DNA of 62,790 nt, the filler included, from Asterionella formosa (lineage: Eukaryota), in NCBI GenBank assembly GCA_002256025.1. It is 21 parts of 21 records of this genome, joined end to end, with 100 filler letters (N's around TTAATTAATTAA, not from the genome) between each part and the next. Parts side by side here need not be neighbours in the genome. Positions count along the whole stretch, not along the records: positions 56,470 to 57,653 come from NKIB01003823.1; 20 more parts are not named here. One strand, given 5' to 3'. The number at the start of each line of letters is the position of its first letter. The first letter of the stretch is position 1. Under the pieces are notes generated by a model. The model saw only the letters and a list, made by a program, of their open reading frames with translations, did no database searches and was not told where the DNA came from. This document shows positions 1 through 62,790 of this stretch, piece after piece. A program made the position numbers and the translations under genes.

Positions 1-372
1 AGGCTTGGCGATGCTTTAGACTGCTTCTCTGAATCGTTATTCAAAGAATTGTGTGCTTCACCCTTGCACTAATTCACTTGTTTAACCTCGCGTGGTTGCT
101 CTTGTCTTCCCTTGTCTTAGCTGCCGACTCTTGGTTGTTCGATTCAACTCTAAAAGCTAGAACTTAATAGTCGCGTTGTCGCTATATTGAATTCTCAGCT
201 TCGACTCCTTCGAATTGCGTCGCGTGGTTTGTATCATCCGGTGCTCGCCTGATATACTAACTCCATCGCGTCCGTTCTTGTCCGTAATATCAAATACCGG
301 TATGTATGTAGCGAAAACAAAAGGCAATATATTTCAATCAGCCAACTTCCTGTACCAGGTAGCTTGTGCGTA

Positions 373-601
373 ACTGCAAGTTGCGGTTAAATACCAAACA
401 GTCAATTTAATTAATATCGGATAAAGGTAACTAAATAGTTAGCTTCAGCACAATTATCGGTACCGCAAAATTGCTGGTATGGTACAATACTCGGAGTAGC
501 AGTACATACATGCACTTTCCAGGGTACCTCCAAGATGCGGTTATAGTAGGATAAAGATAGCTAAACGTTTAGCTCCATCACAATTTACCGCAACTTGCTG
601 G
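373..601. mobile_element. Two adjacent copies (373-477, 527-601) of a ~100-bp MITE with TIR CCWGCAAGTTGCGGT and TA flanks
   Basis: ta-(a)ctgcaagttgcggtt...taccgcaaaattgctgg-ta and ta-cctccaagatgcggtt...taccgcaacttgctgg; shared internal ggataaagatagctaaa. Confidence 0.8.
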
Positions 602-736
602 AACTTGTACCGATGCAACGACATGCCGGTATAGTTATTTTACATACGACGTGCTACGACGCCCAATCACAACATCAGCTGAGGAAGTAAAAACTTCAAT
701 AAATTTGTTGTTGCAGTTAAACATCCCCACCAAGGC

Positions 737-2754
737 ATGACGGCGCCTCACGTCCTGCACATTGCGGGTTGGTCGTCATGTAAGTGAAATGATGCGTGAG
801 AAGAATTCAATCGGCAAAGATCGGTGCATAGGGACAAAACAAACTGGGAACGGGCCGCGCAGCAGACTTTGCACCGTTGACTTCATGGGATAAGCATGTG
901 TGCTCAACTCTCGCTTTCTTTGCTTTCATTTTTATCACAGGCGGATTCTATCGTAGGGCCGCCTCTGTGCTGTCATCCCTCAGCATTTTGTTTCCCGCAC
1001 AAATCAAGGTCGTTCAGCACGAATTCTCGGATCGCACAGACTTCCGTTCTTGGTTGATTGACGGCGGCTTCAGAGATGCCATGCACAATGACAAGGCAAA
1101 GTCGCACTCCTCCTCGCCGTTCGTCTGGTTTAGCGACGCATGTACTACCGAACCAAAGGTGGATGAGATATCTTCCTACCTCGGGGGTCATGACGATACA
1201 CTCGACTGGTGCCGCGGTTTTCTCTCCCCCACCGTCGCATCTGAAAACCCTGCTTCGATGATGGTAGACGATGGATATACCCAGGACCATAGCTATGACT
1301 ATGACTTGGTCGTCATTGGAGGGGGATCTGGTGGTATGGCGTCAGCCAAGGCTGCTGCTGAACTAGGAGCCAAGGTGGCTTGCTTGGACTTTGTCAAGCC
1401 CAGTCCGGCGGGAACAACATGGGGCCTGGGAGGCACCTGTGTCAATGTCGGCTGCATTCCGAAAAAGCTAATGCACCATGCATCCTTGTTGCGAGAAAGT
1501 ATACACGCCGACAGTGAATGCTTTGGTATTCATCATGCTACTGAAGATGGACAAGCAGCCTCGGATCTCAAGTGGCCGGATTTGGTTGAAAATATTCAAA
1601 ATCACATTCGTGGTCTCAACTTCAAGTACCGGGTGGCCTTTCGAGAGAAGAACGTTACATACCTGAACAAGTTGGCAGCATTCAAGGATGCACACACGAT
1701 TATAGCGACAGACAAAAAGGGCAAAGCGTCGGAAATTACATCAGCTCGTTTCTTGATTGCCACGGGTGGGCGACCCCTTCCACTTGATTGTGAAGGTGGA
1801 GAGTTGGCCATCTCTAGTGATGACATATTCAGTCGAGAGAAACCTCCAGGAAAAACCCTTTGTGTAGGAGCATCGTACATCGCTTTGGAGTGTGCTGGAT
1901 TCTGTGCTGGCTTTGGATATGACGTTACAGTTGCAGTTCGTTCCATTTTGTTGCGTGGGTTCGATCGAGAGTGTGCCGACAAAATTGGATTGTACATGGA
2001 AGACCACGGTGTCAAATTCAGGCGCGGTGTCCTTCCCAAGAAGCTAGAAAAAGTAGATAACGATCAGATCAAAGTGACTTTTACTGATGATTCAACGGAT
2101 ATCTATGATACAGTCTTGGTTGCAATTGGTCGTGTTGCCGATACGGATGCTCTGGGACTCCAGGCGATTGGTGTTGAGACCAACCCAACGAACAAGAAGA
2201 TAATTGCAAAGTACGAACAATCGTCATGTCCCAATGTGTATGCCGTCGGAGATGTCATGGAGGGATGTCCAGAGTTAACTCCAGTTGCCATTCAAGCCGG
2301 CCAATACCTGGCTAAACGGTTGTTTGGAGGTTCCACAGAACCCATGGACTATATCAATATCTGTACTACAGTATTCACTCCTATCGAATACTCTACTGTG
2401 GGATTATCTGAGGACGATGCCATTTCGAAGTACGGAAAAGAGAACGTCGACTGTTACATTCGTGAATTTATGCCACTAGAATGGAGCATGTCGCATGGGC
2501 GCGCTGGTCATATGGCGTTTGTCAAGGTCGTGACGGACAAGATGCCAGAAGAAAATGTTTTAGGGATTCACTACTTGGGACCCAATGCCGGTGAAGTTAT
2601 GCAGGGGTACGGAGTCTCCATGAAAAAGAAACTTAGGTTTGAATCCTTGAAGGACACCGTAGGTATTCACCCCACGTCCTCCGAGGAGATTGTCACTCTA
2701 GCTGTCAAGAAATCAAGTGGAGAGTCGGCTTCTGCCGGAGGATGCTGAGGCTAA
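737..2754 (+). CDS. TXNRD: High-Mr (animal-type) thioredoxin reductase, a selenoprotein with an N-terminal glutaredoxin-like domain (TGR-like). Exons 737-779 and 941-2754; Sec at TGA 2746-2748
   Basis: FAD motif GGGSGG, redox motif GGTCVNVGCIPKK and HPT..EE. The C-terminus reads GGA GGA TGC TGA GGC TAA = G-G-C-U-G-stop. ATG at 737, GTAAGT donor at 780 and pyrimidine-rich CACAG acceptor ending at 940 join in frame to give MTAPHVLHIAGWSSCGFYRRA. Confidence 0.93.
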
Positions 2755-2861
2755 GCCCTTTGACGCCGAAGTTGATCGTGCGTAATCACGAAAAATTTCG
2801 GCGTTAGAGGGCTCCGTCTGAAGAAATTCAGCGGTTTCGCTGCAACTGAGTTGATCCAGAG

Positions 2862-2939
2862 AATTCGTTTCGCTTCATGAGAATGAAGATCTCGCTCATT
2901 TTGTTGAGCTTGACCTGACATTGTGATTGCTGACGTTTC
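2862..2939 (+). promoter_or_regulatory. Candidate SECIS element with a non-canonical apical loop
   Basis: AUGAA (2883-2887) faces UGAC (2916-2919), giving a tandem G.A core. An imperfect 11-position upper helix pairs 2888-2898 with 2905-2915; lower helix UCAUGA/UUGUGA. It lies ~135 nt downstream of the Sec UGA and lacks the apical AA. Confidence 0.5.
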
Positions 2940-3073
2940 AGCTTTTTGTTTCTATCCACTTAATCTATCGTTCATAATCGACTTGATTCATATTTTTATT
3001 ATAATTTTAGTCTTCATTCCAATTTCCTGTGCATGCTTTCTGAATATTTAAAGAAAGAGTTTTAGCCGAAACG

Positions 3074-5689
3074 TCATGCAAAATAGCTGGTAACAGTCTC
3101 ACGGTCTCGTTCCAGTCGAGCTGCCCTGGTACGAATAGCCTCCAATGCTTGTGACAACCTACGTGTCGCTGATCCAGGAGGATTCTGTTCAAAGAAAGTC
3201 TCCACTTCATAGGCTTCCTCCAGTGTTCTCATGCCCCGGCACATCAAGCCGACGATTGGGCCCCACATGGGTCCTGAGGCAAACTTGGCCTTGATTTCCT
3301 CATATCGCCTTCTGAATAGTGACCAGCAAGCTATGCCACCTTCATCTGTGGACGACGAGAGCGAATTGAGTGGAAAACCAATATCCTGCAGGCGAACCTT
3401 GCCTGAGAAGAGAGCATAATCTAGCATTTCCTCGTGACGTGACAGGTCCTTGACACTGCCCAACACATCTAAACAGTTTCGCTGCTCTTCTGGAAAGGTA
3501 CTTGCTTCGAACATTAACTTTAATGCAGCAAAAGTGTAGGCCTCGTCGTGACGCATCGCCAATGCAAAGATGATGGACTGCAAATCGCCTGGAATCGCAA
3601 GTCCTTGATTTTCAAATGCACAGAAGCGTTGGAAACCTTCATAGCAGACGATTTCATCACCTGCCGCTGAAAGCACACGGATGATTGTTCCTCGAAGAGT
3701 CCCAGTTCTTGGACATTCTCCTTGCTTAGCATCCCATCCCAGTCTCTTCAAGTGACTGGAGAAGATCGTGGTCAAATAATTTTGAAATTTGGCGAAAAAT
3801 CCCTCTGAACGGTACAATGACGCTAAATTACAAAGATTCTCTGCCAACTCTTGCCATACGGCATATTCTGCTTCCTCGTGGTCACCAAAATCCTTAACAA
3901 AATCAAGCGAGTTTACAATGGGAGCATAACCAGATCGTCCAGCGGCAAAAGAATCAGAAATCAAACCCAGACGGTCAGTGGTGGAAAGAGGCCCAGAAGG
4001 ACTCATGGCACGCGCCAAGTTGTTCCACTGCTCATCGGTGTAGGCTACTCTATAGAAGCCAGATTGATCGACATTGAGCTTGAACCACTTGCCTTCGCTG
4101 GTCCACACCTGAATTTGTTCCAACAAACCTCGGGATTCATCTCCGGCTGGACCATGGATCACCCAAGGCCCCTGTACTTCGTCGGAACCTTCCACCAAGG
4201 CAGTTACAGGTATCGGCCACTGCTCCGAGTATTCACTTTCGTCTTTGCCTGGTCCACTGGCCAAAAACCGCGGTGTCAGAACGGTTGTCTCGGCTAGAAC
4301 TAAGATTGGAAATCCTGTTTGTGTTGTCCACGGAGTCATTAATTCCAACACTGGAACACCAGAAGCTTCTTGTAGTGCTTCCCACAACATGTGTGTTTCG
4401 GCATTTCCATATGCATGACGTTGCAAATATATCTGCATCCCAAGCATAAATTTATCGATGCCAATATACGTCGAAATCATTCGGACAAGACTTGCTCCCT
4501 TTGCATATGAAATAGCATCAAAGATTTCATTAATCTCATCCGAATGCGTGACTTTGACTTCGACTGGATGGGACGACTTCATACTGTCCAACGACATAGC
4601 CAGTCCATAGACTGATTGAACGAATTCGGTCCATGCATTCCACCCCGGAAAGATTTTGTCAATAGCCACAAACTCCATATACCGAGCCACACCTTCCTTC
4701 AACCACAATTGCGTCCAAAATTCCATTGTGACGAGATTACCGAACCACATATGGGCCAACTCATGACATACCGTTCGGGCAATGCCACGGAGTGTGGATT
4801 GTGACGTGCTATCAGTGACCAAAATCTTGGCTTCCCGATATGTGACAAGTCCCCAATTTTCCATAGCACCAGCAGCAAAATCTGGAACGGCTACAAGATC
4901 AGATTTTGACAGTGGATAAGGGACTTGAAACAACTTTTGGTACAAATCTAAGCATTTGACGGCAGTGTCCAAGCAGAATTGTCCTTGAGCCGCCTTCCCG
5001 GGGACAGTGTAAACCGTCGTTGCAATACCGTTCGAAATTGTGGAAATGGAATCTAGTTCTCCAACCACAATTGCCAATAGATAAGTACTCATCTTTGGAG
5101 TTGGCTGAAAGGTAATTGTCTTGTTTGTTCCTGTCGTGTGGATGGATGCTGGCGGAGTATTCGACAAACACGAGAGGGTTCTGGGAACGGTGACGGTGAG
5201 GCGAAAGACAGCCTTCAATGCCGGTTCGTCGAGACAAGGAAATGCCCTGCGAGCGTCGGTGGGTTCAAATTGAGTTGTGGCCATTGTGGTAAGGGACCCA
5301 TCCAAGGCCTTGTAAGTGGATCGGTAGAAGCCTCTCATCAGGTCGTTGAGGACACCGCGAAAGAAGATAGTCAGTATGTATTCCTTGCCTTGCGCCCAGG
5401 TGAATTCATCGAAGATTATCTCCACAGTCTGATTCTGTTTTTGGTATCGAAACTCGTTAGCCTGCTTGATGCTATCGTGATCGCTATTTCCCTGGCCTTT
5501 CAATGTAGCAGATACTAGGTATAAATCTAAGGCGTTGAGGGTAATGCTACTCCCAGTCGTTGCTAATGCCGTCAAATGAATAGAGACAACTCCGTCAAAT
5601 GCATGGTTTTCTAGATCAATCGTCGTGTATGACAAATCATAGAACGAGGGTTTGCCAATGGCCTGCAAGCGGCCGTTAGTAGATGGCAT
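3074..5689 (-). CDS. M1 family aminopeptidase (puromycin-sensitive aminopeptidase-like) with ERAP1-like C-terminal domain
   Basis: TQFEPTDARRAFPC, GAMENWGL, HELAH-x18-E zinc motif and FDAISYAKG; intact 871-aa ORF. Confidence 0.95.
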   Translation of the reverse strand: MPSTNGRLQAIGKPSFYDLSYTTIDLENHAFDGVVSIHLTALATTGSSITLNALDLYLVSATLKGQGNSDHDSIKQANEFRYQKQNQTVEIIFDEFTWAQGKEYILTIFFRGVLNDLMRGFYRSTYKALDGSLTTMATTQFEPTDARRAFPCLDEPALKAVFRLTVTVPRTLSCLSNTPPASIHTTGTNKTITFQPTPKMSTYLLAIVVGELDSISTISNGIATTVYTVPGKAAQGQFCLDTAVKCLDLYQKLFQVPYPLSKSDLVAVPDFAAGAMENWGLVTYREAKILVTDSTSQSTLRGIARTVCHELAHMWFGNLVTMEFWTQLWLKEGVARYMEFVAIDKIFPGWNAWTEFVQSVYGLAMSLDSMKSSHPVEVKVTHSDEINEIFDAISYAKGASLVRMISTYIGIDKFMLGMQIYLQRHAYGNAETHMLWEALQEASGVPVLELMTPWTTQTGFPILVLAETTVLTPRFLASGPGKDESEYSEQWPIPVTALVEGSDEVQGPWVIHGPAGDESRGLLEQIQVWTSEGKWFKLNVDQSGFYRVAYTDEQWNNLARAMSPSGPLSTTDRLGLISDSFAAGRSGYAPIVNSLDFVKDFGDHEEAEYAVWQELAENLCNLASLYRSEGFFAKFQNYLTTIFSSHLKRLGWDAKQGECPRTGTLRGTIIRVLSAAGDEIVCYEGFQRFCAFENQGLAIPGDLQSIIFALAMRHDEAYTFAALKLMFEASTFPEEQRNCLDVLGSVKDLSRHEEMLDYALFSGKVRLQDIGFPLNSLSSSTDEGGIACWSLFRRRYEEIKAKFASGPMWGPIVGLMCRGMRTLEEAYEVETFFEQNPPGSATRRLSQALEAIRTRAARLERDRETVTSYFA

Positions 5690-5990
5690 GGATGTTGGAA
5701 TTGTTGGCTTCTTTTATTATGTTGCATGAGAGAAAGCAAACTACCGGTATTTCATAGAGCTACTACAGTACCTAGTAAATAGGACAGAGGGTACTGCACA
5801 TATATTGTAAGCTATACGTGTGAAACATACCGGTAGACTGGTCTACAGTACAGGTATGTGTAATAAGTAGAACATCATTTGGCTGATATAGTACTCCGTG
5901 CGTAGAAAGCTACATTTTATTTGACAATTTGCTTTTGCTCACCACTTTAGAAGCAATTTTGGTCGAGGATGGGAAGCTACGTATGTACTA

Positions 5991-6080
5991 GAGAGGCGGT
6001 CATTTTGCTTAAATAGACAATTTAATCTATGATAAAGATAGCTAAATCTTTAATTAAGCAAAATTACCGCAACTTGCTGG
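5991..6080. mobile_element. MITE copy (same family)
   Basis: gcggtcattttgcttaaatagacaatt...gataaagatagctaaatc...aaaattaccgcaacttgctgg. Confidence 0.8.
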
Positions 6081-6280
6081 CATCGCCGGTATGCACATAT
6101 TGCTTGTGTTTCCTCGATTCTTAAAAAAAAAGGTACCAGTAACCTGGTACTAGAACTGGTATTGCCTTGCTACATATAAGATGTACTAATTCTTTTGATG
6201 TTATTCACGGTAAGCTATCATATTAGACTGTTTTGAATCGACCCGCCGCTCTGATTTGATACCACTCTATCCACGTCGTT

Positions 6281-7867
6281 ATGAACTGCGTCGTGGATCT
6301 AACAGAAGATGATACATCGCCGCCCCCATGGAATCCAATTGGAGCAGAGCTGAGCGCCGAAATTGTTGATTTGCTGGAAGATGACTATTGTGCCTCTGAA
6401 TCCACAACGATTCCTTCACCTGTTGCTGCTAGAGTACCCCAGCATGAAACGATTGCGATTGATGATGACAGTGAAGAAGAAGTAGATGGAAACATATCTG
6501 AGCGTCATCTTACTTCCTCGTTTTCGATCACGATTCGGCAAACAGGAACTGCATCAATGGACCGCAAACGCATACGGCAAAGCGATGAACAAGAACAAGC
6601 TAGAATAACATTGCGTCACGAGTGGAATAAATTACAAACCATGGCTTCATCCAGCACAGATACTATTCAGAGCGCAAATATCTGTGGCAACCAATGTGGT
6701 GGATCAGACACATCGTCACAGACACAGCGGAGCATAATAGAAGGGAGCAAGAAAGGCATTCATTTTTGTGTGACTAATGGCAAGCCGTCATCATCAGATA
6801 TTATCCAAAATGGCGAGAAAAGAAAGCGAAAAATGCCTGTAGGGGTTAAACCGAAGTCGAAAAGCGTTGGGACAGAAGACACCGACTCACTGTCAAAAGC
6901 GAACAAATTTGTTGATCCAGCACAGGAAGATTCAGTAAACATAGTGTCACTCGACAGTTACCGTTCCGTGGAAAGCCTAGCCAAGTCGAAGGCGAAGAAG
7001 GAATTGCAAGAGAACAATATCAAGGATTTCGAATTTCCCGAGGCACGAGATCACTCAATGAAGGCTGCGGCAAGCCTGTCAGGGTTGAAGTTACCAGCAA
7101 CCTTCCACGAGAGCAGCACCAATGCATTCATAGATAATATCGATGATGTCAAGACACATCACAAATCCGTGCAACCTGCAGAACCCCTGCCAGCTTCGAA
7201 GATATCAGAACAGGGGCAAGAGAATATAATGCACACCCCTAAAAAAGTATTGGATTTGACAGGAGACCCCGACCTATCCAAGCCACCCGATGTTACCGAG
7301 GAGCCTAATTTTATACTGATTGAATCTAGTGACGAGGACGAACCAGAAAATGTTTGCAGTGAGCAACAAAGACCGAATCATCTTAACTACATTCGAGGAA
7401 AGCTATATCCCAAGAGGACACAAACCTTCAGATTACATTGGAATATTCGATCCAAGTCAGACACATCCAACCCAACGAAGTTTCAAAAGACAAACGACTA
7501 CAACTATGAAAAGTCACGAAATGAAGCACTTGCAGAGCAGGAGCGCTTGCTGACCAGCGCTCATGCGCGCATGCGAAGAGAAAAGGAGCGCATCCATGTC
7601 CTTCATCACAACCAAAGCTTTCCACTGGATGGTCCCACATTTACGAGGCCAATATCTGACTTGACCAAGCTCAGTCGAGATCATTTCAAGTGGCTGGACC
7701 TGCAGGCACGAATGGGATTGCCGAAGGATGCAACTCATACTATGATCAAGAGCCAATATCGCAAACTAGCGCTAGCATATCATCCTGACAAGTGCACACT
7801 AGCAGATGCTTCGACAAGATTTCAAGCCATAACGGAAGCGTATCATAAATTAATTGGAAAGGAATGA
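6281..7867 (+). CDS. Largely disordered protein with a C-terminal DnaJ (J) domain
   Basis: C-terminal MGLPKDAT...IKSQYRKLALAYHPDK...FQAITEAYHKL. The acidic low-complexity N-terminus carries SIM-like motifs. Confidence 0.85.
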   Translation: MNCVVDLTEDDTSPPPWNPIGAELSAEIVDLLEDDYCASESTTIPSPVAARVPQHETIAIDDDSEEEVDGNISERHLTSSFSITIRQTGTASMDRKRIRQSDEQEQARITLRHEWNKLQTMASSSTDTIQSANICGNQCGGSDTSSQTQRSIIEGSKKGIHFCVTNGKPSSSDIIQNGEKRKRKMPVGVKPKSKSVGTEDTDSLSKANKFVDPAQEDSVNIVSLDSYRSVESLAKSKAKKELQENNIKDFEFPEARDHSMKAAASLSGLKLPATFHESSTNAFIDNIDDVKTHHKSVQPAEPLPASKISEQGQENIMHTPKKVLDLTGDPDLSKPPDVTEEPNFILIESSDEDEPENVCSEQQRPNHLNYIRGKLYPKRTQTFRLHWNIRSKSDTSNPTKFQKTNDYNYEKSRNEALAEQERLLTSAHARMRREKERIHVLHHNQSFPLDGPTFTRPISDLTKLSRDHFKWLDLQARMGLPKDATHTMIKSQYRKLALAYHPDKCTLADASTRFQAITEAYHKLIGKE

Positions 7868-8307
7868 GCTTTTCGTGTTTGGTCCACTTGAAAGTCATTG
7901 AGACGAATCTTGTTTTGATGCCTGCTATTGTATGCTGCATTCTTTGATGTTGACCATGCTCGCCTCATGACTTCGGTTGGTGAGTTGGTTGTGATGAAGC
8001 ACACAATTGAAGTGTTCCGAACTTTGGTGGACATTTTTTGGAATAAAAGCGCCTTTCAAGGCCTTGGTCGCTACATGTTGTTTGTATTGTCATGAAGGGT
8101 GAAGTGTCGACTTTTACTCGGCGGGGCACAAGTTGCTTGTTTCCAAAAATTCCAATTTGCAGCGCTTTCAAAATTACCAGTAGGGCAGCTTCCCATCAGA
8201 CTCCAACAAGCACCTGAATCAACAGGGTGCCGTATCGCAATGTGAGTCATCATAACTTAAACGACAAACAATTGTGAAATGCTAACAGTCGATTCTATTC
8301 TATGTGG

Positions 8308-9312
8308 TTAGTCTGTGCTTTCTACCCTTCGCTGCTCATTGACTCTATTGATTGCGGCGTAAATATTGTCTGCAGTCCAATCGTCTTTCGTCAGCGCATC
8401 TTCAAGGGAAAATTGAGCCTGTTGCGTTCTCGTCAAGTGAGTCATTGTCGCGACAGAATCCAACTTGTACCCGATGTCCCGTATTAGCGATCGAATATAC
8501 GTTCCTCCTCCGCACTCGATGTTGATATCAAAGCTAGGTAACGTAGCGTCAACTAGTTCAAGCTTGTAAACAGTAACTTTCCGGGATTCAATCTCAAGAT
8601 CCTCTGCCGTCTTCCCCTCTCTCCCCGCTTCATACAATTTCTTTCCGTTCTTCTTAATCGCAGAAAATATTGGCGGGATTTGCTGAATGTCGCCGGTGAA
8701 CAAAGGAAGACATTTCTGAACAGCATCGACGGTGATATGATCTGTCGGCATTCTCTTGGTAACATTTCCTGACGGAGACATGTCAAGCGTTGTCGTTTCG
8801 AAACCAAATTCTCCACGTGCGAAATACTTTTTCGAGCCAGACAAGTAGGATTGCAGTTCTTTGGTGCCCTTTCCAATCCCCACCACAAGCACTCCGGTGG
8901 CAAGCGGGTCTAACGTGCCGCCGTGTCCAGCTCGAATGATGCGGCTTTTATTCTTCCTCGAAGTCACTTTGGTTGTAGTTCCTCCTCTACGGCGAGTATC
9001 TCCTTCCAACAACCCTCGAATGTAACTCACCACATCGCTAGAAGTCCACTCCAGGGGCTTTACCACGGAAAATATTCCTTCTGCTCTATAGAGAGCAACA
9101 TCGTCAGATAAATTAATTTGATCATCGGAAGAAGTGGAGCTATGTAACGCAATTGCTAGCTTGAAACCACGGCAACGTGGTTTGCCAGCAAAGGAAAAAC
9201 CCAGAGCACCTCGCGATAGACCGGCTTGTAGCAGCGCCATGAAATTGATCACTCGCAGTAGTGGCGAGATTCGGAGTGAGGCCGGTGACGACTTTGCGGC
9301 AAGCAAGAACAT
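8308..9312 (-). CDS. truB: tRNA pseudouridine(55) synthase TruB, probably organelle-targeted (start could be the ATG at 9240)
   Basis: KPLEWTS, GHGGTLDPLATGVL, PPIFSAIKKNGKKLYE, CGGGTYIRSL and LTRT motifs; N-terminal extension. Confidence 0.93.
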   Translation of the reverse strand: MFLLAAKSSPASLRISPLLRVINFMALLQAGLSRGALGFSFAGKPRCRGFKLAIALHSSTSSDDQINLSDDVALYRAEGIFSVVKPLEWTSSDVVSYIRGLLEGDTRRRGGTTTKVTSRKNKSRIIRAGHGGTLDPLATGVLVVGIGKGTKELQSYLSGSKKYFARGEFGFETTTLDMSPSGNVTKRMPTDHITVDAVQKCLPLFTGDIQQIPPIFSAIKKNGKKLYEAGREGKTAEDLEIESRKVTVYKLELVDATLPSFDINIECGGGTYIRSLIRDIGYKLDSVATMTHLTRTQQAQFSLEDALTKDDWTADNIYAAINRVNEQRRVESTD

Positions 9313-10133
9313 AAGTGTAACAATCCGTCTCTATACTCTTGGAATTGCAAATGAGAATAGTTTAATTAGACGACGGCAATCTTCATTTTCGTCACCGTCG
9401 CCCATGATTACTTTCCTTGTTTTCTTTCTACGTAACATGTATGTTGTACTACATTACTACTACCGGTATGCTGTAGCTACCGACACTCTTCCTCCTGCTA
9501 CATAATTTTTTTGATCATATCCACTTATTTTATCACGATGGGTTTAATGTTTAATGTTGATGGTGCCAATACTTGATAGGATATGGGCAGTTTTTAATTT
9601 AGACCACCAACCAGTATTGTCCTTAACTCTTCTCATGATCACGTTGTCCATCAATTTCGAATCTGACCCTCACAATTAAAATTGAATCTATGGTTCCTTG
9701 TACCAGGGTATATACCAGGGGTGGATTCTGTGAGGTAACCATTCACTAAAGACAACAATTTTACTATTCTGGACCTCGGAGTTGTCAACCTATCCTGTCT
9801 CCTTCAAGCGGCCGACAGGAAAATACTACCTTAGTGATACTACCTACAATTTTGCTTACCTTCAAAATATGTGCAGGTACTAACTAAGTAAGGGAAATAT
9901 CATAGTACCCTCGTTGTCATCTTTGTGTTTCCGGGGTCCGCAACCTCACTTACGGTAAAGCATGGCAATTCTGCCATTGTAAATAGTCTTCACACAGCCA
10001 TGACAATTTCTCATGGCAGACAACAACATTAGTCACTTATTGATACAACATTTCAGGGCTATGCGCTATGTAGTTATATATTCTCTCATATTGTAATAGG
10101 TTTTTAGTTGTCACTCTTTCACTTATGAAATTC

Positions 10134-10892
10134 TCAAGCCACAAGTCCGGCAGCGAGATAGGAGCCATGCACCACAATAGCACAAAGACCAATCAAATTC
10201 GTCAAGCTCGACATCCCGTGAAACTTACCAAAGTCTCCAGCGAGCTTTTTGTATTCCTTACTTTCCTTGCCTCCAGGCAATTCTTCCAATTCATATCTGT
10301 CAAACATGATTTTGGAAGATCGAGGTTCCAAGTAGAATTGGTTGAGAAGAGTCATCACAAAAGCCAACCCAACAGCCCTGGTGGCATTTGCACCCAATTT
10401 TAGCGTAGGGAGGGTAATCAATTGCAGCAACAAGCTTATAGAGCACAACCCAAAGTACTTGGGAAAGAGTTTGCTCTGAAGTCTGCCGAACGTTTGACGG
10501 GGAAGATTCTTGTACATGGTAATACCAGCCACAAATGTCGTGTACACAACTGTTCCGAAATATGTTGCAAAACTCAACAGGTGAATGGTGGCACCAGCTT
10601 TGGTGGACAGGAACGACGAGGCACGGAAATTCTGGGCAAATGCAAGTGCCCCAAGAATGCTGCCGAAGCGAAAGACAGGCGTGTTCCAGATGCGACCAGG
10701 AGTCCAATTGGAAGGGTCCCAGCCGGAGAGAGTCTCAACGGGCTTCGCAGTTTGAAACAAAAAAGATTTGCTAGCAGGAATGGTTGAAGCACGCTTTGCA
10801 ATAGCAGAAGGCGAAGTATGAAAAGCCAAAGTACCGGCGGCCAATACTAGGCACGCCAATAAGTTGACAGTAGCAAGAGTGATTAGCTTCAT
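10134..10892 (-). CDS. DUF4149/TMEM205-like membrane protein with a bipartite plastid-type presequence
   Basis: TFVAGITMYKNLPRQTFGRLQSKLFPKYF and FGKFHGMSSLTNL. The likely start MKLITLATVNLLACLVLAAGTLA-F resembles a signal peptide plus AF motif; the upstream part of the listed ORF is probably non-coding. Confidence 0.85.
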   Translation of the reverse strand: MKLITLATVNLLACLVLAAGTLAFHTSPSAIAKRASTIPASKSFLFQTAKPVETLSGWDPSNWTPGRIWNTPVFRFGSILGALAFAQNFRASSFLSTKAGATIHLLSFATYFGTVVYTTFVAGITMYKNLPRQTFGRLQSKLFPKYFGLCSISLLLQLITLPTLKLGANATRAVGLAFVMTLLNQFYLEPRSSKIMFDRYELEELPGGKESKEYKKLAGDFGKFHGMSSLTNLIGLCAIVVHGSYLAAGLVA

Positions 10893-11426
10893 GGGAAAAG
10901 AATTACAATGAACCACAACCAAAGTAGGAAATAATGGCAACTGGAAAATGCTATGCAGCCGACAAGGCAGCGTGTGGCGATTCAATGGGGAGCGATGCGA
11001 AGCCAATTTTCTTTCGGTGACATCATATGATAGAGGATCGCTCTTCGAGGATATCTTCGGATCGGAGATTAAATTGTTGAAATGACCGCAACTAGCTCTG
11101 TTATACTGTACAAGGTTCTCGGAGTACCTGGTAGGCACGTAGACCGACGGTTGGTTGATGGCCGATGCTGTAGGATGATGGCAATTGATACGGTAGCAGG
11201 TCCAGGTACCCTGGTACGGATTAATTAATACCTAGCTAATTGTGTATGTCGGGAATGTCCGGTATACCGATTCTACAGGGTATCTATAAGCGCTGGTATT
11301 CCACCAGGTAATTGTTTGAAAAAAACCCCAGGGGCAACTACTAAATCGGGGGATAAAAATAGAATAACTATTGAAGATCCCCATAAATTGTAACAACAAT
11401 AATACATTTCTGTCAATCTGGGTCCT

Positions 11427-14400
11427 TCAATCAATTGTAAACATAGGTCCATCATCCAGTAGTGTCAAATGTCGACACTCGAAACTGTAAGGTAGGTACT
11501 TGACAGGCAGATCAGTGAATCGTTCGTCCTGTCTTGACCACGTCGCTTCGATTGCTTTACTTTCAGGAGCTTTGAGATATTTTTTAACATGCAGAATCAA
11601 TTCTGTACAGGAGCCGAAATCATCCGCAAACCATTGACAAATACGTGGAAGCGTGAGAATAGTCTGGCCACGTTTCACGACAACTGATACGACAGGATTT
11701 AGGTAGTTACGACAAGAAGCGTCCAACTGTTGCTCTAACTTTTCCCCTCTATACATCGGAACGGCTCCAGGATTGCTAAGACTTCCGCAATTAAGTGCAA
11801 AATTAATCCTGAAGTCACTCTGCGTTAAGGCGAACCGGTACTGAGATTTTGGAAGAACAAACTTACTCACAAAGTTAGAAGGATAGTTCATTGATGCTCG
11901 AATAATGTTATGCTCAAGTTCCGTCAATGAAAAAATTTCATCGGAACATTGGTACGAAATAGTGTTGAAGTAGCTGATCCACTGGAACGAGCTGTTGGGT
12001 GGACCAAGGACCAAAAATGCGTGCATAATCATGACGTGATAGAGGTTCAAAAAGAACGCAAGTCGCTCCCGCTCGGACAGTTCATTCACGTTGACTTCTT
12101 TCAGAAAAGATGCACTGTTCAAGAAAGCTCTCAAATTTTCCTCCTCTGAATCTTCTCGGGGTTCAAGTGCCCTCGTCAAAGCAAATTGTACTGCTGTGAT
12201 GGGATCTCGGTTTGTCGGGCTAAAGCAAAATTTCCGACAATTAAGGATTCGTCTCTGCTTGCAAATCCACATAGAACTCTTATGTAAGAATTCTTCTGAT
12301 GGATCATCAATGGACATCAGACTGCTTTCTTTCGATCCTTGCGATCCTGACCCATTAATACGATCCCTGCACTTGGAGGTACTAACTTCGGTCAACAACA
12401 CCACCCATTCGTCACATTCTCGTTCTGAGGCAAACATGAGATAGATTGTGCGACCCAGACTTTCAATAGCCATGAACGAGAAAGACGGTAAGTTTGGGCA
12501 CGCTTCGGGGCTCATCTTCTCAACTTTGACGATGCTTCGTAAGCTCATACGATACGTATCATTAAGTCGCTCAGGATGATAAAACGCAATTTGGTGCTCG
12601 GAAATCTTGACCCATTCCTCGACCCAATGATAATCGCTCAGAGCTCTTGCCACGAAGCAAGATTTTCGAATGATAGCTGATCGTTTCGACAACAGGTTTA
12701 GACGAGGTCTTTGTAGAAAATTCAAATCGAACTCTGTTCTCAGCTGCTGGAAGGCGACAAGCTTTTGCGCTCCATGAGGTGATCCGTCATCTTGCGCTCT
12801 GAGATAGACCACACTCAGCATACGACGAGCTTTCTCTGTATTGGACAATCGAGGCGACCAAGCATTTTCGACTGACTTTCTAGTTGCATCCAGATTGAAA
12901 TACACCGCAACTGTTGATGGTGTTCGAAAAAGTACCTTGCCACAGGCGCTGACGAATGCATATACGTTGACGTACTTTCCTTTGCTGCACATTTCAATGG
13001 ACATAGGGCACATAGTATCAAGCTTTGTAAGGCTATCCCGTGGAGAATGTACGCCCTTTAGCGGGGAAGGATTTATTACTGTATCGTCCGATTCCTCGGC
13101 ATCAAAATAATATTCTTCTCCGTCCGATTCTTCAACAATTGCTGGTTCTACCCCGGAACTACCTTCGGCGTCAAGCCTCGTGTTTGATTCCAAGTCATCT
13201 CCGGAATATGAAGCGGATAAATTGCTTTCAGAATGCAGTCGTCGATGCAACTTCCATGGAAGGATTTCTTCATTTTCTTGCTTTTTGCCTCCTGGGTGAA
13301 ATTTCATCTTCAAAGCAAAGAAATATGAATTATCCTTTGTTAAATGACGTCCATTCTTGGAAGGAGTTTCATTCTCGTACAGGACAATCGAGAGAAAGGA
13401 CTTGTTCCAAAACGTTCTCAAATCAATCTCAGGCGCTACAGGAACTTTAACAATCTTCCATTTCGGTAAATCAATATACATGGAATAATAACTCATGGAA
13501 TATGTGTCCTCAATATTCCAATCTCCAACTGACTTGCTTGATTTTCGTGTGTTTATGCTGTCCTGGGATTCCGGAAACGCTTCTCCCATTGCAGGTGGAG
13601 AATCGCCTGCCTTCGTCACCACTAAGCGTTCAAAAAAGGTCCATGCTGGAATCACTATATGTGATTTTTCTTCTTGCGTCTTATCTCCAAAACTATAGTG
13701 CACATTTGGATTGAAGGATCTCACCAAGTTCAGCAAAATAGAGCACATGCCCTTTGCAACTAATCCAATCTTCATCTGGTCGCTGATTTCAGCACCAGCA
13801 TAAACAATGCCTCGAGGCTTGCGCTTGAACTTCCCCTGGAGCTGGAATACGAAACGTCGTTTCTTTTTGGAGAAAAGTCGTTCGTTCCAATATGGATCGG
13901 TCGTAGGGTCCTCGGGTCGAAGGATGAGCATCATATTGCCGACAAACAGGTCTGTCTCAAATGGAACCGCAGTCGGCGTGTTCACGGGACATTCCTCCAA
14001 ACGACCATACAATGAGAGCACGCTCACATCCAGCGTCGGGAATTCAGGAAGCTTCATATTTTCTTTGACAATAGTGTCAGATACAGAATCAGGTTCCATA
14101 ATGGCTTTGCCATTCTGTTGGGTATCAGGCGTGTTTTTCGAAATCATTTCTCCAATCTTACTTGTCAATGTCTTCATCAAAGTCTCGCGACCTCGCTTGG
14201 TTTCCAGAACAACGGGGGTTGTCAGTAGTATTCGAGAAGACCCCGGCAATTCCAAGATGGCAATCGTAGTCATGTCGTCGCTCTGCGCGATTCTTTGGCA
14301 CGATACAACTCGAGCTAACGATGAATTTGAAGGTAGTACTACATGGCGAAGGTGATCGCCTGACACCACTAGGACTTGAGCCATTGCATTGGGATCGCCT

Positions 14401-14570
14401 TTTATTAAAAAGAAGGTACAAAGGCCTTCCCCGATCAACACAATCGACTCGTTTTCTTGATGTTCACGGACAAACTTAGTTTCACAAAACACGCTGACCA
14501 GAGCTTCTGCGTCAAGGGGAGGATCCTGGGACGAAATTATCATTACTTGCGTGTTCATGGAGGATCCCAT
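11427..14570 (-). CDS. Multidomain protein: DUF1769-like, FFAT motif, PH-like and C-terminal DUF547
   Basis: PFETDLFVG...KKRRFVFQLQGKFK (DUF1769-like); EEYYFDAEE; IYLMFASERECDEWV (PH helix); LAFFLNLYH...RINFALNCGSLSNP...LPRICQWFADDFG (DUF547). 1047-aa ORF; the 5' end is uncertain. Confidence 0.8.
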   Translation of the reverse strand: MGSSMNTQVMIISSQDPPLDAEALVSVFCETKFVREHQENESIVLIGEGLCTFFLIKGDPNAMAQVLVVSGDHLRHVVLPSNSSLARVVSCQRIAQSDDMTTIAILELPGSSRILLTTPVVLETKRGRETLMKTLTSKIGEMISKNTPDTQQNGKAIMEPDSVSDTIVKENMKLPEFPTLDVSVLSLYGRLEECPVNTPTAVPFETDLFVGNMMLILRPEDPTTDPYWNERLFSKKKRRFVFQLQGKFKRKPRGIVYAGAEISDQMKIGLVAKGMCSILLNLVRSFNPNVHYSFGDKTQEEKSHIVIPAWTFFERLVVTKAGDSPPAMGEAFPESQDSINTRKSSKSVGDWNIEDTYSMSYYSMYIDLPKWKIVKVPVAPEIDLRTFWNKSFLSIVLYENETPSKNGRHLTKDNSYFFALKMKFHPGGKKQENEEILPWKLHRRLHSESNLSASYSGDDLESNTRLDAEGSSGVEPAIVEESDGEEYYFDAEESDDTVINPSPLKGVHSPRDSLTKLDTMCPMSIEMCSKGKYVNVYAFVSACGKVLFRTPSTVAVYFNLDATRKSVENAWSPRLSNTEKARRMLSVVYLRAQDDGSPHGAQKLVAFQQLRTEFDLNFLQRPRLNLLSKRSAIIRKSCFVARALSDYHWVEEWVKISEHQIAFYHPERLNDTYRMSLRSIVKVEKMSPEACPNLPSFSFMAIESLGRTIYLMFASERECDEWVVLLTEVSTSKCRDRINGSGSQGSKESSLMSIDDPSEEFLHKSSMWICKQRRILNCRKFCFSPTNRDPITAVQFALTRALEPREDSEEENLRAFLNSASFLKEVNVNELSERERLAFFLNLYHVMIMHAFLVLGPPNSSFQWISYFNTISYQCSDEIFSLTELEHNIIRASMNYPSNFVSKFVLPKSQYRFALTQSDFRINFALNCGSLSNPGAVPMYRGEKLEQQLDASCRNYLNPVVSVVVKRGQTILTLPRICQWFADDFGSCTELILHVKKYLKAPESKAIEATWSRQDERFTDLPVKYLPYSFECRHLTLLDDGPMFTID

Positions 14571-15017
14571 CGCGTGTATGGATTTCCAGTTCTATCAAAG
14601 CACTGAACCGAAAAGTTGACAATGTGCTTCAATGCTGCCAACAAAAAAGTTAGTACATTTAATTCCCATTCGCTGATTCGATTTGTGGAATTGTGCTTGG
14701 TTCCTTTTCGTAACTTTTTACGATCGATACATCAAATCTGAAAAAAGTCCAGACGCAGCCAAGGATGCAAAAATGGAGAAAACCAAGATTTGCAACGGCG
14801 TACGACATCCATAAAAGAAGGAGGAATGATGTACATATTCTTACCAGCATTTAGCCTACATGATCCCACGTAAAGCCTTTTTATTTTTAGCTATCATCTA
14901 CAGCCCCGTACTCGGAGTTTTTTTTTGGCTGTTCCAAGAGGATCTAGGAGAAAACCTATGGTTTCCATGGTTCTTCTGTCTTGATCGTCTCACCATGATT
15001 TTCAGCACAACTGTGGT

Positions 15018-16028
15018 ATGGCGACGAACAAACGACTCCCCAAGAACGAACGAGCTGACTTGGTGGCTTCGTTAGAACATATAGTAACAGTTGGCTGTAG
15101 CAAACGAGACGACGTTAAACGCCAACGTGCCGCGTCCTTACAGGACACAGATCCTACTTGCAGTCATCAAGAAAGACAGTTAAAACACGCCGAAGATGTC
15201 AGGCTATACGAAACGAAAGGGGTGAAGCACCAACGAAAGGATGCCTTCTGGGAGGAAGAGTATGGAGATGAGCTGGATTTGTATTCGTTTTATCAAACGT
15301 CGAGACGAACCTTGTATCGACCCCACACGAACAGCAGAGCTCATGTCCCTAGAGAGATTGTTTTGCGATGCTGGGAAAGAGCCGTACAGGCAGCCTCGAA
15401 TCAAATTATAATAAACGCCGAGGAGGATAACAGCAGTAAGTTCAACCATGCAAAGGAAGAAATAGCATTCGATCAACTGGCAGCGGTCGGCTCACAGAGA
15501 TTGGTTGACAGCATATCAGGGGGGAGCCTATGCGAGGAAAAGCGCCATGAATCTTCGGGGGAATCCATCGAAATTGAAATTCATGAACAAGAAGTTGATC
15601 ATGAGGAATCATCCGAGGAAATCACCAAAAGGCAACTCAGGACCCCGGAAGAGGCCATTCGCAAATGCCGTGAATTGAAAATTGCATCAGTGGAAGCCGT
15701 ATGTTTACGCTGCCAGATTGTCTTCGATTCCGTACAGCAATGCCATATGCATTTTTATGGTACCGCTACTGTTCTGGGGTGTTGTTGGCAACTTGTAAAG
15801 GAACAAGAAATTGCTTTAATGAGAACACTCATGGAGGCAGAAGTTAAGGCTGTGACAGATCTATGTACGAATCGTGTGGTGAACGTTATTCAGTCAGACA
15901 GGAAAATGGATTGGCAGCAAGTCTTGAGCGCTATTGAAATCGGAGATGCGGATCCCTTGCTTCCTTCTCAAGTCGTTGAAAATATCACGAAGCGTGTTCG
16001 TCAACGATATGCGAATCTACCGTTTTAA
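15018..16028 (+). CDS. Hypothetical protein with a possible zinc-finger motif
   Basis: 336-aa ATG-initiated ORF; CLRC-x3-F-x8-H...GCC resembles a C2H2/C2HC finger. Confidence 0.6.
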   Translation: MATNKRLPKNERADLVASLEHIVTVGCSKRDDVKRQRAASLQDTDPTCSHQERQLKHAEDVRLYETKGVKHQRKDAFWEEEYGDELDLYSFYQTSRRTLYRPHTNSRAHVPREIVLRCWERAVQAASNQIIINAEEDNSSKFNHAKEEIAFDQLAAVGSQRLVDSISGGSLCEEKRHESSGESIEIEIHEQEVDHEESSEEITKRQLRTPEEAIRKCRELKIASVEAVCLRCQIVFDSVQQCHMHFYGTATVLGCCWQLVKEQEIALMRTLMEAEVKAVTDLCTNRVVNVIQSDRKMDWQQVLSAIEIGDADPLLPSQVVENITKRVRQRYANLPF

Positions 16029-16646
16029 AAGATTTAAATTTGAACCTTGAATAGAAAAATTTCCTTAAGTTTTGATGTTTCGGTGACAATTTTTCCTGCC
16101 AGAGACAAGTATACATACATCTATAGCTGTACCGCAAATTTTTTCATCGTTCGAACCAAAAAGCAACAATATCATGTGTGTTTCAAAATTTCGTTCCTTT
16201 GTCTATTGACCAATTATTGATATCCTTGACATTAGATGTCGTGTAATTCACCTGCGAAAGAAATTTTCTGGGTCTGACGAGATTTTGAATCAAAGGGTGC
16301 TGTATGATATTGGGCGAGTGCACCTTGAGAAGCCAATTACACATGCAATTCAGGCCATCAAGGCCACCATTATTAGTGTGTACCTCGATTGCTCCTACCT
16401 ATTTGATTCGTCACTAGTATTGGTAATACCCAAACTGAGTTCAAAATTTCTGCACATGCTTCATACTCAATTGAAAATGGGTCCGTCATACGCGAGCGCA
16501 TTGTTCAAAGGATTGATCTATTCAAAATGCGACTTTCATTGTATACTGTTTTTCATTTTGAATTCCTGTTTATGAAGAGTTCTCCAATTCGCTCACAAAA
16601 TGCAGGTGGACACTCCTGTGATTTTTCTCCTCATCAATTGACAGTC

Positions 16647-18898
16647 ATGCTTTGCTCCCTCATAGTTGCTTCTCTATTCCTTGGATCAGCGAGAGGGCTG
16701 CTTCAGCTTCGTATCAAACAGCAAGTACTTGTCCAAGGTCCAAAAAGTCCTCGTTCTATTCATGAATTTATCAACGACCTTCATGAATACCTCGACTTGA
16801 CGTTTTATGGATATGTACGGTCTAATGTTGTGGTTGAACCACATGTTGACAGTTATGCTATCTCCGGATATATACTTTTCCGAGAGGACGCTGCTCTCGG
16901 CCCCCTTGGTCTCAAGAACGCCGAAACTTCTCGTTTTGAAGACATATGTAGCGAGTTGAATAAATCACTTTTGTTGCATAAGGATACTTCCAAAGAAAAT
17001 AGAAGGATTCGAGGAAGGCAGTTGCGCGTTAGCTCTATTGCTCGTCCTTCAGATGGTACACCTGGTCAAAAACATCGGGGCCTTGTACGTGAATCTTCCT
17101 TGTGTGCTGCATTTTCCTTCGTGCAAAAACAACAACTGACATTTCTCACCTCTTTTTGACATACCCGATATCTAATTATCAGAAATCTATAGTTCCAACA
17201 GTTTCACCAACTACGGTCCCATCGGCGCAAACATATGATTTACCAACGCTTCCTTTGATTTCCAATTCAACAATACCCATGTGCAACTACACTTCACTTC
17301 CAATTTACTCGGTCCAATGTGTCTCACTTTCTAATGGTACGCTTGTGTTGAATCCTGGTGAATTCACGTGTTCTCAAAACAACTCGTATCGTTTTGGTTT
17401 AACGATCTACGGTGAACTCGGTTTGTTCGATACAACCCACATGCCCTTGTGGTCGTCTGGCACAACCTGCCCCGGCAAGTGCGACGGTGTATATGTGCGC
17501 CTTCAAGTGGACGGAAACTTGCTCGTCAATTCTACTTTAGGCGTTTTATGGGAATCTAGAACGGCTGGTCATACCGACTGTAATGCAATATTGACAGTTG
17601 GGAACGATGGAGTTGCAACCATACGTTGCAACACCGAAGGGTACATATGGTCAACTGCGACTGCGTTAAACGGCGTCGTTAACTCCTCTAGCCTTGAACG
17701 GAAAGTTATGGCCGGCTACCAAGGTTGGTTTTTTGCCAAAGGGGATGGGGGCATTGATCAATGGGTTCATTGGGGGGAGCCCAGAATTGCACCAAGCATC
17801 GACACAGTCACCATTGACTTCTGGCCTGACATGTCTGAATGTGACAATGATGAGCTCTATCGTACGGATTTAAATTACAGCAATGGGGCGAATGCACCCG
17901 TATACAGTGCATTCAACACCAAGACTGTGGAGCGCCACTGTAGATGGATGCAAGATTATGGCCTCGACGGAATTTTTGCCCAGCGATTTATACGTGAAGC
18001 AGTTCAATGGACCCCTATCGTCGATAAGGTACTCTCCAACATTCGGAGCGGCTCTGAAAAGTTTGGCCGAGTTTTTGCGGTGATGTATGACATAAGCAAT
18101 GGCGAGAACTATATAATGGTTCAGGAGGTCATAAATGACTGGATGCATCTTGTTGACAATCAAAACATCACTAAGAGCGGGCAGTACCTTCGTCACAGAG
18201 GGAAACCACTATTAGCGATTTGGGGACTAGGCTTTGCAAGTCGAGTTGCAGACGTCGCCTCTGCGCGCATGTTGATAGATTGGTTCCGGAACGCTGACGA
18301 GAAATATCAAGTCACCCTTCTTGGTGGAGTTCCAGCTGGATGGAGAGACTTGGGTCAAGCATCCAAGACGCAGCCCGAGTGGGCGGATATCTATCGAAGT
18401 TTTGACGTTATCAGCCCTTGGACAGTCGGAGCTATGAACGATCTAGCAAGCGCTGACTATTATTCAGCGAATTATATCAAACCCGACCTACAGGAATGTG
18501 ACAAGTTGGGAATCGACTACCTTCCTGTCGTCTTCCCTGGATTTTCAGCCTTCCATCTTGGAAACAACAGACCGCTGAATCAAATTCCTCGTAATGGAGG
18601 AACTTTCTTTTGGCGCCAGTTTTTCAATGCAATGTCTGCCAATAGTTCCATGGTATACATAGCCATGTTCGATGAAGTGAACGAAGGAACTGCTATCTTC
18701 AAGGTTGCCGAAAGGCAAGAACAACTTCCACTTGGAGTCACGATGGTAACCTTAGATCAAGATTTGGGATACCCTTCGCTTCCCTCAGATTGGTACTTGC
18801 AGCTTGCTGGGGCGGCTACTAATTATGTACACAGTGGAGAAGCGTTTCCGGTAGACATGCCCATTTTCCCCACGAACCAGTCAATCACACCTAATTGA
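16647..18898 (+). CDS. Secreted bulb-type lectin + GH71/GH99-like glycoside hydrolase; exons 16647-17084 and 17183-18898
   Basis: Signal-like MLCSLIVASLFLGSARG. A phase-0 GTACGT...TCAG intron (17085-17182) joins the two ORFs in frame. B-lectin motifs LQVDGNL, WSS.T and LTVGNDG; hydrolase motifs KVMAGYQGWF, DFWPDMSE, YGLDGIFAQRF and YIAMFDEVNEGTAIFK. Confidence 0.8.
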
Positions 18899-19140
18899 AT
18901 CACAATGTAGCACGTCCTTTATATTTATTTGTTTGTTCAACTCGTTCTCAACTCGTTGTCACCAAATTCGCATCTGATACATTCCCCTGGCGACCCGACG
19001 ACGATTGTAATTGGTCAAGGAACCATCAAGCAGATGGGAGCCTGGCATCATTACAGTAAACGTTCCCGGAACGAAATCCCGGACGATTGGCACAGCCTTT
19101 GACAAGTTGGAAAGTTACATGTGGTACCCATGTACACTAC

Positions 19141-19240
19141 NNNNNNNNNNNNNNNNNNNNNNNNNNNNNNNNNNNNNNNNNNNNTTAATTAATTAANNNN
19201 NNNNNNNNNNNNNNNNNNNNNNNNNNNNNNNNNNNNNNNN
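19141..19240. other. Artificial contig spacer (44N-TTAATTAATTAA-44N), first of 20. Others start at 20427, 21713, 22999, 24285, 43515, 44801, 46087, 47373, 48659, 49944, 51231, 52516, 53801, 55086, 56370, 57654, 58942, 60225 and 61508
   Basis: Identical 100-bp linker with stops in all six frames; the small contigs between linkers are nearly equal in length (~1183-1188 bp). Confidence 0.98.
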
Positions 19241-19294
19241 TCTGGTGGTACCATTGGACTTGGGAAACAGTGAGGAAGGTTGTATCCCGCCGTA

Positions 19295-19517
19295 TCAAAC
19301 GGTTTCGAATAAGAGGAGTTGGAACGAAGAGATGTGACAAGAACTGACCTGACACTTCTGTCCGACTGGGTCGATGGATGTCTCCCGCCTATTTGTGACT
19401 TCCTGCGCAACAAAACTTGCCACAACGACGAATCAAACGGGTTTCGAATATGAGGAGTGGTTGGAACGAAGAGACTTGTCATAAACATGACACTTCTGTC
19501 CGACTCGGTCGATGGAG
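19295..19517. repeat. Diverged direct repeat (~85 bp, two copies ~138 bp apart)
   Basis: tcaaacggtttcgaata..gaggagt..tggaacgaagaga...tgacacttctgtccgact.ggtcgatgga at 19295 and 19433. Confidence 0.75.
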
Positions 19518-19641
19518 CAAAAGAAACGACACCAGCGTCCGGTTATTTGCAAATGGCTGTACTTGATTAAAAACAAATAACCATTTTGTTAGTAACTATT
19601 TATGAGTAAATAAAAATTCTTACTTCCATCTTTCCCCATAG

Positions 19642-19866
19642 GAATCAAGCAAAAACGAAAGTGGTCCTGATGAGGAATACTGTGTCGTCGATCCGGAAAG
19701 TGGGGAACTCATTCGTCTCACAGTAGCCGAAAAGGAGCGTATCTTTCTGGACGCGCTTCAGTCCTACTACCGGTATGCCACTGGAAGGCAAATGCTCAAG
19801 GATGACGAGTTTGACCCATTGAAGGAAGATTTGCAATGGAACGGATCTGAGCATATATATAGCTAA
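19642..19866 (+). pseudogene. PGRL1: Truncated PGRL1 (PGR5-like 1) gene fragment
   Basis: After a CCCATAG acceptor it reads EEYCVVDPESGELIRLTVAEKERIFLDALQSYY(RY)ATGRQMLKDDEFDPLKEDLQWNGS, matching the PGRL1 N-terminal motif. It stops before the transmembrane region. Confidence 0.75.
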
Positions 19867-20526
19867 AACAAGGAAAGACGACACAACAATGAATGTGATG
19901 GCTGGTTGTTGAGGATACCGGTATGTGATATGCATCAATCCATATCACAAATCATATTATAGTGATGTACATATCAACGCATCCGTATACTTAGATCCTA
20001 TCCACTGTATAATACTATCATATTAATTGTTGACTTTAACTGTATACATTAAACGACAAACACATATATTAATTAACATACTTTATGTATGATTGCTTGA
20101 TTTATATTCTGTGATGTATCGATAACACTTGCGTACATATTTTATCGTATTTTATTGTCATTGTACTATTTTTACATGATCATATTTTGATCAAAATTAT
20201 ATCATATATATTTTATAAAATCATCATAATTTTAGGATCAATGTATCATAGCTCTGTGATATTTTTTATTCAATATTACGTATCATACTTCGGTGATGTA
20301 TGCATCGATGTAACCTTATCATGATATCACAGTATCATCTTATCAATCATGATGAGATGATTGGGAAGCAACTGTATTCTGCATCGTGCTACAGGGTATA
20401 TTATTATATCACGCAATTTAGTAGCGNNNNNNNNNNNNNNNNNNNNNNNNNNNNNNNNNNNNNNNNNNNNTTAATTAATTAANNNNNNNNNNNNNNNNNN
20501 NNNNNNNNNNNNNNNNNNNNNNNNNN

Positions 20527-21712
20527 GCATCGGGTAGTGCCTGTTTTTGGGGTGACCAACCATCACTTTCAATGGAATACTCTTCTTCGAATCTAGTCTT
20601 CTTCAAACGAGATTGAACAGATGCAGAAGTCACGACATTTCCTTCGTCGTCCAAAAAAGAATCGTCGTAAATGAGTCTCAATGCTTCCCCGTAGGCTCGA
20701 TTGGCCATGACAGAGGCTAGAAGCAATCGTTCCGCTCGTGCGCATTCAAAAATGCCCGCTTGCAACATTTCCAATGCAGCTTTCCAGCGCATAGCATATT
20801 CATCTCGTTCCGAGGCATATTTGGCTCGTCGGCGAGTCTCAAATTTCAGCATGGCATTATATTGTATTTTTCGAAGTCGGTCGACCTCGTCATTGTCAGG
20901 CCGGGACATGAAGGGTAAATTCGTATTTTGCTGTGCAGTGTCGGCTGATTCTACTGATTCATACGAAGTCGCTGATGGGATAATAGGTGTTGCTTCTCTC
21001 GTTTCTTGTTGAATCGTTTCTTGTTGAACTTTCTGAGGACTTTTGGCCCGAGTTGCTTGGGACTTTGCCTCTTTGACCATCCTTGTAATGCGAATCGACC
21101 TCATCAAGTCATTCTTTGCTTTGGACAAGGGATAGCAAGGAACAAAGTAATAAGAATTCATGATCTTGCCATTATCATCCAGGACTCGATCTTCCTCTGT
21201 TATTTTTCCGTTAAGTTGCAAAAAGTTGAGATCTATGGGTTTGAGTGTTTTAGGAACTGGCCCATTGCTTTTCTTCTTGGTTGCATGAGCTTCCACAACA
21301 GTAGGATGAAAGTGGTGCAGGGCCACATAGTGAGCGCTTGCGTGTGCTTCATCCTCCTCGTCCTGTATTAAATCAATGAGTGCGCTCCCTTTGGTAAGAT
21401 GCCGGAGATAGGCCGTTCGAAGGCCGTTTTGCTCCCTGTCGGACTTCGTCTCAGGATTGACGACAAGATTTGGCAGCCGGACAAAGCCTCGTCGACGGTC
21501 ATTGAGTAAGGCAAACGCAGAGGAAATACCCTTGCATTCCTCGCTTTGGCCGCAAATGCAGACTTTGCCGTACGCGACGGCACCTGCATCGTGGTTGGGA
21601 TCTGGACCTCGAGATCCCGTCGTTCTGCTTCCGTTTGATCCAGTCCCCTGAGCGAGAAACAGGCTCTCACAGCCTTCCGAAGCCCCCGACGCAGATTCCT
21701 TCGAGTCGCATT
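20527..21712 (-). CDS. Partial hypothetical protein, open across the whole contig; THAP-like Cys/His region followed by a coiled coil (copy A)
   Basis: The frame stays open upstream of the listed GTG start: KVCICGQSEECKG...FVRLP...LRTAYLRHL...YVALHHFHP...YFVPCYP. Confidence 0.7.
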
Positions 21713-21936
21713 NNNNNNNNNNNNNNNNNNNNNNNNNNNNNNNNNNNNNNNNNNNNTTAATTAATTAANNNNNNNNNNNNNNNNNNNNNNNNNNNNNNNN
21801 NNNNNNNNNNNNGTGAAATAAGCTCAATGGGAAACGAAGAATGGTCCGGCAGCGACGATATTCTTCATCTGATATTCGGTAACACGAGACACATTTATGA
21901 TATTGGTATGATGTTCGCAAAGAAATCTGCTCATCA

Positions 21937-22185
21937 ATGTACCTACCGGTATGCTGGTACCTGGTACCTGGTACTCCCCAGGTACCGGTATTCTTACTCA
22001 TGGCATATCTGGTACCTGGTACTGGTACTGGCACCCGGTACCAGGTACCTGGTATACCGGTATTCCTTCTTACATATGTACTCCCGGTACCGGTACTCAC
22101 CTATGTTCCCGGTTTACATTTATACCACCACATGACCCTGGTCCCTGATCGAGTACCAGGTACCAGGTACCAGGTACCCTGGTAT
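21937..22185. repeat. Dense array of TA-CCGG/CCWGG/CTGG-TA units (putative footprint array)
   Basis: For example ggtacctggtacctggtac, ggtaccaggtacctggtataccggta and gtaccaggtaccaggtaccaggtaccctggta. Confidence 0.9.
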
Positions 22186-22998
22186 AACCGGGACGAAGAC
22201 CTGTCCCCCCCCTGTAAGGGTCGTTCTTATCATTTTTTTTCGTGTATCACGGAATTTGAATTTTTTTGAAAATGTATCAGCAACGGTAACTCGATTTGAA
22301 CTGAATTTCATTCATTCCAAAAGTGTCACTGTATCACTAATTTGTGATCACATTGTATCATGGAGTAACATGAATCTTCAACGGCAACTGGCTGGCGAAG
22401 ATCATGTGTATATCCCTCCGGAATATAATGATGGTCTTGATATCAAGCAACAACAAAATATAATTACCGGGAAACTAAATATAATATTAAAAACACACAT
22501 TTGCATGAATCATGTCGTTGCCATTTGATTTACTTGATGATAATGACGATGACAGTAGTGATCTTGATTTCTTCTTCCTCTGTCATTTAGCTAAGGAAGC
22601 AGAGGAAAAAGAACACTCATCCAAACGACAAAGGCGACGCTGTAAACGGCAGCTTCAGTCATCTGAACGACGACGACAACGAAGGCACAAGTGGCACCAC
22701 GAAAGAATCTCCTGGCAATCACATGTCGAGAAACTCAATCACGAGATTGCTTTCAAGAAGACATACAGAATGTCACACAGAGCATTCAAAAAACTCACCT
22801 CCATGCTGGAAATTCAGATTGCAGGGAATTATTCCAAATGTGGCACTTCTGAGCCCATAATTCCCGAAATTGTGGTAGCCATTGGTTTGCAATGGCTGGC
22901 TGGTGGCAGTTACATCGACATTCGTCATGCCTACGGTTGTAGCATTGCTTCACTTTATCGATGTCGTGATTTGTTCATTGATGCTGTACTAAACTGTG
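22186..22998 (+). mobile_element. PIF/Harbinger-type DNA transposon: 5' end and N-terminal transposase (ORF from 22512, cut by the contig end)
   Basis: FKKTYRMSHRAFKKL...PEIVVAIGLQWLAGGSYIDIRHAYGCS is typical of the DDE_Tnp_4 N-terminal HTH region. Confidence 0.8.
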
Positions 22999-23098
22999 NN
23001 NNNNNNNNNNNNNNNNNNNNNNNNNNNNNNNNNNNNNNNNNNTTAATTAATTAANNNNNNNNNNNNNNNNNNNNNNNNNNNNNNNNNNNNNNNNNNNN

Positions 23099-24284
23099 GC
23101 ATCGGGTAGTGCTTGTTTTTGGGGTGACCAACCATCACTTTCAATGGAATACTCTTCTTCGAATCTAGTCTTCTTCAAACGAGATTGAACAGATGCAGAA
23201 GTCACGACATTTCCTTCGTCGTCCAGAAAAGAATCGTCGTAAATGAGTCTCAATGCTTCCCCGTAGGCTCGATTGGCCATGACAGAGGCTAGAAGCAATC
23301 GTTCCGCTCGTGCGCATTCAAAAATGCCCGCTTGCAACATTTCCAATGAAGCTTTCCAGCGCATAGCATATTCATCTCGTTCCGAGGCATATTTGGCTCG
23401 TCGGCGAGTCTCAAATTTCAGCATGGTATTATATTGTGTTTTTCGAAGTTGGTCGACCTCGTCATTGTCAGGCCGGGACATGAAGTGTAAATTCGTATGT
23501 TGCTGTGCAGTGTCGGCTGATTCTACTGATTCGTACGAAGTCGCTGATGGGATAATAGGTATCGCTTCTTTCGTTTCTTGTTGAATCGTTTCTTTTTGAA
23601 TTTTCTGAGGACTTTTGGCCCGAGTTGCTTGAGACTTTGCCTCTTTGACCATCCTTGTAATGCGAATCGACCTCATCAAGTCATTCTTTGCTTTGGACAA
23701 GGGATAGCAAGGAACAAAGTAATAAGAATTCATGATCTTGCCATTATCATCAAGGACTCGATCTTCCTCTGTTATTTTTCCGTTAAGTTGCAAAAAGTTG
23801 AGATCTATGGGTTTGAGTGTTTTAGGAACTGGCCCATAGCTTTTCTTCTTGGTTGCATGAGCTTCCACAACAGTAGGATGAAAGTGGTGCAGGGCCACAT
23901 AGTGAGCGCTTGAGTGCGCTTCATCCTCCTCGTCCTGTATTAAATCAATGAGTGCGCTCCCTTTAGTAAGATGCCGGAGATAGGCCGTTCGAAGGCCGTT
24001 TTGCTCCCTGTCGGACTTCGTCGCAGGATTGACGACAAGATTTGGCAGCCGGACAAAGCCTCGTCGACGGTCATTGAGTAAGGCAAACGCAGAGGAAATA
24101 CCCTTGCACTCCTCGCTTTGGCCGCAAATGCAGACTTTGCCGTACGCGACGGCACCCGCATCGTGGTTGGGATCTGGACCTCGAGATCCCGTCGTTCTGC
24201 TTCCGTTTGATCCAGTCCCCTGAGCGAGAAACAGGCTCTCACAGCCTTCCGAAGCCCCCGACGCAGATTCCTTCGAGTCGCATT
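23099..24284 (-). CDS. Second near-identical copy (allele/haplotig) of the 20527-21712 partial gene (copy B)
   Basis: Same start and end bases, same length, ~23 substitutions by manual count and no indels. Confidence 0.85.
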
Positions 24285-27200
24285 NNNNNNNNNNNNNNNN
24301 NNNNNNNNNNNNNNNNNNNNNNNNNNNNTTAATTAATTAANNNNNNNNNNNNNNNNNNNNNNNNNNNNNNNNNNNNNNNNNNNNCGTTTATTTCTCCGTT
24401 CTGAATGATTGGACCATTAATAGCAGCAGCATCATGATCTACTAAACTATCAAGGAATAAACCATTATCATAGTCATCGGCATCAAAACAAACTGTTTGA
24501 ACGAAATCAATGGCTGCTGGCGATTGTTTCAGGAATTTTGCAAGGGGGTCTTGAGAGTGGTGTCGTCCATCTCTTGGAGAAGTCGCTACCATTGATGATG
24601 GCGGTTTCTTACCTCGTAATTAGGTTGATTTTTATCGTTCGTCCTGTGGAAGTGTAGAAACTTTGAGTGGCGCACACAAACAGCGATACAATTTTATAAT
24701 TTGCTTCCGGTCTCACACAGTACCAATCATAAGCCCCTTGGTAGCCACAGTTGAGAAGCAAAACAATCATATAACTTAACTCTTCCCACCGGTTGGTTTG
24801 ATAATAGTAGAAGGCTCTAGGTCACCATTCCCTCATCAGTTTGTTAGTATGTGGAACAGAACGCACCATTACCGGTATGAATTTTTTAACAATATCTCAA
24901 CATTTCCTCTTCTTTAAAAAGTGTGTATAACACACATCTCTGTATGTCTAGTAACTTTTTTGAAGGAACATTTAATACCCTACCAGTATGTATGGTTGGA
25001 TAAACAAGACTTAACAGGAATTCGAATACGGTACCCGATATACTTCCAGTTATCATATCCTATATAGTGGACAGTGCACACCATGTATCATAGGTACATA
25101 TACATACCATCAAATTTTACTGGTACCTGGTACTTACATGATGGAGGAATACTGGAACTTACATGATGCTCAGTAGAGTACAGTAATAGGACCTTGTACG
25201 TCACCGTTATCCAAGCAGGAACTACCCTGGTACCGTACATTTCGTCTATATTCCTGTTGGTACTGTTCTAACGTTCAAATTTGGTTACAGTATTAATCAA
25301 TACTACCGGTAAGTATTTGAACATGATTGAAAACACTTGAAGTTCATTATTATGACATAATGCCGAAGTACTCAGATAGGTAGTGAATGATAAATTAACA
25401 TTTCTGTATGATCTAAGAGACCAACTCCCTTTTTAATCTTGGCGCGCCAAAAATAATATCAGACTTTTCTCTTTTATTATTGTTTCATTCTTTGATTTTA
25501 AAGCATCAGCGGCCCATTTACCTTGACTCCTGTACATTGTTATCGTCATGTCCGGTAAAGGAATAAAAAGAAGCGATAATTCTAGAGTTGATAACTTGTC
25601 TCAGAAGAAGTACCGCAACAGTAACCAGGATGAAAAGACTCGGAAAAAAGCCTTCATATTCATGTCAAACATAGCAGGGGTTTGGTTACTCCTGCAACGA
25701 AAATGTCTCATGAGTATGAAGAGTTTGTAACAAATAAAACTGCTTCAACAAAGCAGCGAGATCATCATCAAGATTCAGACTCTTACAGTGATGATATTTT
25801 GTCAGAACTGTCCTCTCCTGGTAACAAGAAGGTGCCGCCTTTTTATCCACCCATTCAAAGAAGGAGTGACGATTCACCAGTCACTGACAATCCAAAGACA
25901 AATATTATGGAGTTACATCTCGATAATGGCAATGATCTCAAAATATATATATATATATATCACAGTTCCGCATTAGTCGTGAGACAGTGATTGATCAGAA
26001 GCATCATTATCCGTTGTTGATTCATGTTCAACAACTTCATAATAAGATTGCACTATTGGAACGAAAAATTTCCCTGAATAACTCTTCTATCAGGGGATAC
26101 AAAGATTCCAGCCTTGCCACTACTTTTTATACAAGACGAAGGGATAATACTTGGCACACATGTTTCAGCAGGATGTTTGTAAGACTGTAAGGACAATGAA
26201 AGTAAAAATGGTTGGTAACGATATCAAAAACAAGGTGATTTGAGGAGATTTAATTGTGTACATGAACTTACCTGGTGGGTGTGACAAGATTTTCCAGTAT
26301 GAAATATTTCACCAACTACTTCGGTTGCATGAGAGGAAGTTATCGATGCAACTATAGCGGTCACTTTGTGGAAAGTATATGTGTGGCAATGGGGTTAGGC
26401 TGTCCTATATAATGCCTCTGATGTTGCTGATAACAAAATTTCTTAAAACAATGGGATAGTATAATGTTATTAAGCAAAGTTAAAATTGTTATTTCGAACC
26501 CCCTGCTATTCAAGGTTAATGTGATGCTACTATTTACTGAATGAAATGAAGCTACTTCCTGATTAGTGATGTTGCAGCTCTAATTCTGCAGCATACAAAC
26601 ATGCTCGCCAATAGCTAGTCAATGAGAATGGAAGACCCATGGCTAATTAAGGCCATCAGCAACAAACTGCGCTGCCATCTGGTCCATCTTCACTTTGATC
26701 CACATCTCATCTTGAAGAACAGATTCGAAATACGGATCGATGTTCTCAATGGGCGAATTATGATCAAAAGGTACTATCTTCTTGATTTCGGCTGGAATTG
26801 GAAAATCGGGTATGCCCTTCAATGCATCATTCTCCAATTCTGTTGTATAAACTGACCAAAGCTTTTGATTTCGAGTAACAAACAAACAATCAAACTTCGC
26901 CAGCATAATTCCCCATCAATATCGAGACCATATCATTCGTTATAGGACTGAGATCATCGTCATCCTTTCAAGAAGGTAGCTCGTAAGGGATTCAACGAAC
27001 GCACATGGCTTGTGAGAAATTCGATTACTGATATGTGAATGGAGAGATAATGACGAATACTACCGGTACAAGAATTGGATCAAAGCATGTACCCGCATAA
27101 CATTCAAATCGGAATGGCAACAAGGAACGCACCATTGTTGCACAGAATTCATTCTGATAGCATCATTGGGTGCAAGGTTTACATACACGTAAGGTGATCT

Positions 27201-27289
27201 GTGTAAATTCATAAACTTCGTTAAAACAATAATTGATCAAAGAGGAACAGCTATTGATCAATCAACAACGTATCAATAGTATATCAAAA

Positions 27290-27605
27290 CATTTGGTTAG
27301 CACATTAGTTTTGATAACTAAAATATATGACTTCTATCTATGCGTAACCTAACGTGTGTAAGCAAATAATCTAACAAACAAAATTTGATTGACCACACCA
27401 ACAGGATCCTTGATATATCAAAATTATCATCAACATAACACAACATTTGATCAATATATCAACAATTTGGATTAGATTTGGTAACTAATATATACGATTT
27501 CTTATATACGCATAACCTAACGTGTGTATGCTATTAACCTGATGTACAAATTTGATTGATCATACAGACACTCCCAAGGATATATCAAAATTATCATCAG
27601 CATGT
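27290..27605. repeat. Diverged tandem duplication, period ~168 bp
   Basis: taacctaacgtgtgta at 27345 and 27513; gatatatcaaaattatcatca at 27412 and 27579. Confidence 0.75.
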
Positions 27606-29153
27606 CAAATATTAGAATAGTCAATCAGTTTTTTAACGTATGCTGAGTAAAACGTTGGATCTAATGGAAAATCTATTCACATACGTGGATGCTCAACGGT
27701 TCTTTATATCAAATCTGGCTATTGTGAACTCTACAATCAACAATGAAAAAAGTGCGACTACTACTTTCTACTCAATTCTACTGTGTGAAGCGTCCTTACA
27801 GCCTTGTTGCTCTTTGGCAGTTACTTGCAATCAAATAAATATTTGAGCACGGAAAAAATAATGATTCAAACAAAATTGCGGACTTTTTATGTAAATTTGT
27901 GGTAAAACCAGGATAATCTGACCACAAAGCAGCATAATTAAGTCATTAAACTTTCGCGATTGCTGGTTGGTCGATAAATATTGTCGCAAACCCAGATAAT
28001 TTCTGATGTGATTACATAATTATTCGATAAGTGAAATACAATTTATTTATAAACACATAAATCTTGGTTTGACCCAAATAAATTACGGAAAAAGTAACTA
28101 TTATTTCAGAAAAGCAACATAATATTGTAAGCAAGAAGTGACATACTTACATACATCGCATTAGACATAAATTCAAAAAAGTGCTGTAAACAGTGTCTTT
28201 GATGGATCAGGATATTGGTTGTAAAGAGTGGCTTTACCAAATGTAAACGAGATAATTAAGTAAAGTGAGCATTCGATGCTGTGATCGAATAATTACTGCT
28301 TTTCTGTAGTGATGTTGCACTCTACATTGCCTATGTGGCGTTTGTTCTTTTCATTTCTACAGTTATTGACCATAGTCCATCTATGATCACATGCAGGTGC
28401 TACCACAGTATGAGTATGTACATTGCCTAACAGGTGTCAAAGTTGTCGCAATCCTCATAGTCACTGCTGGGATCTCCTCTAATGATCCATCATCTTTCAT
28501 AAACTCCTGAAGTAGGCGCAGTTCCATGGGGGGAAATGCAATGTGAAGTCATCATATACACATTCATTAGCAAGGAAAACCATGATCCCTATCAGTTTGT
28601 TGCAACAAACTGGATTGTAAGTCATTGTGATGGTACCACCAACATTGGAGGTTCAGCCATCAAAAGGAGGGGGGTCATGAAAAGCTAAAATATTTGACTA
28701 TGGACAAAAGTGAAGAAATGGAATTAAAATATTCCTTAACCATTGGCCTACATGAAGTTCCCATTGAGGACATAGCAGGGCAAAATTTCCATCCATCCAT
28801 CATAAGGACTGCTCCTTGTGATAGAACTAAGGAATTTGTGAAACAAATTCCCAGCCTGTACCATGGTTTGTTGCTGAATCAAAGTGTAATGCACTGCATA
28901 TGTGCCAAGATCCTATGCAGTCAACATGTATAATTATTCATCTAGGGAATTGAAATCTGCTTTCAAACCGAACCAAACAAGAAACTGCAAGACATTCTCT
29001 CGGATGTCCACATTGCATTGCAAAATCAGCGCAAAAATAAAATTGACAAATCCCTATCGACTGCACAGTTGGCTTTCTTAGAGTTTTACGCTTTGAGGAT
29101 TCCAAAACACATACCAATACAATTAAAAAATTCACCACATCGTTTGTAAACAA

Positions 29154-30466
29154 TCATTTCGCCTCTCCGCCTTGAATAGTTGAATCGTCACTAAAGTAGA
29201 GTGATGATCCTACAGTCGGCACACCAGGAAGCTGTCCATCTTTTGGTTTGTCATCCTGAACATCGCTTGATGCCACCGCAACATCAGCAACCTGCGTCGA
29301 GGGAAGGTTCATTTTTGCTTCCTCATTTTGCAAGGCCACTTCAAAATCTTTCGCACTAACTCCTGGCTTGGGAGTTGCTTGACGTGAAGGCGAGGACCCA
29401 ATATTTTCAAGTTGCTTGTTTACGCTTCGTTGCACCGACGTTGCCACTGACTTGGCCGCCGATATGCCCAGATTAGCCACATGGCCAATCGATTGATTGA
29501 CCATGGCCGCAGTATGAGAATTGGACATGATGGAAAGACGGCTCATGATCTTGGCCGAGGACTTTCGCATGGCTTCATTGGTGGCAGATGTCTTGTGGAC
29601 CCTTCGGTTATCAAATGTAGGGCAGTAGGACAGGAGTTTGCCATTATTGTCTGTTTCAAATACGTCGACGATAGTCATAGTTACCAAATCTCCAACCTGC
29701 AGTCTATCCTCAGGGTTTATTTCCTCATGAGACAAGGATGCAAATTCATTCATCCAACTGTTGTTCGTTGGATGAATAGAAACAAGTCAGCAATGACGTA
29801 TCAATCAAACAGAGTTCGCAAGATCAAGTATACTCACGTCCACACTACTCGATGCGCCGCCGTCACTCTATATCGACCACCTGCTATTCGCATAACAGTC
29901 AATCCAGGTGGGTCAATAATATTCAAATGATCCCCACTGGGCATGATTGCCAGCCATCTAAGAAAGAGCTGCGATAGAGCAGGCACCCCGGCAGCCGCTT
30001 CCAATTCAATCCCCTCCACGCGTTCAATCCCGAATAATTGCGAAGCTGTATGAGCCTGTGGTAAAACAACCTCCGCGTCATCAGCAAAGACGACAAAGGG
30101 AAGCGGCGTTGTTGCTTCTCCTTGTACGTCGGTTATAGTGTCGCTTTCATACTCTGCATTCCATTCTTGCAGCGTCGTTGCACCTCGGGGTGGATGCGAT
30201 TGTAGAGCCCGCTGAAATTCTTCTGGATTGCTCAACAAGTACAAAAGTGCGAGATGCATTTCGTGGACCGTGGCGGTTGCATCGTGGTAATAAGGGAATC
30301 CGCCTGTCACTATAGAAGATGCAGCGACATAGGAAGAACCTTCGTCAATTTGTTCTGAATAGTCCATGGAGCCTGCGATACTCGACTCGGGCTTCCCAGG
30401 TGGCGGACCACTGCTCCTCTCTAGGGCATACGGGTTGAGCTTATCGCTACTTGACAAACCATTCAT
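29154..30466 (-). CDS. Hypothetical protein, two exons (30466-29838, 29757-29154)
   Basis: An 80-nt GTGAGT...AACAG intron (29837-29758) joins two ORFs in frame as YRVTAAHRVVWT-WMNEF; probable start MNGLSSS at 30466. Confidence 0.75.
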
Positions 30467-30910
30467 CGTCAATATTGCTTTTACTCTGCAGTCGACTGCA
30501 AGGAGAATCGCCTTGCTCGCAACAGGGATCAATGTAGCCGTCCACTAGGAATTCAATCGCGGAACTTAACTTATCTGCCTCCTCCTTACAGTCTGTTGAA
30601 GCCTATTCCCAGGGCTGCTGGACAACGGATTAAGTCAACGAATCACAACCCAAAAGGTACCAAACGAAGGACAAAGCGCAAAACAATTGGGCGTTTTACT
30701 CCTTGTTGCGATTGCCTTGCTCCCAAACAAAGCAAGAATGTGGAAGTTTGTGTCGTAGGAACTGCAATGTTGGGAGAACTCGCCGGCGAGTTGACGTTAT
30801 ATGGACCGTTGGCGGTTATCTGGTTTTCTGGCTGACAGTCGTCGGGAAGGCTAAAGTTAACACCTGGATCTTCGTCAAAACTACACCACCCATCGCTCAA
30901 CACAACAATA

Positions 30911-32167
30911 CCAGCAAGTTGCGGTAATTTTGCTGAAACTAAGGATTTAGCTATCTTTATCCCAGATTAAAATGTTAGTTTAAGGTTGCGGCCACGCAGT
31001 TACACAATTCGAGGTCCTTTTTTGCCAAAATAATTTTATGATGTAAATTAATCCACACATTACATACAAGTACATTAAATAGTTAAAGGTAAAATTAGCT
31101 TTCACCAATACAACCACTTTGCACAAGATACAGTCATGGATCGACTTAGGGGTATGTTCTATCTTCGGATATGGTAGGGACCTCATTTCTGGAAAGAAAC
31201 TGCAGTTATGTATCATAGAATCGTAACTATGGCAAAAATAGTCAAAAAAGGGGCTACGAAGCTTTTCTAAAAATCGACGAGGGATAACTGCAATTTCTCT
31301 CCCCTCCTGACGTTATAGGGTACACAGCGCGCTATCTACTTTAATCTTGATGAAACCCTGCAGATGTAGAGCAATCCTCCTCCAAAAAGTGGACCCGATC
31401 AGCTTTTTCAACAGTCGCCAAAATATTTGAATCGGAATTTGTATGTGCAAAACGTTCTCGTATACTCAGAGTCTTGCATAGGTATGTTTTGCTGCATAAT
31501 TCTCAGTCTTAAAAGAATCCAGGGTAAGTTGCCGCTTCACTACATGTATTCTGATTGGTTGAATTGAATTTACTCACCTGCTCCAGATTGGCTGAAGTAT
31601 TCCGGTCTTGTAAAATCATGCCAGCCACACTTGAACCACACGTATTAGATGTACCATACCAGCAGGTAAAATCAGCACTGGTACACCAGTACTAGTTTCA
31701 TCCTGTCTTCCATCATCATACATGAACCGCAAATGTGTACTACCAGGTACCGGTACATCGGTACCAGGTACTCTGGTACTTTGGTACCTGGTACTGTGCT
31801 GATCTTTATTAAACCAACATACTGCAGTGTAGATTTAATATAACGTGTAAACACGAACCATGAGCATACATGTTGGCATACTCCTGATTTATACATGTGT
31901 TTTGGCATTGAGCAAAATCATGTCTACAAACAGCAATGTTGATCTAGTATTAACATTCAAATATCATTTTTGTTTGCTTAAAACGGAACTCTATCAATCT
32001 GGTGCCGATTCCTATTAAATTTAAATATTCAAATGGACACTCGAATCATTGGAATTATAGTAGGAAACTCCCTGTTCCACGCCGTTTTTACAACCCTAGC
32101 GATATTTTCTCCAAACTAGGGTTAAGCCGGGACCGCAACCTTCAGCCAAATGACCGCAACTTGCAGG
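30911..32167. mobile_element. MITE copy split by a nested ~1.16-kb element
   Basis: ta|ccagcaagttgcggtaatt... at 30911 and ...gccaaatgaccgcaacttgcagg|ta ending at 32167. The two halves rejoin to the MITE consensus. Confidence 0.8.
30984..32140. mobile_element. Non-autonomous TIR element (GGTTGCGG...CCGCAACC), possibly Kolobok-like with a TTAA target
   Basis: Inverted termini ggttgcggcc / ggaccgcaacc, flanked by TTAA and TTCA. The internal part recurs at 48759-49540, and a similar right end occurs at 9931-9946. Confidence 0.65.
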
Positions 32168-32653
32168 TACCAGGTAGCTAGCAACATGGTGAATATGATA
32201 CGCATGGCACTACCTGGTAGGAGTAACTATTAACCAGGGTACCAGTTCCAGGTACCTGGTACCAAGGGGGATGCCAGCAAAGTTTGAGTTTCAGCAGAAT
32301 TACCGGAACTTGCTGTACCGGTACCAGGGGGTACCAGGTGCCAGGTGCTTTCAAATCATGAGTGTGGTATACAAGGCACTGGTACCAGGTACCCTACCCT
32401 GGTGGTACCTGGTACCCTGGTACCAGGAGGAGAACGGAGAACGACCGCCCCTGGTACAACTTATACTTTCTGTGTGTACCACCCCTACTGTAAGAGCAAA
32501 GCACATACCGGTAGTCTACTCCTACATACACAAAATCCAGTTATGGCGGAAATACATGCACTCAGAGCACCGGTACATTTGAAATGTCGTCTGTGTTGTC
32601 ACAATGCACATATAATATCGCAGGATCTCGTTGATGGCCCAACAACCGCAACA

Positions 32654-33424
32654 ATGGAGTCCAAAATAAAGATGAAATTAATGTCGATCTTTTGTCTTCT
32701 CATCCTATCAGTAGAAGCGCACTTTTCTCAAAATGCATGGAGGCCGGCAGGTCCTCCGGGATCACGGCGAAGCTTCTCTGTGGCCCGCCGAGGGTCGTTG
32801 TATGCGCCTCTTCAGAATCAAGTCTTGTTGGCATCTTCGCTCATAGCAGAAGGGCCAGAAGATGAAATCGACTACTTTGAACCCGACGAGGGGGATGTTG
32901 CAAAAGAAATAGAAAAGCGTGTGGAATTCAAGGACTTGTCTCTTGGGGGCAAAATTGTCGCTGGGGGTTGGTCGATTGGACGTACTCTTGTTCAACAATA
33001 CATTGGTGGGTTTGTATTCGGTTACTTTCTTGGTAGTCTTCGTGGCATCCCACATTTACTCTTCAAAAAAGAGGGACTCATGGGAACTCCATTCCTGGAA
33101 GAAATCCCTATGCGCTTTAGTCGCTGGACTGGCAAGGCCTTCCGATGGGGGTGCACTTGGGGTCCGATAACTGCTGCCTTTGGTACCATGGACGCGACAA
33201 TTGTGGTCTTGCGAAATGGAGTCCAAGATAATATCAATCTATACTTGAGCTCGGCTGCGGCTGGAGCCTTTTATGCTAGGGCAGGTGGGCCAGTCAAGAT
33301 GGTGATGAACGCTTTGCTTTATGGAGGGATGACTTATGGATTGACATGGGTGAGTGCCAATATTTTGACAGGTCCAGCTCCGATCACAGAAGCAGAGTGG
33401 TTAGGATTAGAGGAACAAGAATGA
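32654..33424 (+). CDS. Tim17/Tim22/Tim23 (PRAT) family membrane protein with an N-terminal signal-like peptide
   Basis: GGFVFGYFLG...WGPITAAFGTMD...LRNGVQDNIN...SSAAAGAFYARAGG. Start MESKIKMKLMSIFCLLILSVEA; the upstream part of the listed ORF runs through TACCWGG repeats. Confidence 0.7.
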   Translation: MESKIKMKLMSIFCLLILSVEAHFSQNAWRPAGPPGSRRSFSVARRGSLYAPLQNQVLLASSLIAEGPEDEIDYFEPDEGDVAKEIEKRVEFKDLSLGGKIVAGGWSIGRTLVQQYIGGFVFGYFLGSLRGIPHLLFKKEGLMGTPFLEEIPMRFSRWTGKAFRWGCTWGPITAAFGTMDATIVVLRNGVQDNINLYLSSAAAGAFYARAGGPVKMVMNALLYGGMTYGLTWVSANILTGPAPITEAEWLGLEEQE

Positions 33425-35566
33425 GTCATGTACTAGGTAGATAGCAAAGATAATTGAGTATCGACTGAGTCCAAAAATTACAATTTATTTGGTGAATTAT
33501 CTACCTGGGGGATGTCAGCTTTCGTGTCCGTTCTTTGGTGCTCTAACAGCTGCCTGATAGATACCCTTCAGCTGACACGAACTTGTGCACGGTTGACTGT
33601 ATCGGACAATAAACTAGGCTACCGGTATTGTGATTAGGTGGTGAGCGAGCAACCAGTGGCTTTCCCAATAAATATCTCGACACGCAGCAACAGGTTATGA
33701 AAGACTGGAGGCGAAGATAGCGGTGAATTAGCCTACCGGTACCTGGTACCAGTACCGGTTTTGCTGATGCATGTTTCCCCAGATGCATGGGTTCATACAT
33801 CATATTTAGTAATGACGCAACGTCATGCACATAATAAAATCGTACTCTGCCTTTTGTTCCTTTTTCTCGTGAAGGGCGGAGACTTGAACTTCGAAAGATA
33901 CCCCGCAACATGTTACCAGCGGTACCGTACTCAATCTGGTTCTCATTCAAGTACACCCAGAAACAGTCGCACTTACATATCAGTAACATGTCTGTACTGG
34001 TACCAGCAAGGTCCGATAGTGCACGTTTAATACCCACTTTTTCAGTTTTGACTCACAGCCAATGATTCATCCCATGCCTACCAAAAGGGTCAGGCTATCT
34101 TTCCATTCCAATCACTCTCAAGTAACTTTGTTTGCCATTTAATATCATTTAGTAAATCCAAGTCATCTTTTATCGTGTTCAACTACTTCTACAGGTGATA
34201 GTATTCAGGAACTGGAAGATGGTTTCATTATAGAGTTCACAAATTGCTCAGTAACTTCTGGTCGTAGTAAGCAAATTCTATTTGTCGTCAGCAAGTTCTA
34301 GTTGTTTTTAGAAAATTTCTAGTCATAAGTAGTCATCAACTGGATCAGTACTAATAACAAAAGAGTCATTTTTAAAATATCAATGGACTATTAATTTATA
34401 TATTGTTCAAGAAAGAATCAAACAAATTTGGTTTGACCTACAGATTACTGTAGTTTAGCGTGTTGCATGCTGTGAAAGTGTTAAATCTTGGCTATTGTAA
34501 CTTGCTTTGTTGTTTTGAATTGTGCATCATTGCTCTAAACTATGTGAAGCAATATACCATTGGCGACATCAATTTTCGTTGCCAATATTAGTGTTATTAC
34601 AATTATTTTTTAAGATTTTCAAAGTTGTGTTAGATATATTTATCAAATAGCATAGCGTAGTTTTCTTTTTCCATGGAGAAATTCATTATTTTCGTCATGA
34701 TCAAGGTGGAGACAGCATAATACAGGATTCTCCAGCTGCTCACCACAACAACGACTACACTTCAACATTTTATAAATAGAAACAAATCACAACATGCATC
34801 TAAGCTTAACAATTATTTATTATTGTCTACAAGGGGGCAGGGCTACCTCAGTTACCCTGAGCATATATCCTATACAACCATACTATGTATATGTGATATG
34901 TATGATTTTTTGCAAATATTCCGGTATCTAGTATGCTATTGCATCATGCGTGATAATGACTGTGACCACCGAAATATGTAGGGTGTATAGACATAACGTC
35001 ACATATGTTCATAGAAGTAAAAACCATGGCTATTAGGGAGAATATAGCACTACTGGTACATAGTTGTGTTTAGTATTCATGTAGATACTGGTAGTAGTTT
35101 GGAAGGTAAAACATGAATAGGGCTGTAAAGTTGGCACAGGGCAGGGAATTTATTTCTGTGTATTTTCATGATGCAAATATGTGCCTTAATACTTAAACAA
35201 GTAGAAATTGGCGCTACATTGATAGTCTTCCATTTCAAACAAAATGACAACATTTATGTTATATCTTACTCCCCCCGAGCACATTTATAGACTAGCTATA
35301 TATACCACGAGCATATAATCATCCTGCTTCTACAAAATCTTGGTTCTCCTTTGAGCAACAAAATAATGTCGAAACGAATGAATCAACCATGCGTTCTGTT
35401 GCCATCTTCCCTAGTGAATGAATCTCCTCTTCCATAAAATCATGTTCCGTGCCCTACTTGTATTGATTGTGCCATTGTTGATTCAGAAAGTGAAGGCTGT
35501 GGGAATCTCATCTTCTGTGAATGTTGTGACTTCGCATGACCAGAGTGTCAATGTCAATGGGACGAG

Positions 35567-35815
35567 ATGATGGAGTTAGTTGAGCTATGCATGGAGACAG
35601 ACTTGCTGCAGCTTCGGCTTGAAGAAGATGTTATAACACTGGGTCAAGCAAGAAACCTTGTATATAAGTTTCTTGTCAAGACATTCTGTGGTTTGTTGGG
35701 GAAGAACATTTGCATGGAACTTCCAGATTGTTGCTGTAAGGGGGGTTCAATTGCTTCTCATGAATAAAGATCACAAAGGAGAGTATACTGCTGGTTTCCA
35801 ACCAGTTTCTAAAAG
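35567..35815 (+). pseudogene. Frameshifted remnant resembling the P2X7 C-terminal/KolX-like cysteine domain
   Basis: RNLVYKFLVKTFCGLLGKNICMELPDCC, then after a frameshift GEYTAGF; fits the R..Y...G.LG...R..LP.C...GEY.GF pattern. Confidence 0.4.
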
Positions 35816-36448
35816 GATTAAACATAGTAGTAGCAAATGAATGTTTGTCATTCATTAATTCTATTAGGTTATATTTGAACTTGTCATTGCATTGCTGAAA
35901 ATATTTTCAGTCTTACAATCTATAATGTTAAAAAACATCAGTGAATATTCAAACCTTTCAATCATAGACATTAAACAATTAAAAATCATAAACTATAGTG
36001 CATTTACTACCTGCAATATTATGAAAGGTTCAGGTACCCATCTCCATTCCTCGATTGGAAATGGTGGCAAAGGACGCCACACACTCGAAGATGCGCCTGA
36101 TGAAACAAAATGGTTTGACGAACCAAAAACACTGGCTGATGCCATTACCTGGTACCAGGTACCTGGTACTCCAGGGTACCCCTGGTACCAGGACAACAGA
36201 AGTTACAAAACAGTGAGCATACGGATGACGTATGTTTTTCAGAGAATATCTGTATCTATACGTTGACAGTTTTTGGTACCGGTACCAGGGTACCAGGTAC
36301 AGGTAGACCAGGACCATTTGGTTGATTGTCTACATACCGGTATGCAGATACCGTCTAAACTATGCAAACCTACTCATAGAATGAATGCACCAAACATCAT
36401 CACTCTTGCATCGGAGACGGGTAAAATAAGTTCTTCCAATTGATTATC

Positions 36449-38227
36449 ATGGCCATGAGGTCCACAACAGCAGTTATCCTCTTCCTCATAGCGCAGTCCT
36501 CCCTGGCATTTCTAATTCAACGAGTGGCCAAGCCCAAAACATCAATTCAGCCAACAATATTTACAAATCCGTTGCTTGCGCTGTCATACTACTCGACAGC
36601 TCGTTTCTCCTCCACCAGAAACAGCTTTGATGAAATATGCGACGTGTTGGTGTTGGGGAGCGGCCCTGCTGGTCGCGCCATTGCTTCTCTACTCGCCCAA
36701 AAGGACTTCAGCGTCATACTAGCTGACTCGAACTACGATCGAGCGTTCCCACCCAATTACGGAGTCTGGAAGGACGAATGGCAGGCTGTCGTGGAGAGAT
36801 TCAAGGCGGCTGGAGTTTTATTGAAGGGGGGAGACGTGGGATCGGCCATTAACCGAGAATGGCAAGTGACAGACTGTTATTTCGGAGGCTCTTTTGATGT
36901 TCCCATGGAAGAGCGCATGCGATTGGATCGGCCCTATTATAGAGTCGATAAGAATGCTCTCAAAAGCTCGCTATCAGATACAGGTTACAAGGTTCTGTAT
37001 GCAAATCACGTATCAAAAGCGATCGCACCGAATATATACACTCCAGCGGGTTCTTTAGTGCACGACGAGGAAGGGACAACCATTTTGTTGAAATGCAAGG
37101 ACGGAAAGGAAATGTCACTTCGCTCCAAACTTGTCGTGGACGCGACAGGACACGAGACTCAATTGGTGTTGAGAGACACAAGAGCACCAGCGAATAACCC
37201 ACCAGGATTTCAAATTGCCTATGGAGCCACAATGGAACTCGACGAGACCAATATTCCATCGCTATCCATGTTTGGACCATACGATAAGGAAGCCATGACG
37301 CTATTCGATTATCGAACGGATCACTTTGATGGTGATGATGTGGAAATGAAGAAGGGCATCACATCTCCAACATTTATGTATTGTATGCCTTTGGTTGGTA
37401 ACAGGGTCTTTTTTGAAGAAACGTCGCTTGTTGCTCGACCTGGCGTCAGCTTTCAAGAATGCAAGGATCGATTTTTTCGTCGACTTAGATACCTTGGGAT
37501 AACACCAATAAAGGTGGAAGACGAAGAGTTTTGCTACATACCCATGGGAGGTTCTCTACCAATTAAAGACCAACGAGTGATTGGATTAGGTGGTGCTGCA
37601 GCAATGGTTCATCCTTCTACAGGCTATCACCTGTGTAGAATGATGATAGGCGCATCTGACATGGCTCGAACAATTGAGGAGGAGCTTAAGGCCTCAGAAG
37701 TCAATCTCAACCGGGCTGCCGCCAATTCTTACCATAGCCTCTGGACTCCTGAAAACATTCGTCAACGCAACTTTGCCGTCTTTGGTGGTGAATTTCTAAT
37801 GAATCAAGATGTAGTTGGCCTGAGAGGATTCTTTGGCGGCTTCTTTCGTTTGCCTCTGGAATTGTGGGCTGGTTTCTTGGCTGGTTGGCCTGGATTGCCC
37901 AACAATGACAAACACGAGTCGTGGACTGCAAGAATGTGGTTTGGGCTGAACTTCGTCATTCGAATTCCACCAGCGGTCGCTCTGTCGATGGTGTGGTCTA
38001 TAATTAACTACAGCATATCTGAGGGTGCCCCGTTGCCACAGTCAGTGACGCCGCTGTTTGGTGAGCCAACCAGTTATGAATACCAAGATGCATTGAAGGC
38101 AAATATTGGGGATGTAGCCTGCAAGATTGAGGCAAGAAAAATGATTCTCCAATCGAAAGTGGAAGAGGTCGTCCCTGTGGCATTCGAAGAGGAAGTTGCG
38201 AAACAAGAAGAAACGACCTTCCAATAG
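36449..38227 (+). CDS. LCYB: Lycopene beta-cyclase, plastid-targeted
   Basis: DVLVLGSGPAG, PNYGVWKDE, FFEETSLVARP, EFCYIPMGG and GGAAAMVHPSTGY; signal peptide followed by SLA-F. Confidence 0.93.
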   Translation: MAMRSTTAVILFLIAQSSLAFLIQRVAKPKTSIQPTIFTNPLLALSYYSTARFSSTRNSFDEICDVLVLGSGPAGRAIASLLAQKDFSVILADSNYDRAFPPNYGVWKDEWQAVVERFKAAGVLLKGGDVGSAINREWQVTDCYFGGSFDVPMEERMRLDRPYYRVDKNALKSSLSDTGYKVLYANHVSKAIAPNIYTPAGSLVHDEEGTTILLKCKDGKEMSLRSKLVVDATGHETQLVLRDTRAPANNPPGFQIAYGATMELDETNIPSLSMFGPYDKEAMTLFDYRTDHFDGDDVEMKKGITSPTFMYCMPLVGNRVFFEETSLVARPGVSFQECKDRFFRRLRYLGITPIKVEDEEFCYIPMGGSLPIKDQRVIGLGGAAAMVHPSTGYHLCRMMIGASDMARTIEEELKASEVNLNRAAANSYHSLWTPENIRQRNFAVFGGEFLMNQDVVGLRGFFGGFFRLPLELWAGFLAGWPGLPNNDKHESWTARMWFGLNFVIRIPPAVALSMVWSIINYSISEGAPLPQSVTPLFGEPTSYEYQDALKANIGDVACKIEARKMILQSKVEEVVPVAFEEEVAKQEETTFQ

Positions 38228-38637
38228 GCAGGTAAATAGCATGCTGAACTATTATGCTTGTCTAAAATTTGAAGGACTATGCACTAGCTATGTAGAGAAT
38301 TTAACAGCTATTGCTTTGAAGTAAATTTCAAGCCTCGAAGACAAAGGTGGATGGTGGTCAACAAATCAAAAACGTTTTGAGGAGGGAAACCACCAACAGA
38401 GAGGCCGTTCAGAAAATTTATTAAGCAATTGATTGTGACTCTTAGTCGTGCCATTAGAGAATAAGCAACTGTTATTGAGTTTCGAGAAACGATGCAGTTT
38501 TTATGCATTTAGTTAGCTGTCTTCCTGGGGTTTTCAGTCTCCTATTGGAAATAGTGAAGTAGACCTACGATATGGAAGAATCAAGAACTAGATGGTTGGT
38601 ATCCTTCTACTTTCAATGATTTCCTCAACCCAGTTAG

Positions 38638-39369
38638 CTAGATAAAGACAGTCTTCGCCTGAAAATCTTCAAATTGCTCAATTTCCAGGTTCTTCTTCTT
38701 TTTTTTTTCATTCTTCTCGCCGATATTACTTTGTTGTTGTCGGTCACCCTTGGAAAAGAATTTCTTCGCTGCTAGTTCTAAATCTCTATCTGCCTCATAT
38801 ACATGAATTTCTCCAAAGGAATAGTTCTTTCTCGAATCGCCGTATTCCATGCTCACCTCGCTGCTGTCATCATCGGATCCCTCATCAATCTGACCCACAG
38901 ACGAAAATACACCCCGGCCATCCTTGATTCGTCTCAAATCTCGACGCCTATCCAGGCGACTATCTGGGCAAATGCCACATTGAATAAAGCAATTCCAAAA
39001 TATCCATATGAAAAGTAAGACAATCGATACGTAACTAAAGCCTTCAACCATGTCAAAGGCAAGTGAATCTTTGGCTATGTAGTTTTCAAGGTTGTACCAA
39101 GGTTTTTGCTCAGTGGGGAATGGTTCTGTGAATAAATCGTCATCATCCTCATCAGCTCCCTTAGCTTCGAGATGCCTCGATACATAAATCGGCTGTGCCC
39201 GGGCAGACGCAAGCTCGGTGGCAGCTGAAACAAATAGTAACATCATTATCTCGATACGCGTTGTCAGACTCCAATGCCATCCATTCTTCGGCCCTTTGGC
39301 ATTTCTATACTTCGTATCCCTTTCGCCAACCTCCGACAAAATGAGAGGGGATCTGCTTGCAGCAAACAT
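38638..39369 (-). CDS. Hypothetical single-pass membrane protein
   Basis: 243-aa ORF with a signal-like segment (MMLLFVSAATELASA), one hydrophobic helix (YVSIVLLFIWIFW), a CxxCGIC motif and a charged tail. Confidence 0.6.
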   Translation of the reverse strand: MFAASRSPLILSEVGERDTKYRNAKGPKNGWHWSLTTRIEIMMLLFVSAATELASARAQPIYVSRHLEAKGADEDDDDLFTEPFPTEQKPWYNLENYIAKDSLAFDMVEGFSYVSIVLLFIWIFWNCFIQCGICPDSRLDRRRDLRRIKDGRGVFSSVGQIDEGSDDDSSEVSMEYGDSRKNYSFGEIHVYEADRDLELAAKKFFSKGDRQQQSNIGEKNEKKKKKNLEIEQFEDFQAKTVFI

Positions 39370-39866
39370 GATGATTTATCGATTCCAACCAGACCCACTC
39401 CATCAATTGATTATCTGTTGATGTTTGTGACAATGAAGAAATGGAAGGACATGAGGGTCACAGTTTTTCAGCCAGCATTCCTCAAGGTTCCTGCATTTCA
39501 ACCCTAGATTAGAGGTAGGGTTAAAAAATAATATTGAGTCAGACTAATCAAACACATACTTTTCACGTCTAAACTAAATATTATTGTGCCCGTGTAGTAC
39601 CGGTACCAGGTACCAGGTACCTACCTGCTGAGCGATCCTGCACATTGATACAGATGTATATAGGGTTAGGGTTATATCAAGTATATCAGAACTCAATATT
39701 GAGAGAACTCGACTAACACCTAGCTACTGTATACTTTGATGTCGACTTAGGAAACGAGTAGTCAATAAGGATAAATTAATAAAATCATATATTCAACAAA
39801 TACTACTTCTTCTAGTTAGATACTTCACTTTGAATTCAGAAAGAGTCCAATTAGAACAAAACAAAC

Positions 39867-42800
39867 ATGGCAATGTATTCAAGGGTTCCTGTCATTCCTT
39901 TGATCAAAGATTACAATTTATTGACTAACAAGGCTAATACATTCAGAGTTGCTTTAACCGGTGGAGGGTTTGAATCGTTTGATCAAGATATTATTGATGG
40001 AAGCTCTGTGGAAGCATTGTTGATTGGAGTGAATCAATTTCATGACAGGGCCAACACATGTGCCTTGTCTAGCCCTGCAGATACCTATTCCGACTTTAAA
40101 AGGTGCTTGACCGACATTGTCTTATCGGATTGGTTGAATGTGGAAGTACACCCAGAAGATCAATCCTACAATAGTTTCGATGAAGTGATGGTTTTATGGT
40201 TAGATGATCATTTACCAAACGAAAGTTTTCAACGTCAACAACAATGGATGCTTCACTATTTATCTAAACCCTTTTCTATGTTGGCAATGGATTTCGGAGC
40301 TCGCATTAAAACTTTGAACAGGCTACGTCAACTAATTCCTCATCCAGAAGGTCAAAACGGATTGTCAAAAGAAGATATGCGGATTATCATCATCTGTTCT
40401 ATGCCCGATGAGTGGCAACAAGAGTTCGGAAAGCTACCATACTGACATTGCTAACCCTGCGTCTGTTCCACTTTCTCGCGTGCTAAATGCATGGGTTCAT
40501 AATACTCATCCATCCGGTTGGGGTAACGTGCCATGTGCCGACCCTACCAAGAATACATCTGCCCAGGAAATTTCAGTGGTCACGAACCCTCCTACTGGCT
40601 GGTGGTCAGCTAGTGACTTTTGTCCCTACTAGTACACAACAGCAGATTGCTGATCGCCATCACAGAGGCATGTGCGATAATAGCGATGCTGGTGTTTGCT
40701 TATAATGACTCATTGAGTATATCTCACATTAGTCATCACCTAAATTATATTGTTTATTTACAGGTTGAATCCACTATGAATACTACCGCTGTTACTGCAA
40801 CGCGGGACATATATAAATGCATCGATGGACATGACGTCCCACATACATATCAGGGCCCGACTCAGGTTTCCTGTTTTACTTCTAAGGATATAGCTAACAA
40901 TGTAAATTGATTTGATTACGATGTCACTTTTAGCGCCATGATTGGTGGATGCTATACCTATGCATAAAATACTACAAATATTATTTGATAGTGGAGGATC
41001 CTTAGTACTATCCTTAATACATGAACGGGTTATGCCTCGAGGTGGCTCTTTGTCTAACAAAAATTCTCAATTAATGCATACTAACATAGCTGGTACATAT
41101 TCATCTCATGCCAGTGTTATTTTATATGACCTGATTCTCCCTGAATTTAACTGATCTGTTCGTATTTTGCAACAAAAGTGTCAAGTTTTGGCTTTAATGG
41201 TCTCTGCACATTTGATGCTATTTTAGGACGTGATTTCCTTTGTCAAGTTGGTTTTACCATTGATTTCGTAAATAACACCATGTCCTGTATGGATATGATT
41301 GTTCATATGGATCCTCTCACATTCTTTGATGATGGAGAACGTTTACGTGATGCATTATTGCATTTTGATGCACCTATGATTGTGGAATCTTCATATGCAC
41401 TGGAAATTAAAGCTGCTGAAAATAATTACGTAAATATTGATACAGTGGTGAATGAAAAAATGCATTTGACAACAATGCAACGGTCATGTTTACGAACTAT
41501 ATTGGTTAGATATCAACATGATTTGATGGAAAATTATAAGTTTATCCTCATGAACAGGTACATTTGAAATTATTATCAAATGCCATCCCTTGTCATCAAT
41601 GAGCATATCCGGTCGCTCATATTCTTTTAGAAGTTTTCAAAAGCGAATTACAACGGTTCTGTGATATTGGAGTCCTAAAAAAATGTGGTGCTTCTAAATG
41701 GACGTCTCCCACTTTAATTCTTCCTAAAAAGGATGTAAGTGTCCGATGGGTGTCAGATTTTCGTGAACTCAATGAAGTCATCAATCTCAATATGTACCCT
41801 TTACCTCGAATACAATATATTCTCAATAAACGTGCTGGGTATGTATTTTTCACCAAATTGGATATTTCTATGCAATATTATACCTTCGCAATAGATGTGG
41901 AGAGTCAAAATTTGTGCCTCATTTCCACTCCATTTGGTTTATATGAATATTTACGTCTCCTTATCATGGGAGTGAAACAATCATCCGACATTGCCCAGGA
42001 AACTATGGTGCAGATTCTTAGTGATTTAGATGATGTGAAAATTTATATTGATGATGTGGGTTGTTTTTCAATGAATTTTCCGGATCACCTTCATCTATTG
42101 GACACTATTTTACATCGTTAACAGGTAAATGGTTTTACAATTTATCTATCTAAGTGTGAATGGACAGTCCAAGAGACAGATTGGTTAGGCTATTAGTTCA
42201 TAACTCCTAATGGACTGAAACCTTGGTCTAAAAAGTTCCGAGCATTGATTAAAATGTCTTCACCTACCAATCTTTAACAAGTTAGATCGTTTCTCAGTGC
42301 TGTTACTTACTATCAAGACATCATGTTTCCTAGACGATCTCATGTTCTTGGACCACTTATGTATTTAACTGTTACTTTTCCATTTGTCTGGTTACCTATA
42401 TATCAACAACCTTTTGAAGAAATGAAAGCATTGTTGGTTGCAGATACACTCATGCGTTATCCTGATCATAATCTTCCTTTTCATATCTTTACGGATGCCT
42501 CTGATTATCAATTAGGGTCGGTCATTATGCAAAATGATCTCCCAGTTGCTTATTATTCTCGCAAATTATCTGCTGCTCAAAAGAATTATACTACTATTGA
42601 AAAAGAATCACTTTCTGTCGTAGAAACTTTCAAAGAATTTCGCTCCATGTTATTGGGTGCAGTTGTTCTACATGTTCACAATGATCATCGAAATCTTATT
42701 TATAATACTTTACACACTCAACATGTTCTACGGTGGAGACTTTATATTGAAGAATATCATCCTACTTTTCACTATGTGAAAGGTACTGACAATGCTATTG

Positions 42801-43100
42801 CAGATTCCATCTCTCGCCTCCCAAGGCTTGAGTCTTTGGTGGGAGATGATATTGGACCGAAATCTCCAGTATCAACATCCAGCCACTCCTACCTTTTCAA
42901 TTGAATTAGATGATGAACCTTTGCTTAACAGTTTACTTAATCATCCAATCTTGACAGACGATATTCAATATCCTCTGGATTATAATCTAATACATGATAG
43001 ACAATTGCTGGATATACAATTGATTCTCAATCAACAAACACATCCGTTAATATTACCCTCTATCAACTTTCATGGTATATTTTTAAAATGTTTTGTGAAG
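39867..43100 (+). mobile_element. Degenerate Ty3/gypsy LTR retrotransposon (gag, protease, RT, RNase H; integrase missing)
   Basis: Gag-like 39867-40445, protease ILFDSGG and ILGRDFL, RT SDFRELN..YPLPRI..KLDISMQYY..YIDDV, RNase H FTDASDYQLG..YTTIEKE..N.IADSISRL. Gypsy domain order, with many stops and frameshifts. Confidence 0.92.
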
Positions 43101-43514
43101 GATGCGGGAGATACGTTCGAAGCAGAAGTTGCCTTCTCTCTGGATCTCGTTCCCAAAATCGAGGAGGTGCCAGCGATGTTGGGGCTAGTCCATTCAGCAC
43201 AAGAATCAGCACAGCGGAGGTGGTGGAGCTGGGGCTGGAGGGAAGCGTGACGATGCATTGATTGGAAAGACTGTTCGAATCCAAGCTGGTCAGTGGAAAG
43301 GAGGTTACCTTGGGACCGTTGCAGATGCAACTGCAACACATGTTCAAGTCGAATTACACTCGCGTCTCAAGAAGATCATGGTTGTTTGTGAACGTGTTGC
43401 CGTTGCTGGGGACAAGTTTGGTTCTACTGAAGATCCAACAAGGACCCAAGCACCCTCACAAAATTCAGCAATGGCCGGTGGTGCCACTCCTTTTAATAGC
43501 GGGGGAGCAACCCC
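43100..43514 (+). pseudogene. SPT5: Frameshifted fragment of transcription elongation factor SPT5 (KOW5 and start of the C-terminal repeats)
   Basis: VRSRSCLLSG...KRDDALIGKTVRIQAGQWKGGYLGTVADATATHVQVELHSRLKKIMV...GGATP; frameshift near 43205. Confidence 0.75.
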
Positions 43515-44915
43515 NNNNNNNNNNNNNNNNNNNNNNNNNNNNNNNNNNNNNNNNNNNNTTAATTAATTAANNNNNNNNNNNNNNNNNNNNNNNNNNNNNN
43601 NNNNNNNNNNNNNNTCATACCCTTAAATTATGTACGTAGCTAAATTCGTCATATTGGGCCACCCAAATAATTAATTTGGGTGATCATATTTGACTAGCGT
43701 TTTTTTTGTGGCGGCTGTACCAGTAATCGGCGTTGTAGATGTACATGAGACTCAATCAACCTCCATAGGTGCAAAGAGTCATCCCTAGATTGGTCATCCC
43801 AGACCATGGACCTGGCTAGTACAGATGCCTCAGTTTCGGCTGTAGGGTCATCGAACTGATACACTGGTTCTGTTACAGGACCTAGGCAGTCTTGACCAGT
43901 TCATATTTGATGCGAGAATGATTTGTAGACGTATCCCACATGACACCTTCAGAATCAGGTGCATACAAAAACTTATCAACGCCTACGAGAGCGGCTTCCT
44001 TGCGGATAGCACGCTCCAGCTCATAGAGGGTGAAGTTCACTACTGGATTGCCAGTAGGACCCTTGTGGAGCTTCTTGCGATCTTTGGTGCAGTACTCGAA
44101 TAGTCCGCAAACCTCTCTGGTATCTCCCGTAAGTAGCTGGTAGCTAGGGCGAGAAAATTGGAGACATTGATTTCAGTCTTGAAATGTCTGGTGAGTGCAC
44201 CACCAGAGTATCATAACCCCCCCCCCCTCGGGCGTGACGTGTCCAAACTTCGTTGCTTGCGTCATCGTCGTTAAGTATGATCATGGTGAGTTGTCGCTTG
44301 CTAAAGTTCTTAGTTCAAGCTATTGTTGTGTTCGAACATCACCATCAAGAAACTTAAAAAACCACACACTTCATGAAGAATACGTCTGTATTGTTACCCT
44401 GTATAGCAGAGGCGCTGACACAGTACTTGCTATCTCACGTGGTGACTATGTAGGAGGCTACAAGTTGAACGCAATCTCTTGCCTGAATCTCACAACCTTG
44501 TCGTGTAAGAACAGTTTAGCTACTACGAGCATGTTGGGCTCAATAACCAGTTGGTAGAGGCTACGAATCGGTATCTCTCACGCAGTAAAAGTTGCTAGAA
44601 AATTGTTTCTACACAATTTGTTTGTTTTACTTTGTTTGCTTATAGCTGTTTTTATAAAAGAGTGAGCTTAATATTTGAATTTTGAAACCCAAGCTCATGC
44701 ATGTTTCAAAACAGAGGTGATCATCGTCTGCAAATAAAAACCATCATATTTCCATGATGCATCATGGGATTATGATAATCTGATCATAATTTTTCGTTAT
44801 NNNNNNNNNNNNNNNNNNNNNNNNNNNNNNNNNNNNNNNNNNNNTTAATTAATTAANNNNNNNNNNNNNNNNNNNNNNNNNNNNNNNNNNNNNNNNNNNN
44901 AATAATTTAGCACCA

Positions 44916-45700
44916 TTACATGGCATATCTATTTGCATTCCTATGCAAATAGGGCATATACACTGAAGCAATTTGGTTCTGACCAACTTTGCTAGCACGA
45001 AAGTTGTAGAGCAATACAATCATTTGGAGAATTAATTTTCTCTCACCTTTTTCTTCATAACGAAATTTGTCTTTGATTCTCGGAAATGATCCCTGAAGGC
45101 GTCGCATTCCCCATTCCGACAACTGTCAGATTGAGGTGGCTTGGCAATTCATACCAAATCTTTGTTGAGGATTACCATTTGCATCAATATTTTTTTTATG
45201 CGATTTCAACATTGCATTTGATTTCTTAGATGCAAATGCTGAATCCACAACTACTTTTTTGCCTGTATCCCTGTAAACTGTTTCAATCTGATCATAGATC
45301 GATGACCAAATTGCCATGGTGGAGTCATGTAGAACACCACCAGGTGCATTGAAATATGAGCAGCGAATTTTTCCATCAGGCGAAAAAAGAAACAAGTTTG
45401 TCACATAGTGTTCATAAGTCTATCCATTGTAGAAGTTGTTCTGCTGTGTTTCATATCCAGCCCGTTGCAGGGTCAGTTTCAGACCATCCATTGCTCCCTA
45501 ACAATTTGTTACAAGTGGGTATTTCTGATTGATCATGGTTGCAAACAAGGTGGCTTTGTCTGCAATAGGCAGTCTCACAACGGCATCTTCATGTGTCAGC
45601 AGTACTTTTACAATCATTCGCCTTGAAAACCTCAACCAAACACTCAAAGAACCATGAGTTAATTCGAAAATAATCTGAAGAATCATATAGTAGGTAGTTC
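44916..45700 (-). mobile_element. PIF/Harbinger DDE transposase pseudogene
   Basis: GAMDGLKL, YVTNLFLFSPDG, NAPG..HDS, VVVDSAF and SEWGMRRLQGSFPR, with in-frame stops. Confidence 0.85.
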
Positions 45701-46186
45701 TTTGCCAAGGACCTTTCTTTGTTTTTTGCCACTTCCTCTTCTGACCTCATCAACAGTCAAACTTTCCCTGAACGTTGGTGTCTTATTTACTGGTGGATAG
45801 CACATTGCTAACATTAGCAATGTGATCATAATATCATTGAGATGAGATGAAAGTTGACATGGTCAGTGACCAACAATGATGAATATATAGAACTCATGCA
45901 TATAATGAACTACTAGAGGCGGCATAGCATACAAGAGGATGTCAGAGAAGTAATCTAAAATATCTCTATTATCAGAGCACAAGGACGATATTATGTTGCA
46001 GATCACCAGAATAATTTGTGTTATAATTCACACATGACATAATAATTTTTTATTATCAGAGCGCACCCAGTATCTTATGCTGTCTGNNNNNNNNNNNNNN
46101 NNNNNNNNNNNNNNNNNNNNNNNNNNNNNNTTAATTAATTAANNNNNNNNNNNNNNNNNNNNNNNNNNNNNNNNNNNNNNNNNNNN

Positions 46187-46980
46187 GTACAGATGCGTCC
46201 ATTTCCAATGCCCTTTTGCGCTATTCTCCCAATCAAACACTAAGAAAACACATTTATATGGAAACGTCCACCTCTTGTCCAGAGAATTTGCAGGTTTTGG
46301 AGTCGTTGCGGAAGGTACGACATGAGGTATCTGTGAAACAAGTATTTGAATCCTACGCTGATCGATCTTTGCGTGATAGGATGGCGCAAACACCGAAGAA
46401 CGTCGAAACCTTTCTCACTCACTTAGAACATCGAATCTCGGGATTGTACCAGCAGGATATGGCTCTTTTGGCCGATGCCAAGCGTAAGATAGAGAACACA
46501 ACTGATCCCTTGGAACCATGGGATATTTCGTTTTATACCACTATGATCAAGGCAAGCCGTGGACTGGATCCTAGTTTTGTTGCTGAGCACCTGACTTTAC
46601 CTCAATGTATTGATGGGATGAAGATTTTGGTTCTGAAACTCTTTGGTATTAATATGAGAGAAGAAGAAATGAACGAGATGGAACGATGGGATCATTTGGT
46701 TTCCGCTGAAGCCAAGGCCAGGAAGTTTGTCTTTTGTGATGAGACTGAGAAACCCTTGGGTTCCGTGTATTTGGATCTTCATCCAAGGCCTGGAAAGTAT
46801 AGTCACGCAGCACATTTTGCGATTCGATGTGGTTGTTCATTAGGCTTGAATTCCAAAGAATATCAACTTCCAGTTGTGGCACTTGTTTGCAACTTGCAAG
46901 CGCCTCAAACTGGTTATGCTGCACTGTTGAGCCATATTGAAGTCGAAACGTTGTTTCATGAATTTGGTCATGCCTTTTGA
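46187..46980 (+). pseudogene. M3 peptidase (mitochondrial intermediate peptidase-like) fragment, truncated just after the zinc motif
   Basis: LEPWDISFY, YLDLHPRPGKYSHAAHFAIRCG, YQLPVVALVCN and EVETLFHEFGHA, followed by a stop and a TACCGGTACCAGG unit. Confidence 0.75.
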
Positions 46981-47472
46981 TACCGGTACCAGGGTTTTTT
47001 GTAGTTTACCTTTGTACACAGTGCTAGTTGACTGCTAGTACACTAGCTTTCACTACGGTCTTAAAAGGTTGCACTGGGGGTTGAATTTTTTGCATGTACC
47101 ACCCTGGTACCGGTATACTATACTATCATGTATACCGGTACCGGTACCGGTGGTAGTAGTATCACGTATCGTATCTCGTACTTTCAAAAAACCAAAAAAA
47201 TTATACATGAGCAATCCTAAGTAGGGGGGGGGGAAGTTTTGCACCCTTCCCGTATCTTCTCTTGCTAGCAGGAGCTTTTGCTTCTTGTACCGCTCAAAGG
47301 AGTACACCGTTTCTACTGACGGTCCGTATTCTACCTGGTTGTCATCATGCCGGATTATCATTAAGTGGTGGANNNNNNNNNNNNNNNNNNNNNNNNNNNN
47401 NNNNNNNNNNNNNNNNTTAATTAATTAANNNNNNNNNNNNNNNNNNNNNNNNNNNNNNNNNNNNNNNNNNNN

Positions 47473-48500
47473 ATTGGAAACAGAGCATCACATGTTTGAA
47501 ATGACACAGGCAGGGTCAGGTTTCCCTGGATGTCTTGGGTCCACAGATGCTACACATGTGTCAATAGAGCGATGCTTCAATCGGCTTCGGAACCAGCATA
47601 TATCATCAAAATTTCCTTGCTTGTACAGCCAGGACTTAGTATAATGCTACTACTGTGAATCATCGCCGGAGGATCCTGTCTAGTACCACGGGGCATCCTT
47701 GTCGATGGAATGATAAAACATTAATCAACTTTGATACTTTTGCTCGAGGCATCCAGAATGGTGCAGATGCCTAAAAAGATGTGGAGTTTGAGCTTAAAGA
47801 AAAAGATCGGAATGGAGCAGTTGTATCCATAAAGTTTAGTGGATGCTTTTTGATAGTTGACAATGGATATCTAAAATGGTCTACAACAGCCAGTGCCTCC
47901 AACCAAAAACCCAGAAACGGAACAAGAACTTGTTAGATGGTCTGAATGGCTGGAGTCACTTAGAAAAGATGTGGTCTGGAATGTACCTTTGGAATATTAA
48001 AGGGACGCTGGCGGATTTTAAAATCAGGCATCCGAATACATGGAATAACAGAACCTGACAAAGTCTGGCTAACATGTTGTGCATTTCATAACATGTTACT
48101 TGATATTGATGGCTGGCTTAGACCTGCTGCAATGGCAAAATGGTGTTTTAAGTGACTGGGAAGGACCATTAGGCCAATTAAATGGAGCTGAAGCACCTTT
48201 TGCTATTCAAAGGCTAAATGCAGTTGCAAGGCCGGCAGTACTTGTATTAGCCAGTTTGCGAACAATTGATACCTCTGGAATGGGTCCTGGTAATGATGGT
48301 GATGGACAAATTCCTGATGCAATTCGCAATTTAGCTAGTGCCAGATCCAAATGACAACTTCAATATTGAAGTGCTAACAAAGAATATTGATACAGTTCGA
48401 GTGGTTCGGCATTTAAGTTTACAGTTCTTCAAGAGTAAACTCATTGAACATTTTGACATTTTATGGAAACAAAACAAGATTGTTTGGCCATCGCTCACGT
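47473..48500 (+). mobile_element. PIF/Harbinger ('plant transposon protein'-type) transposase pseudogene
   Basis: GFPGCLGSTDATHV, GHPCRWNDKT, LIVDNGYLKW, RWSEWLESLRKDV, FGILKGRWRILK and TCCAFHNML, spread across frameshifts. Confidence 0.85.
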
Positions 48501-48758
48501 CGTAGTAGGCTAATGTAAATGATCATCCCGAAACCATACAATTATCTATTTAGAAACTAAAAGAAAATTAGTTATGAGCATGAACTAAATTAGATTACTG
48601 GGCACCAACATCTGTGAAAAAAATTTCCGCATTCCTATCATCCCCTTGTTTCAATACCNNNNNNNNNNNNNNNNNNNNNNNNNNNNNNNNNNNNNNNNNN
48701 NNTTAATTAATTAANNNNNNNNNNNNNNNNNNNNNNNNNNNNNNNNNNNNNNNNNNNN

Positions 48759-49540
48759 CTACACTTGGATACAGTCATTGCTCGACTTAGGGGTATGATC
48801 TATATTCAGATATGGTTGTAAGGACCTCATTTCTGGAGAGAGGTGGCAGTTTTCCTTCTGGGAATTGTAGCGATTCAAAAAGGGGGCCATGAAGCTTTAA
48901 AAAATTTTACTTGAGATAACTGCCACTTCTCTGCTGAAGTTAACTCCTGACATTATATGGTGCATATCTGTCTATTTTAATCTTCATGAAACCCTGAAGA
49001 TGTCAAGCAACCCTTCCTCCAAAAAGTCGATCTGATTGGCGTTTTCAACAGTCACCAAAATTTGGAATCGGAAATTGTAGGTGCAAAAACGTTCTCGTAG
49101 ACTTAAAGTCTTGCGTAGGTATGTTTTGCTGCATAATTCTCTGTCCGAAAAGACTCCAGGGTAAGTTCCCAGGTCACTACACATATTATGATTGGTTAAA
49201 TTGAATTTACTCACCTTCTCCAGATTGGCTGGAGTATCCCGATCTTCTAAAATCACGTCAGCTACACTTGAACCACACATATTAGATGTACTGTATACCG
49301 GTAGGTAAAATCAGTACTAGTTTCATCCTGTTTTCCATCTTCATGAACCAAGATTATGTACTACCGGTATACCAGTACTCCAGTGCTGATTTATGTATAT
49401 GCCTTTGGGCGTAGAGTAATAATATTAAAACTACATGCAGCAACGTAGATTAAATAAAACCGTATAAACACAAACCATGAGTATATATAGATATTGGCAT
49501 ACTCCTGATTTATGTGTTTTTGGCATGGAGTAAAATCATG
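48759..49540. repeat. Second copy of the internal region of the 30984-32140 element
   Basis: Long collinear similarity to ~31120-31922 (for example ttgaatttactcacct.ctccagattggctg.agtat and tactagtttcatcctgt). Confidence 0.85.
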
Positions 49541-51330
49541 CAAAAGTAAGCAAGTCTTGCTAACTTCGCTTTAATGTCATCAAACTCAAAATCTTGCTTT
49601 CTCTTTTTCCGAACGAAGTGATGAAACAACCAATAGCTAATGAACTGTTCTTTGAATATTCAACTGCTACCACTTAAAACTGTACGCCACCGACTTTTGA
49701 ATTGAAAGCCACCGCTAAACGGAGTAAACGCACGGTTTGAACTTAGTTTGCAAGATACATTAATTTTTGTCATGAAGGCGGAGTTGTCCAGATTTATGAA
49801 GCAAGTAAACATTTATGTACTTGTATTGTTGCATTGTGTAAGTTTTAAATACTTCTTATGGCCCAAAGGTTGCTGTCGATGCAAAATTGCGAAAAATGGA
49901 TATCGTCACGTTTACTCTATCGAGCTGGCATCGCCTTTTCTATNNNNNNNNNNNNNNNNNNNNNNNNNNNNNNNNNNNNNNNNNNNNTTAATTAATTAAN
50001 NNNNNNNNNNNNNNNNNNNNNNNNNNNNNNNNNNNNNNNNNNNCCCTCCACTGGATCTGCTGGTTTCATTGAAGAAATTCCTTTGAAAAAATTCAAGAAA
50101 TTACTGAGTTCACATGCTGCTGCTTGCTTGATACATTCCCAAAATGCCAAAGCGTGACATTAGTCGCCATCTGATATAATTTATGTAACCCTAACCCTAT
50201 AGGTGTGTGTAGTTGAGCAGGATCGTTCATGTGTTACTCCCTCGTTCCAGTATAGTTGCACAAACGCTCAGCATTGACTAACCCAGATCGATAGAAGTCC
50301 TTCAAAGTAGCCCTCTGTAGAAGGAATATACATTGTCTTTGTGAGACGATGCAGGCCATGGGTACGTCGGTTAGATTTGTGTATTTAGGCAAGTATAAAA
50401 CTAAATAGCAGTACGTGTGCATTTTTTTGGGCTATTGATTTTGTTGCCCAGTGTACAGACCTGTATCCATGCTTTTAATATCAGCTATTACTACCTAAGA
50501 GATTCAGCTAAATAAACTAACAAACATGCATTTCTGAGGAAAAATTGTTTTGCAGGCGTCGAATAATATAGTTAACATTTTGTGCATGCCCAGATTTATG
50601 ACAAGCTGGCCATCCATGTCAATGGTCTCATTAGCCTCCCTTTTGAGGTTGCAAATCGAGCAATCAGTGATTTATTGTCACTTTTCTGGTGTTAATGATT
50701 CTTCTTATGTCTGTTGACTAACAATGGGTTAACAAATAGGGGGGTCTGGAGCAAGCATTCCAATTGGGACCAAAATGCACCAAAAAATCGAGGTCAGGTT
50801 CACCTTGTTTGTTGTGCACCACCACTGATGTATGGCACGATTTCTACATACGATGTGTAAAAAAGTCTGCCATGTTTACCCGACTGGTATTATGTACAGG
50901 TCCTCACGTAATAAGAAAGTAAGCAACATGTGCAGCTTGCTCTCAGTACCTGGTACCTGGTACCAGGTACCAGGTGCATGTGTTGCAAACCGATGCATTG
51001 TGATAATTTTGTCAAGCAATTCCTGCTCCAGCTATCGTCTTGCCATTCGGGTACTTCTAAGTAATTTTTAGTCTCTAAGTAATTTTAATTTAAGGGCAAT
51101 ATGGGGCACATCGAATTTTTCGGCAATAAAATTGCCGATTTTAGCATGACAACCAGAAGAACGGTAATATGCATAGAGATGGTACAACAAGCGTAAAACA
51201 CACGAGAATGATTGTAACATGCAACATCAANNNNNNNNNNNNNNNNNNNNNNNNNNNNNNNNNNNNNNNNNNNNTTAATTAATTAANNNNNNNNNNNNNN
51301 NNNNNNNNNNNNNNNNNNNNNNNNNNNNNN

Positions 51331-52255
51331 ACGTCCTCCAGATAAGGTCACTATGTCATTTCATAACAAAACCACTCAATTTGGTTATCATGGTTTACCA
51401 ATATTGATTCCCCTACAACTTCATCAATATTCAATCAACACACCATGTTGAACGTCTAAATTCATCGCCTCATAGTATTCAATAAGATAATATCAATATG
51501 TCATTCATACCACGAGGAACGTCGTCCAGATGATGTCACTATATGATCTGATAGCAAAACAACACAATTTGGTAATGATGGTTTACCAATACTGATTCCC
51601 CTATAACTCTATCAATATTCAATCAACACACAATGTTAGACGTCTCAATTCATGGGCTCATAGTATTGAATAAGGGACTACCAATATATCATTTATACAA
51701 CAAGAAACATTTTCCAGATGAGGTCATTATGTCATTTCATAACAAAACCACACAATTTGGTTATGATGGTTTACCAATATTGATTCCCCTATAACTTCAT
51801 CAATAGTCAATCAACACACCATGTTGAACAGCTCAATTCATCGGCACTGAGTATAGAATAAGGTACCATTAATATATAATGAATACAACAAGGAACATCC
51901 TCGAGATGAGGACACTATGTCATTTCATAACAAAACCACACCATTTCGTAATGATGGTTTACCAATACTGATTCACCTATAACTCCATCAACATTCAACC
52001 AACAAATCATCATGAACCGTACTTTTTTACTGGCACAAAGTATAGAATAAGATACTATCATTATATCATTCATACAACCAGCAAGGATCGTTTTCCAGAT
52101 GATATCAATATGATATCATTTCATAACAAAACCACACCATTTGGCTATGATGGTTTCCCTTTACTGATTCCTCTATAACTCCATCAATATTCAAGTAACG
52201 CATTATGTTGAATGTCTCAGTTCACTGGCACATAGTATAGAGTAAGGTACTATTA
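51331..52255. repeat. AT-rich tandem satellite, ~188-bp unit, about 5 diverged copies
   Basis: Unit starts at 51331, 51519, 51707, 51895 and ~52086; conserved tcatttcataacaaaaccac and tggtttaccaata.tgattc. Confidence 0.92.
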
Positions 52256-53447
52256 ATTTATCATTATGCAAAAAGTACCATCTTCATGATTAGGTGTGTT
52301 GGTATACAATTCTATATCAATGCCGCACACGCACCTAATCTTTGCTACTGACTCTTCTGTATCTCTATCAATAGCTATGCATCCAATATATGATGTGGAA
52401 TGATTCAATTTACTGGAAGATATTGTACAATAAGTTACTATCACTATGCAAGTCACTGGAAGATAGTATACAATAAGTTACTATCAATAGCTATATCATT
52501 CATGCAATTAGCACANNNNNNNNNNNNNNNNNNNNNNNNNNNNNNNNNNNNNNNNNNNNTTAATTAATTAANNNNNNNNNNNNNNNNNNNNNNNNNNNNN
52601 NNNNNNNNNNNNNNNTGCCATTCCAATGGTGATGCTGCCAGTACTCCCAGTAACATTACACATCATATTCTATGATCCGAGCTCAGCAGACCACCAACTA
52701 TGGGTTGACTGGCAGCGCAGCAGCAACAACCACAAGAACCAATACTAAAACACTTTACTTCAATGGATGGCTGTATTGAAGAAAAAATAAATGAAATTAA
52801 GAAAGCGAAACTTCCAACGAAAGAACAAAAGCCAGACACAAAGGTGGTAAAGGATGCAGTACTGCAGGATGATTGCGGTATTTTTCTTGCATGGAGCTTT
52901 CACGGTGGTTCAAGCCCGTATCAGGGGATAGCAAAGTATTGGTATCACACAGGGTGTCGCCCTGTGTCATATGATCAGTACATCAGCACGAAAAACTGCG
53001 ACGTTCCAAATCTGGAGTACCGGTAACGAAATCACGACCGAAACAAAGCAACCCTGGACACGTCGAAGGAAAAATTAACCACGGAGAACGCAGCAATGTC
53101 CTTTTACATATACCGGTACTTATAGGATTAGTCATACTCTGTGCTACAGTTACATGCCCAGCCCTAGAAGGGCTGGATGCTCAATAGGGATGACGCCTAG
53201 AGGCGTTGTCCCTTTTCCCTAACCCTAACAGTTTTGGTGTGTGGCACGAAGGCTAGCAGCAGAAAGAAGATAACAATACTAGTGGTATAGTAGGTAAGTC
53301 CTACGTAAGAGGAACCCGTCAGACGGGAAGGAGTACGAGACCTTTCAACATCACTATCATCTTCACTTTTAACACAAAAAACACGTTTCACTTGAACAAG
53401 AACAAAAAAGAAGTCGCTCGTCAATCACAATAAAGACGACATTCACA

Positions 53448-53800
53448 ATGCCTAGATGGGAAGAAGAAGTCAAACGGTTGAAAGCGAATGATCCAAGGTT
53501 GACTACACTTGATCTCAGTTTTGATTTAATTGGTAATGACGGAGCCAAGGCTATTGCAACTCGGAGATAATTCAATTGATAGTAATTTACTAAATGATAT
53601 TCAAAAACTGGTTGAGGCCAAGAGGGACCACAAACAACATCCCTCTTCCCCAACAAAGCCAACACCAAGTGATAGCAATCCCACTGAATCCATTTCTATA
53701 GATGAGTCGATAAAGAAGGCACCTACAGAGCATCAGAACTTGCCTTCGAATGCCAACAACAATGTGCCACTTGCTGAAGCAGAAGGGCTTGCTGCCACTT
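53448..53800 (+). pseudogene. RNI-like leucine-rich-repeat gene fragment (frameshifted) plus a linker segment
   Basis: MPRWEEEVKRLKANDPRLTTLDLSFDLIGNDGAKAIA, then a frame change; the linker TEHQNLPSNAN is shared with 57313-57390. Confidence 0.6.
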
Positions 53801-54810
53801 NNNNNNNNNNNNNNNNNNNNNNNNNNNNNNNNNNNNNNNNNNNNTTAATTAATTAANNNNNNNNNNNNNNNNNNNNNNNNNNNNNNNNNNNNNNNNNNNN
53901 GAGAGCAAGAAAAATACCGTAGACCATGCATACCGGTATGTATAGACAATATTTGTTAGTAAAAGTGTACCTGCTTGTATTTTGACAGTATGTACAGTAC
54001 TATTTATACTGATGATCATTATTACTACCGATATGTATTTAGAGATAATTTTGATGTGATTCGTTCTTGACACTTCGATAGAATTCGTCAAGCCGATGAT
54101 GCAAGCAGCATGGTAACGGTACCTGGTACCAGGTACCCTATCTTACCGGTCCGTATCGTAGTTTCATTTATGCTGTGTGGTGTACTGAGTATTTTCCTTG
54201 TTCCCTGTGGTATTGAGAACCGGTATGTAGCCATTATAAAGGCAAATTTTAATTAGTCGTTGGGGAAGAATGTTTCCTTGAGCCGAACACGTCACCACCT
54301 AACAACAAGATGTGACACTGAGTCATCTACATGCCATACTGTGCCTCTGTATCTTGTATACCGCCAGGATTTAAAAAATAAAGCAACGGAATGTATACTT
54401 CACAATCATTACAATTTGCAGGTATTAATTAGTATTGGACAAAAGAATTTTGATGCGAAACACATAATTGACTTGACTTTGACGATCACGTCCGTTTCTG
54501 CCATGATCCTTCCTTCCTGTGTAAGACATGCAGTCTAGTCAAGGTACAAATATGATCATTTAGATCGAAGTAATGAACTGGTTGCAGACGGATAAACAAC
54601 ACTTCTTTTAAAGTTGACAAGCGAAAAAATGACGAACAAGTTGTGTATACGTTTCACTCTGGCGTGAATACCGCGGTTCCTTTCTTTGCTACCTGTACCT
54701 ACATAATCTGATGTGAAGCGTTTAAAGAAAAGTATTGACTATACTAAAAAGCCTACTTTCAGTATTGGCACTTATGCCATGGCTGACCTAATTGAAGTCA
54801 TGAAGGCTAC

Positions 54811-55085
54811 TTAGCCATACAACCCTGGCGAAGCAGCTGGTGAAGAAGCGTCAGGAACCGGGACAGGAGCAGGGACAGGAGCCGGGACTGGTACCATGGT
54901 GGGAACAACAATAGGGCTGGGAGCCGGGACTGGGTCTGTTGGTACCACAACCATAGTAGGAAATGGAGCAGGTGTTGGAACCGGCCAGGGAGTTGGGGCA
55001 GGCGTTGGAGTAGCTGTTGGCCAAGGAGTTGGGACCGGCCAAGGTGTTGGAGCAGGGGTTGGAGTAGCTGTTGGCCAAGGAGTTG
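54811..55085 (-). CDS. C-terminal end of a Pro/Thr-rich repeat (mucin-like or cell-surface) protein
   Basis: Minus-strand frame TPWPTATPTPAPTPWPVP repeated, ending PVPAPVPVPDASSPAASPGLYG-TAA; the repeats vary mostly at third codon positions. Confidence 0.65.
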
Positions 55086-55185
55086 NNNNNNNNNNNNNNN
55101 NNNNNNNNNNNNNNNNNNNNNNNNNNNNNTTAATTAATTAANNNNNNNNNNNNNNNNNNNNNNNNNNNNNNNNNNNNNNNNNNNN

Positions 55186-56135
55186 GGAAAAAACCCTTTG
55201 ACTTTCCCTCCCTCCCAACTTTCCTTTCTCATTTGACCTTGATTTGTTATTGGTATGCATGTTTAGCAGAGAAGTAAGAGTTCTCGCCTTCTTGTACCTT
55301 TAGTGTGATTCATCGGGCATTCAAGTTAACAATCAGATCTATTTCCACCAGTTTCAAATAAGCAGCAGGTTGCCTCTCTTGTAGGTTCACCCAGAATGGA
55401 CCTGCATCAAACTATTGAAATGCTAGGCTCGCTGTTGGCCGGGAAATAGAATGGATGGAAAGGGGCCAAAGTACCCAGCAGCTTATCAATGTATTTAACA
55501 ACATTGATAACAAAGAACACATTTTTATTAAATCTTATTGTATGTTAAAGCTCGCAAATAATCGAGCTCGTGCCCACATCAATGGAAACAATTGGTACCA
55601 ATTTTATTGGTCTGTACGGTAAAATGGGACCTGTCTCCTTGTCAACCACACACCCCAGAAACCTAGGGACTACATCAACGAAAGGCAGTTGGAGAAAACG
55701 TAATCGAATCCGCCACATCGCTCATGAGGTGTGCCAACCGCTATGCCATTCCCCTAATAAATAATATTGTAAAAATTACTACAAGCTTAGAATTAGGTAC
55801 AAAATTTTACAGACTCTGGAAATGACCATTGAAGCAATGAAGAAAATCAGGTCTTCCAGTGCATCAAAAATGGAATTGATTATTGAAGATATGAAGAAAA
55901 TCAGGCCTTCAAGTGCATCAAAAATGGAATTGAAATTGATGATTGAAATCGTTTGAACTTGAAAATCTTTCTCTTTAATGTTGCTATTTACATTTTAGAC
56001 TATGGCAAAAATGGTGAAGTTGGTTTGCTCATTGCGTTTAGCACTCAAGGAATGCCCAATGTTATGCACCCCTTCTAAGGAATACCAATCGCGGTGGTAT
56101 ACATTGAGGGGGTACAATAAACTGTGTTTTTACAG
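55186..56135 (-). mobile_element. Decayed IS630/Tc1-related DNA transposon with a putative TA-flanked terminus at 56135
   Basis: Frameshifted GYFGPF...DAGPFWV...ER...WEGGKSKG resembles DDE_3-like transposases. Minus-strand end TA|CTGTAAAAACACAG; 54-bp tandem duplication at ~55828-55933. Confidence 0.45.
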
Positions 56136-56469
56136 TAGCTAGCTACCACTTAAAAACTAAAAGCGACCACCTGAGGACCTCTGAACTGTATGTCACTGCT
56201 AAATGGGGTAAATCCAAAATTTATTGAATTTTTCTGCAAGACACAATAATTATTGTTACAAAAGAGTTGATCGGATGAATATGACGAGTGAATACTATCA
56301 GCATACATACTTGTTTTGTTCCATTGCTTGCGTAAATTGTTAATTATGAATTATGGCCAAAAGGTTGCTNNNNNNNNNNNNNNNNNNNNNNNNNNNNNNN
56401 NNNNNNNNNNNNNTTAATTAATTAANNNNNNNNNNNNNNNNNNNNNNNNNNNNNNNNNNNNNNNNNNNN

Positions 56470-56701
56470 GAGCCTTTGCAATGGCAATGGTGCCAGCAAC
56501 ACCAATTGACTCATAACTGAGAGAAAGGTAAGTCAAACTTGGATCATTATTTTTCAACCGTTCGACAGATTTTTCTAATTCTGTTTCTGTTTTTTTCCCA
56601 CTAGTTAGGGAAGAAGGATGATGTGCTGAATTTGGTGTTGAGATTGGCTGAGTTGTGTTAGCTGCTGATGGTTCGTTGTACCAACCAAATAATCGAAGCA
56701 T
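56470..56701 (-). CDS. 5' fragment of an RNI-like LRR protein
   Basis: ELEKSVERLKNNDPSLTYLSLSYESIGVAGTIAIAKA, cut by the contig end. Confidence 0.6.
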
Positions 56702-57121
56702 TGTCAACGTCGTCTTGAAGGTAAAAGAAGTTGTCTGATGTTTATTCGAGCTACTTCTTGTTCGGTTCTTGTTCGAAGGTTGTGTCAAAAACTCCTTTTC
56801 TCGTCAGCCCTAACTGTAAGGACTCGTCAGTGACCAAATAGGCTGTAGATATGAACAACGAGGTTGCACGTAATCGATTCCTAAGAGTTTTAATAGAAGT
56901 ATGAATTTTGGTGGCGATGTAGATTGTTTCGAATTCTGAGTTTTCTCTGGTACCGGTACCATATTCTTTCTTGATTCATTCGATTCAATATGTAGTACCG
57001 GGTAGGTAATTCTTACCGGGATTTTTCTTTCCAAAAATAATTTCTCCAACACTCTCCACTCCTGCTGGGAGTTCCGGGAAAGCAAGTCCGAATATTGCGA
57101 ATATTTGTCCGAACATGCAGA

Positions 57122-57230
57122 CCGGCGGCAAGTTGCGGTAATTTTGCTGAACTAAGGATTTACCGGTAGCTGGTTTTATCCCATATCGAATTGTTTATTT
57201 ACCGGTAAGCCAAATCACCGCATCTTGTTG
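57122..57230. mobile_element. MITE copy carrying two internal CCGGTA insertions
   Basis: cggcaagttgcggtaattttgctga...caaatcaccgcatcttg; TACCGGTA at 57161-57168 and 57200-57207. Confidence 0.85.
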
Positions 57231-57291
57231 TTGTACCTTCAACCAGCGGTCATTTTCACCCTAACCCTAACCTTTTGAGTAATTACTAGTT

Positions 57292-57653
57292 ATGTCGATA
57301 AATAATCCAGGTACAGAGCTTCAGAACTTGCCTTCGAATGCCAACAGCAAGGTGCCAACTGATGAAACAGGAGGTCCTACTGCCACTTTAATTTCGTCTC
57401 ATATTGATGCAATTCTTTCAAGGATGCAAATAGATGAGCAGATCCCTTTCATTCAAGAACGAGGTCTCGTGAGGCTTCTGAACTTTGCTGTGAATGAGAA
57501 CAACATGGTGACAATTGCTGAAGCATGAGATATCACTGAGATTCTGTCTGTGATGACATATCATTCCTCCAACACTGATGTGCAACACTTTGGTTGTGCA
57601 GCACTTTCGAACTTGGCAAATAATAATGACAAGAACAGAGTGATGATTGCTGA
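57292..57653 (+). pseudogene. Armadillo-repeat gene fragment with an in-frame stop
   Basis: HIDAILSRM...IQERG...NENNMVTIAEA*DITEILSVM..HSSNTDVQHFGCAALSNLANNNDKNRVMIA. Confidence 0.65.
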
Positions 57654-60016
57654 NNNNNNNNNNNNNNNNNNNNNNNNNNNNNNNNNNNNNNNNNNNNTTA
57701 ATTAATTAANNNNNNNNNNNNNNNNNNNNNNNNNNNNNNNNNNNNNNNNNNNNATCTTCACAGCTTCCATCAAGTCAGCAATGACATCATTCTTCTTCAA
57801 CGTGACATAAACTGGCAATAGTCCTGCGTTTCCAAGAAACAACTGGAACCAAACCTTCATTGTTTTCTAACTGATGGTGGTGGGTACCTGGTTGGGAGTA
57901 CAAGACAATGGAAGTGAGAGGAGAGGAGAGGAGAGGAGGAGAACCTTCTGTCAATCATTCAACAAGAGTGAGGAATGTTGTGACTGAAACAATTCTACTA
58001 CCGGCGGTATTTGCTTTCGTTGCTGTCATGGTACTCTTGTCATCGTGGACTTCTACTAAAGGCCCTGGTATAGTGCGTATGACCTCTTCTTGCGAGCCAG
58101 CATTCTACTGAGTGGCCTAAGGCTGGTTGCAACCTGAAGATCAATATAGTAGGATACGTAGGCCTTAGTATAGATTTTCTTTTGCATTAAATATTAGGAG
58201 TAAAAATTGTGACGCACCAAAAAAATGATTCAACTTCTTTGGTATTATAGTATAAGTACCGGTACCATGGTAATGCACTCCGCTCATTTCCCTGGGATTT
58301 CCGGGAAAGTCCGAATATTGCGAATATTTGTCCGTAAATATTTAATCAAACCAGCCATATGTGATCAAACCCTAAAAATTGCTTATCGTACATACATGTA
58401 ATGGGACATACTGGTACTAATAAAGTATTGCAAGCATTTTGTATCATATATATAGGTTACTACTGGTAATGAATTTTTAACTAAGGCACTCCTTGCTGAT
58501 GTCATATTGTCGCTGCACCACATTGCACCAACATAGACCTACTGGGACTTACTACCGGTAAATCAAAAATATTTATTACTCTGGGGTATCATGATAAACC
58601 CTGACATAGATCACCACCCCTACCTCCAAACCAAACCACCAACTGAAACATGGTCATATGCATATGAATATGGCGACATATGACTGTTCTGGCTGGTACC
58701 GAACCAGGTACCGTGTGATGTCGGCAAGATAGTCTACCGAGGTATTTATTATGGTCCTCTTGTCCTTGTCATGATGATTTTATTAGTATATTATTGTACA
58801 CCCTTAGAGCATCGCCACCGCATCGACCAAATACCAAAGCCAATTGCAGTTGAAAATATCAATACACGTCACTTGGTTGAGAAATATTTTATCAATAGTC
58901 GAATTTTTCATATTTTTTCCCACCGCATCGACCAAATCCTANNNNNNNNNNNNNNNNNNNNNNNNNNNNNNNNNNNNNNNNNNNNTTAATTAATTAANNN
59001 NNNNNNNNNNNNNNNNNNNNNNNNNNNNNNNNNNNNNNNNNACTTCAGTACATTAGGTGAACAGAGGGAATTGCTTAGCGGTTAAGTATGTTGTCTTTGA
59101 TCTGAAAGTGTGGTTTGGATCCCGCAATTTTTTGAGAAGCAATTGTTGGGTTCGACTCCCACACTCCTTACCATCCCGCATAGTAGTCTTGCCTGGGGTA
59201 CAAAAAAGTAGTGGGTTGCCCCTGTACACGCAGCTTGTGCTGCCTTCCTAGGTGGTCGGAGTTTCCCCTAACGCTGTGACTAGTAAGATGATCACCTTTC
59301 GCAAAAGATGGTTGGGGACTCACCTACTATGGTAACAAAACTAGGGAAGCACTCAGTCTTGTCAGCAGGCTGTGCTGTGAAATCCCACATGTAACTCTGT
59401 GGTCTTAGAAAGCGCGTTACAACTGAGCTTCAATTTTACCATTTGACTTATCTCTGTAAATGTAAAATCAAAATAATTTAGACTAATGGAAATAATCAAT
59501 GTGGACTACTGATACATAATACTGGTGCATGCAACAGCACAGTGCCTTCTTCCCCAGTCCCCAGAACCACACCATCCTCCTGTGTCCAGCTGTAAATGTC
59601 AATTGTGCCTACTACCAGTATAAAAGCGAGTAGGAAAACGTGTTGTTGGAAGCTTGTGCCAGGGGTTGAAAGGGCCGAAACCGTTAAATATCCCAATGTG
59701 CTAACATAACCAGTTCATTCGATGATATGGAGTTTTAAAATAAATATTGAGCCGATGTACCGACACTAATTGGCAAAAATAAAATGTATTATATATATAT
59801 TTAATTCAGCTATGGATATAAACAGACCACCGTAGTTTACTGCTGGCTGAGTAACACAGACCGTAGGGTAACAAACCCCCCGCCAACCGAGGAACCAATT
59901 GCTTTGAAACTCATCCTCAAATCTCCACTAAACGATAGCTTCTCATAGGTATCGCGTTGAAACAAGATATATGTAGAGAGTGTCTAGTACACATTTATAT
60001 ATTTGTTCATTGCAAC

Positions 60017-60224
60017 ATGAAACTATCCTCGCCATGTTTCGTTTGTGTCCTTGCGACCGTGATGTGTACTACCATGGCCCGAGCACCAACAAGCCCCTTG
60101 CCAATCGGTTCTCGAACAAAGCTGTCCATGGAACGGAAAGGACTATCTCCCAAAGGCATTTCATCTGTAACTGCGAGCTTTCAAGAGGATCAAGGCGCTT
60201 CCATTCCCAACGAAATCTTTAATT
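60017..60224 (+). CDS. 5' fragment of a putative Aa_trans (SLC38-like) amino acid transporter with a signal peptide
   Basis: MKLSSPCFVCVLATVMCTTMA signal-like start; ends ASIPNEIFN, the motif that precedes TM1 in this family; cut by the contig end. Confidence 0.5.
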
Positions 60225-61699
60225 NNNNNNNNNNNNNNNNNNNNNNNNNNNNNNNNNNNNNNNNNNNNTTAATTAATTAANNNNNNNNNNNNNNNNNNNN
60301 NNNNNNNNNNNNNNNNNNNNNNNNAAATTATTACTACAACGCATCCTAAAATCAGCTCAACTCTATGCTATCATTTAAATTGTTTCATCGTAAATCTATC
60401 GTAAACATCATCATAATTCTAAGCACAAGCATTGTTCAAAATAGATTGAAAAGGATCATAATTTAACTATCAAATTTAGCAATGCTATCTATTATTCTAC
60501 ATGCCAGCAACCCAACGTTTCCCTCTCTACTTGGCTCAATGTATATTGTTCCTGTCTCACCCTTTTCTTCCTCTTTTCTGAATCTTGTGCCAAGCAATGC
60601 CTTACTAATGTTGCGTCTCTCTCCCTACTGTTAGTGTCATTCTGAACTCGCCGACTATTCCGTTGTTTGATCGGTTTTATTGTCCTATGCAGTTACAGTA
60701 ACAATGAGAAGGAATGACTTGTTAGATAGACATGTTACACTGACACAACATCACGCCATTCCTTTGTATCCTCTTGCTTGCTTCACTTACCATAAATCAA
60801 AGCAAGTGGTGCATAAGTCTGTAATAGTTAATTGTCAGTAAATTCTTAAATAAGTAAGTTTCAGGTTTCCAATGTTGTCGAATAAAACTTACCGATTCAT
60901 TTTCGTTAGCTTAACTTTGAGAGAAGTTAAATGTGGCGTGTCCGTCAGTTATGTTCCATCAGAAGTGAATAAGTCCAATGACAAGAGCACTTACCAATAT
61001 TGTTTTATTTTACATTGGTGCTCCCCAACAAGCGAAACGAGCTGTTGAATCAACTGAGAAAAAAGGAAATGTGCGTTTAGTTTACAATTTGTTGTTGTCC
61101 TGCTTCCCAACGATTGTCATCCAAGTACCACATTGATTGCTTCATTACCTTCTTAAACATACTCCATCCTTTGAAGGCGCAATGTGTCGAAGCCACAATG
61201 TTTTTCGTTATTGCCTAACTTTCCTTTCTTGTCATGTGCTTTACTACTTTGCATATTTCTTTTCATGAAGCAGGCATTGTTTGTTAACATGACAGAACGA
61301 TTTCAAATATATTTGCCATGTACATAGTTATAAAATTTGTAAATATATAAATATATCAAGAGTCGTACATTTATAAAAATCAAAGGCACTCTGAGGATAC
61401 CACGGGTACCAATTTTTCCAGCGGCAAACTGCAATGATGAAGGACACTTGTCCCTTTATTGATGGGGATAACACGGAAAACGACTTTTCCAGGAGCAAAC
61501 AACGATGNNNNNNNNNNNNNNNNNNNNNNNNNNNNNNNNNNNNNNNNNNNNTTAATTAATTAANNNNNNNNNNNNNNNNNNNNNNNNNNNNNNNNNNNNN
61601 NNNNNNNGGGCAGCACAATAACCCTGGTGTGCTCAGCATTGTTGGTCAATCTTGACGATAACCTTCTCAGCGATTCTTCTTCCTTTTTGTAACAAGAAC

Positions 61700-62220
61700 T
61701 AAATACCAATGCCTCCGCAAAGAACTTGAGAAAAAAGAGCATGCCATTAACTTCTTTCCTTACAGAAGTGTTTATATGCAAGCATGGCATCTTCTGCTGT
61801 GACTGCTGAAAGGAGAAATGATGACACACTATTTAGCCACCATTTTGTTGCCCATACCATTTCCAAATTGATTTGGAAAGGCCACTTTGCATCATGGACA
61901 TTCAACAACACCTCGAAATTTACAGCATCTGTAGAAAACCACTGTACTTGTAATTGTTTGATATTCATGATCAGCACACACTTCCCCTCTACCATGCTGC
62001 TGCTCACTACACAATTTTTCAATCCATCTGTGTGGTTTCAGCTTTGCCCTCTACATTTTGATCAATTAAAAACAAAATAGAATCATTCCAGAACTCTGAA
62101 GGAAAGAATAAATCAAATAACTGGAAGGCATCGGTGAGCTTCAAACTAATTGGAAATGATGAAAATATTGGATTGCTCTTTGATCCATTAAACTTTGTCT
62201 CCTGGTGTCGCAAATTCCTG
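61700..62220 (-). mobile_element. Decayed piggyBac-like transposase remnant
   Basis: LFDLFFPSEFWN and VWATKWW.N.VSSFLLSAVT..DAMLAYKHF resemble DDE_Tnp_1_7-type N- and C-terminal motifs; internally deleted. Confidence 0.45.
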
Positions 62221-62790
62221 ACTTATTCCAATCATTATCAAATAAATTGTTTGCAACTTCATCATGACAAAAAACTTTTCAGATGCTGGGGCATTGACAA
62301 CACCAATATCAAAAAATCCATTGGGAACGGCAACATTGTTAGTGTCATGATGAACTGCACCAGTACACTTGATAAGTTTGAAAAGCTCTGAAGGCATCAC
62401 TTCACCTTGTTCTGCTGCCTCCTCAAGTACATAATCGCCTTTATCATAGTAAAAGTGAATGGATCAACATCAGAAATGATCTAGAAGTGATTTTCAAGGG
62501 CATGCAACTCAGTTGTATCTGCGTCATCTAGTACAGTCCTGGCTGGGAGCAGTGACCAGCCACAATGGCCATCACCTACTACTTAGCTACCTCTGATTTT
62601 CTTGAGCTCCTTCTGCAGAACTGCCATTCTTTCAAGTCAATTACCTTTTGCGATGTTCACATGATGATTTCGGACCCACAGTGATGGGTGAATGTACTTG
62701 GAAAGGCATGAAACAATGACAGCTTTGCCCATTGTTGTCAAATTTCGTTTTCACACCATCCTGCAAAGATATTTTTGAGATTTTTTTGGC

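Follow-up and report, generated by a model that had tools for sequence, protein, structure and literature searches.

Short inserts that form TA-CC(W)GG-TA palindromes are a genuine and strong feature of the window (the whole 62,790-nucleotide stretch of DNA analysed, spacers included), and comparison of repeat copies supports their origin as TA-anchored insertions rather than substitutions. We put at roughly 0.5 the probability that these units are excision footprints of a TA-duplicating cut-and-paste element; the best candidate for their source is a resident ~100-bp MITE with an autonomous partner outside the window. The window consists of 21 pieces (two of ~19 kb and 19 of ~1185 bp) joined by N44-TTAATTAATTAA-N44 spacers, and the source organism appears to be a freshwater diatom.

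TACCGGTA (TA-CCGG-TA) tops the 8-mer counts of the window, with 35 exact copies where 0.3–1.9 are expected; TACCWGGTA occurs 31 times against an expectation of less than 1.2. Exact counts for the other units are 15 (TACCAGGTA), 16 (TACCTGGTA), 7 (TACCAGTA), 7 (TACTGGTA), 3 (TACAGGTA), 1 (TACCTGTA), 4 (TACCCTGGTA) and 2 (TACCAGGGTA). A dinucleotide (first-order Markov) model predicts TA-x-TA counts of 0.27 for CCGG, 0.18 for CCAGG, 0.05 for CCTGG, 0.69 for CCAG, 0.71 for CTGG, 0.65 for CAGG, 0.75 for CCTG, 0.02 for CCCTGG and 0.03 for CCAGGG; a third-order model trained on the window predicts 1.86, 0.63 and 0.51 for CCGG, CCAGG and CCTGG. Units in which x is CCGG, CCWGG or CCCTGG/CCAGGG are therefore enriched 20- to 300-fold, and those with CCAG/CTGG about 10-fold. 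CAGG shows weak or no enrichment (3 against 0.65), as does TA-CCTG-TA (1 against 0.75). Anchoring to TA is evident: TACCGG is followed by TA in 35 of 45 instances, and TA on both sides is the most frequent flank of CCWGG (31/134).

At least one unit is present in 13 of the 21 pieces, in keeping with the earlier statement that many unrelated contigs carry them, and all twelve clusters noted at that time were recovered at the positions given for them. The 90 units form 49 clusters, 30 of which are solitary. Stop-to-stop ORFs of at least 150 aa (26,249 of 61,030 bases) contain 12 of 86 units: seven precede the first ATG in two Pfam-supported ORFs and five fall within one 169-aa ORF that has no family match. 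Comparison of the 86 units with the window ORFs placed none inside a supported coding sequence, as had been claimed for intact genes. Cyanobacterial HIP1 is similar in being a palindromic 8-mer and the top word of a genome sample. However, HIP1 is frequent within genes and spread by substitution, whereas the units of the window are absent from supported coding sequence and originate by insertion.

Insertion is evident from the MITE copy at 57125..57233 (plus strand), whose alignment with other copies (A4) reveals two 6-bp CCGGTA insertions at pre-existing TAs, absent from all three other copies and producing TACCGGTA at 57161-57168 and 57200-57207. Such exact events at TA speak against the point-substitution origin considered in the initial annotation. 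Among ~19 distinct indels of at least 3 bp between window paralogues, this pair provides the only clean 6-bp cases, a count that disregards arrays and alignment edges. The paralogues 31127-31922 and 48768-49540 differ at an aligned site: the first has TA-CCAGCAGG-TA (that is, TA-CCAG/CAGG-TA; 31657..31668), the second TA-CCGG-TA (49296-49303), and CCAG and CAGG are the two termini of the element at 30911-32167. Between conserved anchors the array is 55 bp long in one (31741..31795) and 21 bp in the other (49362-49382), the latter paralogue carrying two TACCGGTA and one TACCAGTA at 49296..49377.

The MITE is a high-copy family of ~100 bp with termini CCAG...CTGG (variants CCTG/CAGG), most ends of which are flanked by TA; its core occurs eight times in the window against 0.62 expected. 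Copies are found at 372..476 (ends (A)CTGCAAGTTGCGG ... CCGCAAAATTGCTGG, TA on both sides), at 521..602 (ends CCTCCAAGATGCGG ... CCGCAACTTGCTGG, with TA on the left and AA on the right) and at 5990..6080 (minus strand), where the 23 terminal bases are those of the copy at 30911. A 1257-bp element at 30911..32167 (plus strand) lies between two TAs and ends in the inverted repeats of the MITE, which match at 13 of 14 bases; it holds an ~800-bp repeat whose second copy lies at 48768-49540, and contig joints that skip about 1160-1206 of its bases lead to the short MITE form. TA adjoins five of seven scored MITE ends (the remaining two have TT and TG), and by eye 3 of 12 ends are without it. The consensus of 152 contig ends from run X1 is ...CTTGCAGG followed by TA (agreement 0.82), and TA is common to contigs that enter the left end. 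In three of nine cases a unit lies no more than 15 bp from a MITE end, compared with 5.7% for random non-coding positions. The units at 295..361 (TACCGGTA at 295-302 and TACCAGGTA at 353-361) are 11 bp from a MITE end; the arrays at 32168..32422, which include a second, decayed MITE end (32294-32316), begin right at the TA flank of the end at 32167. The same adjacency recurs in a metagenome contig (L014).

Every enriched unit corresponds to 2–4 terminal bases from each end of CCAG...CTGG: 35 units retain 2+2 bases, 15 retain 3+2, 16 retain 2+3, four retain 2+4 and two retain 4+2. That units can be built from MITE ends, as first proposed, gains from the fact that the predicted CC/CTGG and CCAG/GG forms are seen six times, while the mirror forms specific to CCTG ends, CCCAGG and CCTGGG, number 0 and 0 in the window. 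We envisage an inverted-repeat element that enters at TA and duplicates it, the TA seen at most element ends being the probable product of target duplication. Excision by staggered cuts, proposed by analogy with mariner/Stowaway elements, would leave both TAs and 2–4 terminal bases on each flank; end joining would then give TA-CC/GG-TA, TA-CCA/GG-TA, TA-CC/TGG-TA, TA-CC/CTGG-TA and, rarely, TA-CCAG/CAGG-TA. The inner bases of the units do match the MITE termini, and joining of this kind is the presumed chemistry. Because such an element would move without copying itself, scars would outnumber elements, building up where tolerated, that is, outside coding sequence; mosaic arrays would form if scars were re-hit above chance or extended by a further local process. 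The CCAG and CTGG units would be 3+1 or 4+0 scars, or may have arisen from CCGG by CpG transition.

The canonical Sleeping Beauty footprint, TA-C(A/T)G-TA, formally parallels TA-CC(A/T)GG-TA. Mariner/Stowaway excision (Osmar/Stowaway yeast assays) is described, in the available part of PMC4561436, as keeping both copies of TA and, between them, a few bases of the element ends, such inserts arising at TA and being harmful in coding DNA. Unlike the scars of that system, those of the window occur at ~1 per kb of non-coding DNA and join into arrays that account for most short tandem repeats; one-end mariner scars are not enriched in the window (TA-CCA-TA, 5 against 3.4 expected; TA-TGG-TA, 4 against 3.6). 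Nor did the proposed Tc1/mariner membership find support: a Pfam scan of 195 window ORFs of at least 55 aa returned no Tc1/mariner-type transposase, the only cut-and-paste DDE fragments being of DDE_Tnp_4 (PIF/Harbinger) type, at 45129-45419 and 47964-48152. For Tourist-like MITEs of the PIF/Harbinger superfamily, precise excision is reported in the same partial source (PMC4561436). The footprint interpretation of the initial annotation is supported in part, as regards TA insertion, non-coding location and the match to MITE ends, but the paralogues and contigs compared yielded no filled site with a scarred counterpart in a second copy or strain.

The units are also strongly chained. Neighbouring pairs that share a TA number 22, whereas random re-use of TAs gave means of 2.1–6.6 and maxima of 8–16 in 2000 simulations; self-amplification through newly created TAs is insufficient as originally formulated. 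The solitary fraction is 18/35 for CCGG and 1/31 for CCWGG (p 9e-6), a contrast that one process with a single repair spectrum does not predict. The biggest array pair, at 21944..22184, combines core units of several types (10 + 4) and has degenerate units in between; shorter chains read CCGG-CCTGG-CCAG (33734..33754), CCGG-CCAGG-CCAGG (39598..39619), CCTGG-CCTGG-CCAGG (50947..50969) and CCTGG-CCAGG (54120..54135). Near genes, two TACCGGTA and one TACAGGTA sit between divergently oriented M1 peptidase and DnaJ-domain ORFs (5742..5856), TACCTGGTA and TACCCTGGTA precede the first ATG of a DUF4149 ORF (11125..11216), two arrays of 3 + 5 units lie upstream of a lycopene cyclase ORF (36146..36342), and a group of four TACCGGTA begins right after a Peptidase_M3 ORF (46981..47146). 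GGTACC(W)-type repeats make up the bulk of short-period tandem repeats in the window.

A rival absent from the initial annotation, made serious by the oomycete literature, is that solitary TACCGGTA copies are selected cis-regulatory sites for a homodimeric (e.g. MYB-related) factor, with the CCWGG arrays a related or separate by-product. We regard this as unlikely, though it has several points in its favor. Units are exclusively non-coding and many lie 37–230 bp upstream of ATGs (5742, 9461, 32506, 36335). Non-CpG one-mismatch derivatives of TACCGGTA are scarce (17 against 7.4 expected, beside 35 intact copies), which is compatible with youth and equally with selection. In Phytophthora, another stramenopile, two TA-NNNN-TA palindromes are highly abundant upstream of genes: in the sections available, TACCGGTA is identical to M94 and TACATGTA is M93 (motif-1, AM-20), both predicted promoter motifs of P. 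infestans (PMC3597505). PsMyb37 is reported, in an account seen in part, to bind TACATGTA in P. sojae (PMC11134190), and Seidl et al. considered a Tc1-footprint origin of TACATGTA and rejected it on conservation and abundance (PMC3520976, in part), so that the debate between footprint and binding site has already been held for that motif.

Against regulation, new sites arose by exact 6-bp TA insertion, twice in one MITE copy; TACCGGTA is equally dense in the two gene-rich pieces (0.84 and 0.97 per kb of non-ORF DNA) and in the 19 small ones (1.03); repeats contain units; and chains of TA-sharing heptamers are unlike binding-site architecture. TACATGTA is not enriched in the window (2 against 0.99 expected). 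The oomycete motifs are treated as binding sites, TACATGTA validated (MYB-related) and TACCGGTA predicted, but as far as the available text goes M93 and M94 fall outside the six motifs assayed in PMC3597505, and these accounts give no evidence of TA insertion and describe no chaining, both of which are seen in the window.

Rather less probable is a GGTACC(W) micro- or minisatellite that grows by slippage and quasi-palindrome strand-switching, solitary units being seeds or decayed arrays. Tandem Repeats Finder calls period-6/7 arrays, and (TACCWGG)n with n of at least 3, the same repeat unit and period, occurs at 84 loci in prokaryote genomes against ~0.07 by chance (a rough estimate); the heptamer is therefore able to expand by slippage. 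Homogeneous runs exist (AAA at 22154; three successive CCTGG in L014), and the chaining excess calls for a local process. However, likeness between neighbours is at chance level (6 of 22 identical, 26% expected; permutation p 0.45), and the arrays are mosaics in which 6- and 7-bp units are interspersed. CCWGG neighbours in the window comprise five same and five different pairs, whereas the prokaryote arrays have 150 same and 18 different (Fisher p 0.004) and are homogeneous at 69 of 84 loci. Dispersed TACCGGTA is lacking at the prokaryote loci (9 in 627,194 bases, against 35 in 61,030 in the window). Single units make up 30 of the 49 clusters. Slippage does not account for CCGGTA insertion at an isolated TA or for six CCCTGG/CCAGGG against no CCCAGG/CCTGGG, and microsatellites of other motifs are nearly absent from the window. 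Microsatellite-associated MITEs of pineapple also link short tandem repeats physically to MITE copies, but there, in the available text (PMC8449440), the repeat belongs to the element, whereas the unit of the window consists of TA plus termini and also occurs far from elements.

Still more doubtful is TA-directed break and repair without transposon excision, for instance by a site-specific nuclease whose cuts receive a templated or palindromic fill-in. Palindromic TA inserts without an element on site, and the absence of a matching transposase from the ORFs scanned, would fit, and hAT elements are known for palindromic additions by hairpin opening (PMC4561436, in part). Yet this requires an unknown enzyme and leaves unexplained both the identity of the added bases with TA-flanked MITE termini and the MITE copies that adjoin units; moreover, hAT-type palindromes copy site-variable flanking DNA, whereas the inserts of the window are constant.

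That the units stem from assembly, adapters or linkers is scarcely credible: GGTACC is a frequent cloning site and the window is pieced together from short contigs, but contigs from four runs, each of a different study, reproduce the arrays gap-free, unique sequence and diverged paralogues both hold embedded units, and L014, an unrelated 1-kb metagenome contig, has the window's MITE adjoining an array. Positions 32148-32416 are covered by contig X1 record 1 with one difference and no gaps, and 35442-36169 by contig X2 record 14 with no differences. Summed contig depth jumps in bin 39376-39692, which holds the chain at 39598..39619; Ty3/gypsy-type ORFs lie downstream of this chain.

The palindrome TACCGGTA is the most frequent 8-mer of the window (35 copies), and the 7- to 10-mers that rank below it are nearly all fragments of GGTACC(W)GGTACC. 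It belongs to a family of units with the form TA-x-TA. For x = CCGG the 35 copies compare with 0.27 expected under a dinucleotide model; the corresponding figures are 15 against 0.18 for CCAGG, 16 against 0.05 for CCTGG, 4 against 0.02 for CCCTGG, 2 against 0.03 for CCAGGG, 7 against 0.69 for CCAG, 7 against 0.71 for CTGG, 3 against 0.65 for CAGG and 1 against 0.75 for CCTG. Training a third-order model on the window's own sequence raises the expectation to 1.86 (CCGG), 0.63 (CCAGG) and 0.51 (CCTGG), still far below the counts observed. The control palindromes GGCC, CGCG, GATC, CATG and CTAG, flanked by TAs, showed no enrichment in the window under the dinucleotide model. The k-mer excess anticipated in the initial annotation is thus plain, within the window, for both TACCGGTA and the CCWGG units, and all twelve clusters named there were recovered. 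In total there are 90 units, grouped into 49 clusters of which 30 consist of a single unit, and 13 of the 21 pieces carry units. Most short-period tandem repeats of the window are of GGTACC(W) type; other motifs hardly expand.

The units are anchored at TA. TACCGG is followed by TA in 35 of 45 instances, and around CCGG (35/126) and CCWGG (31/134) no other combination of flanks comes close in frequency to a TA on each side: both TAs are retained, as in a footprint. We judge it about an even chance (a probability near 0.5) that the units are excision footprints of a TA-duplicating cut-and-paste element, for which the resident MITE family with termini CCAG...CTGG is the best candidate donor. An element of this kind, seated at TA, would on excision leave both TAs together with some of its terminal bases, and so generate the units.

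Evidence that units arise by insertion comes from the MITE copy at 57125-57233, which contains two added 6-bp blocks (alignment A4). Through them ..ATT-TA-GCT.. becomes TACCGGTA at 57161-57168 and ..ATT-TA-AGC.. becomes TACCGGTA at 57200-57207; both blocks are missing from three other copies, namely those at 30911, at 6080 on the reverse strand and in L014, an unrelated 1-kb metagenome contig. The proposal that units are insertions at TA is thereby upheld. Comparison of all paralogous pairs in the window yielded ∼19 distinct indels of at least 3 bp. Leaving arrays and alignment edges aside, none but these two is a clean 6-bp indel; the remainder are ordinary and diverse, with three more inside arrays. 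An empty homologous site with a single TA is represented by two events only, plus one same-site pair of differing scars. The pair lies in the paralogues 31127-31922 and 48768-49540 (75% identical), where TA-CCAGCAGG-TA in one is aligned with TA-CCGG-TA in the other, which is what two independent excisions at one site would be expected to produce. The element at 30911-32167 has precisely CCAG and CAGG as its two ends. Between conserved anchors in the same two paralogues the array measures 55 bp in one and 21 bp in the other. The window self-comparison returned no site occupied by a MITE in one copy and scarred in another.

The units are confined to non-coding DNA, as far as coding sequence is supported. 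Stop-to-stop ORFs of at least 150 aa cover 43% of bases and hold 12 of 86 units: seven are located upstream of the first ATG, in Tim17-like and DUF4149 ORFs, and the other five in a single 169-aa ORF without a family match even at E≤1. Supported CDS contains none, in agreement with the earlier remark that no such arrays were seen inside intact genes; a HIP1-like hyper-abundant palindrome, which would be equally common in coding and non-coding DNA, does not fit.

The candidate donor, the CCWGCAAGTTGCGG element, has aligned copies of ∼85–105 bp. Its core, GCAAGTTGCGG, is present in 8 copies where 0.62 are expected (61 kb), making it a high-copy element. The usual sequence at its ends is CCAGCAAGTTGCGG, with CCTG, CCTC or CCTT as less common variants, and scored end flanks are TA in 5 of 7 instances, the others being TT and TG. 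ORFs across the MITE matched no family: it is small, non-coding and bounded by inverted repeats. The 1257-bp element at 30911-32167, whose arms agree at 13 of 14 bases and which has TA on both sides, is a MITE in which an ∼800-bp repeat is nested; another copy of the repeat (75% identical) lies at 48768-49540. In X1, a public sequencing run, 152 contig ends leave the right arm and give the consensus ...CAAAATGACCGCAACTTGCAGG, after which comes TA (agreement 0.82); across four runs the ends at this arm number 152, 25, 34 and 36. Contigs entering the left arm have TA in common and tend to have ..CCTGG before it (agreement ∼0.4). Over 30817-32401 the summed depth of contigs exceeds that of neighboring unique bins by a factor of hundreds.

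By structure the CCWGCAAGTTGCGG element is a Stowaway-like MITE with TA duplication. Assignment to PIF/Harbinger, with its 3-bp TWA duplication, was rejected: the third base past the element end is C in the 152-contig consensus, and the flanks consist of TA alone. Duplications of 2 bp do occur in some PIF-related groups (ISL2EU), so that the MITE may yet belong to that wider superfamily. Scanning metagenomes with a 15-base MITE end gave 119 loci, of which L014 is the sole true copy as judged by GC content, motif content and extended match; by the same measures the other loci are chance matches. Viral contigs scanned for the MITE arm and for the array, and genome contigs scanned for a 22-base MITE arm, gave no matches.

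The units match the element's ends. We tabulated TA-(i left-end)(j right-end bases)-TA with i and j from 0 to 4. With CCAG...CTGG ends the enriched cells are 2+2 (35), 3+2 (15), 2+3 (16), 2+4 (4) and 4+2 (2), together with 3+1/4+0 (7) and 1+3/0+4 (7); the 3+3 cell (CCATGG) has one occurrence. Every enriched unit is thus a sum of i and j bases of CCAG...CTGG, as expected if units can be built from the ends of the MITE. CCCAGG and CCTGGG, the forms specific to CCTG...CAGG ends, are both absent from the window, and were C added to CCWGG at random the resulting 6:0 split would have p∼0.016. Since CCAG and CTGG are both CpG-transition products of CCGG, separate scar types are not required for them. 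The classic one-end scars of mariner, TA-CCA-TA and TA-TGG-TA, are not enriched in the window.

A family search of 195 ORFs of at least 55 aa, from 61 kb of genome, found no Tc1/mariner transposase (DD34E/DD34D-type), which is weak evidence because the sample is of that size. The sole cut-and-paste transposase family found in the sample is DDE_Tnp_4 (PIF/Harbinger-type), as fragments at 45129-45419 (minus strand) and 47964-48152 (plus strand) in two small pieces. Tourist MITEs of the PIF/Harbinger superfamily are reported to excise precisely; excision of mariner/Stowaway elements keeps both TAs plus bases from the element ends (PMC4561436).

Of the alternatives, the one that survives best, although we consider it improbable, is that TACCGGTA is a selected palindromic cis-element. 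The identical 8-mer is a predicted promoter motif of Phytophthora infestans, M94, listed beside M93 = TACATGTA (PMC3597505). M93 has 4150 promoter occurrences, and the six motifs tested in that study include neither M93 nor M94 (PMC3597505). In P. sojae the MYB-related PsMyb37 binds TACATGTA (PMC11134190). The two motifs and this binding make a binding-site reading of the solitary 8-mers a serious one. Against it stand the origin of units by insertion in the 57125-57233 copy, their occurrence within repeats, the chained heptamers and an even density: per kb of non-ORF DNA, the two gene-rich pieces hold 0.84 and 0.97 copies of TACCGGTA and the 19 small pieces 1.03. The footprint and binding-site readings are compatible, in that scars could later be read as sites.

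The idea that the Phytophthora palindromes are footprints has been raised before. Seidl et al. pointed to taCATGta as a Tc1 footprint of C. elegans but rejected such an origin for Phytophthora on grounds of conservation and abundance (PMC3520976); the dismissal, of 2012, comes without an insertion/deletion test in the available text (PMC3520976). The term 'footprints' is used loosely in the accessible part of PMC5953449, which has no bearing on the units. Both TACATGTA, the most abundant Phytophthora promoter palindrome, and TACCGGTA have the form TA-NN/NN-TA expected of Tc1/mariner scars.

A second alternative holds that the units are a GGTACC(W) microsatellite, which we regard as unlikely. 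Slippage may add copies, but neighbors that share a TA are identical in only 6 of 22 pairs, the level expected by chance (26%; permutation p 0.45); CCWGG neighbor pairs are five same and five different, and solitary inserts and mosaics are left unexplained. An unplanned control is provided by prokaryotes, in which a heptamer array (TACCWGG)n of at least three units was found at 84 loci. Here 69 of 84 arrays are homogeneous and 150 of 168 neighbor pairs are the same, with 18 different (Fisher p 0.004 versus the window); TACCGGTA is rare at these loci, with 9 in 627,194 bases. Taken together, this speaks against slippage as the chief cause of the arrays in the window. The prokaryote loci (L120-L203) belong to genomes and MAGs of many phyla and often adjoin other heptamer arrays; several genomes carry 3–6 of them each, and a few array contigs labelled Rhizobium, at ∼40% GC, may be mis-binned.

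The initial annotation had further supposed that arrays amplify themselves, each event creating a new TA. Chains are indeed present (22 shared-TA pairs), but re-use of new TAs does not suffice to explain them: random re-use, new TAs included, gave means of only 2.1–6.6 shared-TA pairs (maxima 8–16, 2000 runs). Units of the CCGG type are solitary in 18 of 35 instances, those of the CCWGG type in 1 of 31 (p 9e-6). Chain flanks start with CC in 24% of cases versus 5% at other TAs, and in 3 of 9 instances a MITE end has a unit no more than 15 bp away, versus 5.7% of random non-coding positions. The chaining, the clustering of CCWGG, the flanking CC and the adjacency of MITEs would agree with GG-TA / TA-CC being preferred as targets, or with some second process that acts locally. 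Non-CpG one-mismatch derivatives of TACCGGTA number 17 (7.4 expected) against 35 intact copies; so few derivatives imply that the units are young, or selected. An origin in some other TA-directed repair process seems to us very unlikely.

That the units are an artefact is barely conceivable, given that arrays recur in the contigs of four runs from four studies and in L014. A contig of run X1 (record 1) spans 32148-32416 with one difference and zero gaps; one of X2, another public run (record 14), spans 35442-36169 with zero differences. L014 carries two TACCGGTA and four TACCWGGTA, 3′ of a stop codon and directly adjoining a full MITE copy. Within each run dozens of contigs have an array in common and then enter unrelated flanks; such arrays are therefore present at many loci. 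Loose contig ends number 26–62 per site at 36146/36163/36169 and 39602/39621 (agreement 0.34–0.40). Contigs break at arrays, and the tables of indels and joints are swamped by repeats. Logan contigs were aligned at 90% likeness, a level at which joints often derive from repeats or other organisms, and none was counted as evidence of excision. Two contigs differ in length from the window at positions not located within their spans: X2 record 9 by +7 letters (32147-32425) and record 26 of a further run, X7, by −6 (33187-34201).

Excision footprints as such are already well known. The open-access literature searched yielded no genome in which a footprint is the top 8-mer and is chained into the dominant short tandem repeat, and its diatom, MITE and footprint papers yielded no report of such arrays. 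If the units are footprints, then transposon scars stand at roughly one per kb in the non-coding DNA of A. formosa and, more numerous than the elements themselves, form a record from which past jumps can be read. It would follow that excision, and not insertion alone, can supply much of the indel variation in promoter regions and much new low-complexity DNA. The same finding would reopen the question of where the commonest promoter palindromes of oomycete pathogens come from, an explanation by footprints having been weighed and put aside for them. A wider scheme, which we advance as speculation with the odds well against it, would have excision of TA transposons in stramenopiles write palindromic 8-mers (TACCGGTA here, TACATGTA and TACCGGTA in oomycetes) that are read by homodimeric MYB-related factors, with footprints a mass source of promoter elements. 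Arrays would be self-amplifying because a footprint would itself be a preferred target, and would become the main source of new short tandem repeats in the genome.

The 21 pieces, separated by N44-TTAATTAATTAA-N44 spacers, comprise two of ∼19 kb (1-19140 and 24385-43514) and 19 of ∼1185 bp. By family search the long ORFs belong to eukaryotic housekeeping genes, such as those for an ERAP1-type M1 peptidase, a Tim17-family protein, TruB and a plant-type lycopene cyclase; a Ty3/gypsy-type RT/RNase H is also present. The nearest Atlas clusters of the lycopene cyclase are mostly Bacillariophyta, and a 9.5-kb stretch is present in 20 public runs, which come from 16 studies and for the most part bear freshwater or lake metagenome labels. 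By these signs the DNA is probably that of a freshwater diatom. The Ty3/gypsy-type retroelement lies in 39376-43514, with RVT_1 and RT_RNaseH matches at 41603-42901. The bin 39376-39692, in which the array 39598-39619 lies, shows a jump in summed contig depth.

Pieces 20527-21712 and 23099-24284 are 98% identical, gapless and open throughout in one frame (395 aa). This repeated ORF had no Pfam match even at E≤1 and no usable Atlas match; it appears to be an unclassified high-copy ORF and may belong to a large mobile element. A 188-bp satellite at 51331-52265 (4.9 copies, ∼80% identity) is without TA-CC(W)GG-TA units; within 51331-52295, one copy of it has a 4-bp CCAG insertion that gives CCAGCAAGG and looks like a MITE terminus, probably by coincidence. 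A short interstitial telomere-like run, (ACCCTA) × 2.5, is found at 57258-57272, adjoining the MITE copy with the two inserts.

Follow-up and report, generated by a model that had tools for sequence, protein, structure and literature searches.

The six-letter additions that turn TA into TACCGGTA in the genome of Asterionella formosa are real derived insertions, and plain TA is the state of the repeat family in which they were noticed. Based on sequence comparisons, we suggest that TACCGGTA is very probably the end-joining footprint of TA-targeting pogo elements of the IS630-Tc1-mariner superfamily. The type of event is known; its scale and its chaining are unusual here. The window that we analysed is a stretch of 62,790 nucleotides composed of 21 contigs and the linkers between them, from a 68.4-Mb assembly of 15,436 contigs; sequencing runs that match the window carry the labels algae, freshwater or lake metagenome.

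Derived insertions at plain TA sites

The family comprises a short MITE with terminal inverted repeats and many copies, the 96-bp form of which reads TA-CC(A/T)GCAAGTTGCGG…CCGCAACTTGC(A/T)GG-TA, and a longer sister element (family B) that has a like start and an arm of ~570 bp. TA duplication by the MITE was judged from the TA on both of its sides. The following features of the window are relevant.

373 to 479, minus strand: MITE copy whose terminal repeat contains a scar with one mismatch (455-462)
5992 to 6083, minus strand: MITE copy in which each of the three sites is plain TA
30909 to 32169, plus strand: 96-bp CC(A/T)G-ended MITE, interrupted by a nested element, in which the 57161-type site is plain TA
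30984 to 32140, plus strand: the nested 1.15-kb element (family G) with TTAA-GG…CC-TTAA ends, an independent neutral substrate that holds the three-state site
32168 to 32176: TACCAGGTA unit into which the right TA of the MITE at 30909 to 32169 runs
56951 to 56958, no strand assigned: TACCGGTA in the upstream repeat, a +6 scar at GG-TA-CC, in paralogs C13170 and C12482 and not in C5148 and C4040
56996 to 57004, no strand assigned: TACCGGGTA, a +7 scar within the upstream repeat, in C13170 and not in C12482, C5148 and C4040
57122 to 57257, plus strand: 5' head of a truncated family-B element, the longer, non-autonomous type with CC(A/T)G ends, hosting the two scars below
57161 to 57168, no strand assigned: the more recent TACCGGTA scar, at a GATT-TA-GC site, missing in C12482 and in 102 of 105 copies
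57200 to 57207, no strand assigned: the earlier TACCGGTA scar, at a TT-TA-AGC site, common to C12482 and C13170 and missing in 95 of 98 copies
57258 to 57272, plus strand: a pair of telomere-like CCCTAA units where the element is cut off and the paralogs carry on with element sequence

Both words at 57161-57168 and 57200-57207 are present as an earlier note on this DNA had reported, and so are the plain counterparts that it had set against them, aaggattTAgc at 30941-30951 and tattTAagc as the reverse complement of 6007-6015. The insertion that it described in the copy at 373-477 has one mismatch: positions 455-462 are TATCGGTA, which is TACCGATA on the strand of the element. The element at 57122, which the note took for the MITE, is actually the head of the longer sister element.

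The family state was read from a sample of 106 copies, in which "plain" covers substitution variants and which some of the searches had enriched for inserted alleles. At site 57161, 102 of the 105 covering copies have no TA-duplicating insertion and three have TACCGGTA; site 57200 is plain TA in 94 of 98 copies, with TACCGGTA in three and TAAATA in one; and at the GCGG-TA site, plain TA in 96 of 104 copies is accompanied by five cases of TACCGGTA and one each of TACCGGGTA, TACCGATA and TACTGGTA. Because the sampling favoured inserted alleles, its bias runs against the plain-TA result, and the prevalence of plain TA at all three sites despite this enrichment identifies the shorter copies as ancestral. 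In other words, the reverse polarity, with a long consensus and short copies derived by deletion, is not what the family displays, while TA-duplicating +6 insertions into an ancestral TA are borne out as independent events, also in other repeat families.

A correction concerns the history of the insertions at 57161 and 57200, which arose successively within one lineage. The paralog C12482, with 93% identity over 562 columns, has the insertions at 56951 and 57200 and lacks those at 56996 and 57161, whereas C13170 and the window have all four; C5148 and C4040 are alignable to the upstream repeat only. This locus gained its four insertions in steps. An unrelated copy, C13437, also carries a 57161-type insertion, by either recurrence or conversion. 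Fragments coding for Armadillo repeats adjoin the locus and its paralogs (L031 1006-1184; L144 4026-4955).

The nested family-G element, which we take to be Kolobok-like, gives a view of the same process in a second repeat. Among 27 aligned copies, seven of 12 distinct six-base insertions duplicate TA. One TA of this family is plain in 21 of the 24 copies displayed, substituted in two and replaced by TACCGGTA in one (C12566), and in C15001 the end of a pogo element of the P1 family (described below) is joined to family G at this very TA. This single site, found among 105 P1/P2 ends examined, compares paralogs rather than alleles and involves one P1 end only, of 140 bp. The contrast of "filled" and "empty" sites drawn earlier is best amended: the empty site is TA, as proposed, but the filled site is TA-element-TA and TACCGGTA is best taken as a third, post-excision state. 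A possible second three-state case, C7530, was set aside as ambiguous because TACCGGTA is common in other copies of that repeat. Family G is abundant, and its middle is a hot spot where GGTACC arrays grow.

Abundance, chaining and decay of the probable scars

Genome-wide, TACCGGTA occurs 28,528 times compared to 1,718 for a reversed-pattern control, and TACC(A/T)GGTA 26,886 times compared to 902; with ~55,000 exact copies together, they are the top TA-bounded words. The window alone contains 35 copies of TACCGGTA, while an order-3 Markov model predicts 1.8; the abundance of the word is thus no product of chance. Both words avoid coding DNA. ORFs of at least 300 codons have one TACCGGTA and no TACC(A/T)GGTA in 64,505 bases, as opposed to 106 and 112, respectively, in the 184,635 bases outside long ORFs; the single copy in ORFs is a candidate for an in-frame scar in a protein.

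In 858 kb, we polarised 233 insertions of 3-12 bases, shared ones being collapsed. Of 35 six-base insertions, 22 duplicate TA, 16 are TACCGGTA and four more are one base off; the 16 seven-base insertions include three TACC(C/G)GGTA and two TACC(A/T)GGTA; and TACCGTA, the +5 product resembling that of Sleeping Beauty, is rare, with one of nine five-base insertions, which speaks against the footprint reading proposed below. In a 531-kb run, TACCGGTA was found in 10 of 157 derived events and in one of 474 ancestral ones. One-mismatch forms of TACCGGTA are in excess (162, with 103 exact copies, in 230 kb; controls 28-46), and the scars therefore span a range of ages. The words TACTGGTA and TACCAGTA (44 in 230 kb) may not be scars of their own kind but TACCGGTA that has undergone CpG decay.

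Scars can be chained, with 35 of 221 chains having 2-4 units. A next unit abuts 31% of TACC(A/T)GGTA sides and 22% of MITE ends, compared to 1.9% of all TA. Chained seven-base units are oriented at random: 12 neighbours have the same and 12 the opposite orientation in tiles that total 230 kb, and the corresponding numbers for 858 kb are 48 and 52. Scar arrays are dense in the window at 21813-22998, within a region (20471-24340) in which the contigs at 20527-21712 and 23099-24284 have matching ORF layouts and are probably alleles or duplicates. Elsewhere in the window, 41178-43514 contains a retrotransposon reverse transcriptase/RNase H fragment with a Pfam match at 42323-42904.

Another footprint-like class consists of a dinucleotide duplicated around C, G or GC, at TA, CA, GA, AG and AA; the core is C or G in 66 of 107 three-base insertions and GC in 16 of 55 four-base insertions. 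We dropped TA(C/G)TA (+3) as a candidate pogo scar because the identical cores sit between other duplicated dinucleotides.

Candidate donors, proposed mechanism and alternatives

A DDE_1 profile search of the genome gave 93 matches, among them young DD35D pogo families that end in TA-CCG…CGG-TA. The P1 element is 2.46 kb long, starts with TA-CCGTAAAACC and has copies that are up to 99.9-100% identical; its 420-aa ORF encodes a transposase with a DDE_1 domain and a D-D-35-D triad (D202, D320, D356), and nearly all of its 80 homologs are unnamed. Terminal inverted repeats and TA duplication were both found, and homologs of a full-length P1 site that are empty have a single TA. The start TA-CCGTA is shared by P1, P2 and two further families, while P3 begins with TA-CAGTG. 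Genome-wide, the P1-type end pattern has 95 matches and its control one. P1 also has a second ORF of 130 aa on the strand opposite to the transposase, which has no Pfam match (L090 826-1218, plus strand).

For the MITE, a DDE_3 profile search for a transposase was empty, the 40 DDE_1 loci read among the 93 matches had no MITE-type ends save for MITE pieces alongside, and the interiors of long family-B elements contained host genes, a retrotransposon and presumably Crypton-like fragments. Thus, neither these 40 loci nor the longer family-B elements include an autonomous element with MITE ends. Long inverted pairs of family-B arms, separated by 0.6-7 kb, are also present, in a foldback-like arrangement (L055 1501-3016; L045; L059; L137 120-7222), with ORF fragments in L137 of a type that we presume to be Crypton-like. 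Most of the TA-bounded families found begin with CC; one of ~0.8 kb has CCAGTAAAAAACTG-like ends (loci C9023, C12173 and C5997).

The cores of the scars equal the terminal bases of these resident TA-targeting elements, i.e. the CCG…CGG pogo ends and the CC(A/T)G MITE ends. Transposases of Tc1/mariner elements cleave precisely at the 3' ends of the element and 2-3 bases within its 5' ends (PMC2170065), and after end joining a footprint lies between the two copies of TA (PMC2874221); the footprints given are 2-4 bp for Tc1/mariner (PMC7913693) and 0-4 bp for the DD35D pogo element Passer (PMC9976928). If the elements studied here behave like their superfamily (PMC2170065), an element that has inserted at TA and duplicated it would upon excision leave 2-3 of its terminal bases as 3' overhangs on each flank. 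With CCG…CGG ends, the CCG overhangs could pair via CG and be filled in to give TA-CCGG-TA (+6), and a one-base slip would give TA-CC(C/G)GG-TA (+7). MITE ends, which are mostly CCA on one side and CCT on the other, could be held by a single A:T pair to give TA-CC(A/T)GG-TA. An overhang of three bases would explain all three words, while an overhang of two would yield TACCGGTA only. The allele series at the GCGG-TA site (CCGG, CCCGG, CCGGG, CTGG and a double CCAGG) is a spread of repair products at one TA, as end joining gives. Each scar would also create GG-TA and TA-CC sites, for which CC(A/T)G elements have a preference, and we suggest that by this feedback scars chain into GGTACC-rich arrays, with selection probably keeping them out of coding DNA.

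The flanks of the scars link them to their putative donors. Sides of unchained TACCGGTA (n=806) fit P1/P2 ends (n=100) with p about 4e-5, all flank p-values being rough, with both sides of a palindrome counted and coding DNA included among the background TA sites. A at -3 is found in 39% of the unchained TACCGGTA sides and 43% of the P1/P2 ends, with a background of 31%. TACC(A/T)GGTA flanks fit MITE ends (rough p 7e-5 for all sides and 0.03 for unchained ones) and not P1/P2 ends (rough p 0.36-0.42). At -1, G occurs in 73-81% of TACC(A/T)GGTA sides, 44-56% of MITE ends, 31% of unchained TACCGGTA and 30% of P1/P2 ends. MITE ends, too, score above background with the flank profile of TACCGGTA (rough p 0.002), and the assignment of donors is therefore not clean; some TACCGGTA, judging from these profiles, may come from the MITE family. 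Taken further, this leads to the proposal that the CC(A/T)G-ended MITE rather than the CCG-ended pogo makes most TACCGGTA by the same mechanism with two bases per end. Exact MITE ends, 655 genome-wide, outnumber the P1-type ends. However, the frequency of G at -1 separates unchained TACCGGTA from MITE ends and places it near P1/P2, the +7 variant TACC(C/G)GGTA requires CCG ends, and it is a P1 end that is found at the three-state site. We therefore regard the MITE as an unlikely source of most TACCGGTA and favour excision of the pogo elements.

Scars outnumber exact element ends ~40-fold for the MITE class and ~300-fold for the P1 type, an excess that calls for prolonged turnover, donors beyond those counted or abortive events. 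It would be accounted for if the insertions arose outside a full transposition cycle, by abortive integration or cutting of TA by the transposase, or by templated addition of CCGGTA or CCAGGTA during repair in a telomerase-like manner. Templated addition at breaks may occur in this genome, in which the telomere-like units mark the break at 57258 and TAACCCTA is enriched in a 200-kb sample (19 copies, with an expectation of 1.6), a hint that telomeric units are added where the DNA breaks internally. Such addition predicts units arranged head to tail in a single orientation, and the random orientation of chained units argues against it as well as against slippage; moreover, words and flanks match element ends family by family, and a pogo end lies at a TA for which a different copy has the scar. 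These observations make an origin without the full cycle improbable. Still less probable is that GGTACC-rich DNA grew by replication slippage or palindrome expansion, with the product possibly kept as a transcription-factor site, even though arrays of tandem units exist and TACCGGTA is identical to a described oomycete promoter motif: the flanks at 57161 and 57200 have no CCGG to copy, and the insertions sit within decaying repeats. Slippage is thus contradicted for isolated scars and may still lengthen some arrays.

A restriction-site linker or another artefact of library or assembly might be suspected in an assembly as fragmented as this one (15,436 contigs), and TACCGGTA contains an AgeI site. 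Contigs from independent lake runs (studies P2, P3 and P8) span the words at 33620, 36277 and 36335 and have no gap there, and we exclude an artefact on this ground. The shared, nested inheritance of insertions among paralogs, the excess of decayed forms and the avoidance of ORFs likewise leave this explanation with a negligible probability. Four lake runs were also aligned to 24400-40500 for TA, scar and filled alleles; repeat copies dominate the matches, and two contigs with 6 and 11 gap letters at 33187-34201, among the matches listed, are a hint only. Thus, the excision footprint of pogo elements remains our preferred explanation.

Probable footprints, promoter motifs and known systems

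Footprints are usually invisible in finished genomes. Here, ~55,000 exact scars record past element sites, and with their site preference and their decay they make cut-and-paste turnover countable. Binding sites could then originate in the footprints of transposons and not in their bodies, if a wider scenario is true that we consider possible but doubtful: heavy cut-and-paste traffic, with scars targeted again by the elements that make them, would be the main source of short non-coding words in this genome and of a new class of GGTACC arrays, and the same process would have seeded the oomycete motifs TACCGGTA and TACATGTA, later adopted by factors like PsMyb37. The part concerning words and arrays in this genome has support here; the oomycete part is speculative. 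The scars also call for caution in motif discovery in genomes of this kind, and the young native pogo elements are possible tools for algal genetics.

Three oomycete studies list TACCGGTA (M94, motif-9, streme-5) and TACATGTA (M93, motif-1) as promoter motifs (PMC3597505, PMC10031896, PMC3520976). The word TACCGGTA is identical in the two settings and in both is non-coding and abundant; unlike here, the motifs are interpreted in these studies as transcription-factor sites. A footprint origin of TACATGTA in Phytophthora was rejected for its abundance and conservation (PMC3520976), and TACATGTA is described as bound by PsMyb37 (PMC11134190). Given the abundance of scars here, abundance alone, one of the grounds given in PMC3520976, is no argument against a footprint origin. 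Our searches of the open-access literature listed no paper that describes TACCGGTA as a footprint across a whole genome.

P1 is similar to the DD35D pogo elements (Passer, and groups 33-40 of PMC7325037) in its DDE_1 domain, D-D-35-D triad, TA duplication and short terminal repeats, and differs from those described in its second, opposite-strand ORF of 130 aa that matches nothing in Pfam. A close parallel to the MITE is the pogo-like Emigrant/Lemi1 system of Arabidopsis, for which PMC1636448 takes empty sites with extra terminal-repeat bases as footprints; that system has two such cases and a known autonomous partner, while no partner was found for the MITE in the loci covered here. More generally, the scars resemble the footprints of Tc1/mariner elements (Tc1, Sleeping Beauty, ZB), which consist of TA, a few bases of the element end and TA (PMC2874221, PMC2170065, PMC7913693), with taCATGta for Tc1 as cited in PMC3520976. 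In those systems, however, footprints are rare or products of assays, whereas two forms are present here in ~55,000 exact copies, a four-base core dominates over the three-base type of Sleeping Beauty and the scars are chained into arrays.
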